Shown here: piece after piece, positions 1 through 64,000 of the stretch
Numbering within the stretch: the first letter of the stretch is position 1
Layout of the letters: every line of letters begins with the position of its first letter
NCBI GenBank assembly: GCA_964035575.1
Contig: OZ037835.1
Location: 372,001 to 436,000, forward strand
Source: Rhynchopus sp. YZ270_cl-10
Taxonomy: Eukaryota
Length of the DNA stretch: 64,000 bases
Direction: 5' to 3'
Made by a program: the position numbers and the translations under genes
The notes under the pieces: generated by a model
What the model was told of the DNA's origin: nothing
Seen by the model: only the letters and a program-made list of their open reading frames with translations
Database searches by the model: none

Positions 1-1603
1 ACATACAGTGTACGCAACAAGGCAACACAACGCTCCCATGCGGTCAAACGACAACACAGGAAAGGTGATACCAGTGTCTGCTGCTCTGTCCACACATGAG
101 TGGTCTCAGAGTCATCGCTTTCTGCTTCGCTGTTGCAAACGTCAGTGCTTGCGGGAGGAGTGACCTGTGAGGATGCGCGTCGTGCAGCTTCGAGGTCGCA
201 GTGCGCAGCTGGCGGCGTCACTGTGCGTGTCTAATTCGCTTGCGGGATTCCTCTGGTGCTTCGTCTCTGCTGCGTTTCGGACGTGCTTCAACTTCTAAAT
301 GACCCAGTTTGTTCCTGACTGTGCTCGACACAACATCGCTGCAGCCGGTGAGGTAGATACTCTCCAACGAAGTGCATTGATGAAGAAGAAAGCGACTTTC
401 AATGTGTGTGACACTGCTCAGTGGTGCAAAGTCCAGTACACACAAAGAACTGCATCCATTAAGGAAGAAGCCCTCAATGTGTGTGACACTGCTTAGTGGT
501 GTCAAGTCCAGTTCACACAAAGAACTGCATCCATGAAGGAAGCTGTGTCCAATTTGAAGGAAGTACTGACTAACGTATGTGACACTGCTCAGTCCTGCTA
601 AGTCGAGTTCACACAACGAACTGCATCCAGAAAGGAAGAAGGCCTTAACACGCGTGACACCGCTCAGTGGTGTCAAGTTCAGTGTACACAAAGCACTGCA
701 TCCACGAAGGAAGTTGTACGACATGTGTGTGACACTGCTCAGTCCTGCTAAGTCCAGTTTACATAAAGCATATTAAACTTGAAAAACGTGATCCACCCCC
801 ACAAAAAGAAAAACCAGCAAAAGGGAAGGATGGCACCACGGTGTGCCAGAGAGTGGCTTGATCCCATTTGCTGACTTATACCCAACAAAGAAGCGACACC
901 TAAGTGAACAGGGGCCGTATACCACCGCTGGTGGCCTAGGTTAGTATATAAGCCAGTTCAAGGTCCGCACTCTGGCAGCGTCAAAAGAAATAAACAACAA
1001 TAAAACCACCAGTCATTCCAATGGGAGGAACGAATGACTGGCATCTCCTAATTCTCTAAACTGCGGTGAGTGGAACACCCAACTGATGCAAACCACTGCC
1101 GCAGGTTAGCACCTACAAAAAGCAAAGAAAAGCAAAGAAAAGAAAAGCAAAAGCTGTGCATGGTCGTAAAGTAGGTGCAGGGTCGCTTAAATCCCTGAGG
1201 GCACAGAAAGCCCAGCATACACCTCCTCCAGTTGCTTTGGACCCTCCAGTATCATGTGCCCGGGTTTGCAAAAGTGCAATGCAACCATCCCACGCGTGGC
1301 CTTCGTTCACTCAAAAAAAGAGATTATATCCGGGGACGCCAGGTTTTATAGTCCCTGTTGTACACCACACTGTTTTGTTCTTCCTTTTTCCTTTCAACCT
1401 TTTTTATTCATTTGCTTTTTTGTTGTTTGGGGGACACGCCACACGTGTCGGTTCTGTGGAAAAACAAGACACGGAACCACCTGTGCGCTGCCCCTTTTCA
1501 GGTCTATCCATGAAAACAGTATCACAAGTGATACCGGGAGTCACACAGGATTTTTATTTATTAATTTTTGAAGAAAAGTACCTTAAAAAGACTCAATGTG
1601 TAC

Positions 1604-1926
1604 GCTCATGCCAAGGAAAAACCAAGCCAAGGTTGGTCTGCATCACCCATCAAGAGGGTTCCGCAAGCACAGAATATGTTAAAGTAATACAGGGGGGTTA
1701 GGGAGAAAATAGGTGAAAAAAGAAAAACCAGTATGAGGGGAAAACGAAAAGGCATAAAAAGACTCACAATGTACACTCATGCCAAGGAAAAACCAAACCA
1801 AGGTTGGTCTGCATCGCCCATCAAGAGGGTTCCGCAAGCGTACCATACCCTGTGCTCATGCCAAGGAAAAACCAAACCAAGGTTGGTCTGCATCGCCCAT
1901 CAAGAGGGTTCCGCAAGCACAGAATA
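1604..1926. repeat. Three copies of a ~70-bp repeat (ctcatgccaaggaaaaacc...gggttccgcaagc)
   Basis: Near-identical copies at about 1604-1675, 1776-1839 and 1854-1926. A separate ~90-bp tandem duplication follows at about 1985-2165. Confidence 0.85.
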
Positions 1927-2324
1927 TGCGAGAGCAAAAAGAGGGGGAGAAAATATGTATGTGGGAGAAACGTGGGGGGGGAAGGGGAGAGAGAAAAAAT
2001 GCGATATAAAATGTACCGTGCTAGAGATAATAGATCTAAAGCACTTTTCCAAAGGATAACAAATCCAAGGAAGTGAGGGGAGAGAGAAAAATGCGATATA
2101 AAATGTACCGTGCCAGAGATAATAGATCTAAGGCACTTTTCCAAAGGATAACAAATCCAAGGATGGTTCCTCACCCTCAAGAGGGCGCTAGAAGCGGAAA
2201 AACTGGGTAAAAAACACCCCGTGCTGTAAGATAAAAAGTTTTTTTTTTTTTTTTTTTTGTTGGAGGGTAGGTGGGAAAAAAAGTTTAAACTGCGGAAGAC
2301 GCAAAACAACTCGCGAACGAAAAA

Positions 2325-3975
2325 AGAGTTTTATATCACATGTGAAAATGACTTTTTGCTGGGATCCTTCACAAACGGGGCGTGAAATAAAGTGAGCTTT
2401 TTTTCACGCTTGCTCTTAGTAATTTCGCTGGAGGCGTGAAAAAAAGTTTCACTGGCGTGAAAAAAAGTTTCACTGTTTTCTGTCAGTCACAAAACCACAC
2501 ACTCCACCCTACAAATCATGCCAAGGACCAAGAAGAAGGAGGCTATGGAGGATCTGTATGAGACCGAGCTTCTGGCAGGGTTGAAGTCAAGCACTGCATA
2601 CAAAACGGAGTGGAATAAGTTTTTACAACACAATAAAATCACGGGGCGGAAGCAGCCAAGAGAAGAACATGTGGTCTCTTACTTGACACACCTGCGCGAA
2701 GAACGCAGCTACAAAGCCAGCTCATTATGGTCGTGCTACTCTAAGCTCAACTTTATGTTCAAGACGGAGTTCGACTTTTCACTAAAGGAGTACCACCGCA
2801 TCGGGCTGTTGCTGAAGACCTGGGGAAGTGACGAATCGACGAAGAAGAGCAAGACGTTTTCGAAGGGAGAAGTGGAGATGTTTCTCAAGATGAGCGAGTT
2901 GAGCGACTGCTACTGGTGTGTCCGCAAGGCTTACGTCGCGGTGTGTTTTCTGTCGGGAATGAGATGCACAGAAGCACTGATGCTTGAGATGACAAATTAT
3001 CAGGAATCACCAGTGGGATACCTCTTCACGTACCAGCACTGTGCTAAGGTGAAAAAGGCCGACATGGAGCGTGGGAGGTTTGTGGTACCAAGAGACAGCA
3101 TCTACTTTTGTGTGGTGGAGGAGTACCTGAACCGGCGCTCACCAGTTTCACAGGAGGGTCGCTTCTTCATCACTGGAACTAAGACGACAGCTGACAGAAC
3201 TACTACTGGGACCTTTCGTGTGCAACCTCTTGGCATCAACAAAATGTACGGCATACCTGCAGAAGTCGCGAGGGTGCTTGCGCTGGACGGTTCGTACACT
3301 GGGCACAGCTTCCGCAGGTCTTCTGCGACTCAAGCCGCTGAGGCAGGAGCATCTATTGTACAGATGCAACGCCACTATGGGTGGGTCAGTCAGGCAATGC
3401 CACAAAGGTACACCGAAGTCACACAGGCCGGTCAAGTTGCGATGTCACAGCTGTTGACACAGAACAACAGTCCCCCAACTCAGACGCCACAAGAAGTCAA
3501 GATTAACATCAATGTGCAACAGAACAAACCATGATCATGAGTGCAAAAAAAAAAACCCCCCTTCTGTGATGCTCTATACACCTGCCCCCCCCCTACAGGC
3601 GAGATGAGTGGTGACATCTTGTAATTAGTACCAGTCATAGGAGGCATATATCAAAAAAAGTAACCCCTTCCCTGCTTTTGATTGATGTTCACATGTTCCC
3701 CTACTCTCATTCACACTCTCACTTACAGGTACCCACATTTTGTTCATAAAATCACTCTATTTTACGTCTCGTTTGTGAAGGATCCCAGCAAAAATATCAT
3801 TTTCACTTGTAAAACAAAACTACGTATTAGTTTGAAATAAAGTGCGTTTTTTCACTTCCACGTATTTTGTCTCACTCGTGCTCTATTATTGCCCTCGCCT
3901 GCGGCTCGGGCAATAAACTCTCACTCGTGAGCCAAAATTACGTGGGCGTGAAAAAAAGTGCACTTTATTTCACGC
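2325..3975 (+). mobile_element. Crypton-type tyrosine-recombinase DNA transposon (ends approximate)
   Basis: A single YR ORF with no RT is flanked by an imperfect inverted repeat (core tgaaaatgactttttgctgggatccttcacaaacg within 2341-2396, and its complement within 3752-3806). A ~140-bp imperfect palindrome at 3833-3972 is centred on ttattgccc-tcgcctgcggctc-gggcaataa. Confidence 0.75.
2518..3534 (+). CDS. Tyrosine recombinase (Crypton-like, resembles the CryptonI type), 338 aa
   Basis: Catalytic set visible: SGMRCTE (R), KVKK (K), GHSFRRSSAT (HxxR), HYGW, QRYTE (Y). The motifs YKASSLWSCYSKL, KKSKTF and QPLGIN resemble eukaryotic Crypton YRs (recognised by eye). Confidence 0.9.
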   Translation: MPRTKKKEAMEDLYETELLAGLKSSTAYKTEWNKFLQHNKITGRKQPREEHVVSYLTHLREERSYKASSLWSCYSKLNFMFKTEFDFSLKEYHRIGLLLKTWGSDESTKKSKTFSKGEVEMFLKMSELSDCYWCVRKAYVAVCFLSGMRCTEALMLEMTNYQESPVGYLFTYQHCAKVKKADMERGRFVVPRDSIYFCVVEEYLNRRSPVSQEGRFFITGTKTTADRTTTGTFRVQPLGINKMYGIPAEVARVLALDGSYTGHSFRRSSATQAAEAGASIVQMQRHYGWVSQAMPQRYTEVTQAGQVAMSQLLTQNNSPPTQTPQEVKININVQQNKP

Positions 3976-4399
3976 TAATAATTAGTTATTTTCTGCGAAG
4001 TGTGTGGTAAGGGGGGGAGTATAAAACATTACGAAAAAACCTCCACTAGCATTTCGCAAGCTTCATTACCGTTTTGGTTTTCTCCTCACAGCAAAAATGC
4101 CGGGGGGCTGCCACCTCACGTTTTTGTCCCCTCCAGTTTACATAAAGCACTGCATCCATAAAGGAAGCTGTGTCCAATTTGCATAACGTGGATCAACCCA
4201 GAGAGGTCGACGTTTGTCAACATTGTGCACTGGTGAAGAAACGAGTCCTCAATTAGAGTCACAACAGACACAGCACTCAGATCAAGACTCGTCAGCGATG
4301 CGCCAGAGAGGAACTTTTTAGGAATCATGGTCGCAACCTCCGCCTGCAGAAGCAAACACGCCACCTCAGCATCCCTCACAGTCTTCAGCCTCCTTGCGG

Positions 4400-5001
4400 A
4401 TAAACGTTTTTAAAAATAGGATGGAACACCCCGTTCCGAAGAGGAATGCAGCCACCCCGAAAAAGTGGGGGTGTGTCGCCAGTCTGCGGTGAGAAACTCC
4501 TCCCTGAGTCAAAACTGCCGCTGGTTAGCGCTGGCTAAGGTTCCCTTTTCACCCGGTCACAATCGAGTCTCGCTCCGTCGGCGTTGACTGCACTGCAAAG
4601 CCCCTTGGTCCACCGTCGTAAAAAGACACCACAAAAAGCGTAGGTAGGTGGGGGACCGGCAGGTTACAGACAGAGGCAGTACGGAGCTAAGGTGTCGGCG
4701 GTCGCGGGTTTCCGTGGAGGCCTGCCCCCCGTGGAGGTCTTGGGATCTGGGAGTTGTGGAAGTAATCGGCTCAGAGTACCCTGCATTCCATGCACGACTC
4801 GAGCTCCTTGTGGTAGGATATTGGGGTCCCGGGAAGCACCCTTCGCCCCGAGGTCCCACCACCCCAGACAGTTTGTAGGTCTAAAAGCACAACGTACTTG
4901 TCCAGGACCTGGCCGCTCTTGGGTTCTCTCGAAAAAAAGATACTAATCCCGTACGCCCGTGCACCGCAAAAATGTGCTATGGGGGGCGGTCCGCCGTCGG
5001 G
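4400..5001 (-). mobile_element. 602-bp non-coding insertion, copy A (SINE-like retroposon), 19-20 bp TSD
   Basis: agtcttcagcctccttgcgg occurs at 4380-4399 and 5002-5021. The body is almost identical to 39502-40103. Confidence 0.9.
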
Positions 5002-5608
5002 AGTCTTCAGCCTCCTTGCGGTGATGTCCCTCTCACCCAACGCATGAAGTGCTGCTCTGGCCTCGACCTTCTTCTCCGTCGTCAACTCGATTGTGTCTCC
5101 AGCACTCAGCCGTGTCATGTCGTATCCTTCGTCCATCGCCTCCCCGCCGAAACTCATCACAAAGCCGTCTTCAGGCAACCCCACTGCAGACGCCACCTTC
5201 CGACGCATCACCGCAGGTGTGTCATCCTCACCCAGCTCGACCGTATGCTTCACTCCGTTCAACCCTTTGATGGTCAAATCCATATTGTCCTATAATCAAA
5301 GCCTTTGTCCTGTTGTATTGGTGTGATGAGGTGGAGAAGGTGTGTGGAAAGAAACAACACTGCACATCTGCTCTCTTTTTTATAACATATTCATTTGGGG
5401 TGACGATGGGTGCACGCAGCAAGAAAAACAACACAAACAACAAAGAACGAAGTACGGAAAAGTGATGGGCGACAGCCTGGTCAGATGCCTCCTCGACCAA
5501 ATGGGCGGCGATATTCGAAGGCACACCTGAGCGAGTTGCACAGCTGAGTGAAGCAGCTGTCACAGCGGAGCTGCTCTACGTTCCTTGCCTAGCTTCTCCT
5601 GTCGCTCT

Positions 5609-6949
5609 TTACGAAACACTGCAGCAATGCACGGCTTCTTTCGTCTTGTCTCTGCCACGTGTCGGAGGTGCGTCAACCACATACTCTTTCAGATTGCATT
5701 GACGTACTCGACTGGACACAGCACTGCTGCAGCCGGCAAGGTGGATGCTCCTCAACGAAGTGTCGTGGTTACTCACATATATAGATTGTAGCTCACCCAT
5801 GTGCGTAACATTGCGAAGTGGTGACAGGTCGAGTTCTGTGAGGCTGGTGCAGTGTGCAAGAAAGCTTGTACCAATGTGTGTAACATTGAGAAGTGGACAT
5901 AAGTCCACTTCTGTGAGGCTGCTGCAGTTGGCAAGAAAGCTCGTACTGATGTGTGTAACATTGCGAAGTGGTGATAAGTCCACTTCTGTGAGGCTGGTGC
6001 AGTGGCCAAGAAACCAGTCGTCAATGTGAGTAACATTGCTGAGTGGTGAGACGTCTACTGCTGTGAGGTTTCTGCAGTTGTAAAGAAAGCATGCACCAAG
6101 CCCAGTAACATTGCTGAGTGGTGATAAATCCACTACTGGGAGGCAGCTGCAGTGGGCAAGAAACCAGCCATCAATGTGAGTAACATTGCGAAGTGGTGAT
6201 AAGTCCACTGCTCTGAGGCTGCTGCAGTGGGCAAGAAAGTCGGTACCCATGTGCGTAACATTGCGAAGTGGTGATAAGTCGACTGCTGCGAGGCCGCTGC
6301 AGCCGTAAAGAAAGCTTGTATTAATATGTGTAACATTGCGAAGTGGTGATAAGTCTAGTTCTGTGAGGCTTCTGCAGCTGGCAAGAAAACAGTCATCAAT
6401 GTGAGTAACATTGCGAAGTGGTGATAAGTCCACTGCTGTGAGGCTGATGCAGCTGCTAAGAAAGTTGGTACCCACCCGCGTGAGACGTGTCAACCCAGAC
6501 AGGTCGAGGCTTGTTAACGTTGTGCACCCGAAAAGGAAATTGACAGAAATTTCCGTCACACACGACACAGCACTCAGATCAAGTCTCGTTAACGATGAAC
6601 GCGCCAAGAATCCTTTCGGAATGACAGTCGCAACCTCCGCCTGCAGAAGCAAACACGCAACCTCAGCATCCTCCACAGTCGCCAGCCTCTCTGCTGTGAT
6701 GTCCTCACCCAACGCATGAAGTGCTGCTCTGGCTACGAACTTCTTACTTTTCGTCAGGATGATTGCGTCTCCAGCACTCAGCTGCGTGATGTCGTCTCCT
6801 TCCTCCTTCCCTCCGAAGCCCATGTGGAAGCTGTCCTCAGCCAACCCCACTGCAGACGCCACCTTCTGCCTCATCGTCTCCGTTGTGTCATCCACACCCA
6901 CCTCGATCGCATGCGAGTTGTCTGCGAAGTCCTTGATAACTACTTCCAT
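5609..6949 (-). CDS. UBL-LRR protein copy 2 (446 aa; ~11 LRRs; C-terminal CCSVS)
   Basis: Intact ORF. The N-terminal ~70 aa have a ubiquitin-like pattern (MEVVIKDF..IEVGVDDTTETMRQKVASAVGL..LSAGDAIIL), followed by 24-aa repeats LTxVDLSPLRNVTHIxxxFLxxCxS. Confidence 0.9.
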   Translation of the reverse strand: MEVVIKDFADNSHAIEVGVDDTTETMRQKVASAVGLAEDSFHMGFGGKEEGDDITQLSAGDAIILTKSKKFVARAALHALGEDITAERLATVEDAEVACLLLQAEVATVIPKGFLARSSLTRLDLSAVSCVTEISVNFLFGCTTLTSLDLSGLTRLTRVGTNFLSSCISLTAVDLSPLRNVTHIDDCFLASCRSLTELDLSPLRNVTHINTSFLYGCSGLAAVDLSPLRNVTHMGTDFLAHCSSLRAVDLSPLRNVTHIDGWFLAHCSCLPVVDLSPLSNVTGLGACFLYNCRNLTAVDVSPLSNVTHIDDWFLGHCTSLTEVDLSPLRNVTHISTSFLANCSSLTEVDLCPLLNVTHIGTSFLAHCTSLTELDLSPLRNVTHMGELQSIYVSNHDTSLRSIHLAGCSSAVSSRVRQCNLKEYVVDAPPTRGRDKTKEAVHCCSVS

Positions 6950-7318
6950 TTTGTCTTCTATTCTTTGTGTTGCTCTGTTGTGTGGTGGGGTTGTGGGAGT
7001 TGGGGCTGTGGTGGGTGAACATGGTCAAAGAAAAACAACAACGAGGAGAACAAGGGTGATAGGGGTGCACAAGGTGGAGGTAGTGGGGCCTTTTGATGGA
7101 AAACATGTTGTTGCGTACTTCGAGAAGATCTTCCAGGGAGGTTGTGGGCATGTGTGGATGCTCAGACCCCACAGAACATCAAAACGGTGTGGAACCGATG
7201 AGGCGAGGTCTTGAGATTGACCCACATGCATTCTGCCCTCACCTCCCACTCACCTCTCTCCCTTGGTACCCTTCTTCCCGTCCTGCCCTTTATCCCCTCC
7301 CATCAGCACACCACGTTG

Positions 7319-7450
7319 TCATTGTGCGTGTCTCGGTCGTTTGCGGGCTTGCTCGGGGGATTCGTCTCTGCTGCGTTTCGGGCGTTCTTCAACCACAAGA
7401 TGCTTCAAATGTTTGTCTCTCTTTACTTTGTTGGACACAGCACCGCTGGT
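7319..7450 (-). pseudogene. Orphan 3' fragment of a UBL-LRR gene (NLS-like tail)
   Basis: Translates KHLKHLVVEERPKRSRDESPEQARKRPRHAQ*, homologous to the tail of copy 1. No LRRs upstream. Confidence 0.7.
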
Positions 7451-8252
7451 TCCCATCATAAGCCCACCCCTCCTCCCAACCTTTCCTCCTTTTCCCTTCA
7501 ACCCCATCACTCTGTAATACCCCCTGACGAGGCACCTTCTCCCCCATCGCTCAGTGTATTGTCCACATCGCTGTCCGCCAACACCGCCGCCGCAAAGCGA
7601 AGCGTTTGCCCTGCCGGCAGCACCCCAAGAAGACTTGCCTTATTCCTGCATTTGAACACAACGTACGTCCCCACCGCCTTTCCTACAGACGCTGCCGCCA
7701 GCGCAAGCGATACTTAGAGAAGGGTCGGTTCTCCTGCAGTCTCATCACTGTAAAAGATCAACGTCTGCAGCACACACTGCGGCGCACTCTCGGTCACCAT
7801 CCTCACCGCCCCCTCAGCGCAAGCCTCCGAGAGCAGCCCCTGGCCTGACGCACTGCACACTCGCACAACGTACTCACGGAAGAGCGTAGGTCCGGATGCA
7901 CGCTCTGCTCGAAACTGCTCCGGGTTGTCTGCAGACGGCGCGTGTTCAAAGACTATTTTTTCTTTGATCTCCCGAACCAGATGTGCCCTGGGGGGGATAA
8001 GCTGTGTCAGAATAACCCTCAAAACTTCGCTCTGGGTGTGAGTTCAAAATAGAGGTAAAATATTAACCTAGACACTTCTGTTGGGGAAAAAGGGGGGGTT
8101 TTCGAGAAAATGGGATTGACACAGAATGAGGAGATCGATGCGTGAAAAGTGGAAACCACTTCCTCACCCCAGATCACACATTGTACCCCGAGGGGGGTGA
8201 GTTGCCAAGACGTTGCTGAGGTCAACTGAAACACACCACAGTCTCAGCGAAG

Positions 8253-9652
8253 CTACACACAGCTGGGAGGTCGAATTCGCGAGGCACGAGAGTTTGCTGC
8301 CTCAAGCTCATCAAGCAGCACCTGTGCAACGTCTGTGTGATTTTCCTCCTCCGCATACTGCAACGCAGTGTAGTTCCTTACAGTGTCTCGGTGATTCAGT
8401 TCCACCTCTGGCAAGCCCACAAGATAGCGCACAGTGTCGGTGTGTCCACAACGTGCCGCAAGGATAAGACACGTGCATCCTTCATTGTCTGTGGCACGCA
8501 CTCCCGCACCTGCTTCAACCAACATCTTCACATCGTTAAGTTCTCCTGAAGTGCAAGCAAAGTGCAGAGGCGAACGTCCCTCGTGGTTCTGTGCGTCGAT
8601 GTCTGCACCTGCATCAATCAGCACCTGCACCATGCTTGTGAGATTGTCATCCACAACATAGTACAACGCAGTCTCCGATCGAGTCTCGGAATCAATTCGC
8701 TGATTCACATCAACCTCTGGCAAGCTCAGAAGATAGCGAACAGTCTCGATGTGTTCAGATTCTGCCGCGCACATAAGACACGTGAATCCGTCGTCATCAG
8801 TGGCACTGACTTCCGCACCTGCTCTAACCAACATCTTCACAATGTCAAGTTCTCCATTACAGCATGCAGTGTGCAGAGGTGAAGTTCCCGTGTTGTCCAC
8901 CCCGATGTCTGCACCTGCATCAATCAGCACCTGCACCACTTCTGCATGCTTTTGCACTACCGCTTGGTGTAACGCAGTGTGGTTGTAACAGTTTGTGTGG
9001 TTCATATCCACCTCTGGCAAGCCCACAAGATAGTGCACGTCTCGGCTTCTCCATGTGCTGCCGCATCATAAAGACACGTCCACCCTTCGTTGTCTCCGAC
9101 ACGCACTCCCGCACCTGCTTCAACCAACATCTTCACAACGTCAAGTTCTCCTGAAGCACAAGAAGAGTGCAGAGGCGAACATCCGTCCTCATCTTTTGTC
9201 TGTAAGTCTGCCCCTGCATCAATCAAGACGCGACACACTGCAGGGTCTGACCACATGGCCGGACAGTCATCCTCCTCACCTGCGCTGTGTTTGGACTCGC
9301 GCGGGACAAACGCCACGTTGTTGCAGACGGATTTCCAATGCTGCAAGAGGACCTCCGTGCACGCAACGTGGTCTGCGTGGACACACTCACTCAGCAGCAT
9401 CCCAAAGCCCATCTGCGTTGTCTCGACATACGGAAGAAGCAGTGTGAGGCATTCATCGTGGTTCCCTCTGCATGCCTCGTGCGCAGCATCGAAGGCCACT
9501 TTCTTTCTGTCTGGGTTGAACTTCTCAAGGAACGCCCGCACGGCAGTCGTGTCGCCGTTCCTGGCAGCCTCCACGAAGACCTCGTCTGCAGAAAGCTGTC
9601 TTCTCTTTCGTGGGTTATTGTCCTGCGTGCTGTCTGCGTGTCGCTTCGGCAT
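8253..9652 (-). pseudogene. Ankyrin-repeat protein gene with a single frameshift near 9040
   Basis: Starts MPKRHADS..RKRR at 9652 and has repeated SPLHxAC..G.LDxVKMLVEAGA / TALH motifs. The frame of ORF 9002..9889 must shift into ORF 8253..9038 at GEAET/VHYLVGLPEV. This is a 1-bp loss and could be a sequencing error. Confidence 0.85.
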
Positions 9653-10113
9653 TGTGTGTTTGTGTTGTGTCTTTTGTGTTGGCTTCTTTTTGTGCAGAGG
9701 TTGTGGGTGAGGAAGAACACACATGCAGCACACCCTGTGAGGGAACGGAATGCACGGATACGTCACACACAACCACATGACACCTCCACGAGTCCCCTGT
9801 GCATCACAACCCACCTTCAGGTCAGTGCAATGACTATCTTGGACCCAGGTGGACCCCCACCCATGCAGTTTTACATTCGTGGAGTACATCTGATGTGCGC
9901 TACTCTCGCTTCCTCGCTCATCAGTCGGATGAATGAAAGGAACATTGAAGGTGCAGGGTCATTAAGTCTGCGTGATACAGACTCAGTGAGTCAGGATTCG
10001 ATAGGCAAGAGAGTACACAAGGTATGCAGGATGTGTGCATGAAAATTGCGTCCCTTTCCCCCCCTTCCTTTTAATCTACAAATCCTCTTTTTCTTTCAAA
10101 AAACTCTTCCTTC

Positions 10114-10322
10114 GCTGAAAACCTATTCTCCTGCCCACGTAGCCGACATCAGCGTCGCGACACTTCTCCCCCCCCGCTACCCCATAGAACAGAGGAGTTT
10201 TGAACAAAGCAGAATAACATATTAATATGCTTTGTTCAAAACTCCCCTGTGGTATGGGGTAGCGGGGGGGAAGTGTCGCGACGCTGATGTCGGCTACGTG
10301 GGCAGGAGAATAGGTTTTCAGC
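10114..10322. mobile_element. 209-bp near-perfect palindrome (hairpin MITE-like)
   Basis: The arm gctgaaaacctattctcctgcccacgtagccgacatcagcgtcgcgacactt... and its reverse complement surround a ~16-nt AT-rich loop. Confidence 0.8.
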
Positions 10323-10355
10323 AATTATTGAATAGAACCCCCCTATCGCCCACCC

Positions 10356-10901
10356 TTAATAGTCTAAGTCGTCGAAGGTCGTCTGCTGGACTGTCTCACC
10401 AAACTGACGGCCAGGTGTTGCAGCCAGACGCATACTGAGTAGTACACTAAGGACCTCCTGCAGACGGCCACGACGTTGTGAGAGAGCAGCACGGCGTGAC
10501 TCCGCACGCTGTAGGCGGGCTTCAGAGGCAAGGTGCGGTGCGCGTCCATCAGCTTCGTCGGCAACACTATCAGGGATGTTCTGTTTCAGCTCGACACGGA
10601 TCGCCATTTCGGTCATCTTGCCGCGAAACGCCATTGTAGGATCCACCCGGAGCACCCGGTTCAGCAGCGTCGTGCATTCAGAGGTGAGCTCTGCCACCTC
10701 ACGCTCCAGATCTGCCGTGCCGTCTGGGCCAGCCTCGGCCATGTGGACACGCTCCTCATTGATCAAGGCTGTTTGCATGGAACAGTCGATGTCAGATACT
10801 GACACATCCTCAAGCAATTCGCCCGTCCAGCTGTTGAAACACATCCCATCGCACACAAGCACCGGAACTCCACCGATACACCCAGAGTGGATAGTTGACA
10901 T
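10356..10901 (-). CDS. Hypothetical protein (181 aa, coiled-coil-like)
   Basis: ATG-initiated, GC-rich ORF in AT-rich surroundings, on the same strand as the other genes. No family recognised. Confidence 0.55.
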   Translation of the reverse strand: MSTIHSGCIGGVPVLVCDGMCFNSWTGELLEDVSVSDIDCSMQTALINEERVHMAEAGPDGTADLEREVAELTSECTTLLNRVLRVDPTMAFRGKMTEMAIRVELKQNIPDSVADEADGRAPHLASEARLQRAESRRAALSQRRGRLQEVLSVLLSMRLAATPGRQFGETVQQTTFDDLDY

Positions 10902-12966
10902 GAGAAGGGGTGAGTCGTCCCTTCAAGGGGCCGAGAGAAGAAAATAGGGCTCAAATCTATTTTTGAGACAAAAATTGTGTTTTTTTGTGTGAAATCGCAA
11001 AGTAAAAGGGAGAGAGAGGGGCGGATGAAAAAGCACGATAGGTGGGGGTTTGTATATTCTAGCTTGGGCTACGTTGTGTACTGCCTGGTAGTGGGGTGTG
11101 GGAATGAGAGTGGAGCTGCTAGGTGCGGTGTCATGATCATTTGTAAACACATCATTTGTTGAGTTTGTTGTGGACGATGCGCTCCAAGTTGGAAAAATAG
11201 GGGTGGTGTTAGCCACCTTGCAAAAGATGCATGGTTGTATTGCTTTGCTTTTGTTTTTCCTTCCTTCAAAACTTCACACATGACGCTTTTGGTTTTTGGG
11301 AGGCACACAAGGTGCCAGGTTCTATGACGTGCACGGAACCACCCTGCACCTGTTTGTCATATTGTTTCCCGTGCACTACATGCGAAAACGTTTCGCACTT
11401 GAAACTAGGGCATTGTATTGCATTGATCACCACATGGGAGGAAGAGCCCGCCCTCTCTCGACACGACGTCATCAACGAAGACACGCCACCTAGAACAATC
11501 CCTCCCCCGCACCTAGCCCCGCTGCGGACAGCGCGGGTGGGGGGGAATAGCAAAACGGATAAATTGGGGCAGAGGTTTTAAAAAAAGGGGGGGAAGATAC
11601 TTCTTGTTGAGGAGAAAATAAAAATAAAGTGCAAAAAATGAAAAATCAATGAAACCTTGGCTAGGGCCCCTAGCGAGAAATTTGCTTGGATGGAGCTCAC
11701 GAAAATCGTGTAGACTAAAATAAAAGGTTGCCAAAAAAATATATATGACACATGACACAGTCCCCCCCCCACCAGCAAGCAAGATGAAACCGAACGCACG
11801 TGGCTAGGACATGTTACAAGGCAGAGAGAGGAGAGTGTTCCCTTAACCCCCCCCTGTGAGGTATCAATGGCAATGACACAAAAAAGGGCTGGAGTAGGGG
11901 ACGAGCTGCTGTTATGACACACACAACTGCCATCATATTTTTGTTTCACAAAAAAGGGTAATTTGACTCATTTAGAATTTTGCTACAAAAGAAAAAAGAG
12001 AAAAAAAAACACTTTCGATGTGTGCATTTGTCACATCTCAAAACAAAAAAAATACAAAAAAGTTTACAATTATTTTTACAAAAAAAGGAACAGAAAGAGT
12101 TCATAAGATGAACCTAAGTCTCTCATGCTTAGTAACCTTTAGGTACAGAAGAAACGGAGAAAACCGCAAAAAAAAAAAAAGACTTATGGAGGGTGGAACT
12201 GATTGGGGGAGGACTTCGGGGAGTTTTTTTTTACATAAATTGTTGGAGTAGTGTAGTTGCCTCGGTTGTGTTGCCACAGTTGTGCAATCTCCACTGTCAC
12301 TGTGTTTTTTTTGGGGAATGAAATTGCAACGCACAAAAAAGCAAATGAACTAAAAAGTGACGTTGATATAGTGCAAAAACGCCTCTGGGACGCAAGACGC
12401 TGGAACTTTAAATAATCACCAAGCCTTTGTGGGTGAACAGTATACGACTCAGACAACCTCAGGAAAATATGATAAAACGAGCAAAATAAGACCGCAGTGA
12501 GTTAGTTTCATATACCTTCAATAGAACAAAGAAAGCATCAGAACACAATGAAAAAAAATAATTTTTTTTTTTAAATTTGCTTTCCCAATTTGCTGCTTTT
12601 ATTTTTCCATCCCCTCCATGATTTTCTTCTTTGGTGTTCGTTGAGGTGCATGAGACTTGACTTACCCCGATTGCCCAGACTTGGTAATTTTTTAACCATT
12701 CTTTAGCTTTCACATTTCACATTATTTCTTTAGTCCTTTAGAAGACTAAAGGGCTAAAAAAAAAGTACCGACCCTCCCCCGTGAAATTGTCCCCCCCAAA
12801 AACCGGTATTTTGCCGCCAGGGACAATTTCAAGAGGGTCGCGGGGACAACCTTTGCTCTCCCTTCTTCACACCAAAAACGGCCACCCCCCCCTACAGTAC
12901 GAGATATTGTTCCCCCTCACTTTTCACCCTACTGGGGGGGGGGGGGGGGGTAGGGGGTGCAACCTA

Positions 12967-13196
12967 CACGACGGTGAAGTATAGTACATTACAAGTGAAG
13001 TTACAAGTAACGTTACAAGTGAAAAACCGTTACAAGTGAGTTACAAGTGAGTTACAAGTGGGATACATGAATTACAGGCAAAATCAGGTTGTAACTGGTG
13101 GGTTACAAGTGAGTTACAAGTGAGTTACATGTAACAAAAGTTACATGTAACTCCACTTGTAACTCCACTTGTAACACCCGTTACTTCACCGTCGTG
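12967..13196. mobile_element. 230-bp CAC-ended MITE (element D) with 2-bp TA duplication and internal gttacaagtga repeats
   Basis: TIR cacgacggtgaagta / tacttcaccgtcgtg. Confidence 0.85.
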
Positions 13197-14204
13197 TACG
13201 TGGGAATTGCTGTCACAAACCCATTTTTTTGATTTTTATGCCAAAAAATCCACTAAAAAGGTCGTACCTGGCCGCAAATCGCCCTGGGGATCACCAAAAT
13301 ATCCCATTAAACCACCTGACAACCTCCACAGAGGCTTTCCTGATTAAAAAAAAATCGGTTTTTTGCGAAAAAAAGGCCGAAAATCTGTAACGCTCGTGTA
13401 ACGCTATTGGGTCAATTTTCAACACTTGCCAAAAAAATTTTCTGAGCAGATATTGTGCCTTCTAAACACCCGAAAACCACCTCGGTCCACCTCCACTGGG
13501 GTCCCGGGGTGGAAATGTATGGTTTTTGCAGCTTTTAGGGGTCCTGTGTGGGCCCCAGATGTATTCTGTAGTGTCTGAAACGCATAAAAAAGCAGTGCAT
13601 CCCTCAGTTCTTAGCCTAGTTACACACATAACAACCCCAAAAAAAGTGTCCGCAGGTCCACAGAAGTCCCCAAAACCACTCCAAAGTGATTGCCGGACCC
13701 CACCGGGGGTGGAATACCCTGTTTTCGGGTCCAAAATGCGTGTTTTTTCAGTGCTGTCCCCACCTGTAACAGTTGTAACAGTACTGTAACAGTAGCACCT
13801 CCCCGGCTAAAATGTGATTTTTGTGTATAAAAAAAATTCAAAATTTTCAGCAAAGGCATACAAAAAAATAGACTTTTGGCTCCAAAACCCCCCAGAAATC
13901 GCTCCGTGCACACATCTGACTGGAAAAAACCTATTTTCCTCTTGTTTTGGACTATTTAAAAAAATTGAATTTTTTGATAAATCGCCCTGTATCAAATACC
14001 CTCAGAAAACGGTGAAAACGGGTTGAAAACGCTACAAAAAGTGTCAAAAAAAGCTCCCAAAAGTGCCAAAACGTGCCAAATAGTGAGGAATAGTCCCACA
14101 AATGTGTTTTCTGGGGTGGTTTTGTGTTTTCGAATGATTTTTTTGCACTTTTTTATGATTTTTTGGGTAGCGTGACAGAAATTTACTCGTAGGTTGCACC
14201 CCCT

Positions 14205-17200
14205 CACGACGGACTAGTTATGGCCATGACAGGTGATATGACAGGTGGTGTTACTAGTTATAAATATGACAGGTGATAATTGAATATTACTAGTAATATG
14301 ACAGGTGGTACCTGTAAAATGACAGGTGCACCTGTCATTTTGACAGGTGGTACCTGTCAAATGACAGGTGGTACCTGTCAAAATGACAGGTACCACCTGT
14401 CATATGACAGGTGTTTTTGCCGGTGGCTATTGCCTCCCAGGGAAAGGGACTCTCGAATTTTTTTTTTGCCCCCTTTTAGGGCGAATTTCGACGATTTGAG
14501 GCCATTAAAAGCAAAATTTGACACTTTTGAGCATCTATGGGGGTCTATAACGCGATTTTGCGCACCCGATTTTTCGTGGGATTTACGAAAGACAAGTCAA
14601 TTTTTGACCCCAAAAAAATTCACAAAATTGCCCTCGGTGGTCCTCACCCCCACACGTCCTCAATACTGGGCGAAAAAATGCAAAAAAATGCAAAAAAAAA
14701 CGCAAAAATCGGGTGTTTGACCATCTGGGTGCACCAAATACACGGGAGTGCGGTACTAAGCCATAATCAGTCTTTCCGCGCTGAAGAATCCGATGAAGAA
14801 TTCTTCATTGGAAAAAAATAAAAATACAAATAAAAAAATTGAAGAGGTGGGGTGGGGCCCGAAGGGCCGCCCACCTCTTTCATCTTCCTCCCAGCCTCCT
14901 CGCCCGAGCCATCTGCCGACTATTTCCTTCCGTTGCAACCCGACCTCGGAGATGACAAGGAGTGGGGAGAAGCTCCTGGTGGATCCGGCGAAGCCGGGGA
15001 CAAGCAGAGAGGAGATGAAGACGCAACTGAAGAAGGAGTACGGGATAATGCGAGTTTGTGCGACTCGCCTTCTGACCCCCTGTTTCGTCTTGCGAAGATG
15101 AGCGGGAATTTTCGTGATTGAAGTTGGTGAAGACACGTCTCCGCTCACAAGTTGTCGACGAACCCCTTGATGCACTCTTGCATGCCAAGAACCATCCCGC
15201 GAGTACCTCAGTGAGGAGGTGTCCGCAGAGCTTCTGCATCTCTTTGAATATCATAAAGATCCACCCCACCCACCACCGTGCGAAAGCTCGGACCCTTTTT
15301 AGGCCAGGAATTCTAGTTTCTCCGCCGGAGGCCCAGAACTTCCGGCGCGCTACGCGCGCCGGGCTCGGGACGTATTTACCTTTTATGCACAAAATCACTA
15401 TTCTTCATCAAAAATCCCGCTGCATTTTTTACAATGTACCCTAATTTTTTTTCGCCTGCGGCGCCGCACGTAGCGCGCCCGGGTTTGGGACCCCTTCTTG
15501 AATTTCGAGGGGGCGGTTCACGTTACAGTGGGTCCAGAATCGTAGTTCAATTTAACCCCGCTAAGTAACTCGACCAAAACGTGTATCAGCCAAGAACTTG
15601 TCCATTTTTTTCAAAATGACCCCGTTACAGTGAGGGTAAAAGTTTGCGGAGATGCTCGGAAAACCCGAAAAAGGCCAAAAATCCCCCCAAAAGGGAAAAA
15701 CGAGAACATGTTTCGGCAGGGGGGCAGCGTGTTCTCAGAAAAATCCAAAAATCACCTGAAATCCTTATAAAAAACCTGGTGCCCGATCCAAAAAAATGGA
15801 AAAAGCCCGGGTGCCCGCCCACCCCTGCAAAAATCGACTTGTACAGCCATTGCTTTGGTGTGGGCTTGTTCACACCGGGCAGAGTGCGAGTTATTCTCAG
15901 CAACACGGCCCCGCCCGGCCCCCCAGATTTTTCCCGTAAGAAAACTACCTGCGCGAACCAGGCATTTTTTGTCCTCCCTCAAGTGCTCCCTCGAACCTGG
16001 CGGGAGGGAGGGAAATAGCTATTTACTGACGCAGTGGTGGGTTTGTACGTCCAATGATGTTCTCGTACCTGGAGAGTGGACCGAGTGCGAGGTATGTTTT
16101 TAACCCCCGGTTTTCACCACCCCCGCTCCCCCTTTTCGACATTGTCCCGCTCTGGATGTACGTCTCGTCTCCGGATGTAAATTGAAGCTATTTTTTCCCG
16201 CCCAAATTAGCGACTACCAAGATTTGTGCTCCTCTATCTATCTCTTGTTGGGTGTCCGCCCCGGTACAGCCGGTCATGTACCAAGGTACACTGTTCACGA
16301 GAGGGTTTTGTATTTCAAGTCATTGACTCAACTTCTTTTTTTTTGTTAGTAACGTCACTTTTGTCCTCAATTTCTCTTAACAGGTACCCGAACCGACGAC
16401 CCTTCATTGTGACAGCGAAGCAGTGCCGACGGACGAGCTGGTGCAAATATTTCAAAATCAGGTGGCGACCGAGACCACCCCAATTATTATGAAACTCTTA
16501 GTCAGTCACTGCTATAGCCATTTAACCCAGGGAGCATAGCTAGTGCAAGAAATTCGACTTCGGGATCCGGAAAGTCTGTCCTCTGCTTGCGGAGGACTAG
16601 GCACAAGAAAATATTGCGTTCCCCCAGAAACCAATTTTTGTCACAGTAATTTTTGCCCAGGGCATGCTCTTGAAGCATGGCGGCTTGGTGTGAGAAGGGG
16701 CAGTGTGTTGTTTTGTTCTAGATTTCAACGGTTGTTAGAACGAGTCAAGTGGATGCTTATCTAAACACTGACTTTAGTACAGACCCGAGAGATCACACAT
16801 GACTTTGAGGAAAGAACAAAGCAATGCATCTGTACCCGCACGCCAGGTTGTAGTTACTTCAGAATTTTCTTAAGTTTGCGCGAAAGAGAGCGGGGGCAAC
16901 TCCTTTGTATCATAAGCCCGCTGTGCAGAACAAAGCGAGGAACCTTAAAACACTACCTGCGTGGTGGCTGAATTCACATCCCTTAGAATTACCAGAATTC
17001 AGCCTTTGTTGAAGTAACGTACATACTTGTATGTGCGTGTCACGCTTCTCCATCCTTAAATGGGTGCACTGCTTCACTGCAGCGGGTAAGCCTCTCTCGA
17101 CTAGTGCAAACTTAAGAATTTTCTGCTGGAACTTACCAAAATCGATTTTCTTTCACCCCAAACACCCGCAACACCCCACCTGCTACTTTGGTAGCCTGTG

Positions 17201-17645
17201 TTGTTGGGAGTTGGTTCTCATGTTGATCCCCAGTGTTTTGCACTGCTTCTTCTGAGCCCAACGCTGTTTGGCCTGTCGACGTAATAAATACGAAGACAGG
17301 GCGGCGGTGCCAACAATTTTCCGATGATGTAACGTTTATCTGATTGATTTATCGTTTGATATACCTTGTGTCCTACTTCATGCACACCCAAGAAAGGTTA
17401 TTGAACGGTACTTTCAAGCGATACTTCGTTATGTCATTGGGGGTACCTGGGTACCTGGGTACCTGGGTACCTGGGTACCTGGGTACCTGGGTACCTGGGT
17501 ACCTGGGTACCTGGGTACCTGGGTACCTGGTGCCTGTATTTTGACAGGTGGTACCTGTCAAAATGACAGGTACCACCTGTCAAAAAATTTCACCTGTCAT
17601 TTTACTAGTAAGATCACCTGTCATGGTCATAACTAGTCCGTCGTG
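14205..17645. mobile_element. 3.4-kb CAC-ended non-autonomous DNA transposon (element E; CACTA/Mirage/Chapaev-like), 2-bp CT duplication
   Basis: TIR cacgacggactagttatg(g/a)ccatgacaggtgat, with ct at 14203-14204 and 17646-17647. Subterminal palindromic repeats tgacaggtggtacctgtca. The superfamily assignment is inferred from the ends only. Confidence 0.8.
17441..17528. repeat. (GGGTACCT)11 minisatellite
   Basis: Read directly from the sequence. Confidence 0.95.
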
Positions 17646-18960
17646 CTAGGGGGGGGGGGGGGGGGGCGAATACAAGTCCCCGCCAAATACAAGTCCCCCT
17701 TTTATTTTGGCCGTTTTCATAAAATATATTTTAGAATACAAGTCCCTACACGGAGTACCAGAAGGGGGTACTCCAGTGTAGGGACTTGTATTTAGCATAC
17801 TGTAAAAAATTTAAGTTTTTGCGACATGCAAAATCCTTTTAGGGACTTGTATTCAACAGATCATAAAATATTTATACAATAATTTTATGTTTGAAAACCC
17901 CCCTAAAAAAAGCGCTGACATGGTGAATACAAGGGGGGGGGGGGGACTTCTATTCGCCCCCCCCCCAGTAGGGGGGACAATTTCACGGGGGAGGGTCGGT
18001 AAAAAAAACCTGTAAGATGAATGGTTTTATTTTTCCTTCCTTCAAAACTACACACACAACGCTTTTTTGGTTTTTGGGAGACACACAAGGTGCCAGGTTC
18101 TATGATAAGCACGGAACCACCCTGCACCTGTTTGTCATATTGTTTCCCGTGCAATACATGGAGAAACGTTTCGCACTCGAAAAAACAAAGCTTTTTGATA
18201 AAAATTAGCGAAATACAAAAACCGGCGCGTGTGGAAGAAAAAAGGAGAGGAAAATATTTTTTCTGATTCAAAGTGGTGTTTACGTTTTGGGTACGGGGCG
18301 GAGAATAAAATCTGTTCGATAAAAGAAACGCGAGCTTATTGTTTTATCTTGTTCATCTCTCTCTCGCTCATGAGTGCACACATCTAAAAAGAAACTAATT
18401 TTTCTACTATGGGGGGAACTGTGGAGGGTATTGTTAAAGGGGAAGGGAGGGGATGGGAGGGCTACTGAAAAAAAAGAAAAAAAAAGACTGGTTTTTTTTA
18501 TTTTTCCTTCCTTCAAAAGTTTTTTGTTAGGAAAATGAATAAACTGTTGGTTATGTTTTTATGTGTCAACACCCAACTGGTCGAGGGATGAGTCACTCAC
18601 ACTTTTTTTTTTTTGCTTTTTTTTTTAGGCATATTTTTTATAGCATCAACAAAATTGCCTACAGATTGCTTTGTACATAGAGAGTCACCAGAAAGAAGTT
18701 ATTTGTGACATTGACATTTGTGGTTTTATTTATTTTTTTGAAAAAATTCTTGGAATGGTGTAGTGCCACCTATACAAGCTCCACTGTCAGTTTTTTGGTG
18801 TGCCAAAAAATGGATTTTTTTTTTGTGTTTTTCCCCCCACAAAACCGCCTTTTCCCCAATGTGTAAGGAAATAGTACATAAATAACTGGGCTCTCGGGCG
18901 ATACGCTCCAACGAAAATCACGTCGGTAGAAAAGTTTGAGAAGGTAGGGTTTTACTCTTT

Positions 18961-20082
18961 TCAATGCCCACACTTACTGCACATTGTGACCCCGCACCCG
19001 TCGTGGCTGCATTTGTACTTCTTCATGCTCCTCGTCTTCTCCAGCTCACAGCAGTCGCACACCCAGGACTCCCCGGCCACACCAAGCGAGACACCCTTCG
19101 CATGCACGCTGTGCACTGCGTCCGCCGCACCGTCACCGTCACCTCCACCACCTGCCTCTCTTTCTCCACCCTCCTCCCTGACACCGTCGTCTCCCTCGGA
19201 TTCGAGATTCAGTGTGGCGATGTGGCTGAGCTCCCCTACAGCACTGTCCTCTGGACAAGACAGAGAAGCGGAACGTTGAACCTGACGGAGGTGGTGTGGG
19301 TTGAGGTGCTCCACAACAAAGCTGCGTGCACGACAACGCCAGAGAGGGATCTGCAGAACGGTAGGGCACCCTGTTACGGTCGCGTTGCGAAGAAGCGGGA
19401 GGTAAGCAGAGGCGAGCTCCGATGTGGCAAAGACGGCCTGGAGAAGAACCTTCTGCGGGTGGTCTTCATCCTGCCCTGGGATGTTCTCTTCCGCACAACA
19501 GAACGACAATGCCGGCACGTCGGCAGACATCAAACACGCGATCGGTTTTGTCACTGCAAGCCTCCCAACCTGTCCACCATTCCCCAAATCATACCAGAAC
19601 ACCGGGAGGTGTGCGTTCAGAAGCCCTGCAGAAAGCGCCTCGTTGTCGAGCACCTCGTCGTTGATGGTCTCCGTCTGGGGTGGAAGCAGGACACGGTTGG
19701 AGAGGGGGGCATTCAGGGCGGTGTGTGTGACGGTGCTGGTCCAGTTCTGAGCCCCGCCGGGGGTGGAGAGGAGGATGCGGTTTTCGAAGTCAAGAGCGTG
19801 GGTGTGGTCTGCAAAGAAGAGGTCGATGTGGACGAACGATGTGACGTCGTCAAAGGCAACGCTGTTGTCGCTGTGGTATGCAAAGCTTTGCTGCGCACTG
19901 CGGAAGATGTGACGTTGGACGGCAGAGCTCGTTGTGTCCGTCACGACGAAGCGTGCATACAGACGCCACGCTGTTGCCTGCGAGGGGTGGCTCTGCACTG
20001 TGCGTGCTGCCTTGCGGGGACCCTCATCACTGTCGGCAGAACGCTTCCCTCCCAACCCAAACACAGTCTGCAGGAAGCTCAT
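18961..20082 (-). CDS. Hypothetical protein (373 aa) with a C-terminal Cys-rich putative zinc-binding motif
   Basis: Long GC-rich ATG ORF on the gene-bearing strand. Ends WVCDCC..KYKCSHDGCGVTMCSKCGH. Confidence 0.7.
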   Translation of the reverse strand: MSFLQTVFGLGGKRSADSDEGPRKAARTVQSHPSQATAWRLYARFVVTDTTSSAVQRHIFRSAQQSFAYHSDNSVAFDDVTSFVHIDLFFADHTHALDFENRILLSTPGGAQNWTSTVTHTALNAPLSNRVLLPPQTETINDEVLDNEALSAGLLNAHLPVFWYDLGNGGQVGRLAVTKPIACLMSADVPALSFCCAEENIPGQDEDHPQKVLLQAVFATSELASAYLPLLRNATVTGCPTVLQIPLWRCRARSFVVEHLNPHHLRQVQRSASLSCPEDSAVGELSHIATLNLESEGDDGVREEGGEREAGGGGDGDGAADAVHSVHAKGVSLGVAGESWVCDCCELEKTRSMKKYKCSHDGCGVTMCSKCGH

Positions 20083-20704
20083 TTTTCAGGTATTTGTGTT
20101 GAGCTGTGTAGGTGGGTCAAATTCGGGCGGTTGTGGGGGGTGCTGGAATTAAAACTTAATAAAAGTGGTGTTGTTTTGAATCATTGTTTGTCCCTAAAGT
20201 GCCAAATATAAATGGTGGAGTGCTATAGTGCCGTCTTGAGTGCAAAGGTTGGGCAACTGACAAAATAAGAAAAAATATATCCCTAAGTTCTTTCCCTAAG
20301 CCAACCGTAACGAAGCAAGTGGACAAAAGCAGGTACACGGCAAAAAAAAAGCTTTTGGTCGTTGATTCGACTCACACGCACGTCGCAGAATGGGACAAGC
20401 CCAGAACCGTACCCCCCGCTGTCAGCCACGAGATCTTGAAGGAGAATGGGTGGGTGAGGCCGCTGCCGTCGAGATGGGCGACAGCCTGGTCAGATGCCTC
20501 CTCGACCAAATGGGCGGCGATATTCGAAGGCACACCTGAGCGAGTTGCGCAGCTGAGTGAAGCAGCTGTCACAGCGGAGCTGCTCTACGTTCCTAATACC
20601 CCACCAACGTTTGGTGGACGACTGTAGCAGCATCAATGAGGCTACCGCTCTGTACACAGCCTGGCACAACACTGCTCCATGCGGTAAGCTTCTCCTGTCG
20701 CTCT

Positions 20705-21961
20705 TTACGAAACACTGCAGCAATGCACGGCTGCCTTCGTCTTGTCTCTGTCACGTGTCGGAGGTGCGTCAACCACATACTTCTTCAGCTCGCTTTCACG
20801 TACTCGACTGGACACAGCACTGCTGCAGCCGGCAAGGTGGATGCTCCTCAACGAAATGTAACCTTCAGCAGGAAGCTCACCAAAATGCATAACTCTGCTG
20901 AGTGGTGATAGGTCGAGTTCTGTGAGGCTGCTGCAGTCGGCAAGAAAACCGTCTTTAATGTGTGTAACATTGCGAAGTGGTGATAAGTCCACTGTTGTGA
21001 GGCTGATGCAGAAGGCAAGAAAGTAGCCATCAATGCGTGCTACATTGCTGAGTGGTGATACGTCTAGATCTGTGAGGCTGTTGCACTCGGAGAGAAAGCT
21101 CAAACCAATGTGAGTAACATTGCGAAGTGGTGATAAGTCTACTGTTGTGAGGCTGCTGCAACCGGCAAGAAAGCAGTGATCAATTTGTGTAACATTGCTG
21201 ATTGGTGATAAGTCTACTGCTGTGAGGCTGATGCAGTAGGCAAGAAAGCTGTAATCAATGTGTGTAACATGGCGAAGTGGTGATAAGTCCACTGTTGTGA
21301 GGCTGCTGCAGTAGGCAAGAAAGCAGTCATCAATGCGTGGCACATTGCTGAGTGGTGATAAGTCTAGTTCCGTGAGGCTCTTGCAGGCGGAGAGAAAGCT
21401 TATACCAATGTGAGTAACATTGCTGAGTGGAGATAAGTCGACTGCTGTGAGGCTGTTGCAGTTGTGAAGAAAGCTGTTACCAATCCGGGTGAGACGTGTC
21501 AACCCAGACAAGTCGACGCTCGTCAACGATGTGCACCCTTGAAGAAACTCATCGCCAATTTCCGTCACACAGGACACAGCACTCAGATCAAGTCTCGTTA
21601 ACGTTGTGTGCGCCAAGAACCTGTTCGGAATGACAGTCGCAACCTCCGCCTGCAGAAGCAAACACGCCACCTCAGCATCCTCCACAGTCTCCAGCCGCTC
21701 TGCAGTGATGTCCTCACCCAACGCATGAAGTGCTGCTCTGGCCACGAACTTCTTACTTTTCGTCAGGATGATGGTGTCCCTAGCACTCAGCTGCGTGATG
21801 TGGTCTTCGGCCAGCACCTTCCCTCCGAAGCTAATGTCAAAGCCGTCTTCGCGCAACTCTGCTGCAGACGCCACCTTCCGCCGTATGTCCGCAGTTGTAT
21901 CATCCACACCCACATCGACTGTGTACTTCTCTCCGTCAAAGCTCTCCACACATATTTCCAT
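20705..21961 (-). CDS. UBL-LRR protein copy 3 (418 aa; ~10 LRRs; CCSVS)
   Basis: Intact ORF with the same architecture and a more divergent UBL (MEICVESFDGEKYTVDVGVDDT). Confidence 0.9.
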   Translation of the reverse strand: MEICVESFDGEKYTVDVGVDDTTADIRRKVASAAELREDGFDISFGGKVLAEDHITQLSARDTIILTKSKKFVARAALHALGEDITAERLETVEDAEVACLLLQAEVATVIPNRFLAHTTLTRLDLSAVSCVTEIGDEFLQGCTSLTSVDLSGLTRLTRIGNSFLHNCNSLTAVDLSPLSNVTHIGISFLSACKSLTELDLSPLSNVPRIDDCFLAYCSSLTTVDLSPLRHVTHIDYSFLAYCISLTAVDLSPISNVTQIDHCFLAGCSSLTTVDLSPLRNVTHIGLSFLSECNSLTDLDVSPLSNVARIDGYFLAFCISLTTVDLSPLRNVTHIKDGFLADCSSLTELDLSPLSRVMHFGELPAEGYISLRSIHLAGCSSAVSSRVRESELKKYVVDAPPTRDRDKTKAAVHCCSVS

Positions 21962-23742
21962 GGTTTTGTGTCTCTCTGTTTTGTGGAGGTGTTTTCAATT
22001 GGGGGTAAGAGTATGCAAGAGAGAACAAACAGTTACAAGGGGAGAGGTCTTTTGTTATGATACATTTGTCCGAATATTTGTGAGAACAGCTTTTTGGGAT
22101 GCGTCCAATGAAAATCACGTTGTGTGTTGTGGCCAGGTCCTCCCCCACATTCCTTCCTCCCAGCCCTGGCAGCGATGCAGCCGCACAAACTGAAAGAAGC
22201 AATACACAAAACCCTAACATACGGCGTGTTAATAAAGAAGACGATCACCTTGTTAAATGTTTGTTACCTTTCCCTTCCTTTCCCCAGACACCATCCCCGA
22301 ATATGCTTTCAAATCAGCCAGGTTCGTGATCCTGGATAAACAACAGCGCACGTCAGTTGTCTCACATACAGTGTGCACACCCTGAAAGTTTAACCCCTAT
22401 CTTCTCACACAGACCCCACCTTTGGTAGTTGGTCTGCCCTACTGCCTCTTCTGCACCGTAGCTGAGTGCCACGGTGACAGCTTGTACCCACCTGCGAAAG
22501 AATGTTCGCAAGGTACCTTCTTCTACTAACGTAAAAAAGCGTAAAAACATAACAAAACCACAACACACCACACTGAATAAACATCAGAGCACGTGCCTGC
22601 AGATCCACAGTTGTTTCACATACAGTACACACCCGACAAGGCAAAGAACACAAACATTTTACACATCCCAAAGCTTCATCCTTATGATCAAGATCTTGAC
22701 AATTCCCACAAAAACGTGGAAGGAAATAGTATATTTTGAATGAAAGTGGTGCTCACGTTTTGGGCACGGGGCGGAGAATAAAATCGGAAACAATCTCTAA
22801 TGAACACACACAGAGGGGCGGGGGGGAACAAATAGCACCTCAGGGTCCTCAGGCGTCACCCACAAGACGCTTCAGCTTGCCTGCGAGTACTCGACTGGAC
22901 ACAGCACTGCTGCAGCCGGCAAGGTGGATGCTCCTCAACGAAGTGCAGTTTCCAGCAGGTAGCTCACCCATGTGCGTCACTCTGCTGAGTGGTGATAGGT
23001 CTAGTTCTGTGAGGCCGGTGCAGTGGTGCAGAAAGCTTGTGTCAATGTGTGTAACATTGCGAAGTGGTGAAAAGTCTACTGTTGTGAGGCTGGTGCAGTA
23101 GGCAAGAAACCGCTCATCAATGTGAGTAACATTGCGAAGTGGTGATAAGTCTACTGTTGTGAGGCTGGTGCAGTGGGAAAGAAAGCGGTCATCAATTTGT
23201 GTAACATTGCGAAGTGGTGATAAGTCCACTGCAGTGAGGCTGCTGCACAAGGCAAGAAACCAGCTATTAATTTGTGCCACACTGCTAAGTGATGATAAGT
23301 CTAGTTCTGTGAGTCTCCTGCAGTTGAAAAGAAATCTTGCACGAATGTGAGTAACATGGCGAAGTGGTGATAAGTCCACTCCTGCGAGTCTGGTGCAGTC
23401 GGAAAGAAAGCTGTTACCAATCCGGGTGAGACGTGTCAACCCAGAAAGGTCAAGGCTTGTCAACGATGTGCACCCGTGAAGAAACTCATCGCCAATTTCC
23501 GTCACACAGGACACAGCACTCAGATCAAGTGCTGTTAACGCCGTCTGTGCCAATGGTGTGCGCGACAGGAAGCTATACGGAATGACAGTCGCAACCTCCG
23601 CCTGCAGAAGCAAACACGCAACCTCAGCATCCTCCACAGTCGCCAGCCGCTCCGCTGTGATGTCCTCACCCAACGCATGAAGTGCTGCTCTGGCCTCGAA
23701 CTTCTTACTTTTCCAGCTTCAAACTTCTTACTTTCCGTCAGG

Positions 23743-25779
23743 TAGGGGTCCGTTTTAGGTCTCTGGCAGGCCGGGCCTTCTTTCTGTGACCTTCCCAACC
23801 AAAAGACCCCCAAAAAACACAGGTACCTGCTGCGTTTAATGGCACTTTACCCCAGTCCCTGGAACAGATCGGCAAGCCGACCAGCCCAGGTATGCATGCC
23901 AACACTACTGGGGGTGCACTGTTCGATAGCATAAAAGAAAAGTCAAAAAGTCAAAAAGACAAGAAGGTCAAACAAAATAGGTACTTCGAACAGGGCTGAC
24001 AGGAGGGGATTCTCACCCGAGGTTCGGTGCCTGTCAGGCTGCGATTAGTGGTTCTGGGTGATTCCCTTCTTCCTAGCCACCGTTACCGCGGTGCCCGCAC
24101 CGTAAGAGAGTGGGGACGGTTCACGACCGTTCGTACGCGTCAGCAAAAGTAGGGGTCGGAGTCCAGGCCCGAACCGGAAACATTAACCTCCGTTTTTCGA
24201 AACATTAAAAAGTAAAAATGAAAAAGAAAAATCAACAGCAAGAGCAGTGTTGCTGTAAAAGAAACAGCAGCACCGTCAGCTAACATGCCACACATTATGG
24301 CAGACGGCCACACAAAATTCCCCTGATTTGTACAGAGAAAGTTGTAACTTCTTCCTTACAAGTAAGGGAGTGCCGGCAGGGAAGGAGTTACAACAAACAG
24401 TGAACAAACTCAAGTACCAGCCTTTCCGCGTAGCACAGACCCTACATTTGGTAGTTGGTCTGCCCTACTGCCTCATCTGCACCGTAGCTGGACGCCACGA
24501 CGACAACTCCTTCATCTATCAACGTACCAAAGCACGTGAAAATAGAACAAAAACAAACACATTGGAAAAACAACAGAGCATGTACCTGCAGATCCACAGT
24601 TGTTTCACGTACAGTGCATACACCCTGAAAGTTTAACCTCTTCCTTCTAGCACAGACGTTGGTCTGCCCTACTGCCTCTTCTGCACCGTAGCTGGACGCC
24701 ACGACGACAACTCCTTCATCTTCAACGTACCAAAGCACGTGAAAATGGAACAAAAACAAACACATTGGAAAACAACAGAGCATGTACCTGCAGAGTGCAT
24801 ACACCCTGAAAGTTTAACCTCTTCCTTCTAGCACAGACGTTGGTCTGCCCTACTGCCTCTTCTGCACCGTAGCTGAATGCCACGGCGACAACTCCTTCAT
24901 CTATCAACGTACCAAAGCACGTGAAAATAGAACAAAAATAAACACATTGGAAAAACAGCAGAGCATGTACCTGCAGATCCACAGTTGTTTCACGTACAGT
25001 GCATACACCCTGAAAGTTTAACCTCTTCCTTCTAGCACAGACGTTGGTCTGCCCTACTGCCTCTTCTGCACCGTAGCTGAATGCCACGGCGACAACTTGT
25101 ACCCACCTGCGAATGAATGTTCGCAGATCCCTTCTTCTACTAACGTAAAAAAAAACGTAAAAACAGACCAAAAACTACAACATGCCACACTGAATTAACG
25201 ACAGAGCACGCACCTGCAGATCCACAGATGTTTCACTACGGTGTACACAGCCTGAGGTTAAACACATAACACAAGAATTCTACTACGGCAAAAAGATGAA
25301 AACTGAACTGAACTGAACAAAACTACAACACACCACACTGAATACACAAGAGCACGTACCTGCTGATCCACAGTTGTTTCACATACAGTGTACGCACCAA
25401 CAAAGCAACAAAACGTTCCCATGCGGTCAAACGACAACACAGGAACAGCAACAATATTCCGTCACCAGTAGAGACACCGGCAACGCTTCCTTCTTGTACC
25501 TGGGATCCCCTCATCGGCATCAACACACTCCCAGTCACCGCACAGGTAACAGATCCTTGAAACCCCTCGAAGGGGTTTGCGTAGCCTACATAAGCTGGTG
25601 ATCTGCCCGAAATTGACTGTGATGTTGTGTTAATAACCAGGGTTCCCACATCGGCTTGTTCCTCCTCCGGTCCCGAGCGAATCCATCATTGGAGAGGCGG
25701 CCGCCCACGCTGACTCAGTACCATGCGAACACGGCGTCCAGGGGCCCCACTTGGCGGTTGGTCAGACGTTAATTGCCCC
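23743..25779 (-). mobile_element. 2.0-kb insertion with 18-19 bp TSD (probable non-autonomous retroposon)
   Basis: cttcttactttccgtcagg occurs at 23724-23742 and 25780-25798. The minus-strand 5' end folds like a degenerate HDV-type ribozyme. Confidence 0.8.
24420..25390. repeat. Tandem ~180-200-bp repeats (ggtctgccctactgcctcttctgcaccgtagctg...), with related copies at ~22360-22630 and 1-60
   Basis: Four clear cores at about 24457, 24661, 24842 and 25045, plus degenerate half-units up to 25390. Positions 25381-25443 match window positions 1-60. Confidence 0.8.
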
Positions 25780-25780
25780 C
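25708..25780 (-). ncRNA. Putative (degenerate) HDV-like self-cleaving ribozyme
   Basis: Minus strand reads GGGGGC..CGTCTGA CCA ACCGCCAAG TGG GGCCCCT GG AC GCCGTG-TTCG-CATGGT ACTGAG TCAGCG. P1, P2, P3, P1.1 and P4 appear in the expected order, but L3 is non-canonical. Confidence 0.5.
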
Positions 25781-26975
25781 TTCTTACTTTCCGTCAGGAT
25801 GATTGTATCTCCAGCACTCAGCTGCGTGATGTCGTCTCCTTCGTCCTTCCCTCCGAAGCCCATGTGGAAGCTGTCCTCAGCCAACCCCACTGCAGACGCC
25901 ACCTTCTGCCGCATCGTCTCCGTTGTGTCATCCACACCCACCTCGATCGCATACGAGTTGTCTGCACAGTCCTTGATAACTACTTCCATTTTGTCTTCTA
26001 TTCTTTGTGTTGCTCTGTTGTGTGGTGGGTTTGTGGGAGTTGGGGCTGTGGTGGGTGAACATGGTCAAAGAAAAACAACAACGAGGAGAACAAGGGTGAT
26101 AGGGGTGTGCACAAGGTGCAGGTAGTGGGGCCTTTTGATGGAAAACATGTTGTTGCGTACTTCGAGAAGAGGTACGCTCCTAAGGACTCATCGCTTTTGT
26201 TGGAAATGTGCAGAAGGGTGTGGGGTGATCGAGGGTCTTATTTGCGAACCACTCGGGTTTCCTCAACACACGACACCACCTGGCCACTGAACCACACCAA
26301 GGAAGAAAGAGCACACAATGTCCGTCCCCTCCACGCTCCTCACATTTTGTTTTGTATTTCTATTTTTTGGCTTTTTGTTACATTGTTGGAACAGGGCCGC
26401 TGAGAGCTGTTCACAAAGCACCATGTGTTCCTTTGCATTCGCACACAAAGCTCTGCACATTTCTCTACCATGCACCACATTTTAGAAATGGGACGATGCT
26501 GCCTTGTAGGTGCTTGGAGCTTATCCCTGTTGAAAACCACATTGTTATGTTCTTCCTTTTTGATTTCAACATTTTTTATTCATTTGTAGTTTTGTTGTTT
26601 GGGAGACATGCCACACATATCGGTTCTGTGGAAAAAGCGGCACGGAACCACCTGTGCTGCCCCTTTTCACCCGCCAAACACCCCAAAAAATCGTTTGGGG
26701 GTGTTTAAGAACATCCCGGTACCTTTGCGCTTTTTATGAATTTTCCTTCCTTACTTCAAAAAGTCTGTCCTTATTTTTGAAAAAGATGAAAAAGCAGAGA
26801 GTTAGACAGCAAAAAAACGTTTGTGTGAAAAAGCTTTTTCTGTCAAGTGTTTTTGTGTGTTGGCGGAGAAGAAAACAGTTTACAATAAAAGACCCCTGCG
26901 TCGGTTTTCTTATTCACAACAAAAACACGTCTTTTGCCCCCACCCCACCACCCCTATCCACCACTCTCACAACGG

Positions 26976-27430
26976 TCAAATAAATGATTGTGCTTTTTTC
27001 TTCCCCGCCTCCACCAACCCTTTGAGAACACGTCCGCACCACATGAACACCTCTGTGTCCTTAATGGTAACGTCCTTTTGTAAAGACCTGGAAACGGAGG
27101 CTTCATGCCCGTAGCCAGATTCGACATATCCCAAGGGAGTGACTGCAGAGAGAAACGCAGCCCGCCACTGCTCTGCCTTGTCATTGTCCCGCTCACGTTT
27201 TAGGTTCAAGTTCTCTATGGCATCCGTGGCAACACCCGAGACGCTCATATCCACCTCCTGCAGACACACACAAATGACTCGAGCCTTGTTCAGATCCACT
27301 TCCACCCATGATGGCGTGTCTGGGGTTAGGTTGCATCCGGTCAGCCAGTCGCCAAGCTGAGAAGCAGAGAAGTTCGACGGCACGCTTTCCGCGACGTTCC
27401 AGGTACAGCAACGTGCGAGAAAGGTGTCGG
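26976..27430 (-). pseudogene. Fragment of an inositol polyphosphate 5-phosphatase (EEP-fold) gene
   Basis: In-frame CCTWNVAES (27384-27410) is followed by ICVCLQEVDMS and EQW, matching the N-terminal 5-phosphatase motifs TWNV and xLQE. The C-terminal catalytic motifs are absent. Confidence 0.65.
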
Positions 27431-29197
27431 CAGGGAGGGCAAAGGTCGAGACTCACACCGACGTCGCAGAATGGGACAAGCAGCTGTCACAGCGGAGCTG
27501 CTCTACGTTCCTTGCCTAGCTTCTCCTGTCGCTCTTTACGAAACACTGCAGCAATGTACGGCTGCTTTCGTGTTGTCGTTCCCACGTGTCGGAGGTGCGT
27601 CAACCACATACTTCTTCAGGTTGCTTTCACGTACTCGACTGGACACAGCACTGCTGCAGCCGGCAAGGTGGATGCTCCTCAACGAAGTGCAGTAGCCAGC
27701 AGGAAGCACACCAAAGTGCGTCACTCTGCTGAGTGGTGATAGGTCGAGTTCTGTGAGGCTGCTGCAGTGGGAAAGAAAGCTTGTACCAATTTTGGTAACA
27801 ATGCTGAGTGGGGATAAGTCTACTACTTTGAGGCTGATGCAGTAGGCAAGAAACCTGTCATTAATATGCGTAACATTGCGAAGTGGTGATAAGTCGACTA
27901 CTGTGAGGCTGGTGCAGTTGTGAAGAAAGTTGGTACCAATGTGAGTAACATTGCGGAGTGGTATTAAGTCCACTGATGTGAGGCTGGTGCAGAAGGCAAG
28001 AAACCAGCCATCAATTTGTGTAACATTATGAAGTGGTGATAAGTCGACTACTGTGAGGCTGACGCAGCTGGAAAGAAAGCTGCTACCAATCCGCGTGATA
28101 CGTGTCAACCCAGACAGGTCGATGCTTGTCAACGCTGAGCAGTCCTGAAGAAACGCAGCGCCGATTTCCGTCACACAGCACACAGCACTCAGATCAAGTG
28201 CTGTTAACGATGTGCTCGCAAGGAACCCATTCGGAATGACAGTCGCAACCTCCGCCTGCAGAAGCAAACACGCAACCTCAGGATCCTCCACAGTCGCCAG
28301 TCTCTCTGCTAATAAACGTTTTTAAAAATAGGATGGAGCACCCCGGTCCGAAAAGGAATGCAGCCACCCCTGGCTTCAGGCTCGCGAACCCAGTATTGCA
28401 GTAACACTGGGTCTCACGGGCCAAAAACCGAACAAAGAAAAGGAAAATGTTTGGGTTCAGCGACAGCGCCAATGGGCTGATGCGACGCTGAACCAACTTA
28501 AAATAAAATAAAAAAATCTTGTATCAACTTGAAAAAGAAAAGCAATGAACAGCAACAGAGCCATTTGGGCTTACGCGTCGCTAAAGTAACTGAAAAACAA
28601 TGTTTTAAAAACAAGAATGTCGTTGACCAAGATTGAAATACACGAAAAAGGTAAAATACTAAGAATTGCCTCATATTCCATGGGCATCGTTTCTGATGTT
28701 GTAGTTTGTCTGCTGAGTGATCACGCGCCCCCCCTGCTAGGGAGGTCTTAGGTTCATGCTTCGGCTTGCACGTAAAAGCTACCATGTCGCGAAGTTAGCG
28801 GTCCTCGTATTCCATGAGGCATTTCTGATGATGTAGTTTGTCTGCTGAGTGATCACGCGCCCCCCCTGCTAGGGAGGTCTTAGGTTCATGCTTCGGCTTG
28901 CACGTAAAGAACTACCATGTCGCCGAAGTTAGCGGTCCTCGTATTCCATGAGGCATTTCTGATGTTGTTTGACTGCTGAGTGATCACGCGCCCCCCCTAC
29001 TAGCCTATACATAGCGTGCGAACGGCTCATTCGCATCATTCGCATCCTGTTCGCATTGGGTATTCGCATCCTGTTCGCATTGGCCAATGCGAACAGGATG
29101 CGAATGACATGCGAATAACATTTATTATGGGGTGGCGACAGGCAAGTTCTCATTTTTTGGTCAATTTCCGCACTACACAGTACACACAGTACACACA

Positions 29198-29644
29198 ATA
29201 TACACAGTATACACATTATACACAGTATACACAGTATACACAGTATACACAGTATACACAGTATACACAGTATACACAGTATACACAGTATACACAGTAT
29301 ACACAGTATACACAGTATACACAGTATACACAGTATACACAGTATACACAGTATACACAGTATACACAGTATACACAGTATACACAGTATACACAGTATA
29401 CACAGTATACACAGTATACACAGTATACACAGTATACACAGTATACACAGTATACACAGTATACACAGTATACACAGTATACACAGTATACACAGTATAC
29501 ACAGTATACACAGTATACACAGTATACACAGTATACACAGTATACACAGTATACACAGTATACACAGTATACACAGTATACACAGTATACACAGTATACA
29601 CAGTATACACAGTATACACAGTATACACAGTATACACAGTATAC
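29198..29644. repeat. (TATACACAG)n minisatellite, about 49 units
   Basis: Read directly from the sequence. Confidence 0.95.
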
Positions 29645-30043
29645 CATAGCTGATAAGCAATAAAGCCTAATAGGATATTGGCCTATTTAAGCCTTATAGA
29701 ATAGGCTAATGAATGGAATAGGCTAATATTTTATTAGCCTATTCCAGTCCTTCCCAGCTACCACTGGTGGTACGGTGGTAGCTGGCTTAACCCGTTAAAC
29801 AAATCCGAAAAATCCAAAATTTAAGGCCAACTCCGTTACAGACACAACACAACTTATTTCTCTTGTGTTTTTCACTGATGAGCGTGAGTGAGGTGTATGT
29901 TACAGCACCAACTGCAGCCTACGTCTAAGATGGCATATAATAGGCTATTAGCCCAATATTAGCCTATTATAAGACATACTGTGGGTGTTATAACGTTATC
30001 GATAACGTTATAACAAGTGTTATTTTGGAATAACGTTATTCAG

Positions 30044-30653
30044 CAGTACAGTACAGTACAGTACAGTACAGTACAGTACAGTACAGTACAGTACAGTACA
30101 GTACAGTACAGTACAGTACAGTACAGTACAGTACAGTACAGTACAGTACAGTACAGTACAGTACAGTACAGTACAGTACAGTACAGTACAGTACAGTACA
30201 GTACAGTACAGTACAGTACAGTACAGTACAGTACAGTACAGTACAGTACAGTACAGTACAGTACAGTACAGTACAGTACAGTACAGTACAGTACAGTACA
30301 GTACAGTACAGTACAGTACAGTACAGTACAGTACAGTACAGTACAGTACAGTACAGTACAGTACAGTACAGTACAGTACAGTACAGTACAGTACAGTACA
30401 GTACAGTACAGTACAGTACAGTACAGTACAGTACAGTACAGTACAGTACAGTACAGTACAGTACAGTACAGTACAGTACAGTACAGTACAGTACAGTACA
30501 GTACAGTACAGTACAGTACAGTACAGTACAGTACAGTACAGTACAGTACAGTACAGTACAGTACAGTACAGTACAGTACAGTACAGTACAGTACAGTACA
30601 GTACAGTACAGTACAGTACAGTACAGTACAGTACAGTACAGTACAGTACAGTA
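30044..30653. repeat. (CAGTA)122 microsatellite
   Basis: Read directly from the sequence. Confidence 0.95.
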
Positions 30654-31099
30654 CCCCTGCTAACGACCCACCCAGAGTGGGACAAAAAAAGCTCATCCCA
30701 AAATATGCCGATCACAAAAAAACACAAAAAACCCCGATCATCCAACAATCACACACCCACAGAATTCACACACTACTATAACATTCGCACTACGTTCGCA
30801 TCATTCGCACTATGTTCGCACTGTGTTCGCATCGTTCGCATCATTCGCACATGCGAATATAGTGCGAATATAGTGCGAATGATGCGAATGATGCGAACGA
30901 CAATGCGAATGAATGCGAACAGGATGCGAATGCATTCGCACATGCGAATATATGCGAATGGTCATTCGCACGCTATGTATGACTAGGGAGGTCTTAGGTT
31001 CATGCTTCGGCTTGCACGTAAAAGCTACCATGTCGCGAAGTTAGCGGTCCTCGTATTCCATGAGGCACTTCAGATGTTGTTCTTCTTTTTCTTCTTGTT

Positions 31100-31165
31100 C
31101 CGAGTCTTTGCCGCAGTCCACTGCGTTGCCCGGGGTCACCTCGTGGAGGTGCTCGGTAAAACCCC
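31100..31165 (-). ncRNA. HDV-like self-cleaving ribozyme at the 5' end of the 28311-31164 insertion
   Basis: Minus strand: GGGGTT(P1) TTA CCGAGC(P2) ACC(P3) TCCACGA(L3) GGT GACCCC(P1') GG GCAAC GCAGT-GG-ACTGC(P4) GGCAAA GACTCGG(P2'). It follows the HDV layout, including GGGCAAC and GGCRAA. Confidence 0.75.
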
Positions 31166-32558
31166 AGTCGCCAGTCTCTCTGCTGTGATGTCCTCACCCA
31201 ACGCATGAAGTGCTGCTCTGGCCACGAACTTCCTACTTTCCGTCAGGATGATTGTATCTCCAGCACTCAGCTGCGTGATGTCGTCTCCTTCGTCCTTCCC
31301 TCCGAAGCCCATGTGGAAGCTGTCCTCAGCCAACCCCACTGCAGACGCCACCTTCTGCCGCATCGTCTCCGTTGTGTCATCCACACCCACCTCGATCACA
31401 TACGAGTTGTCTGCACAGTCCTTGATAACTACTTCCATTTTGTCTTCTATTCTTTGTGTTGCTCTGTTGTGTGGTGGGGTTGTGGGAGTTGGGGCTGTGG
31501 TGGGTGAACATCGTGAAAGAAAAACAACACCTCACCAAAGACGCTTCCTTTGTAGGTAGCCGTACACATTGAGGAGCACTCATGCGGACTACGCCACTTT
31601 GTGTAATATTGCTCTTTACGTCTTTTCCTTCTGTAGTATAAAAGGATTCGGCCAACATTGAGTACAGACCCTCTTCTGGGTACTTAGGCGAGTTGTCGAA
31701 GGATCAAAGCCCGCGAGTGAGACACTGTCAGAGTGTCAAGGTTGTATCCGTAGCTGTTCTCCAGCGTGAGGAGTTGCCCAGCCCGTCAAGATCAATGTGA
31801 ACTCGGTGTGCAGTGAGCCCGAGCATGAAAGGTCCCAACACGCCGTCACCATCGGAAGTTGCTCATCCCCACTTACATGAAAGGCAAACGACCCGTTAGC
31901 ACAGTCCTCCACGTCTGAGCACAGCGCAACGTGGGCAGCACCCTCGTCATTGGAGCAGCAGTTCTCGGTGCGTAAGGAAGCAGGGCGAACCGAGAGACAC
32001 TATTTCAGGGACACCCAGTTCGCCCTTGAATTGCTCGACATGTCTTTTTTCAGTGTAACAAAATGAAATACACCCTTCTTTATTTATTCGTTGTTTATTG
32101 TTTGTTGATCGCATCCATCCACCCGTTTTTTATTCAAACCCCAAAAGTCCCGCAAAAACCCGCGTCCTGAAGTACGGGGGAGGTGGAGCACAAAAGGGGG
32201 GAAGGGGAAAACGGCAAGACTCATGACAACCGAAGAACGGCATCTTTCATTTCCAGACGTATTTGAAATCCCAAAATCCACCTATGTTTTTACCCCACCG
32301 GTGTTTGTTGTCTTACTGTAGACATATTGAAACAGCACTCCTACTGTACTGTACTGTACTGTTTCCCACCCCCGCAAACAATAAAGACAAAAGGGAGAGG
32401 TGGTGAAACGCACACACCTCGACCTGTCGGTGAAGTGTGGCTCTACTCCAACCCACCCGACAATAGGAAACAAGGAAGGGAGTTGGTGTACGGTGTTCAA
32501 TTTCTTTTTTTGGCATTGCATGTAACCATATCAAAATCATGTCAGCGCGACTTCGTTT

Positions 32559-33683
32559 TTATCTCCCCCAGTTGCATCCGCACAAACGTTTGAACAAGCT
32601 GAGCCCCTCCGTTGGGTGGTCATCATCATCGCAATCATCATCAGCACCCATAAGCTTCTTCAGCTCGCCTTCACGTACTCGGCTGGACACAGCACTGCTG
32701 CAGCCGGCAAGGTGGATGCTCCTCAACGAAGTGCAGTTGTCAGCAGCGTGCTCTTCCATGACCGTAACATTGCTGAATGGCGACAGATCTAGTTCTGTAA
32801 GGCCGGTGCAGGAGTACAGAAAGTACTCATTAATGTGTGTAAGATTGCTGAGTGGTGATAAGTCCAACACTGTAAGGCTGTGGCAGTGGCGAAGGAATGC
32901 GTGACCAATATGTGTAACATTGCTGAGTGGTGACAAATCTAACATTGTCAGGCTCGTGCAGTGGTCAAGAAAGCTGGACCCAATTGCCGTAACATTGCGA
33001 AGTGGTGATAAGTCCACTGCGGAGAGGCTGGCGCAGTTGTGCAGAAATCTGCAACCAGTATGTGCAACATTGCGAAGTGGTGATAAGTCCACTGCTGTGA
33101 GGCTGCTGCAGTTGTCAAGAAAGCTTGGCCCAATTTGTGCAACATTGCAAAGCGGCGATAAGTCCACTGCTGTGAGGTTTATGCAGGCACAAAGAAAGTT
33201 GGTACCAATCCGCATGAGACGTGTCAACCCAGAAAGGTCGACGCTGGTCAACGACCTACACCAGTGAAGAAAATAATCACCGATTTCCGTCACACAGGAC
33301 ACAGCACTCAGATCAAGTGCTGTTAACGATGTGCGCGCCAGGAACCTATTCGGAATGACAGTCGCAACCTCCGCCTGCAGAAGCAAACACGCAACCTCAG
33401 CATCCTCCACAGTCACCAGCCTCTCTGCTGTGATGTCCTCACCCAACGCATGAAGTGCTGCTCTGGCCACAAACTTCTTACTTTCCGTCAGGATGATTGT
33501 GTCTCCAGCACTCAGCTGCGTGATGTCGTCTCCTTCGTCCTTCCCTCCGAAGCCCATGTGGAAGCTGTCCTCAGCCAACCCCACTGCAGACGCCACCTTC
33601 TGCCGCATCGTCTCCGTTGTGTCATCCACACCCACCTCGATCACATACGAGTTGTCTGCACAGTCCTTGATAACTACTTCCAT
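32559..33683 (-). CDS. UBL-LRR protein copy 6 (374 aa; ~8 LRRs; acidic/Cys tail ..LFKRLCGCNWGR)
   Basis: Intact ORF. The start was placed at MEVVIK (33683) by comparison with paralogs. Confidence 0.9.
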   Translation of the reverse strand: MEVVIKDCADNSYVIEVGVDDTTETMRQKVASAVGLAEDSFHMGFGGKDEGDDITQLSAGDTIILTESKKFVARAALHALGEDITAERLVTVEDAEVACLLLQAEVATVIPNRFLARTSLTALDLSAVSCVTEIGDYFLHWCRSLTSVDLSGLTRLMRIGTNFLCACINLTAVDLSPLCNVAQIGPSFLDNCSSLTAVDLSPLRNVAHTGCRFLHNCASLSAVDLSPLRNVTAIGSSFLDHCTSLTMLDLSPLSNVTHIGHAFLRHCHSLTVLDLSPLSNLTHINEYFLYSCTGLTELDLSPFSNVTVMEEHAADNCTSLRSIHLAGCSSAVSSRVREGELKKLMGADDDCDDDDHPTEGLSLFKRLCGCNWGR

Positions 33684-34740
33684 TTTGTCTTCTATTCTTT
33701 GTGTTGCTCTGTTGTGTGGTGGGGTTGTGGGGTTGTGGGAGTTGGGGCTGTGGTGGGTGAACATGGTCAAAGAAAAACAACACCTCACCAAAGCCGCTTC
33801 CAACGACGACACCATTAAAAACTGTTATTCACACAAATTGCAACAAAGGGGGGGAGAGCTCAAACAAGTCTTTGTATATATTACACACAGTATTTCCACA
33901 TTTAAACAATCCCTTAGTATCAACCAACGTGAATAGAAGTTGGCCCACGTACTACCACGTTAGCAGCGCCTGCATGATAAACCACGCTGGTAGGTAACAG
34001 GAGAGGAACAGAGAGCACAGTTGCTGGGGGTGGTGAAACACACACCTCGACCTGTCGGTGAAATGTGGCTCTACTCCAAGCCGCCCCGGATTAGAAAAAT
34101 GGAAAAAGCATGGGAGTACGGTGTTCAATTACCTTTTAGCATTGCATGTAATCATAAAATTGAAACCGCACCCTACTTGTCATTTTTATGTTTTTCCCCC
34201 ACCCCCACAAACAATAAAGCAATAAAAACAATAAAGACAAAAGAGAGAGGATGTGGCGAAACGCACACACCCAAAAACAAGATCACTATCTTGGCCACCT
34301 CAGCTTTGCTGATGATTTCATACCCCCTCCCCTTTCTTTCAACCGTTACGGTGGACTCCCCCACCAGCGCGGCCTTTCCCCTTAGGCGTGCACGACCGAG
34401 CGTTCGGTCCCTGCCGATATTTCGGCACTGTCAGTGACCCACACAAAACCACGCAACTCACACCCGTGTATGTGTCCGCCGATATTTCGGCACCGTCCGC
34501 ATCGCTCACACACGAGCAAACTCCACCGATTTTTCGGTGCACGTGTTCTTACCCCTGTTTCAATCACTCGCGGATCGATTACAAAATAATAAAAACCCCT
34601 GTCATCCTTTGTTTAGTTGGTACGCTACCCACGTCATACGCCTGAAGTACAGAAATGAGGTGAGTGCACAATAATAGGGGAAAGGAATAAACGACAAGTC
34701 TCAGATGTTTCAATCATTTCCCACCACAAAGTATTTGTCC

Positions 34741-35511
34741 CAAGGATATCTCTAAATCCGTCCCTTTTTGGCCAAATTCCGAAATCCCAATCCAAAAAAT
34801 TCCCTGTTTTTTTGGTATAGTTTTTGGGCTGTTTTTTTGACTTTTTTGTGGGGGGAAAAAAAAATTTCCCGATTGTCGTCAGGGCTCTCGCCGGGGGTCA
34901 TTTGGGGTCCCGAGCTTTCCCCCCGTAAAAGCGGTCGCTGCGCGCGCTTCGCGCGCGCGACTCCCTGCCAGTGCAGGGAGGCGTGGCGCTTTCTCCCCTC
35001 TAGGCAGGTGGGGAGGGTGAACCACAATCCGTAGTGTGTCAGCCTTATCAGTAACCTCGGTACATTTATGAAAGAAACGGCAGTCATGGCACCCAAAGGT
35101 TCCTGGCGAAGCCACGGTACGCAACATTTGAGATCTCCTCCGTCTTCCAACCCTCATAATTGAATGCGATTGACACGTCTTGTCCTTCTTCTTGTGCACA
35201 ACCTCAAATGTCTCTGATGCTGGACGTTTGCCTGCAACTGACGTGAACATCCGCACTCACAACTACAGCAACCGCCTGCAGAGCCAATTTTTTCCTCAAA
35301 AATCCGGGACTTTTTTTTTTTTTTCCTTTTCCCCTTTTTTCGCTTTATTTGATCGCGTTGATCGATCGCATCCCACAGGCGAAACTCTCTGGGGGTGGGG
35401 TGGGGTAGAATGTACCTGAAATTGCTGTAGGGAAAAACAGGGAATTTTTTTCAGGGAATTTTTTTATTTTTCCGAAATCCCAATCCCAATCCAGAATTAG
35501 AAAAATCCCTG
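34741..35511. mobile_element. Non-autonomous hAT-like element, 8-bp TSD
   Basis: atttgtcc occurs at 34733-34740 and 35512-35519. Imperfect TIR caaggatatctctaa / ttagaaaaatccctg. The empty site is visible in the paralogous spacer at about 38510-38517. Confidence 0.88.
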
Positions 35512-36478
35512 ATTTGTCCTCATAAAAAAACCCCCCCCGAGGCATTCACGGCCTACGTTAACGCGTAACCAATTAGCACAGATGAAAACCCCATCTACCT
35601 CACGCCTCTCACAGTGTACAGGGCACTCACCTCCAAACTTTAAGTACGCCTCAGGCACGCCTGAGTATATATCAAGGCATACTTGCGTTTCAGGCGCCTG
35701 GTGTGGATTTTTCCCCCGCGAAAAGGACCTCTGATGCATTTCCGGAGTGATCTGAAAAAATTCAGGGGTCGGACAATTTTTTAGCTAAAAATGCACGTCT
35801 TTAAGTTTGTACCAAAATCAGGGGAAAGTCCTAAGGCATGCCATGTATTTCCCCCGCCCAGAAATGTGCTGAAATCAACCTTCGGTTGTCCTGCTGAGAA
35901 AATTGCGGGGTCGCAAGATATTTTTAGTGGAAAAATATTATGGTTACTGCTTACAGTAAACTGCCTCCTAAACAGAGGCTTCGCAGAAGATGAGTCATGC
36001 CTCGGGTATGTATAAAAAAGGCCTTTGGTCACCCCATAGTTGTACTTAAAATAGAGCTGTGGTCTGTGGATGAAGGAGGCCCTATAAATCATGAAATAGA
36101 AACTTAACACTCATCACACGATAAAACCCATGGGAGAGGTTGTGGTGAAACGCACACACCTCGACCTGTTTGGTGAGAAGTGGCTTTGCAGCGCGGTTCG
36201 TCCCTAGAACCGCGAGTGTGTTCAAAATGCTTTGTTTCTATTTCCTCCTTCATTTCATGAGGTGACAATACAAAAACCCACCAAATATTTTCCCCGACCC
36301 CAAATCCTCCCCGATAATACCCCACCAACGTTTGGTGGACGACTGTAGCAGCTTTAATGAGGCTACCGCTCTGTACACAGCCTGGCACACCACTGCTCCA
36401 TCCGGTAAGCAAGCTAGGCAAGGAACGTAGAGCAGCAGAGCTGCTCTACGTTCCTTGCATAGCTTCTCCTGTCGCTCT

Positions 36479-37477
36479 TTACGAAACACTGCAGCAAGTC
36501 GGAGGTTCGTCAACCACATACTTGTTCAGCTTGCTTTCACGTACTCGACTGGACACAGCACTGCTGCAGCCGCCAAGGTGGATGCTCCTCAACGAAGTGT
36601 AGCCGATAGCAGGAAGAAGCTTACCAAAGTGCGTAACTCTGCTGAGTGGTGATAGGTCTAGTTCTGTGAGGCTGGTGCAGCCGGCAAGAAAACTGTCTTT
36701 AATGTGTGTAACGTTGCAAAGTGGAGATAAGTCCACTACTTTGAGGCTCCTGCATAAGTAAAGAAAGAGGCCATCAATTTGAGTAACATTGCAAAGTGGT
36801 GATAAGTCCACTGCTGTGAGGCTGGTGCAGAAGGCAAGAAACCAGCCATTAATGTGTGTAACATTGCTGAGTGGAGATAAGTCTAGTTCTGTGAGGCACC
36901 TGCAGTTGAAAAGAAAGCGGTCATTAAATTGTTTAACATTGCGAAGTGGTGATAAGTCCACTGTTGTGACGCTCATGCATTCGGAAAGAAAGCTCTCGCC
37001 AATCCGGGTGAGACGTGTCAACCCAGACAGGTCGAGGCTTGTTAACGTTGTGCAACCGTAAAGAAACGCATCGCCAATTTCCGTCACACACGACACAGCA
37101 CTCAGATCAAGTGCTGTTAACGATGTGCGCGCCAGGAACCTATTCGGAATGACAGTCGTGACCTCCGCCTGCAGAAGCAAACACGCAACCTCAGCATCCT
37201 CCACAGTCGCCAGTCTCTCCGCTGTGATGTCCTCACCCAACGCATGAAGTGCTGCTCTGGCCACGAACTTCTTACTTTTCGTCAGGATGATTGTGTCTCC
37301 AGCACTCAGCTGCGTGATGTCGTCTCCTTCGTCCTTCCCTCCGAAGCCCATGTGGAAGCTGTCCTCAGCCAACCCCACTGCAGACGTCACCTTCTGCCGC
37401 ATCGTCTCCGTTGTGTCATCCACACCCACCTCGATCACATACGAGTTGTCTGCACAGTCCTTGATAACTACTTCCAT
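36479..37477 (-). CDS. UBL-LRR protein copy 7 (332 aa; ~7 LRRs; CCSVS)
   Basis: Intact ORF with the same architecture. Confidence 0.9.
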   Translation of the reverse strand: MEVVIKDCADNSYVIEVGVDDTTETMRQKVTSAVGLAEDSFHMGFGGKDEGDDITQLSAGDTIILTKSKKFVARAALHALGEDITAERLATVEDAEVACLLLQAEVTTVIPNRFLARTSLTALDLSAVSCVTEIGDAFLYGCTTLTSLDLSGLTRLTRIGESFLSECMSVTTVDLSPLRNVKQFNDRFLFNCRCLTELDLSPLSNVTHINGWFLAFCTSLTAVDLSPLCNVTQIDGLFLYLCRSLKVVDLSPLCNVTHIKDSFLAGCTSLTELDLSPLSRVTHFGKLLPAIGYTSLRSIHLGGCSSAVSSRVRESKLNKYVVDEPPTCCSVS

Positions 37478-38711
37478 TTTGTCTTCTATTCTTTGTGTTG
37501 CTCTGTTGTGTGGTGGGGTTGTGGGAGTTGGGGCTGTGGTGGGTGAATATGGTCAAAGAAAAACAACACCTCACCAAAGCCGCTTCCAACGACAACACCA
37601 TTAAAAAATGTTATTCACACAAATTGCAAAAAGGGGGGAAGAGTTCAAACAAGTCTTTGTATAATATGGCTATTATTATCAATACAGTATTTCCACATTT
37701 AACACGTTTTTGTATCCCTTAGTATCAACTAACATGAATAGAAGTTGGCCCACGTACTACCACGTTAGCAGCGCCTGCATGATAAACCACGCTGGTAGGT
37801 AACAGGAGAGGAACAGAGAGCACAGTTGCTGGGGTGGTGAAACGCACACACCTCGACCTGTCGGTGAAATGTGGCTCTACTCCAACCCACCCCGGATTAG
37901 AAAAATGGAAAAAGCATGGGAGTAGGGTGCGGTGTTCAGTTTCCTTTTAGCATTGCATGTAATCATAAAATTGAAACCGCACCCTACTTTTCCTTTTTAT
38001 GTTTTACCCCCACCCCCACAAACAATAAAGACAAAAGAGAGAGGATGTGGCGAAACGCACACACCCAAAAACAAGATCGCTATCTTGGCCACCTCAGCTT
38101 TGCTGATGATTTCATACCCCCTCCCCTTTCTTCAACCGTTACGGTGGACTCCCCACCAGCGCGGCCTTTCCCCTTAGGCGTGCACGACCGAGCTTTCGGT
38201 CCCTGCCGATATTTCGGCACTGTCAGTGACCCACACAAAACCACGCAACTCACACCCGTGTATGTGTCCCGTCCACATCGCTCACACACGAGCAAACTCC
38301 ACAGACTTTTCGGTGCACGTGTTCTTACCCCTGTTTCAATCACTCGCGGATCGACTACAAAATAATAAAAACCCCCTTTCATCTTTCGTTTAGTTGGTAC
38401 GCTACCCACGTCATACGCCTGAAGTACAGAAATGAGGTGAGTGCACAATAATAGGGGAAGGGAATAAACGACAAGTCTCAGATGTTTCAATCATTTCCCA
38501 CCACAAAGTATTTGTCCTCATAAAAAAACCCCCCCACCCCGAGGCATTCATGGCCTACGTTAACGCGTAACCAATTAGCACAGATGAAAACCCCATCTAC
38601 CTCACTGCCTCGCAGACAGTGTACAGGGCACTTGGCCTACCTGAGAGAGTTGCGCAGCTGAGTGAAGCAGCTGTCACAGCGGAGCTGCTGCCTAGCTTCT
38701 CCTGTCGCTCT

Positions 38712-40376
38712 TTACGAAACACTGCAGCAATGTACGGCTTCCTTCGTCTTGTCGTTGCCATGTGTCGGAGGTGCGTCAACCACATACTTCTTCAGCTCGC
38801 CTTCGCGTACTCGACTGGACACAGCACTGCTGCAGCCGGCAAGGTGGATGCTCCTCAACGAAGTGTAGCTGTAAGCACGAATCTTTCCCAAATGCGTAAC
38901 TCTGCGGAGTGGTGATAGGTCGAGTTCTGTGAGGCTGCTGCAGTCGGTGAGAAAGTATATACCAATGTGAGTAACATTGCTGAGTGGTGATAAGTCCACT
39001 ACATTCAAGACTTTGCAGTGGGCAAGAAACCAGTCAGCAATGTGTGTAACATTGCTGAGTTGAGATAAGTCTACTGACGTGAGGCCGCTGCAGAAGGCAA
39101 GAAAACCGTCTTTAATGTGAGTCACATTGCGAAGTGGTGATAAGTCTACTGATGTGAGGCTACTGCAGTTGTAATGAAAGTGGTAATCAATGTGTGTAAC
39201 ATTGCGAAGTGGTGATAAGTCCACTGCTGTGAGGCTGGTGCAGCCGGAAAGAAAGCTGTAACCAATCCGGGTGAGACGTGTCAACCCAGACAGGTCGAGG
39301 CTTGTTAACGTTGTGCACCCGTCAAGAAACGCATCGCCGATTTCCGTCACACAGCACACAGCACTCAGATCAAGTGCTGTTAACGCCGTCTGTGCCAATG
39401 GTGAGCGCGCCAGGAACCTATTCGGAATGACAGTCGCAACCTCCGCCTGCAGAAGCAAACACGCCACCTCAGCATCCTCCACAGTCTTCAGCCTCTCTGC
39501 TCTAAACGTTTTTAAAAATAGGATGGAACACCCCGTTCCGAAGAGGAATGCAGCCACCCCGAAAAAGTGGGGGGTGTGTCGCCAGTCTGCGGTGAGAAAC
39601 TCCTCCCTGAGTCAAAACTGCCGCTGGTTAGCGCTGGCTAAGGTTCCCTTTTCACCCGGTCACAATCGAGTCTCGCTCCGTCGGCGTTGACTGCACTGCA
39701 AAGCCCCTTGGTCCACCGTCGTAAAAAGACACCACAAAAAGCGTAGGTAGGTGGGGGACCGGCAGGTTACAGACAGAGGCAGTACGGAGCTAAGGTGTCG
39801 GCGGTCGCGGGTTTCCGTGGAGGCCTGCCCCCCGTGGAGGTCTTGGGATCTGGGAGTTGTGGAAGTAATCGGCTCAGAGTACCCTGCTTTCCATGCACGA
39901 CTCGAGCTCCTTGTGGTAGGATATTGGGGTCCCGGGAAGCACCCTTCGCCCCGAGGTCCCACCACCCCAGACAGTTTGTAGGTCTAAAAGCACAACGTAC
40001 TTGTCCAGGACCTGGCCGCTCTTGGGTTCTCTCAAAAAAAGATACTAATCCCGTACGCCCGTGCACCGCAAAAATGTGCTATGGGGGGCGGTCCGCCGTC
40101 GGGAGTCTTCAGCCTCTCTGCTGTGATGTCCTCACCCAACGCATGAAGTGCTGCTCTGGCCACGAACTTCTTACTTTTCTTCAGGATGATTGTGTCTCCA
40201 GCACTCAGCTGCGTGATGTCGTCTCCTTCCTCCTTCCCTCCGAAGCCCATGTGGAAGCTGTCCTCAGCCAACCCCACTGCAGACGCCACCTTCTGCCGCA
40301 TCGTCTCCGTTGTGTCATCCACACCCACCTCGATCACATACGAGTTGTCTGCACAGTCCTTGATAACTACTTCCAT
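38712..40376 (-). pseudogene. UBL-LRR gene copy 8, split by the 602-bp element (CCSVS tail)
   Basis: UBL part at 40104-40376 and LRR part at 38712-39501. Confidence 0.88.
39502..40103 (-). mobile_element. 602-bp non-coding insertion, copy B, 19-bp TSD
   Basis: agtcttcagcctctctgct occurs at 39483-39501 and 40104-40122. The body is nearly identical to 4400-5001. Confidence 0.9.
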
Positions 40377-40868
40377 TTTGTCTTCTATTCTTTGTGTTGC
40401 TCTGTTGTGTGGTGGGGTTGTGGGAGTTGGGGCTGTGGTGGGTGAACATGGTCAAAGAAAAACAACACCTCACCAAAGCCGCTTCCTTTGTAGGTAGCCG
40501 TACACATTGAGGTATCATGGAGAGCTTGGAAGGAGAGCAGTGACAGCTTTTTGATAAATATTAGCGAAAGACAAAGAAGGGGAGGAAGCATATTTTTGAA
40601 TGAAAGTGATTACGTTTTGGGTACGGGGCGGGGAATAATATCTGTACGATAAAAAGATACGCGAGATTATTGTTTTATCTTGTTCATTCTACCTTTCTGC
40701 GAAGTGAATCGCGAGGTTCTGTCTCTTATTCTCTGTTTCTTTCGTAATCCGACATAAGACGCAGTTAGTAGTGAGCGTAGCGAGATAGGATTGCTACGTC
40801 TCGGGAGGTCTAGAGGTATAAAGTGAGGTTGATAGTGCAAACGCCTCTGGGACGCAGACACTCATATA

Positions 40869-41000
40869 CCGTATTCGTAAATATGTTCGACCGTACTAAT
40901 GTTCGACCGTAAATATGTTCGACCGTAATAAAGTTCGTCATTTTCCGGATTTTTCTGGAAGTTCGACACTTTTTACGGTCGAACATATTTACGAATACGG
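40869..41000. mobile_element. 132-bp MITE, TA TSD (Tc1/mariner-pogo-like ends)
   Basis: TIR ccgtattcgtaaatatgttcgaccgta. The empty site is in the paralogous spacer (actcatataaatgaatc at about 43451-43467). Confidence 0.92.
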
Positions 41001-41357
41001 TAAATGAATCTCTTTTCTCTCAATTGTGAACAAAAATGACAAAAACATTCTTCACAACGCCAATAGGGGGAAACGCCATTCTTCACAACGCAACTCTGTT
41101 CGCTAGACCTCCCGCTCTTGTCTCTCTTGTCTCTAATGAACACACACAGAGGGGCGGGGGGGAACAAATAGCACCTCAGGGTCCCTGACAGTCACAGACG
41201 TGATGTATCTGAGACAGTCACACTGAGTATCTTCATCAGGAACCGAATGCAAAATAATAGATCCTTCTAAAAGAAGAGATTCTTCGTGACCTCACAGAAC
41301 AACACAATTGTCATGTCAACTCGATGTGGGGACGGGTGAATAATGCATGTGCCGTTA

Positions 41358-41459
41358 CCGTATTTTATTGGACCTACTTTATATGGACCGAAAAATTGCT
41401 GGACTCTTTGGGAGAAAATCGGGAAGTTGGACTAATATTACTGTCCATATATAATACGG
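41358..41459. mobile_element. Degenerate ~100-bp MITE with CCGTA ends
   Basis: ccgtattttattggac / gtccatatataatacgg. TA is present on the left side only. Confidence 0.55.
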
Positions 41460-41622
41460 TTAGGGTAATTACACAACGAAAAAGCAACTGTGTTTTCTGA
41501 GTGCCTCACTGACTCTCATTCAGATACTGTCTTCTAAGACTCACACAGACGTCGCAGCTGAGTGAAGCAGCTGTCACAGCGGAGCTGCTCTACGTTCTTT
41601 GCCTAGCTTCTCCTGTCGCTCT

Positions 41623-42966
41623 TTACGAAACACTGCAGCAATGTACGGCTTCTTTCGTCTTGCCTCTGCCACGTGTCGGAGGTGCGTCAACCACATACTT
41701 CTTCAGCTCGCCTTCACGTACTCGACTGGACACAGCACTGCTGCAGCCGGCAAGGTGGATGCTCCTCAACGAAGTGTAGCTGTTAGCAGGAAGCTCACCA
41801 AAGTGCGTAACTCTGCTGAGTGGTGATAAATCTAGTTCTGTGAGGCTTATGCAGTCGGAAAGTAAGTTTGTACCTATTTTAGTAACATTGCGAAGTGGTG
41901 ATAAGTCTACTGTTGTGAGGCTGCTGCAGTGGGCAAGAAACTGGTCATCAATTTGTGTCACCTCGCTGAGTGGTGTTAAGTCCACTGTTGTGAGGCTGTT
42001 GCAGTTGTGAAGAAAGCTTGTGCCAATGTGAGTAACATTGCAAAGTGGTGATAAGTCCACTGCTGTGAGGCTGGTGCAGAAGGCAAGAAACCGCTCATTA
42101 ATGTGAGTAACATTGCTGAGTGGCGATAAGTCAACTGTTGTGAGGCTGCTGCAGTGGGCAAGAAAGCGGCCATCAATTTGTGTAACATTGCGAAGTGGTG
42201 ATAAGTCTACTGATGTGAGGCTGGTGCAGAAGGCAAGAAACCAGCCATTAATTTGTGCCACATTGCTGAGTGGAGATAAATCTAGTTCTGTGAGGCTGCT
42301 GCAGTTGCAAAGAAAGCTGGTACTAATGTGAGTAACATTGCGAAGTGGTGATAAGCCCACTGCTGTGAGGCTGGTGCAGCAGGCAAGAAACCGCCCATTA
42401 ATGTGAGTAACATTGCGAAGTGGTGATAAGTCTACTGCTGTGAGGCTGGTGCAGTCGGAAAGAAAGCTGTTACCAATCCGGGTGAGACGTGTCAACCCAG
42501 ACAGGTCGAGGCTTGTTAACGTTGTGCACCCATGAAGAAACTCATCGCCGATTTCCGTCACACACGACACAGCACTCAGATCAAGTGCTGTTAACGCCGT
42601 CTGTGACAATGGTGTGCGCGCCAGGAACCTATTCGGAATGACAGTCGCAACCTCCGCCTGCAGAAGCAAACACGCAACCTCAGCATCCTCCACAGTCTTC
42701 AGCCGCTCCGCTGTGATGTCCTCACCCAACGCATGAAGTGCTGCTCTGGCCACGAACTTCTTAGTTTTCGTCAGGATGATTGTGTCTCCAGCACTCAGCT
42801 GCGTGATGTCGTCTCCTTCCTCCTTCCCTCCGAAGCCCATGTGGAAGCTGTCCTCAGCCAACCCCACTGCAGACGCCACCTTCTGCCGCATCGTCTCCGT
42901 TGTGTCATCCACACCCACCTCGATCACATACGAGTTGTCTGCACAGTCCTTGATAACTACTTCCAT
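41623..42966 (-). CDS. UBL-LRR protein copy 9 (447 aa; ~11 LRRs; CCSVS)
   Basis: Intact ORF with the same architecture. Confidence 0.9.
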   Translation of the reverse strand: MEVVIKDCADNSYVIEVGVDDTTETMRQKVASAVGLAEDSFHMGFGGKEEGDDITQLSAGDTIILTKTKKFVARAALHALGEDITAERLKTVEDAEVACLLLQAEVATVIPNRFLARTPLSQTALTALDLSAVSCVTEIGDEFLHGCTTLTSLDLSGLTRLTRIGNSFLSDCTSLTAVDLSPLRNVTHINGRFLACCTSLTAVGLSPLRNVTHISTSFLCNCSSLTELDLSPLSNVAQINGWFLAFCTSLTSVDLSPLRNVTQIDGRFLAHCSSLTTVDLSPLSNVTHINERFLAFCTSLTAVDLSPLCNVTHIGTSFLHNCNSLTTVDLTPLSEVTQIDDQFLAHCSSLTTVDLSPLRNVTKIGTNLLSDCISLTELDLSPLSRVTHFGELPANSYTSLRSIHLAGCSSAVSSRVREGELKKYVVDAPPTRGRGKTKEAVHCCSVS

Positions 42967-43810
42967 TTTGTCTTCTATTCTTTGTGTTGCTCTGTTGTGT
43001 GGTGGGGTTGTGGGAGTTGGGGCTGTGGTGGGTGAACATGGTCAAAGAAAAACAACACCTCACCAAAGCCGCTTCCTTTGTAGGTAGCCGTACACATTGA
43101 GGTATCATGGAGAGCTTGGAAGGAGAGCAGTGACAGCTTTTTGATAAATATTAGCGAAAGACAAAGAAGGGGAGGAAGCATATTTTTGAATGAAAGTGAT
43201 TACGTTTTGGGTACGGGGCGGGGAATAATATCTGTACGATAAAAAGATACGCGAGATTATTGTTTTATCTTGTTCATTCTACCTTTCTGCGAAGTGAATC
43301 GCGAGGTTCGTGTCTCTTATTCTCTGTTTCTTTCGTAATCCGACATAAGACGCAGTTAGCAGTGAGCGTAGCGAGATAGGACTGCTACGTCTCGGGAGGT
43401 CTAGAGGTATAAAGTGAGGTTGATAGTGCAAACGCCTCTGGGACGCAGGCACTCATATAAATGAATCTCTTTTCTCTCAATTGTGAACAAAAATGACAAA
43501 AACATTCTTCACAACGCCAATAGGGGGAAACGCCATTCTTCACAACGCAACTCTGTACTCTAGACCTCCCGCTCTATTCTCTCTTGTCTCTAATGAACAC
43601 ACACAGAGGGGCGGGGGGAACAAATAGCACCTCAGGGTCCCTGACAGTCACAGACGTGATGTATATGAGACAGTCACACTGAGTATCTTCATCAGGAACC
43701 GAACGCAAAATAATAGATCCTTCTAAAAGAAGAGATTCTTCGTGACCTCACAGAACAACACAATTGTCATGTCAACTCGATGTGGGGACGGGTGATACAC
43801 CATAATACAC

Positions 43811-44656
43811 CTAAGACGAATCTGTCGTAGGCACACAGGTGTCAACCACAAGACGCTTCAGCTTGCCTGCGAGTACTCGACTGGACACAGCACTGCTGCA
43901 GCCGGCAAGGTGGATGCTCCTCAACGAAGTGCAGTTTCCAGCAGGTAGCTCACCCATGTGCGTGACTCTGCTGAGTGGTGACAGGTCCAGCACTGTGAGG
44001 TTGCTGCAGAAGGCAAGAAAGAAAGCGCCTATTTCGGTAACATTGCTGAGTGGTGTCAGATCGACGACTGTGAGGCTCCTGCAGTTGTTGAGAAAGCCGT
44101 AGCCAATGCGCGAAATCCTGCTGAGTGGTGGCCACACTACTGCTGTGAGGCTGCTGCAGTCGGAAAGAAGTCTGTTGCCAATGCGCGTGAGATTGCACAA
44201 CCCAGAAAGGTCGACGCTGGTCAACGCTGTGCACCCGTGAAGGAAATCATCAGAAATTCCCGTCACACACGACACATCACTCAGATCAAGTCTCGTTATC
44301 GATGAACGCGACAAGAATCCTTTCGGAATGACAGTCGTGACCTCCGCCTGCAGAAGCAAACACGCAACCTCAGGATCCTCCACAGTCTCCAGCCTCTCTG
44401 CTGTGATGTCCTCACCCAACGCATGAAGTGCTGCTATGGCTTCAAATTTCTTAGTTTTCGTCAGGATGATTGTGTCTCCAGCACTCAGCTGCGTGATGTC
44501 GTCTCCTTCGTCCTTCCCTCCGAAGCCCATGTGGAAGCTGTCCTCAGCCAACCCCACTGCAAACGCCACCTTCTTACGCAAGTCCTCCGTTGTGTCATCC
44601 ACACCCACCTCGATCACAGACGAGTTGTCTGCACAGTCCTTGATAACTACTTCCAT
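43811..44656 (-). CDS. UBL-LRR protein copy 10 (281 aa; ~5 LRRs)
   Basis: Intact ORF. The tail KRLVVDTCVPTTDSS lacks both the CaaX and NLS motifs. Confidence 0.9.
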   Translation of the reverse strand: MEVVIKDCADNSSVIEVGVDDTTEDLRKKVAFAVGLAEDSFHMGFGGKDEGDDITQLSAGDTIILTKTKKFEAIAALHALGEDITAERLETVEDPEVACLLLQAEVTTVIPKGFLSRSSITRLDLSDVSCVTGISDDFLHGCTALTSVDLSGLCNLTRIGNRLLSDCSSLTAVVWPPLSRISRIGYGFLNNCRSLTVVDLTPLSNVTEIGAFFLAFCSNLTVLDLSPLSRVTHMGELPAGNCTSLRSIHLAGCSSAVSSRVLAGKLKRLVVDTCVPTTDSS

Positions 44657-45094
44657 TTTGTCTTCTATTCTTTGTGTTGCTCTGTTGTGTGGTGGGGTTG
44701 TGGGAGTTGGGTCTGTGGTGGGTGAACATGGTGAAATAAAAACAACACCTCACCAAAGCCGCTTCCAGTTGGGGAAACACAAGATGGCAGCCGTTGTTGC
44801 TGCCGCGACTCACCACCAAGAGGGAGATGCTGCTCACTGTCACAATGCCAAAATCGTACTGGAGGTAAAAAATCGCGTATCCTTTTTTAAAACACCAAAA
44901 AGACCCAAAAAATTGCGAAAACCCCTCCTGAAGTACGAGGGAAGAGGTGGAGCAAAAGGGAAGGGAGACGACATCAGAAGAATGCGTCTTTTGTTCACAC
45001 ACAGAGGTGTTTGCATACTCGTCCACAAAATCAAATTTAACAAATTAGCTAATTCGCACCATTGTGGGAAGACTGGACACCCACATCTGGAATC

Positions 45095-45663
45095 TCAAAT
45101 AGTCTCAATGCAGTCCTTTCTACAGCCTTTCACACCTGTGCACTCTGACAACGTATCGTGACACTTACCTGTTAAGGTTGTTTTTTGACACTCTATTCGC
45201 TCACGCAATGGTCGTGCCAAGGCTACACTCAGAAGCCCGCCCTTGACTGTTGAGGGATGTACGTTCAAAGGGCTCCGTTCACAAGGACAGCCCTGTGCAG
45301 CCTCTTCAACCGCTGCTGCAGACGCATCGCCCTTCAGGTACTTCCGTACTGTTGTGTTGTAGTTATCCCACTCACTGCTCTTCCCGATCTGGTACATCCA
45401 TTCTTCAGCAGGGTGGCCAGAAGCGGCGATGTTAAGCAGAAGCTCGGCAGCCACTTCAGGTGTGTCAGAGGTTGCAGACACTTCCACCCTGCATGGAATC
45501 AGGCGCATCTCGTGTTCGCACTCGGCTTCGGTAAAGCAAAGGCGGTTGCAGAGCACATCGCAGCCAAGGATCATAGTACTTAGGATGCGTCCTGCACGTT
45601 CCATCCCATGCACGTCACGCACAAGTGTGCCCACCATGCTGAAGCGGCGCATCACTTCACACC
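45095..45663 (-). pseudogene. 3' part of an unknown gene truncated by the hAT transposon
   Basis: A GC-rich open frame (VMRRFSMVGTLVRDVHG...) runs directly into the hAT left TIR, and no continuation is visible beyond the element. Confidence 0.45.
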
Positions 45664-48252
45664 CAGTGTTGTGGCAGTGTCTTTTTTGTGTCTTTTTTGA
45701 TGTGTCTTTTTTGGTCTTTTTTGGTCTTTTTTGGTCTTTTTTGCCAGCATTTTCGGTCTTTTTTGGTCTTTTTTGCCAGCATTTTCGGTCTTTTTTGGTC
45801 TTTTTTGAGCGCACGTTTTTGGGGTTATGGTGCTTATGAGCCCATGGAGCTGAGCTGAAAAGGGATCCCGCAAACATCACAAACACCCACACTTACAGAG
45901 TATCAACACAGACTAATCAGGGGAATAATAATAAAATGCCAGGGAGGAAGAGCTGCTGGAGCCGCGAGGAGTACGTGGAGGTGACGGAGAACGAGGTTGA
46001 CTACCTCGAGTGCAAGGGGGAGGGCTGCGGGTACAGGTTGGCGAAGAACGGCATTTCAGCCACACGGATGAAGAAGCACATCGTGGAGGACTGCCCGAAG
46101 AAGAGTGACAGGGCGAAACAGAGGATCGAAGAGGAAGAAGAGCGGGCGAAAAGATCCCGCTCCGACACGACGGCACCGGCTGAAGCGCCTGCTGCAAAGA
46201 GGGCGAAGCTCGAAAAGAGCCAAACCCGCATCCCCTGCATCCCTGCACCGAACGCGAAGGAGATCGAGGAGATGCATCTCGCCTGGGCGAAGTTCGTGTT
46301 CGCCGCAGGGGTGCCCTTCTCGGTAGTCGATAGTCCACTTTTTATTGAGGCCATGATGGCAACGAGACCAGGGCTAAAAAAAGAACACATACCCAGCCGA
46401 CACGTCATCTCCACAACTTTGCTGGACAAGGTGCACACCACCATCTGTGTTCCGAAGTTTGATAAGCTCGCAAAAAACGAGCACATCTCCCTCCAGTCGG
46501 ACACCTGGAAAAATTCGCGAGCAGAAAAAGTTTTTGCGTGCGCCGGAACAGCAGGGGAGCAGGCAGGATTGATCGTGAACAGCGGGATCTTACAACAAAA
46601 ACAACACAACGCGCAGGAGCTTCTTTCACACCTCACGCAAACACCAGAAAAATTTCAAAAAAAAGCTGTTGCACTCATTTCAGATGGAGATACGACAGCT
46701 ACCAAGGCAAACAAACTCTTCAAAGCCGAACTAAAAAAAAAGAACATTGACGTGCACACCATTGTCTGCGCTGCCCATACTGTACAACGCATGGTGAATG
46801 ACTGTCTCGGGACCAAGAAATCCAAAGGCAACGAAACGGGACAGGAATTCAACTACGTGACAAAGTTGCTGAACAGCGTTGTAGCGTCTCTGAAGAATGT
46901 TGACTACCTCAGGGCTGTTTTGAAGGAAAAACAGACTGAACTGAGTCAGCGAACGAACGCGCCAAAGCTTATGGCGATTACCAGATGGACTACAACGTCA
47001 AAGCTGTTCGACTTCGTCGCGCAATACCGAGAGGCTCTGTTGCTTGTTGCCGATGATGAGGAAGCACTCGCCCGCTGCCCAGATATTCTTAAAGTCTGCA
47101 ACAGCATGCCTCTGATTCGCGCGATTCACAAATTTGTGGAGAAGGCTGGTGTTGTGGTCAACTTGTTGCAGTCGGATTCGTGTAGGATTGGGTTTGTGAT
47201 TCCGCTTCTTGAGCAAGCTCTGAGTGCAGCAAAAGAGACGAAGGCAGCTTTGGCAACGGTGGAAGACAAACAGAAAATGGAGAACGTTATTAAAAAAATC
47301 CAAGTGCGTGTTTCTCGCTACATCACTCACGAGGACGGTGTTTTCTCCGCTGCGACTCTTCTCAACCCATTTTTTCAGGTATACTTCAGCCATATTGATC
47401 CCAACAACAACAACAACAACAATCACACAGGTGTACAAAGAAGCAAAGGACCTGCCAGCAAAACACCCGCTGACCAAACTGGCAGGTTGGGCTCCGTGTG
47501 CAGAGGTGAAGAAGAACGCCTCTGCCTACCTCAAAAAACTGGGGGGCGCGGCACTGTCGGCGTGTCTGATCGAGTTTCGCACTGCATCCGGCATTTTTGC
47601 AAATGACGGGATGTGGGATCTTGCGAAGACCAAGACACCAGAGGAGTGGTGGAGGATATTCTTGCTGGAGGTGCAGAGCGATGGAGGGAGCGAGAAAGAC
47701 GTGAAGCTCTGCAGGATTGGGTACAGAGTGTCGGGGATCCGAGCCTCGAGTGCCGAACTCGAACGGCAATTCAGCACAATGGGCTGGATGTCGCAGTTGC
47801 GGAGGAATCGACTCCTCTCGGCGCGAGTGACGAAGCTGACGCAGATTCACAGTTGCCTCCGCACTGGCAAAGGTGACTCCTGGTTTGAAATCGAGGGTGC
47901 CAAACCAGGAGAACCTGTGATTGACTGCGACGCAGAAGCAGAAGCAGAAGCTCCTGAAGTCGAGGCAGCTCCTGCTGAAGGAAACGACAGCGATGAAGAT
48001 GAAGAGTCGGTTGAGTGGTGAAAGGTTTTCCATTTTTAGTTTTAGTTTTAGTTTCAGAATTTAGATTCAGCTTTAGGAAAACCTGCGATTTGTGTTCAAA
48101 ACGCGTGGAGTGCTTTTTTTTCTGCAAGGTAGAGTCCCTCTATGTCTTTTTTGTGTCTTTTTTGTGTCTTTTATGGTCTTTTTTGGCCTTTTTTGGTCTT
48201 TTATGGTCTTTTTTGGTCTTTTTTGCCAGGACCCTGTCTTTTTACAACACTG
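45664..48252 (+). mobile_element. Apparently autonomous hAT DNA transposon
   Basis: TIR cagtgttgt at 45664 and acaacactg ending at 48252. Subterminal ggtcttttt repeats at both ends and a complete transposase. The flanking 8-mers do not match. Confidence 0.88.
45936..48021 (+). CDS. hAT transposase (677 aa; exons 45936-47378 and 47431-48021; 52-bp GT-AG intron)
   Basis: BED-like finger (W..CKGEGC..HIVEDC), FVFAAGVPFSVVDSP, SDTW, ISDGD, CAAH, TRW, WW and SSAELERQFS..RRNRL. Removing gtatac...cacacag joins ORFs 45936..47606 and 47224..48021 in frame. Confidence 0.92.
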
Positions 48253-48261
48253 GGGGGGGGT

Positions 48262-48918
48262 CGGGGCTGCAAGTATACGTATTATACGTATAATACGTTC
48301 CAACGTATATATACGTTCGGCTGGGGGAGGAAAAAGCTAAATATACGTTACCTATACGTTGCCCTTTGTTGTACTGTACCAGTCCCCTATGCGACGGGGG
48401 TTATCCCAGAATAAGCGCACTTCGAGAACGGCATCTCCAAGTGCCCGGGTCTCACCCTCCTCTCCACAAAACGGAAGAGGAACACACATAGTGCTTGGTT
48501 TAGTTGGGGAGCAGCAGTGCACCGGCAGCAGAAGAAGGCGAAGACCTCCGCAAAGGGGGCAACAGAGGTTGTCACCGGGCCTCTTGACGCTCATGTGCAG
48601 AGAACAATGATGGGTGCCTACGAAGCTGACCGCGTGATTGCCTCATGGTTGTTCTACACAGGACAACCCTGGACACCTCCTCTTCTGAGAGGATTCAGGA
48701 GATGATCGACACCGTGCGTCGGTTGCCGCCGCAGGCGGAGTACAAGGTGCCCCGACGGGACAAAGTCTCGGGGGGTTTGCTCGATGACGAGCACCGCTTT
48801 TTTGCTGTAGGAAATGGGTGCAACGTATAGATAGCGTATAACGTATATTTGAACGTATATATACGTAGCGTATATATACGTTCAAAAAGTGCCCGAGGTA
48901 CGTATATATACAGCCCCG
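48262..48918 (+). mobile_element. Internally deleted hAT element with a transposase remnant
   Basis: Ends cggggctg / cagccccg sit within G-runs, with tatacg subterminal repeats. Frameshifted remnant ADRVIASWLFYTGQPW / QEMIDTVRR..YKVPRRDKVSGGLLDDE resembles the hAT N-terminal region. Confidence 0.7.
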
Positions 48919-48926
48919 GGGGGGGG

Positions 48927-50126
48927 TAGGGGGTCCGACTGTGAGTAAAATTACCGTACAAAAAACTCATTATTAAACTTCTGGTCATCTCCAAGGCAAC
49001 TGCGGGTGAAAAACACCCTCAGAGTGGGTCACAGAGGGCCTGTGGGCCGAAAAACGACCCAGAAGCCACCCCAGAATACAAAAAAATGGAAAAAAATAGT
49101 GAAAAAACGGCTTTTTGACGGTTTTGGCCATGTTGGGCAAAATAGCGTTTTTTCAAGAAAAAACCAAAAAAACGGTTATTTTTTGACATCACAAAACCTC
49201 CTTTGGCACAAATATACCCCAAAAGTGGCCTGTGAGTCCATTCCAACCTGTTTTGGACATATTTGACACTTTTGGAAGTGTTTTTTTGGTGTTTTTACGT
49301 CAAAAAACATACCCTGGCAATACCCTGACCGCGCTCCGGCAGCATTCCGGCATGCTGTTTGACCCATATAGGGGTCAAGAAATGGCCAAAAACCCCCGAA
49401 AAAGCACTCCGGGAACCCAGATAGTTCCAAATATCCACCAGACACCCACCCAAACACCGCAGAAACACGACAGAAAGTCGTCTTAAAAAACACACTTTTT
49501 TCAAAAAGCTCGTCAGACAGGCTCCATAATAGCCTTTTTGAAAAAAGTGTGTTTTTTAAGACGACTTTCTGTCGTGTTTCTGCGGTGTTTGGGTGGGTGT
49601 CTGGTGGATATTTGGAACTATCTGGGTTCCCGGAGTGCTTTTTCGGGGGTTTTTGGCCATTTCTTGACCCCTATATGGGTCAAACAGCATGCCGGAATGC
49701 TGCCGGAGCGCGGTCAGGGTATTGCCAGGGTATGTTTTTTGACGTAAAAACACCAAAAAAACACTTCCAAAAGTGTCAAATATGTCCAAAACAGGTTGGA
49801 ATGGACTCACAGGCCACTTTTGGGGTATATTTGTGCCAAAGGAGGTTTTGTGACGTCAAAAAATAACCGTTTTTTTGGTTTTTTCTTGAAAAAACGCTAT
49901 TTTGCCCAACATGGCCAAAACCGTCAAAAAGCCGTTTTTTCACTATTTTTTCCCATTTTTTTGTATTCTGGGGTGGCTTCTGGGTCGTTTTTCGGCCCAC
50001 AGGCCCCCTGTGACCCACTCTGAGGGTGTTTTTCACCCGCAGTTGCCTTGGAGATGACCAGAAGTTTAATAATGAGTTTTTTGTACGAAATTTAATACAC
50101 AAGTCTATTAGGAGTCGGACCCCCTA
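48927..50126. mobile_element. 1.2-kb foldback element (~554-bp near-perfect inverted arms, 25-nt spacer)
   Basis: Arms at 48955-49508 and 49534-50087 produce mirror ORFs in the track. Termini tagggggtccgact / agtcggaccccct-a. Confidence 0.92.
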
Positions 50127-51063
50127 GGCATAGGTGCCGGCCGAGTCGTTTTTGGGCGAGTTGTCCGAACTCCACGATTTTACCAAACAACTCGCCCAAA
50201 ACTCGGACAACTCGGCCACAACTCGCCCTATACTCGGCACAACTCGCCCTATACTCGGCACAACTCGGCCACAACTCGCCCATTTTTACAGGCAAAAACA
50301 TACAGGGATGGGAGGTGACGTTGTAAGGTTACACACATGTAACGTTGGTACAACACATGATCTCAAGAAAAACAACCAGGGCTAAGGCCAAACGCCACTC
50401 ATTACATGCACCTTGTCATATGACTAGTCATAGGTGGTAACTAGGTCGTGGTGGTCCATGGGCCACCGTGCACACTCACGGTTTTTGGTAATTGCTGGGG
50501 GGAATGGGATATACTCCGTACATGGATACCCACACAGAACACACGGTTCCCCAGACATCTGTCAGGCAATCACTGATTCACTTCACACAGGTCGGGCAGG
50601 CGCTGCCTGCCCATCCTCTTTTCCTGTCTGCTATCGATTCCAGGTTCACAACGTTCACACGTTTAGTCAAAATGCTTTGGGCGACGACTTCCTTTGGGAT
50701 ACACAAAACCACACAAAGCGCACATTCACAGACCAGCTGTGAAGCGTGGGATGCACAAGATAAAACGTGATGTGGTGTACCTGTGTACCTGTGTACCTGT
50801 GTACCTGTGTACCTGTGTACCTGTGTACCTGTGTACCTGTGTACCTGTGTACCTGTGTACCTGTGTACCTGTGTACCTGTGTACCTGTGTACCTGTGTAC
50901 CTGTGTACCTGTGTACCTGTGTACCTGTGTACCTGTGTACCTGTGTTTTTGTAGCCATAAAAAATCCCAAAAAAAAACAACTCGCCCAAAAAAAATGGGC
51001 GAGTTGTTGGCCGAATTTGGGCGAGTTGCCGAGTTGTTTTAACTCGCCGGGCACCTATGCCTA
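50125..51063. mobile_element. TIR element (TAGGCATAGGTGCC ends) with aactcg subterminal repeats and a minisatellite
   Basis: taggcataggtgcc at 50125 and ggcacctatgccta ending at 51063. It shares the TA at 50125-50126 with the foldback element and is followed by G18. Confidence 0.85.
50775..50942. repeat. (GTGTACCT)21 minisatellite
   Basis: Read directly from the sequence. Confidence 0.95.
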
Positions 51064-51180
51064 GGGGGGGGGGGGGGGGGGCAGGCGCTCAGTTCGAGCA
51101 TTGTGTTCGTTTGCCTTTCAATAGCCAGTGACATTACAGTCATGTGACAACACGTTTGTACTAGCGCAACAGAAAGGGGT

Positions 51181-51279
51181 ACCTACTCCCCCCCGTGCAT
51201 AAGTCCGACCCCCATGAAGGCCCTCGGCCCCCCCAAAAATCGGACGTATACGCATACTTATGCACGGGGGAGGGTAGGT
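51181..51279. mobile_element. ~100-bp MITE with ends related to element A
   Basis: acctact(c)7gtgcataagt at the left end and acttatgcacgggggagggtaggt at the right end. Confidence 0.65.
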
Positions 51280-52185
51280 TCTACTAGAATGGAAAATAGG
51301 AAAAAAAACGCATTGTCAGCAGACCACAACTAGCTTCGCAAAGAAAAGAAAATACTACGGTGTCAATAGCTATCTCCACCCACACAGGAAAAACGGGAAA
51401 CGAAAATAGGGGGTGAGTTTGTTAGTTGTACGCTTCCACCAAAAAAAATGAAAGTCCTGAAGTACAGAAAGTGATGTGTGAGAAGGGAGGAGCACAAAAT
51501 GAGGGTGAAAACAGTTAGAGCGACCGTAGCATGCCCTCTGCGTTTGACCTATAATACATTCATTCAGACCTATAAAAAAAGAAAATGAAATACCCTTCTT
51601 TATTCGTTTGTTTGTTGTTTGTTGACCGCAGCCATCCTCGTCCACACTTCAGGTAAAGCACACACTTTTTTTGGTGGTTTGAAAACCCATTGGTGAAAGC
51701 AGTCTGCACTAAACATACATTTTCACAAAAATGTATCGACAATCGCAGAGTAAACCCACCAAGTCGGAGAATTCAGGTCTACTCAATGCTGGCCGAAGCC
51801 TTTGTACTACGGAAGAATCTCATTTAATTATGCTTTCAAACCCCAAAAAGACTCAAAAAACCCCCCCGAAAAAACCCGCGTCCTGAAGTGGAGAGGTGGA
51901 GCACAAAAAGGGGAGGGGAAGGGGAAAACAGTAAGACATCATGACACCCGAAGAACGCCATCTTTCATTTCCAGACGTATTGCATAACTCGTACAACAGA
52001 GAATTTGTAAGGTGAACGTGCCTTATCGGACACACAACACATCTTTTACCGCTATCATCGCGCTGTTCCACGCTGTGTTTGAAGATGGGCTGCTTCATCA
52101 CAAACGGACTTTTCATGGAATCAGTGAAAAAAAAAAAATTCCGAGAATCGGATTGTATTATTTACAGTTGTCTCATGCACACCTG

Positions 52186-53253
52186 CTAAGACTTCTCCAG
52201 CTTTTTTATTCTGACGGACCGGATCGCTTCCGCCAGCTTTGCCCCAACCTTCGTGCAGCAGTAGCAGTGTTCGTGGTGACCGAGGCGCTGTCTCATCGGC
52301 CTGCTATGCTTCTGCACACTCTTCTCTTTTTTTTTCGCCTTCTCCATCACGTCGTCATACTCATCAGCGAGAAACGCAGGGATTGTGTGCCCCGATGCAA
52401 TCAGAAGCGCAACGGCGTCGAGCCTGACTGAAGGGTGGATCCAATCTGTTGCGTGGCAGGGAAGAAGCTTGAGGACGATGCCGGGTGCTGGGAGGACCAC
52501 GTCTCGCACGAAGGCCTCATCCTCAAAGAGCTGCGATGGGAAGAAACGGACGATGCGTCTCCTCCGTTGGGCAAGCTTCTGCAGCAACACCTTGTCCTCA
52601 CGCAACGCTGGGCTGAGACAGCGGTACACCTCACGTGGCGACACATCCTTGCAGTCTGCGATCCGCACCGCCAACTCCTGCGTCCCCACCCTCCCCTGCA
52701 AGATACGGTGCAGGTACTTCACCTCTGGCCTCGTCCCCTCCCCAGGAAGCTTGGCCACCACCATTCCCATCACCTCCTGCGTCAGAATCGCGTCCAGGTC
52801 CTCGCCACCAAGGTAGCGTGGTGTGGCTGCGGTCAGGCCCTGGTAGCTGAGCAGCCAGACCAAGGGGTGTGGTGCGTGCCGTACCTCGGGTGGTGCGTTT
52901 CTGAGGGCTTCTGCACGGAGGTGGCGCGGGTGGGTGTTGTTCTCGAGATAGGCGAGCCAGACGGAGGGGTCGTGACGCCAGCGTGGGGGTACAGTGTCTC
53001 CTGCACGGCAGCGGTTGCATGCATAGGTCGCGCTGTAGTCAACGTGGACAGTGTCGCCGTGCTGCAAGGAGGAGGAGCTCACGGCCGTCCCCCTCTCCAC
53101 CTCGGCCTCATTCGGCAGAGTCACTGCGACCTCTTCAGCCGTGCACGACAGCAGCTCCGCACCAGCATCGAACACCACCCCCCACACAGCGCTCTCCCCC
53201 ACTTCCACCGTGCAGGAGGAGAGCAGGTCCGTGGTCTCTACTGTGATTTCCAT
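52186..53253 (-). CDS. Protein with a divergent N-terminal UBL-like domain and helical repeats (DUF4116-like), 355 aa
   Basis: MEITVETTDL..TVEVGESA..SSLQHGDTVHVD fits a ubiquitin-fold pattern. LRNAPPEVR, LSPALREDKVLL and FPSQLFEDEAFV resemble DUF4116-type repeats (by eye). Confidence 0.65.
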   Translation of the reverse strand: MEITVETTDLLSSCTVEVGESAVWGVVFDAGAELLSCTAEEVAVTLPNEAEVERGTAVSSSSLQHGDTVHVDYSATYACNRCRAGDTVPPRWRHDPSVWLAYLENNTHPRHLRAEALRNAPPEVRHAPHPLVWLLSYQGLTAATPRYLGGEDLDAILTQEVMGMVVAKLPGEGTRPEVKYLHRILQGRVGTQELAVRIADCKDVSPREVYRCLSPALREDKVLLQKLAQRRRRIVRFFPSQLFEDEAFVRDVVLPAPGIVLKLLPCHATDWIHPSVRLDAVALLIASGHTIPAFLADEYDDVMEKAKKKEKSVQKHSRPMRQRLGHHEHCYCCTKVGAKLAEAIRSVRIKKLEKS

Positions 53254-54404
53254 TGCAAACAAAACAAAAGAAGAAAAAACTACTAACAAAAGTCTATGGG
53301 AACCTCGGCTTAGTCTGTAATATGGTCGTGTGGTGTAAGGTCATGAAGGGGAAAATGGAGCTTTTCGTGTGTATGGTGGGGTGTGAGACCGATGTGTGTG
53401 GTCGTGTATAGAGGTGTCCTTGAGTCGAAGAGGAAGTGAGGTGGACCCAAATGAGTGTGAAGCTGTTGTGTGCTCTCGTCGGGGAGGGTCATGAGTCCTG
53501 TGTGATGCAGCGTCCGGTTGGGGGAACAGCTGCAGTGTGAAAGGGGCTCCCAGTATACAGCTTCATGGACAGAAAAGTTGATAAGATGAACGTAAGCTTC
53601 TCGTGCTTGGTAGCCTTGAAACAGTGAAACAAAAGGAGTTGAAACGTGCTGAAACGCATCTCAGTCCAAACAAAATGAAATACCCCCCCCCGTTCTCGAT
53701 TGTGCAGTCGTCCTACTCTTTGTTCGTTGTATCCATGCTCACTTCTTTTGAAATCAAGAACAACACCATTAACAACATTTCTTTATTGTGTAACAAACAA
53801 CTATGACAACACCGATTGCCGGCAGAGCAAGGAGCAAATAATACATTAGGCGTGGAAACGCTTCAGACACATGTTACGGTGGGTCACTATTTAAGAATAC
53901 ATTTCCATCCCCAAAAGTGACCAGAGGGGTATTTTTTTACCCCAAAAAAGTCGAGCAATCTTGTCAAGTGCTCTCACTGTAAGAGGTGTCCGACCAGAAA
54001 AAACAATTACTGGGGAGGGGGGTCGTTAGGGTGTAAAGTGTAAAATGTAAAATTGAAACCGCTGCTACTTTTGCTTTTTGTGTTTCCCCTCCACCGGGCC
54101 ACCTCATACAGCAATAAAACAATAAGACAAAAGGGAGAGGTTGTGGTGAAAACGTATACACCTCGACCTGTCAGTGAAGTGTGGCTCTACTCCAACCCGC
54201 CCCAGAATAGAATATCGCACACCAGAAGTGTTTGTCTGAATCAAAAAGAAGCACAAAGCAGCCTCAGTGCATGACCACAACGTACGGTGCATAAGCGTTC
54301 AAAAATGGGTGAAAAGCGGCCAAAAAAGCACCCATGCTCACTTCTTTTGAAATCAAGAACAACACCATTAACTGGTGCTATCCGGGGGGGGGCGGCGTTT
54401 TGCA

Positions 54405-55445
54405 AAGTTTCACAAAATTTCAATCAAAATCACAACTTTTCACAGCTTTCACAACTTTTCACAACTTTCACACCTTGTCACAAAATTTCAATTAAAAGCA
54501 CAACTTTTCACAAAATTTTCAATTAAAATCACAACTTTTCACAACTTTTCACAAAATTTCACAAAATTTCAATCAAAATCACAACTTTTCACAACTTTTC
54601 ACAGCTTTCACAACTTTTCACAACTTTCACAACTTTTCACAAATTTCAATTAAAATCACAACTTTTCACAATTTTTCACAAAATTTCAACCAAAATCACA
54701 ACTTTTCACAAAATTTCGCAAAATTTCAATCAAAATCACAACTTTGCACAACTTTTCACAACTTTTCACAGCTTTCACAACTTTTCACAATTTTCACAAC
54801 TTTTCACAAAATTTCAACCAAAATCACAACTTTGCACAAAGTTTCGCAAAATTTCAATCAAAATCACAACTTTTCACAACTATTCACAACTTTCACAACT
54901 TTTCACAATTTTCACAACTTTTCACAATTTTCAATCCAAATCACAACTTTTCACAAAATTTCAATCAAAATCACAACTTTTCACAACTTTTCACAGCTTT
55001 CACAACTTTTCACAACTTTCACAACTTTTCACAAATTTCAATTAAAATCACAACTTTTCACAACTTTTCACAATTTTTCAACCAAAATCACAACTTTTCA
55101 CAAAATTTCGCAAAATTTCAATCAAAATCACAACTTTGCACAACTTTTCACAACTTTTCACAGCTTTCACAACTTTTCACAATTTTCACAACTTTTCACA
55201 AAATTTCAACCAAAATCACAACTTTGCACAAAGTTTCGCAAAATTTCAATCAAAATCACAACTTTTCACAACTATTCACAACTTTCACAACTTTTCACAA
55301 TTTTCAATCCAAATCACAACTTTTCACAAAATTTCAATCAAAATCACAACTTTTCACAACTTTTCACAGCTTTCACAACTTTTCACAACTTTCACAACTT
55401 TTCACAAATTTCAATTAAAATCACAACTTTTCACAACTTTTCACA
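54405..55445. repeat. AT-rich degenerate satellite (ttttcacaac / aaatttcaatcaaaatcacaac) with a 392-bp higher-order repeat
   Basis: Read directly. Identical stretches start at 54744 and 55136. Confidence 0.9.
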
Positions 55446-58162
55446 CGGGTTGCCTACGATCGTAGTACGATCGTTTACGATCGTACCAAAAAACGATCGT
55501 AACGATCGTAAAATATCGTACTACGATCAACTACGATCGTACTACGATCGTAAACGATCGTAGTACGATCATTACGATCGTAGTACGATCGTAGTACGTT
55601 TGCCAAACGAAATAACGAATATCGCTTGAAATACCGTTCGATATTCCTTGCATGGTGTGCATGAAGCACACACAAGGTATATCAAACGATAATCAATCAG
55701 ATAAAACGTTACATCATTGGAAAATTGTTGGCACCGCCGCCCTGTCTTCGTATTTATTACGTCGACAGGCCAAACAACGTTGGGCTCAGAAGAAGCAGTG
55801 CTAGACAGTCACTGGGGATCAACATGAGAACCAACTCCCAACAACACAGGCTACCGAAGTAGCAGGTGGGGTGTTGCGGGTGTTTGGGGTGAAAGAAAAT
55901 CGATTTTGGTAAGTTACAGCAGAAAATTCTTAAGTTTGCAATCGCGAGAAGGGTTACACTGCTCTTGCGAGCTGTGAACCGGTAAGGTTGAGAAGGGTGA
56001 CACGGCATACAAGTACAAGTACAAGTAAGACGTACCTTCTGCAAAGGCTGAATTCGCAATTCTAAGGGATATGAATTCAGCCCCCACATGTTTTTTTGAG
56101 ATGATCATTCCATGGTATACTAGGCGTTCCCGAAGAATGAATCATCCCCTCCTCGTTCATGCAAACTCAAGAAAATTCTGAAGTAACTACAACCTGGCGT
56201 GCGGGTACAGATGCATTGCTTTGTTCTTTCCTCAAAGTCATGTGTGATCTCTCGGGTCTGTACTAAAGTCAGTGTTTAGATAAGCATCCACTTGACTCGT
56301 TCTAACAACCGTTGAAATCTAGAACAAAACAACACACTGCCCCTTCTCACACCAAGCCGCCATGCTTCAAGAGCATGCCCTGGGCAAAAATTACTGTGAC
56401 AAAAATTAGTATTCTGGGGGAACGCAATATTTTCTTGTGTCTAGTCCTCCGCAAGCAGAGGACAGACTTTCCGGATCCCGAAGTCGAATTTCTTGCACTA
56501 GCTATGCTCCCTGGGTTAAATGGCTATAGCAGTGACTGACTAAGAGTTTCATAATAATTAGGGTGGTCTATGGGGTGGGTTAATGGAAAAGTTGGTATAT
56601 AAACCCGACTTTTACGATCGCCACCTGGTTTTGAAATAATTGCACCAGCTCTTCCGTGGGCACTGCTTCGCTGTCACGATGAAGGGTCGTCGGTTCGGGT
56701 ACCTGTTAAGAGAAATTGAATGTAAAAGTAGAGACTACAACAAAAAAACAAACAAACAAGAAGCCGCCCCGTACCCCACGTAAAAGTGACATTTTTGTTG
56801 ACAAAAAAAAAAACGTGCCCGTCTAGGTGTCGATAGCATCGCTGTTATCAGGTCACAGCTGTCAAGGTCCGTCCGATGGCTCGCTGACGCGGCATGGGGA
56901 ACTGCACCACTCGATGCCTACGGCCCTAGCATATCAGCTAGAGCATCTAGGTGGTCTTCACCTCCAACCTCCTCTGCTGGCACATCGGAGGGTGACATGA
57001 TCGACGACGTCCTCGCAGCGGGAGATCGGCCTGCCGCGAATGACGTGCCGCCTGCTGAGGGTGACCCTGAGCCCAACCGTATTTTAAAACTAAAGCGTTC
57101 TGTTTCTCCCCCCTCCCGTAAACAGAATCCATCAACACGTTCTTCAAAAAGAAAACGCTCGTCTTCCCCCAGATCATGCGACAAAACTGCCAAAAAACGG
57201 AAGAAATCCGTCATCAATGCCTCCCCCCTCCGCCCCGCCACCCCCATCTGATGATGGCCCGGTGGGTAGTAGTATCAGCGACATCAGTGTGACATCTGCC
57301 ACACAAGAGAGATCATCGCGCTCGTCTGCGGTGACATAAAAATGTTTAGTATAGTGGAGCACACTCTAGGGTGGCTACACTAATACAACCAAGTTTTCAA
57401 AAAAATCTTAACGTACACTCTCTGTTGATTCTAAAACGGGGGAGGGTAAAAAAGGCGTGAAAGGTAAATTGGGGAAGAGGTTGAAAAGTTGGAACGCTTC
57501 CTCACCCCAGATCACACTACAATACAAAGGTTTGGGTTTGAATAGGGTGGGTTCTTCTGACGATGAAACCTACTCCCTTCTAAACAAAAAAAAATAGCGG
57601 ACATGTCGAAAAGGGAGAAAACCGGGGGGTCAAAAAACATACCTTGCACTCGGCCCACTCTCCAGGTACAAAGAACATCACTGCAACCCACTACTACAAT
57701 AGAAAATAACTATTTTTTACCGAACAGAAAGGTCGTTTTATTGATGAGTGTTTTCTGAGTGCACACTCAGTGGGGACAAAATGCAACACTTCAAGGCATG
57801 CAATACTCCAAGGAATTTGCTAAGGAAAAGTCGATATTGTGGGCCCCTGTAGTAGTGCATATAGTTTACCCCCAGATCGTCAAAACACCCGATTTTTGCG
57901 TTTTTTTGCACTTTTTGGTGCCCAAAAACCCAACTCAGGGGTCGAAATTTTCCCGAAAAAAAAATTTTTTTTTTTGAGATTTTTTGATTTTTTGACAAGG
58001 CGCTGGCCCATACAAAATGCACTGGTGGTACAGAAAATGACTGGGGAATTAACTCTAGATGCTCAAAACAGCCCAATTCTTGCTTTTTTTGACTTTTTGG
58101 TCCCAGAAGGGTACCTAGGGTGTAGTGAGCAGGCCTCAAAAACACTTGTGAAAAAAAAAAAT
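55442..58162. mobile_element. Relative of element E in inverted orientation, interrupted by the non-LTR element
   Basis: CAC start followed by tacgatcg repeats. 55650-56720 is the reverse complement of ~16370-17390, 57615-57715 of ~16015-16115, and 57870-57915 of ~14680-14730. The far TIR is not in the window. Confidence 0.7.
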
Positions 58163-58163
58163 G

Positions 58164-58326
58164 GGGGCACACACGTTTTGCTACACACTACCCGTTTTGT
58201 CCTTTGCTTCTCCCCTTTCCCACTTGTTTCTCCCCCTTGTGTGGGTCCTACCTGTCGCCTCCTAGTGGCGTGTCCTGGGCAGAGAGAAGGCCGTTGAGTA
58301 GTTCCTCTCTGGCGAAGTGCAGGTAG
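58164..58326 (+). ncRNA. HDV-like self-cleaving ribozyme at the 5' end of the non-LTR retrotransposon
   Basis: P1 GGGGCAC(58164-70)/GTGTCCT(58270-76); P2 CTACCTGT(58248-55)/GCAGGTAG(58319-26); P3 GCC/GGC with L3 TCCTAGT; P1.1 GG; P4 CAGAGAG..CTCTCTG; J4/2 GCGAA with the candidate catalytic C at 58313. Confidence 0.85.
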
Positions 58327-58386
58327 AGACGTGTTTTCTTTTTGTTTTTCTTGTCCTTTTTGTTTTTATTTTCCTGTTGGTGAAAG

Positions 58387-61300
58387 ATGGGCAGGTGGAG
58401 AGCCCAGATATGGGCTGTGGTGCTCCTGTGTGGAGCCTTGGATGCAGACGGGGGTAGAGTGAGTTGCAGCACCAGCAGCAGCATCAACAACAGCAGCAAC
58501 AGCATCACTCGCGGCGGCAGCAGCTGCAGCAGCATCAACAACAGCAGCTGCAGAACCAACCGCAGCATCAACGGCAGCGGCAGCAGCAACTACAGCAGCT
58601 GCAGCAGCATCAACAACAGCAGCTGCAGAACCAACCGCAGCATCAACGGCAGCGGCAGCAGCAACTCCAGCAGCAGCATCAGTCGCGGCGGCAGCAGGTG
58701 CAACAGCAGCAGTGGCAGCAGCAATAGCGGCGGCAACAGCACCATCACCAACAGCTGCAGCGGCGCCAATCGCGGCGGCAGCAGAGGCAACAGCAACACA
58801 TGTGGAGGCTACAACAGTAACAGCACTAGGAACTGTTATCATAGCAACCCACACCCCCCTCCCCCCCATAATAACCCCAAAAAGAGGCACTTGATGCCCA
58901 ACCACATCAGTAGCTGCAACTGTGATAGCAGCAGAAATGAACCCCTTGGAGTCCTGGGAGGGGCCCCAGTATCACCCCGGCTGCGCAGTGAAGGGGAGGG
59001 AGGGGAAGGTGACGGAGGCAGCAGCAGCAACCACAACGAGGGCAATTGTAGCAGCAACCGTAGCAGCAACAGCAACAGCAGCTACAGACGCGGCAACAGT
59101 TCTGGTGATCCTAGTTGGGGTGGTGGGGGCTGCGGGAAGGGGCCCAGGGGATGGGTAAGCAGGGCAGGAACGTCGGCTCAACCCCTGATACTGTGGCGGC
59201 ACTCCCAAGGGCTGGTGGCCATGATGGACGAGATCCTGCAGTGGTTCCCCGTCACACAGACAATGTTACCGTCATACGAGCAGGTGGCCAGGTGGACCAC
59301 AATTGTGGGGGCTATGTGGGTCTACGCGCTGGTCATGGCTGTGATGGTGTCAGGGCTGCTCTTCCCACCGAGGCGGCCCAGACGGTACCGCAGGCACTGG
59401 AGGAGACGCAGCCGGCGCTTCTTTCTCATTTACAAGAGGAGTGCTGAGAGGTGGCAGAGCCGTAAGCAGGGGACAGTCCGAATGGAGCCAGGGGCGATGC
59501 GTGGGGGGGCAGATGACGGCAATGTACTGGGCAAGGCGGAGGTCGATGCGCTGCTAGAACGCAATGGAGGGAAGCGCATCGCCAACGACATGCAAGGGAA
59601 CTGCATGTACGTCTCCCTCATGGGCAAGATGGGCAGTTACCTGGACGTAGCCAACGAACGCAAAGAGCTGGCCAGGAGTGCGTTGACGACCGAGAAGAAG
59701 CGCGGCCTCAGAAGACACTTCGACACGGAGGCTGAATTCTCCACGTGGGTGGCAGGGGTGGAAGGAGACGCTTGGGGTGACCTGCTGACGCTACACCACA
59801 TAGCCATGACATGGTCGTTGACGATCCTGGTTGTGCAGCCGGGGGCGTGCCCCATGGTGGTGGTGAACAGGGAACGCCAGTCGAAGAAGAAGACACAAAA
59901 GAAGAAGCCACGGGAGGTGAGGGTGATATCGCTGATTGGGGAACACTACGAGCAGGTGCAGATGGACCCGGCACAGGCTTCCGCACTAGCCAATGCCGCC
60001 CCCATTGCAGAGCTCATCCCATCCCGGCTGGCGGTGTCTCCGATTCCCGGCATGACGAAGGACGCGACTTCTCCACTGGAAGGGGACTCCCCCCTCCTCT
60101 ACTGCCCAGTACCGTGTTGCCAGGGAAGCCGGTTCCACCGGGACATCCCCTTATCCGGTCCAGGGCTACGCGCACATATCGCTGGCCACCTAGCAGAGGG
60201 AGACCACATTCCGCACGACACTCTGCGGAAGTTCGGCCTGGGTCAATGTGGTGTGTGTGACGGCATCCGAGCAGCGAAGAACGAGACGTGCCTGCAATGC
60301 TCGAGGCTGGTACAGGCGGTGCCACGCCCGTCACCCACCATCCGCACACCGGCGCAGGAAGTGGACGACCGCGACATGCCGGACTGGTATGAGATCGCGG
60401 CAGCACCCATCCCGACCCACGACACCGTGCCCAAAGCGATTGACCGGGCGGCGGCGGTGGAGTTCGCGAAGGTGTTGGAAGACGTAGCTGGCTGCAACGA
60501 CGAGAACAGCTGGAAGAGGCTTTGCATGTTCGCAAAACTCGTGTTGTCCAGAAAACGGGGAGGTGCGAACATCAGCAAGAAGGTGGTGGCACAGCGGGAG
60601 GCGGAGGTGACGGAGTGGTCGCAGGGGGAAATTGCGGCGATGTGGTCTGCAGCGACTCGATCTCTTCCTGGGCGTGGGCCGGGCAAGGAGCGGAAGGAGC
60701 CGACGAAGGAGGAGAGGGAGAAAGCGTGTGTCACTGAAGTCCGGAACGGTAGGCTCGCAGCAGGGATGAGTCGTCTCCACAAAGGCGGTACTGCGCCCGT
60801 TACGATAGAGACGACAGCGAAGCTGAGGGCGAAGCACCCGGAGGAGGCCCCACAGGTGGCAAACACCACTGCGCACGTTGCCCTCGAACCCCTGAAGCCC
60901 ATCGACGCCCTGAAGGCCATCAAGAGCATGTCGAAGGGATCATCACCAGGCCCATTCGGTCTCAGGGGCGACCATTTGAAGGAATGGATGGTCAAACACC
61001 CTGACCTCAACCTCCTCCCCCTCATGACGCTAGTCCTGGACCTATTGCGAAGAGGCCAGGCCCCACCTGAGGCAGCAGAATTTCTTGCCGGAGCCACGCT
61101 CGTCGCCCTGAAGAAAGGTGAAACGGATGTCCGCCCCATATCTGCAGGCAACACACTTCGTCGGGTGGTGAGCAAGATTGAAGTGGGATCAGTCCGGACG
61201 CAGGCGCGGGACAAGCTTCTCCCTGGTCGCCAAGTAGGGGTGGCGGTGGATGGTGGACTGGAGGCTGCTACAATGGTGGTGGCGGATTACGTGAAACGCA

Positions 61301-64000
61301 ACCTAGGGAAGAACAAGGTGATAGTCCTCGTGGACTATGAAAACGCTTTCAACAGCATCCACCGGTCCACCTTCCTCGCGGCTACTCGAAAGTACCTCCC
61401 CACCATCTCCCCATGGATCGAGTGGTGTTACGGCAGGCCGACTTCCCTCCTGCACGGCGACGACCTCATCCAGTCGCAACGAGGGGCACAGCAGGGTGAC
61501 CCGGCAGGACCGCTTCTTTTCTCCCTAGGGATCAAGGAACTGACGGAGGAGGTGAAGGCGATGCCGGGGATTGATGCCAGCTTGTGGTACCTGGACGACG
61601 GGACCATCATGGGCCCACCCGAAGCAGTGGGACGGGCGTTGAAGCTGGTGCAGGAGCGGAGCCTGGCGATGGGTCTGCGGGTGAAGCTGGCGAAATGCGA
61701 GGTGATTGCGCTAGGACAGCAGACGCCACGTGACCTAGCACAGGCGGGCTTGCCAGTGTGTGCCCATGGATACCCGGACGACGGTGCGTGCGCAGCATGT
61801 GAGGGCAAGGCCATGAAGGTGCAGTACGGTGGGTTCGCGTTCTTGGGGGCGCCTATCGGTGACGACGAGTTTTGCGAGTCCTACATGGACAAGCAGGTGA
61901 AGGAGTTCGCTGAGCAGCTCCGCCTCCTCAAGGACCTCAAGGACGTACAGGTCGGGTTGACGCTTCTTCGCCAGTGTGAAGGCTTCGCGAGGATGGTGTT
62001 TTACATGCGTGCTATCGGACATGCGTGTACTCATCAGTACCTCAAGGAGTACGACAAGGAGGTCGACGCTGCGCTCGCCTCGTTGATGGGTGACACGGAA
62101 GGGCTTCTCCCAGAGATGGCACGTCGTCAGGCAGCACTTCCCTGCAGAGCTGGAGGCATGGGAGTCCGTCGCATCCGTGACCACTGGACGGCCGCGGCGA
62201 TGGGGTCGCGGAGCGGGCTACATGAGTTGTGTAAGGTGCTAGACCCGGAGTTCCAATGGGATGCGGAAGGGTGGAAAGAGACTGCGACGGAGCACAACCG
62301 ACATGTAGCAGAAGCAGACAAAGTAGACCCTCTGGTGAGACCAGCCACCCCTGTGCGACAAAGGGAGCTATCGGCAGGAATCCTCGAAGAACAGCTGCGG
62401 CGACTGTACCTGGAGGGTGATGCGGCTGATCGGGCACGGATGAACTCCCTCTCCCTTCCGCATGCAGGCGCGTGGCTCATGGCGCCCCCAACGTGGGAAC
62501 ATCACATCCCCCCGGAGCAGTTCCAGGCGGTCTGCAGGATCCGCATGCACCTACCTCTCTTCGCAGACGGGGTCCAGTGCAGGCAGTGTGGGCAGGCCAT
62601 GGACGCGAGAGGCGACCACATTTTCGCCTGCAAGATGGGAGGACACCGCATTCTGAGGCACAACGCAGTACGCGACTTCGTCTACTCCGTTGCGAACGAA
62701 GCAGGTCTAGGCCCCACTCTCGAACCCCAACACCTGGTACTGGGGAACAAGAAGCCAGCAGACCTCTTCCTGTCCACGGGGGTGGGCGAGTCGCGGGGGC
62801 GGGCCATTGACGTGACAGTGTGGACCCCGACGTGCAAGTCGATGGTGCAGGGTGCTGCGGTGGCCAAGGGGTACACGGCAACGAAGGCGGAGGCGGCGAA
62901 GAGGGGGAAGCACCAGGCCGCCTGCATTGCTGCACGGATCACCTTCACTCCATTCGCGTTGGAGACGACGGGAGGGTTCGGGCCTGCGGCATCCACAATC
63001 TGGACGCAAATGCTACGCTTCGCAGCCGACAGGAAGCTGGGCAGCAAGCAGGAGATGTCGCGTCGTTGGGCGTGGGGGATGGGCACTACGCTGCAGCGGA
63101 TGATTGGCAAGTCAGCGATGGACAGAGGGTGTCTGCGCGGGGACACAGCAGGCGCGCTCAGGGAGAGGATAGAGGTGGACGTCGCGCCGTTGCCAGGTGA
63201 GGACGAACACTTCCGACTTCCTCCCGACCACCTGCCTCCCATAGATTATGCACCAGACGACGGTCTATTCGATATCGACGTGTCCGCACTGAACCCCGAA
63301 GAGCCTGCGGAGCACCCTGACCCTCCACCTTGCCCTAACCCGGCGGATGGGAGCGCAACTCGACCACAGACGTTCCACGAAGAACTTTGGAACACCCTCG
63401 GGATGACAGTCCCAACGGTAACAGTGCCGTTCACTGTCGGGGACTGCGCCTTTGATGCAGTCAGGTGGCTGCTACGGGAGTGGAGGGACATCTCCTCTGG
63501 GGACCTGCGGAAGCTTGCAGTGACGAGGGTCAAGCAGGACAGGGACCTGGCGAACTCGGCGGAACCGACTTTCGGGTCGTGGGTGCGCTGGATGAGCGTG
63601 GAGGGGAGTCCGGACACTCGTTCGTGGGCGGACGTGACGGCGTTGGCTGGTCTCTCCCGTGCATTACAGATAGTTGTGGCGGTGGTGCGGGCGGACAGCA
63701 AGACGACATTCCTGAGACCGGCGGCAGCCCCACGAGGTGCGATAGCCCTGCTACACGAAGGACCGGTGGGCGCCGGGCACTACTCCCCTCTAGTGGTAGG
63801 TGCAGTGGCGAGGGGGATGATGATGAAGATGGAGCCACAAATCCCCCCTGTGGAGATGCAGTGCATGAACACCGGAACGCTGTCGTACATGGGTGACAGG
63901 CAGGATAGAGACGGAGAGATGGTGACGTGCGAGGGCTGCGCTGCGGTATTCGAGGACAGCATTGCACATTGGTTCTGTTCGGCGTGCCCACTCAAGTGGT
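58387..64000 (+). CDS. Retrotransposon polyprotein, more than 1870 aa, 3'-incomplete: signal peptide/TM - OTU - Zn fingers - reverse transcriptase - CCHC/RLE endonuclease - OTU - Zn finger
   Basis: Frame +1 is open from ATG 58387 to the window end (hand translation; no frame +1 ORF in the track closes here). RT motifs: SPGPFGL, VRPISAG, DYENAFNSI, QQGDP (61489), YLDD (61588), FLGAPIG. RLE motifs: CRQC..H..C (62578-62631), RHN, KPAD, IDVTV, FALETTGG. OTU1: GNCMY (C at 59602)..WGD..HY (59944). OTU2: GDCAF (63439)..WAD..HY (63778). Confidence 0.93.
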   Translation, partial: MGRWRAQIWAVVLLCGALDADGGRVSCSTSSSINNSSNSITRGGSSCSSINNSSCRTNRSINGSGSSNYSSCSSINNSSCRTNRSINGSGSSNSSSSISRGGSRCNSSSGSSNSGGNSTITNSCSGANRGGSRGNSNTCGGYNSNSTRNCYHSNPHPPPPHNNPKKRHLMPNHISSCNCDSSRNEPLGVLGGAPVSPRLRSEGEGGEGDGGSSSNHNEGNCSSNRSSNSNSSYRRGNSSGDPSWGGGGCGKGPRGWVSRAGTSAQPLILWRHSQGLVAMMDEILQWFPVTQTMLPSYEQVARWTTIVGAMWVYALVMAVMVSGLLFPPRRPRRYRRHWRRRSRRFFLIYKRSAERWQSRKQGTVRMEPGAMRGGADDGNVLGKAEVDALLERNGGKRIANDMQGNCMYVSLMGKMGSYLDVANERKELARSALTTEKKRGLRRHFDTEAEFSTWVAGVEGDAWGDLLTLHHIAMTWSLTILVVQPGACPMVVVNRERQSKKKTQKKKPREVRVISLIGEHYEQVQMDPAQASALANAAPIAELIPSRLAVSPIPGMTKDATSPLEGDSPLLYCPVPCCQGSRFHRDIPLSGPGLRAHIAGHLAEGDHIPHDTLRKFGLGQCGVCDGIRAAKNETCLQCSRLVQAVPRPSPTIRTPAQEVDDRDMPDWYEIAAAPIPTHDTVPKAIDRAAAVEFAKVLEDVAGCNDENSWKRLCMFAKLVLSRKRGGANISKKVVAQREAEVTEWSQGEIAAMWSAATRSLPGRGPGKERKEPTKEEREKACVTEVRNGRLAAGMSRLHKGGTAPVTIETTAKLRAKHPEEAPQVANTTAHVALEPLKPIDALKAIKSMSKGSSPGPFGLRGDHLKEWMVKHPDLNLLPLMTLVLDLLRRGQAPPEAAEFLAGATLVALKKGETDVRPISAGNTLRRVVSKIEVGSVRTQARDKLLPGRQVGVAVDGGLEAATMVVADYVKRNLGKNKVIVLVDYENAFNSIHRSTFLAATRKYLPTISPWIEWCYGRPTSLLHGDDLIQSQRGAQQGDPAGPLLFSLGIKELTEEVKAMPGIDASLWYLDDGTIMGPPEAVGRALKLVQERSLAMGLRVKLAKCEVIALGQQTPRDLAQAGLPVCAHGYPDDGACAACEGKAMKVQYGGFAFLGAPIGDDEFCESYMDKQVKEFAEQLRLLKDLKDVQVGLTLLRQCEGFARMVFYMRAIGHACTHQYLKEYDKEVDAALASLMGDTEGLLPEMARRQAALPCRAGGMGVRRIRDHWTAAAMGSRSGLHELCKVLDPEFQWDAEGWKETATEHNRHVAEADKVDPLVRPATPVRQRELSAGILEEQLRRLYLEGDAADRARMNSLSLPHAGAWLMAPPTWEHHIPPEQFQAVCRIRMHLPLFADGVQCRQCGQAMDARGDHIFACKMGGHRILRHNAVRDFVYSVANEAGLGPTLEPQHLVLGNKKPADLFLSTGVGESRGRAIDVTVWTPTCKSMVQGAAVAKGYTATKAEAAKRGKHQAACIAARITFTPFALETTGGFGPAASTIWTQMLRFAADRKLGSKQEMSRRWAWGMGTTLQRMIGKSAMDRGCLRGDTAGALRERIEVDVAPLPGEDEHFRLPPDHLPPIDYAPDDGLFDIDVSALNPEEPAEHPDPPPCPNPADGSATRPQTFHEELWNTLGMTVPTVTVPFTVGDCAFDAVRWLLREWRDISSGDLRKLAVTRVKQDRDLANSAEPTFGSWVRWMSVEGSPDTRSWADVTALAGLSRALQIVVAVVRADSKTTFLRPAAAPRGAIALLHEGPVGAGHYSPLVVGAVARGMMMKMEPQIPPVEMQCMNTGTLSYMGDRQDRDGEMVTCEGCAAVFEDSIAHWFCSACPLKW

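Follow-up and report, generated by a model that had tools for sequence, protein, structure and literature searches.

Site-specific insertion is a retroelement habit known mostly from ribosomal and other RNA genes. The R2 SIDEs and R2/R1 hybrid SIDEs of Drosophila are non-autonomous elements headed by an HDV-like ribozyme, with machinery and site determined by the 3′ end; they are freed from the host co-transcript and occupy several sites per repeated gene (PMC3414825). Elements of the CRE clade (i.e., SLACS, CZAR, and CRE1/2) target spliced-leader RNA genes and, in the accessible text, generally have poly(A) ends (PMC12278014). Protein-coding targets are known mainly from the RHS and MASP genes of trypanosomes. 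RHS (retrotransposon hot spot) genes of Trypanosoma brucei and T. cruzi are protein-coding, occur in many copies, and receive retroposons at a fixed point of their 5′ coding region (PMC7563717, PMC6393297), while the site-specific TcTREZO of T. cruzi, composed of mixed genomic pieces, lies mostly in MASP pseudogenes (PMC5814959). The initial annotation of the DNA analyzed here had implied that such targets lack precedent, which is wrong; the system as a whole also has precedents (RHS with ingi/RIME, TcTREZO in MASP, and R2/R1 SIDEs).

We analyzed a window of 64,000 nt (i.e., the whole stretch of DNA, within which all positions are given) and conclude with good confidence that short non-coding retroposons occupy a single fixed position in many members of a large UBL-LRR family, where they were likely inserted individually through target-primed reverse transcription (TPRT) provided in trans by a sequence-specific LINE. 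As in RHS with ingi/RIME, pseudogenes carry one or more elements between gene halves, and we count a presumed LINE/SINE pair as a further likeness. However, the host families are unrelated, TSDs are 18–20 bp here and 12 bp in RHS, poly(A) is absent here, and the specificity of ingi is only relative, whereas copies of the 602-bp element appear mostly at one site. Unlike RHS, the family studied here is hit at no fewer than three separate sites, with a tail particular to each, and the N-terminal ATP/GTP-binding motif that the consulted RHS text places just upstream of the hot spot has no counterpart in the UBL-LRR host. R2 SIDEs target 28S rDNA rather than a protein-coding family, and the R2 SIDE-like plan of the elements reported here is recognized from a ribozyme head and a 3′ tail, not from a traced internal deletion. 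The CRE clade shares a fixed position in a multicopy gene and variable-size TSDs, and the window contains an RLE-like LINE; the target, however, is UBL-LRR coding sequence rather than spliced-leader RNA. TcTREZO, compared by description only, likewise inserts mostly in a protein-coding multigene family, and what is accessible of that description includes neither a ribozyme head nor a multi-site system. Literature titles and abstract openings (with subscription papers, Repbase, and supplements outside the scope) contained no description of a UBL-LRR retroposon system. The system is marked by near-exclusive use of one codon boundary, by acceptance of diverse sequence around the cut, and by several tail-defined sites per gene.

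Table 1. Host genes, inserted elements, and associated features in the 64,000-nt window.
Feature	Position	Strand	Remark
Host UBL-LRR paralog 1	218..5283	-	interrupted at sites A and C
Host paralog	22849..25989	-	interrupted at site B, site A empty
Host paralog	27536..31438	-	interrupted by insert 2
Host paralog	38712..40376	-	interrupted by insert 3
Intact paralog	5609..7024	-	site A empty
Remaining intact paralogs	20705-21994, 32559-33824, 36479-37552, 41623-43041, 43811-44749		
Insert 1	4400..5001	-	602-bp non-coding retroposon, copy 1, site A
Insert 1 TSD	4380..4399 (3′ side), 5002..5021 (5′ side)	-	20 bp
Insert 1, common 3′ tail	4400..4458	-	58-59 nt, no poly(A); likely RT-recognition tail
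602-bp element, 5′ end	4900..5001	-	candidate divergent HDV-like fold, enlarged L3; alone not significant
Insert 2	28311..31165	-	872-bp non-coding retroposon plus nested element, site A
Insert 2 TSD	28292..28310 (3′ side), 31166-31184 (5′ copy)	-	19 bp
Insert 2, common 3′ tail	28312..28370	-	
Insert 2, HDV-like ribozyme	31098..31165	-	from base 1; Rfam RF02682, strict descriptor
Insert 2, 132-bp tandem repeats of body	28669..29003, resuming 30983-31080	-	
Insert 2, nested TIR element	29004..30982	.	16-bp perfect inner inverted repeat, CTAG on either side
Insert 3	39502..40103	-	602-bp retroposon, copy 2, site A
Insert 3 TSD	39483..39501 (3′ side), 40104-40122 (5′ copy)	-	19 bp
Site-B element	23743..25779	-	2037 bp, different tail; 19-bp TSD 23724-23742/25780-25798
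Site-C element	771..4131	-	LRR part of paralog 1; 18-bp TSD 753-770/4132-4149
Autonomous non-LTR element	58164..64000	+	RT, weak OTU, RLE-like motifs; HDV-like ribozyme at 58164

The host protein combines a ubiquitin-like part (UBL) with LRRs, and its gene family is tandemly amplified (458 clusters). Among 121 intact members, conservation after site A reached 78–100% at residues +5 to +19, as compared to 34% at −2 and 45% at −1. Searches with the host protein in the ESM Atlas gave only low-score leads (best 0.83), and none of 259 pattern matches to the host gene in metagenome contigs was confirmed. Three of the ten UBL-LRR paralogs in the window were occupied at site A, at the identical nucleotide each time (Table 1); the 5′ junction falls immediately after the same codon (the T of RL[K/A]T) in all three inserts, while the 3′ junction presented 1–2 variable bases. 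The duplication of the same 19–20-bp target by all three inserts was verified, and every TSD pair carries the sequence variant of its own host, as had been claimed. For insert 2, previously bounded at 28311-31164, the start was retained and the end moved to 31165, since the 20th base of the match belongs to the ribozyme, being its first G. The 602-bp bodies were indeed near-identical in divergent hosts, differing at four positions (99.5% identity), as compared to host identities of 78% (UBL half) and 77% (LRR half). All inserts have the orientation of the host gene; removal of an insert together with one TSD copy regained ORFs of 342 and 347 aa, and a 354-aa ORF was regained in paralog 1 after its second insert was also taken out. 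The TSD-flanked inserts presented neither terminal inverted nor long terminal repeats (sequence comparison within the window) and no RT or endonuclease coding capacity (six-frame translations), features that place them among SINE-like/SIDE-like elements.

The end of about 60 bp reported as common to the three inserts was recovered as a 58–59-nt tail at 95% identity; a 21-nt tail core was found in three copies in the window, as compared to a mean of 0.00 in 100 shuffles, and the tail is common to two non-autonomous families (i.e., the 602-bp and 872-bp elements). The stem-loop proposed for this tail did not hold, as its fold was no better than chance (z of −1.43 and −0.81). At the other end, as in R2 SIDEs, insert 2 presented a predicted HDV-like fold at position +1; this ribozyme matched the strict descriptor, which none of 300 shuffles did, and scored 37.7 bits against Rfam RF02682 (E 1e-5, model 1-74), which is below the gathering score of 44. 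The 602-bp element had no Rfam or strict-descriptor match; a relaxed HDV-like descriptor fitted, but 15 of 150 shuffles fitted as well, and its 5′ end is homologous to that of the site-C element. The site-B element matched no ribozyme in Rfam or by the strict and relaxed descriptors. A search of the entire window with Rfam yielded 47 matches, chiefly microRNA models on repeats, with none at the gathering score. The 5′ ends of these retroposons may bear a loose resemblance to Pr77, the 76-79-bp signature of the ingi/L1Tc clade.

We identified two additional TSD-flanked inserts in the UBL-LRR family that had been overlooked in the initial annotation, at sites B and C, each with its own TSD and its own tail. 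Site B is located 63 bp upstream of site A within the gene, and read-through at site B was found in four proteins, all of them also occupied at site A. Besides a core of about 614–616 bp, the site-C element includes nested sequence (about 1344-4090) that carries a tyrosine-recombinase ORF. Site A accommodates distinct bodies that end in one tail, and site C a related 5′ head combined with a different one; on this basis, the 3′ tail appears to select the insertion site.

Beyond the window, the 602-bp element was fused at the identical codon in 41 of 47 database proteins examined, on 16 contigs, a proportion that overstates specificity because the protein search detects only in-frame, sense insertions into genes of 92–296 aa; one protein match (P0132) presented a different junction. 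Twenty different pentapeptides precede the junction among the same-codon fusions, in which the host parts presented 51–100% identity (median 61%, n = 32) and the element peptide 95–100% (median 98.7%, n = 30). The 32 occupied hosts in a tree of 153 rows were scattered, with 23 changes, and formed 10 groups at 80% and 22 groups at 95% identity; for 11 of the 32, the nearest copy was itself occupied rather than intact. Because near-identical hosts are present among the occupied ones, later duplication can account for part of the count. In run X1, non-target flanks were present at the 5′ junction in 3 of 29 contigs, and the element end had a depth of 5500, as compared to about 100–125 for paralog-specific contigs, contig depth being only a rough copy estimate with some records filtered out. 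Read joints skipping 622 bases can be empty paralogs. One X1 contig joined the element, a TSD, and a second tail in tandem, and one contig type, found in three runs, linked a variant of the tail to a different position within the UBL part. The 41 same-codon fusions in divergent hosts and the host-specific TSDs bear out the claim of independent insertions into a multicopy protein-coding family; for the claimed sequence-specific retroposition, the ribozyme at the 5′ end of insert 2, the few off-target flanks, and the tandem junction add further support. As judged from sequence, these elements thus present the pattern by which sequence-specific non-LTR elements are recognized, i.e., a repeated target hit independently, each time at the same nucleotide.

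Several other origins of this pattern can be weighed against sequence-specific retroposition. An ingi/RIME-type element of relative specificity (APE, loose consensus), with the family as a preferred hot spot like RHS and many copies elsewhere, is an unlikely source. It would agree with the trypanosome RHS precedent, as far as the accessible text goes (PMC7563717, PMC6393297), with HDV-like 5′ ends, which are typical of the ingi/L1Tc clade, with TSD-separated tandems, which are known for ingi, and with the existence of a few off-target flanks; these flanks are, however, few against roughly 50 element copies, ingi-clade TSDs are a conserved 12 bp as compared to 18–20 bp in the inserts of this family, and ingi-clade elements end in poly(A), according to the available text (PMC12278014), while the inserts have none. 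Membership in the ingi/L1Tc clade (e.g., RIME, NARTc, and SIDER) was rejected on TSD length (19–20 versus 12 bp) and missing poly(A). That an occupied gene was copied by gene conversion or by duplication (tandem or segmental), and a single insertion or a handful of them thereby multiplied, is highly improbable: identity is about 99% between elements but about 61% between their hosts, the two copies of each TSD fit the host and not a donor, and site A presents 20 different junction pentapeptides and two unrelated bodies. Duplication as the sole cause thus appears largely refuted, even with a tandemly amplified family, some occupied hosts at least 95% identical, and occupied labels slightly more clustered than shuffled ones (24 changes versus a mean of 29.8 and a minimum of 22, with a few rows mis-sliced).

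That the inserts are introner-like or non-canonical introns, spliced from mRNA so that the genes stay functional, seems very unlikely. Exact removal of inserts 1 and 3 could be achieved through a GC-AG register within the TSD, and GC-AG introns are known in Diplonema, as stated in the accessible text (PMC10161547), but no such register exists for insert 2, site B, or site C, the donor and acceptor contexts are weak by eye, and an active 5′ ribozyme would cleave the pre-mRNA. Target-specific cut-and-paste DNA transposons would present fixed ends and a near-fixed TSD length, as found here; given that the inserts have no terminal inverted repeats, a ribozyme at +1, 1–2 variable bases at the 3′ junction, and only the 3′ tail in common, this origin is scarcely credible.

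The best reading is that ribozyme-headed non-autonomous retroposons use a protein-coding family as R2 uses rDNA, as our combined analyses suggest. As in R2, element RNA would derive from host-gene read-through, with the 5′ ribozyme cutting it loose at +1, and the 58-nt tail would recruit the LINE protein, by which the site would be chosen. A first nick may fall 19–20 bp upstream of the conserved VED-EVACLLLQAEVAT codon block and a second at the first base of this block, with recognition probably via the block and the D-I-T codons rather than the variable codons at the cut; TPRT in trans by the putative sequence-specific LINE protein would then knock out the gene, a loss that the several hundred copies of the family would buffer.

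An RLE (CRE/R2-like) partner is, with some reserve, favored by the size of the TSDs, by 3′ ends devoid of poly(A), and by a GGGG-starting ribozyme that the retroposon has in common with the local RLE-like LINE. This LINE (starting at 58164) is located outside the UBL-LRR family, is preceded by an A-run, and has its 3′ end beyond the window. It presented only RVT_1 and a weak OTU in Pfam and generic RT clusters in the ESM Atlas; we take its remaining motifs to resemble those of RLE elements. The tail pattern had no matches in metagenome contigs, and no autonomous element with this tail was found there. We tentatively propose, as somewhat less probable than not, that there are several distinct, strictly site-specific RLE-type LINE machineries, each recognizing a different codon block, with ribozyme-headed parasites that swap heads and tails and ride host transcription. 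If so, a protein-coding family of several hundred copies would represent an rDNA-like niche, the partners would add exon-targeting enzymes to the known retroelement endonucleases, and the head of the 602-bp and site-C elements would be a new HDV-like variant with an enlarged L3. The system represents a natural test of how target specificity evolves and of whether the tail alone sets the site, as well as of whether such insertions drive the expansion of gene families; the putative partner enzymes could widen the range of R2-like insertion tools.

The body of insert 2 is distinct from the 602-bp bodies, as initially described, but most of the insert is a nested 1.98-kb TIR element. An interpretation in which insert 2 begins with the C-terminal part of a truncated LINE ORF was rejected, as the stretch had no credible homolog and is the ribozyme. 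A 41-aa frame of this insert, which overlaps the ribozyme, had no matches in one homology search and a single match in another, to a repeat-inflated, unrelated protein (P0168). The nested TIR element contains 9-bp and 5-bp microsatellites.

Retroposition into site A, a nucleotide common to members of the UBL-LRR gene family (ubiquitin-like plus LRR), is real, recent, and genome-wide. Site A is visible in 10 intronless paralogs of the window (occupied in three, empty in seven), and the three inserts annotated initially are present, each with the same codon preceding its 5′ junction; insert 2 starts where annotated but ends at 31165 rather than 31164. All three presented the orientation of their host genes and, as had been claimed, carry the host's own sequence variant in both target-site duplication (TSD) copies; full ORFs were regained after deletion of the insert and one TSD copy, indicating that the hosts were intact at the time of insertion. 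The two copies of the 602-bp element (inserts 1 and 3) differ at 4 positions, as compared to 77–78% identity between their host genes, consistent with the near-identical bodies in divergent hosts originally described. The common end of about 60 bp was also recovered, as a shared 3′ tail of 58–59 nt without poly(A), the core of which occurs three times in the window versus 0.00 expected from shuffles; the stem-loop assigned to it was not, as the tail hairpin was no more stable than shuffled sequences.

Features of the window, with positions in window coordinates
Feature	Position	Strand	Description
Insert 1	4400-5001	minus	602-bp element at site A; TSD 20 bp
Insert 3	39502-40103	minus	602-bp element at site A; TSD 19 bp
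Insert 2	28311-31165	minus	872-bp core + nested TIR element at site A; TSD 19 bp
Nested TIR element	29004-30982		CTAG on both sides; 9-bp microsatellite x52, 5-bp microsatellite x122
Site-B element	23743-25779		2037 bp; TSD 19 bp; in a different paralog, 63 bp 5′ of site A
Site-C element	771-4131		TSD 18 bp; LRR part of paralog 1
hAT-like transposase fragment	45840-47606		DUF659 match; T-rich repeats on either side
Ankyrin-repeat gene	8253-9958		in two frames, split around 9002-9065
Inverted repeat	49176-49866		long, near-perfect; both strands give the same translation

Copies outside the window were sought among predicted proteins, where the host family comprises 458 clusters (245–783 aa), with a host/602-bp-element fusion peptide as query; the reading frame is set by the junction, so any sense insertion of this element at site A gives the same read-through peptide. 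In this search, which is biased toward in-frame insertions within genes, 41 of 47 proteins (20 fusion-search matches and 27 members added from cluster look-ups) presented the fusion at the identical codon, bearing out the proposal of a mobile family targeting a multicopy protein-coding family; five were uninterrupted at site A, and one (P0132) has unrelated upstream sequence ahead of a partial 602-bp element. The 41 fusions are spread over contigs of 16 different lengths, including that of the window, presumably all from a single assembly. The host is a eukaryote, possibly a euglenozoan such as a diplonemid, to judge from its intronless genes in same-strand arrays.

The initial annotation had favored independent insertions over one duplicated event. 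Median identity among the fusions was 61% for host parts (n = 32) and 98.7% for the element peptide (n = 30). A tree was built from 153 host parts, of which 32 were occupied and 121 intact, leaving out nine short occupied and four intact sequences; along it the occupied/intact label changes 23 times. At the 80% identity level the 32 occupied hosts fall into 10 groups, at 95% into 22, and for 16 of them the nearest neighbor is an intact rather than an occupied gene, with five ties. Together, these data indicate many independent insertions of the 602-bp element, with later duplication of some possible.

Sequencing-run contigs provided a less biased check. A majority of copies at unrelated sites would have spoken against targeting; few non-target flanks were seen at the 5′ junction, in 3 of 29 contigs in run X1 and, among the contigs listed, in up to 3 of 26 in X3 and 1 of 25 in X4. 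The contig of the 602-bp element end had a depth of 5500 in X1 (about 100–125 for paralog-specific contigs), corresponding to roughly 50 copies, depth being a rough guide only. One X1 contig passes from the element through a TSD variant into a second copy of the tail and so represents a tandem at site A; a mixed X4 consensus suggests another.

Site B, a second hot spot, and site C, a further insertion point in the family, each have their own tail. Different bodies with the same tail occupy the same site, and a related head with a different tail occupies a different site, the same head/tail logic as in R2/R1 hybrid SIDEs (PMC3414825). A site-A tail variant joined to a different UBL position (window 5145; one contig type, in runs X1, X2, and X4) counts against a strict one-tail-one-site rule and may represent a fourth site. 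Four database proteins begin within a site-B tail and continue into the 602-bp element, so that their genes carry two insertions; two of these proteins point to a second body attached to the site-B tail. Internal repeats of the site-B element resemble sequence at 22354–22644 and 1–62. Beside site B, a 23-bp duplication-like piece (23701–23723; an imperfect repeat of about 18 bp plus 5 bases) frameshifts the gene and is possibly an abortive insertion. Three family members (P0100, P0001, and P0139) exit abruptly from the LRR frame, in the case of P0100 at a point similar to site C; further insertions may lie behind these exits.

Insert 2 consists of an 872-bp core with 132-bp repeats, interrupted by the 1.98-kb TIR element. 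It begins at the same base as an HDV-like ribozyme, matching the full Rfam model RF02682 (37.7 bits, E = 1e-5; below the gathering score of 44) and a strict descriptor anchored at +1 (0/300 shuffles). The 602-bp element matched neither Rfam nor this descriptor, and a loose descriptor fit at the site-B 5′ end was not confirmed in later tests. The 5′ ends of the 602-bp and site-C elements are homologous (score 52 versus a shuffle maximum of 33) and both fit a relaxed double-pseudoknot with a long L3, using different base pairs; as 15/150 and 52/150 shuffles also fit, these are only candidate HDV-like folds. Run contigs at site C join ~1343 to 4091, defining a 2.7-kb nested piece with a tyrosine-recombinase ORF (2461–3534) and no obvious TSD or TIR; the join in our fold and homology scripts lies 2 bases away.

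To the observed position, TSDs, orientation, tail, and insert-2 ribozyme match, a course of insertion can be added on the basis of established TPRT models of R2 and L1Tc. Element RNA would arise by read-through transcription of the host, the ribozyme would define its 5′ end, and the tail would recruit a LINE protein, which might nick first 19–20 bp upstream of a conserved block and then at the block start. Variability in this region peaks in the codons immediately preceding the site-A junction (34% and 45% conservation), residues +5 to +19 after it are 78–100% conserved, and DNA downstream of the site varies little among the 10 window paralogs, suggesting that the recognition sequence likely adjoins the cut rather than spanning it. 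The autonomous LINE at 58164, extending to the window end at 64000, encodes an ORF of >1872 aa with an RT match, a weak OTU match, OTU-like regions flanking RT on either side, and what we take to be RLE-like motifs; its HDV-like ribozyme fits the descriptor (as do 3/300 shuffles), with an Rfam E value of only 5.8 and a long J1/2. This LINE follows an A-run, lies outside the UBL-LRR family, and runs off the window, so that nothing here links it to the shared tail.

The initial annotation implied that a protein-coding target lacks precedent, which is contradicted by trypanosome RHS genes, a protein-coding family in which ingi/RIME elements insert at a fixed position (PMC7563717, PMC6393297), and by TcTREZO, inserted mostly into MASP pseudogenes (PMC5814959). 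UBL-LRR elements lack the 12-bp TSD and the poly(A) of the ingi clade (PMC12278014 for the latter), their target is not that of the CRE clade, and they resemble R2 SIDEs in mode of action but use a protein-coding array. The usual targets of site-specific elements, as listed in one Introduction and in passages on Tx1, include no protein-coding family, and no UBL-LRR retroposon system appeared among the titles and abstract openings listed in literature searches. What sets the system apart is its apparent stringency, together with several tail-defined sites within one protein-coding family.

Follow-up and report, generated by a model that had tools for sequence, protein, structure and literature searches.

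The question raised by this locus is whether a non-LTR retrotransposon could make its reverse transcriptase (RT) as part of a membrane protein. The original prediction for the window, which is the whole stretch of 64,000 nucleotides that was analysed, described a polyprotein starting like a type-I membrane protein, with the RT tethered to a membrane and then released by an adjacent protease or packaged in vesicles. In the reading proposed here, the membrane-inserted leader would be disposable and would be cut at a ubiquitin-like GG, with the OTU protease of the element itself making the cut; on the sequence evidence we lean slightly towards this reading as a whole.

A stop-free frame runs on the plus strand from 58384 to the end of the window, giving 1871 aa from ATG 58387, the first ATG 3' of a ribozyme; with P0023, a protein of the same family, taken into account, the full ORF is about 2136 aa long. 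The single open frame from this ATG through the RT was thus as predicted, and so was the position of the OTU, RT and endonuclease downstream of the leader in the same frame. The anatomy consists of a ribozyme fold, one open frame, a transmembrane (TM) helix with an Arg cluster, a GG at the boundary of leader and catalytic body, two protease-like domains, an RT and an endonuclease. Along the frame the order is signal-like start, Ser/Asn repeats, hydrophobic helix, Arg cluster, OTU, zinc fingers, RT, restriction-like endonuclease and second OTU-like domain, and the features are the following.

58164 to 58326, plus strand: HDV-like ribozyme, taken as the 5' end of the element; all named helices are fully paired.
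58333 to 58386, plus strand: polypyrimidine tract and first AG, putatively either an acceptor for the spliced leader or an element of a cap-independent start.
58387 to 63999, plus strand: single polyprotein ORF, its 3' part lying beyond the window end.
58387 to 58446, plus strand: signal-peptide-like start, aa 1-20, with a basic n-region and an 11-aa hydrophobic core.
58462 to 58833, plus strand: AGC/AAC microsatellite that encodes Ser and Asn; within it, 75 nt are duplicated in frame (58518-58682).
59011 to 59106, plus strand: second Ser/Asn tract, from the sequence.
59302 to 59364, plus strand: predicted transmembrane helix, aa 306-326, IVGAMWVYALVMAVMVSGLLF, based on hydrophobicity, shuffles and the codon use of aa 262-360.
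59371 to 59418, plus strand: Arg-rich stretch, aa 329-344, putative stop-transfer signal that might in addition bind RNA or direct the protein to the nucleus.
59485 to 59508, plus strand: EPGAMRGG, ubiquitin-like di-glycine motif with predicted cleavage after G374.
59596 to 59949, plus strand: OTU-like cysteine protease 1 (C406, H520), Pfam PF02338.
60103 to 60300, plus strand: Cys/His zinc-finger-like region, aa 573-638, with Cys/His columns conserved in six relatives.
61111 to 61731, plus strand: reverse transcriptase, YLDD at aa 1068, PF00078 E 1e-15.
62578 to 62811, plus strand: CCHC knuckle and restriction-like endonuclease (RHN...E...KPAD...D), by motif comparison with the SLACS/CRE pattern of PMC12857005.
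63436 to 63789, plus strand: second OTU-like domain (VGDCAFDA...GHYSP), from its Cys and His motifs.
63928 to 63999, plus strand: start of a C-terminal Cys cluster that continues beyond the window end.

The GG site (aa 373-374) and the second OTU-like domain after the endonuclease were both absent from the original prediction.

By its domains and motifs the element is a CRE/SLACS-like non-LTR retrotransposon. It has a single ORF with an RT and a C-terminal restriction-like endonuclease, and no AP endonuclease. All residues of the endonuclease pattern published for this group (C-C-H-C, RHD/N, E, R/KPD, D/E) are present, with spacers of 2, 9, 3, 8, 19, 9 and 15, three of which lie one residue outside the ranges given in PMC12857005. 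The best relative of the RT among solved structures was an R2 protein (E 1e-8). In a quick tree, which held 61 of 62 rows (P0017 was dropped) and was made of relatives only, the window element grouped (SH-aLRT 91) with a protein of Diplonema papillatum whose annotation is SLACS-like. The closest named relatives among the matches listed were the D. papillatum proteins KAJ9439003.1 and KAJ9436461.1, both called 'Retrotransposable element SLACS 132 kDa protein', a name that is a similarity label. The D. papillatum protein is 45% identical in the RT and also displays a hydrophobic leader, a GG site and an OTU. D. papillatum is a marine flagellate, and judged from these relatives the host of the element is probably a diplonemid or some other euglenozoan. 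An assignment to the HERO clade was dropped after comparison of the endonuclease motif and consideration of the named relatives.

The 5' end of the element was located by the ribozyme. Its helices are P1 (58164-70/58270-76), P2 (58248-55/58319-26), P3 (58257-59/58267-69), P1.1 (58261-62/58277-78) and P4 (58280-86/58305-11), with a GCGAAG junction at 58312-17. They form a nested double pseudoknot with a G-U at the predicted cleavage site and a C in the J4/2 junction, as in HDV-like ribozymes; for the naming of the helices and the consensus architecture we assume the HDV layout. Contig pieces started at 58164 in three of four runs, in agreement with the predicted cleavage there, although contig starts are not RNA ends, and the indels listed for related copies sit in the J1/2 linker. 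No Rfam family reached its gathering score in the window, and matches by E-value in the CAG tract were attributed to composition. The energy fold of the ribozyme region gave a z of 1.75, the pseudoknot being outside what such a fold models.

Between ribozyme and ATG lies the polypyrimidine tract, 85% pyrimidine over 47 nt, and the first AG (58385-86) stands immediately 5' of ATG 58387. Spliced-leader trans-splicing is common to the Euglenozoa (PMC10161547), which makes this AG a plausible splice acceptor. Cap-independent starts have been proposed for R2 (PMC12203849), and L1Tc is described as translated without trans-splicing (PMC3185411). The AG-ATG was retained in one related contig. At the element's 5' junction no spliced-leader gene was seen, and the flanking sequence is a run of A within a high-copy (high-depth) repeat; the 3' junction falls beyond the window.

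The start of the protein was examined for the type-I features claimed for it. A basic n-region and a hydrophobic core are indeed present, but the core is short, as the best 11-mer has a Kyte-Doolittle (KD) value of 2.65 and the best 19-mer just 1.16. With the first 40 aa as query, none of 9 candidates was a protein match at E 5; in the metagenome scans, the pattern of the signal region gave 0 matches and the protein query 0 confirmed hits out of 219 pattern matches. The Ser/Asn-rich character attributed to about 280 aa holds for aa 26-149 and 209-240 approximately and not for the whole, whereas the many N-x-S/T sequons were found as stated (19 in the leader). The caution attached to the Ser/Asn tract, namely that it is microsatellite-like and easily stays open, was justified: it is open in two of the three frames and has no codon adaptation. 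Codon bias was also missing from aa 150-208. In aa 262-360 the codon use is like that of the catalytic body (GC3 0.79, shuffle p 0.009).

This latter region contains the predicted helix. No other 21-mer of the protein is as hydrophobic as the stretch IVGAMWVYALVMAVMVSGLLF singled out originally (KD 2.24); the hydrophobicity of this stretch was equalled by none of 3000 residue shuffles of the leader and reached by 0.12% of random stop-free translations of 374 codons at the local base composition. It is the only segment of the window protein under the TM threshold, TM scoring being a sum over 19-mers on a simple scale (threshold ≤3) and not DeepTMHMM. The Arg-rich stretch was likewise found after the helix, with 11 K/R following it vs 1 preceding it. 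The window protein has a single predicted TM helix, flanked C-terminally by positive charges, the arrangement of a type-I protein. No Pfam family and no usable ESM Atlas match were obtained for the leader. AlphaFold models of aa 259-548 were of low confidence (pLDDT 44 and 50); Foldseek found nothing with them at E 0.001, VIA-align found generic helical hairpins alone (Z under 7), and a sequence search of solved structures yielded nothing useful.

Most of the leader could instead be untranslated 5' repeats, as in other CRE-group elements, with translation starting at ATG 59221, where the helix would be a signal-anchor, or near 59482-59497, where no anchor would be left. The lack of codon bias in the Ser/Asn tract and in aa 150-208 is what such a leader would display, and tandem repeats are described as concentrated 5' of the RT ORF in FoTeR and MoTeR, as are internal repeats in CRE (PMC12857005, PMC12278014). 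Near-identical 5' DNA between families, detailed below, may also reflect constraint at the RNA level or exchange. The openness of the leader speaks against it. In segment-wise base shuffles the segments stayed open with P of 0.33, 0.115 and 0.01, so that the non-repeat part is open beyond chance outside the microsatellite, and the whole leader was open in 0 of 5000 such shuffles. Long open leaders also occur in all four lineages considered below, the polypyrimidine-AG points to 58387, and a cleavage-type motif at the very start of a protein would have little to remove. An untranslated leader is therefore considered quite improbable.

Genomic copies were used to follow the start region. Part of the stretch was contained in 10 of the 15 sequencing runs listed; no RNA run containing it was among them, which says nothing about expression. 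One contig of 5855 nt covers 58305-64000, differing by one substitution and by the in-frame absence of one 75-nt unit; it may be the window's own source and is then not independent. A second, deeper family has the ribozyme and the 5' region in common with the window. All 14 gap letters of its contig precede the ATG and none falls in 58387-58455 (counted from distance-to-end positions). The coding changes listed in its signal-like start are conservative (G2C, R5S, I8L, V11M), and the next 30 letters continue the Ser/Asn frame. Judged from depth and frame, this 5' contig probably belongs to the protein family P0003/P0031. A third variant matched 58384-58444 without gaps, and run X5 showed one loose end with a possible 4-nt deletion in this region. 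Between families, the 5' DNA is far more similar than the OTU protein (about 50%), and exchange or constraint on the RNA could therefore explain it as well as selection on the peptide. A search for shorter proteins gave just 5 same-family fragments.

The leaders of related proteins were compared in a representative search, in which 150 of 16,013 matches were listed and families were counted among the matches listed. At least seven families, in four lineages, reach the leader boundary: the window with its sister P0031 (77% RT identity), P0236 with P0269 (78%), P0084 with P0110 (76%), and P0253 of D. papillatum, through which its shorter cluster mate P0096 was counted. RT identity between lineages is 44-56%, and in the quick tree the families reaching the boundary fall in one group of 11 rows (SH-aLRT 91). 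TM-like 19-mers were found in 6/6 families with long leaders vs 0 in 11,588 residues of catalytic bodies. Among other relatives they occurred in 3 of 64 with at least 150 aa upstream and, counted by hand, in 3 of 23 with more than 370 aa upstream, while many gene calls in these 64 may be cut short. Compared with its own composition, the best helix was matched in 0, 19, 69, 224, 535 and 856 of 3000 shuffles, the last three families not being individually significant; combined over four families, with the window and P0110 left out, hydrophobic clustering beyond composition had a Fisher p of 9e-4. A basic cluster follows a helix in four of the six long leaders (11, 11, 9 and 8 K/R), on a TM-plus-basic score defined after these sequences had been inspected. 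All relatives are predicted proteins, in which gene callers may bridge breaks; P0229 and P0235 are clearly mis-joined.

The topology of these leaders is not constant. In the sister, the best helix is weaker and the charges are reversed, with 10 K/R before it vs 3 after. The P0236 family has a Ser/Asn tract, a helix and poly-Arg, and no Met between the pyrimidine-like start and the TM segment from which a signal could begin. P0084, P0110 and P0253 each have several helices. The type-I layout did not survive as a general feature, and a cleaved signal peptide with a glycosylated lumenal part, proposed for the window family, is somewhat doubtful. What remained of the membrane-tethered RT is that an in-frame hydrophobic and basic leader recurs in all four lineages, but with a topology that differs between families. 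Judged from these features, insertion of the leader in a membrane is fairly likely.

The leaders can mostly not be aligned between lineages. Even the alignment of the window leader with that of its sister was rejected as not significant against shuffles (score 33 vs a shuffle mean of 35); with other bounds the count was 5 of 300 shuffles. Their charge make-up, with 4-6 D/E and 11-15 K/R per 100 residues, is like that of translated G-rich random DNA. On these comparisons, the shared feature is a hydrophobic, basic and fast-changing leader ending in GG, and not a conserved type-I glycoprotein. The best explanation would be that the leader is selected for its character, i.e. an open frame, hydrophobic segments and a basic cluster, and not for its sequence.

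Such a turnover would be unlike a capsid or a fusogen, which weighs on the idea that the leader is an ORF1/Gag or envelope-like protein that, after cleavage, stays in membranes, binds element RNA through the Arg-rich stretch and loads RNPs into vesicles moving between cells. An Arg-rich stretch beside TM helices and 19, 11 and 9 sequons in three families would suit this idea, and membrane roles have been proposed for the esterase ORF1s of other non-LTR clades (PMC5408684). The leader has no conserved ectodomain and, as mentioned, no Pfam or ESM Atlas family, and the three other leaders (P0084, P0110, P0096) are without sequons. A Gag- or envelope-like leader is thus held to be very unlikely. 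The same applies to the boldest form of the preferred reading, in which the glycosylated leader would also route RNPs into vesicles for cell-to-cell transfer; nothing in the sequence analysis supports the vesicle packaging and cell-to-cell movement suggested originally.

The leader ends at a candidate protease site. The pattern P-x-[AET]-[LM]-x-GG was found at this place in six of seven families and in all four lineages (44-78% RT identity; among the matches listed), ending in MRGG in the window and in LAGG, LRGG, LRGG, MQGG and LAGG in the others; P0110 has no GG motif. The C-terminus of ubiquitin is LRGG. In the 277,300 residues collected the pattern occurred 16 times, every time at the boundary of leader and body, a count that expresses specificity and not an independent prediction, as the pattern was drawn from the same sequences. 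Alignable conservation starts at the GG, right after the unalignable leader; identity to the sister is 12-30% upstream of this boundary and increases there to about 50%. The OTU cysteine follows 32-39 residues 3' of the GG in five families, and in P0253 a zinc finger stands in between. Viral OTU and papain-like proteases cut their own polyproteins at RLIGG and LXGG (PMC5695851). By analogy, the motif likely mimics the ubiquitin C-terminus and would be the kind of site cut by viral OTU proteases.

The assignment of the adjoining domain was obtained from several profiles. PF02338 scored below the cut-off in the window (E 1e-3, 20 bits) and above it in the sister (E 8e-7, 30.1 bits vs a cut-off of 23.3). 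The best ESM Atlas matches of OTU 1 were OTU proteins, with scores under 0.9, and its catalytic Cys and His are kept in seven of seven families among the matches listed. Cys and His motifs of a second OTU-like domain were seen in four of the five families having a C-terminus, the fifth being the D. papillatum element with a UCH/USP domain in its place. A profile of OTU 1 weakly detected the C-terminal domains of relatives (E 4e-4) and not the window's own. The candidate site next to an OTU domain fits the proposed release by an adjacent protease, the cut itself being predicted; taken together, these patterns make cleavage at the GG quite probable.

A leader that is translated and cut at the GG could also act as a throttle instead of a tether, its exposed hydrophobic and basic parts stalling ribosomes or marking the uncut precursor for degradation and so limiting RT, with the proteases rescuing the part that is cut in time. 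Neither the sequence nor the topology of the leader is conserved, there are two deubiquitinase-type domains per element, and retrotransposon 2A-like peptides, which occur with OTU or Josephin domains, are reported often to lower protein abundance (PMC13405545). Against this, the helix of the window, like those of P0236 and P0084, is a clean stretch of 21 uncharged residues whose flanking charges follow the positive-inside rule, and the helices lie 50-170 aa upstream of the GG, which is no 2A position. A throttle is considered unlikely.

The preferred reading, with a tether, can be described as follows. The ribozyme would free the RNA at 58164, and translation would begin at or near ATG 58387. 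The leader would direct the ribosome to the ER, where the helix would halt transfer and leave the catalytic part in the cytosol. The new protein, still attached to the ER or the nuclear envelope, could then bind the RNA of the element. Finally, the OTU would cut after MRGG and give a free OTU-ZnF-RT-endonuclease-OTU protein for target-primed reverse transcription.

Comparison with known systems helped to delimit what is new. CRE, SLACS and CZAR, together with the fungal MoTeR and FoTeR, resemble the element in their single ORF, zinc fingers, RT, C-terminal restriction-like endonuclease and 5' repeat regions; the TM leader, GG site and two protease domains found here are absent from their descriptions in the available text of PMC12278014 and PMC12857005. 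NeSL and Utopia-1_TSP, with an N-terminal Ulp1-like protease, and the Symbiodinium and Haematococcus ORF2p, with OTU or Josephin, likewise combine a cysteine protease of the ubiquitin/SUMO type with a non-LTR RT in one protein, but belong to different clades and have neither membrane leader nor self-cleavage site in the accounts given in PMC4640811 and PMC13405545. In the 2A-bearing elements (L1Tc/ingi, CR1, L2) and in 2A-like signal sequences, an N-terminal leader is also separated from the catalytic part (PMC4981915), and L1Tc also has a 5' HDV-like ribozyme (PMC3185411). There the separation is by ribosome skipping at NPG-P, whereas here a candidate protease site is present and the helix lies at least 50 aa upstream. 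2A-like motifs were found in 7 of 64 more distant relatives, which suggests that leader removal recurs in the wider group.

It is an evenly balanced proposition, resting on analogy, that a diplonemid non-LTR lineage reached the strategy of RNA-virus replicases, i.e. an anchored polyprotein, RNP assembly on the ER or nuclear envelope and a ubiquitin mimic cut by an OTU. RNA-virus replicases with OTU or papain-like proteases are membrane-anchored. Arterivirus nsp2, tymovirus PRO and coronavirus PLpro are proteases of the deubiquitinase type, each of which cuts the polyprotein it belongs to at a ubiquitin-like GG (PMC5695851). The analogy is functional only and no homology is claimed, the present case being a genomic retroelement.

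The claim that no described element has this layout found agreement in the open-licence literature (top listings, with Repbase Reports and subscription journals outside), where no TM leader with a GG site was described for a non-LTR element; but two FoTeR proteins have SignalP hits, without a TM helix, according to PMC12857005. Signal-like 2A peptides and 2A-separated leaders (PMC4981915) and OTU or Ulp1 domains on DNA transposons (PMC2836005, PMC6431247) are also known. Within the literature covered, protease domains on non-LTR elements are known and the combination of a TM leader with a ubiquitin-like GG site is apparently new.

Ulp1, OTU and USP domains are carried by many transposons and their role has only been guessed, for example as tuning of host DNA repair (PMC2836005). 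This element lineage offers a concrete candidate substrate for its protease inside the element itself. D. papillatum, described as a model diplonemid (PMC10161547), carries a member and would be a host for testing. If the anchor is real, this would be a non-LTR element whose RT is synthesised at a membrane and set free by proteolysis, with consequences for how RNPs locate their RNA and get to the nucleus.

An A-run (window 58145-58163), itself within a high-depth host repeat, lies directly 5' of the CRE/SLACS-like element. Comparison of contigs revealed an A-run likewise upstream of related element copies, as well as a T-rich stretch following the A-run in other contigs. Taken together, the A-runs preceding the window element and its relatives and the T-rich continuation elsewhere suggest that insertion may be targeted to A-tracts.

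Further features of the window
2518-3534, + strand: intact tyrosine recombinase ORF (PF00589, E 3e-9)
5609-44749, - strand: leucine-rich-repeat genes, about nine and mutually related, in a dispersed cluster; their repeat units measure 75 nt
8253-9958: ankyrin-repeat ORFs
18964-20082, - strand: 373-aa ORF
45936-48021, + strand: two overlapping frames that encode a hAT-like transposase, with DUF659 and a hAT dimerisation domain
52189-53253, - strand: 355-aa ORF
29174-30654 and 54430-55598: long arrays of simple repeats (TACACAGTA x52, CAGTA x122) and a 392-nt higher-order satellite
56401-56748 and 16338-16639: two copies of a 350-nt sequence in inverted orientation, 82% identity

The tyrosine recombinase ORF is found in a eukaryotic setting and may belong to a Crypton-like transposon. 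The coding sequence of the hAT-like transposase is interrupted close to an AAC run, by either a frameshift or an intron. Upstream of the clustered leucine-rich-repeat genes, the C/A-rich sequence is nearly identical. No Pfam match was obtained for the 373-aa or the 355-aa ORF, nor any Rfam match for the 350-nt inverted duplicate.

Hydrophobic leaders were also detected in the more distant relatives P0010, P0114, P0116 and P0219. Two TM-like windows, a signal-like start and 2A-like motifs are present in P0010. The start of P0219 is likewise signal-like, and an LPGG-A motif precedes its zinc fingers. Among RT proteins related to the window element (P0007, P0111, P0155, P0116, P0127, P0205 and P0163), the further accessory domains are PDZ, Prim-Pol, MLLE, Ulp1 and RNase H.

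In P0253, the Diplonema papillatum family with leader, GG site and OTU, a UCH/USP-type deubiquitinase domain was identified C-terminal to the endonuclease (aa 2678-2949 of KAJ9439003.1). It occupies the position held in the window family by the second OTU-like domain. The slot following the endonuclease thus seems to retain a deubiquitinase, of either fold.
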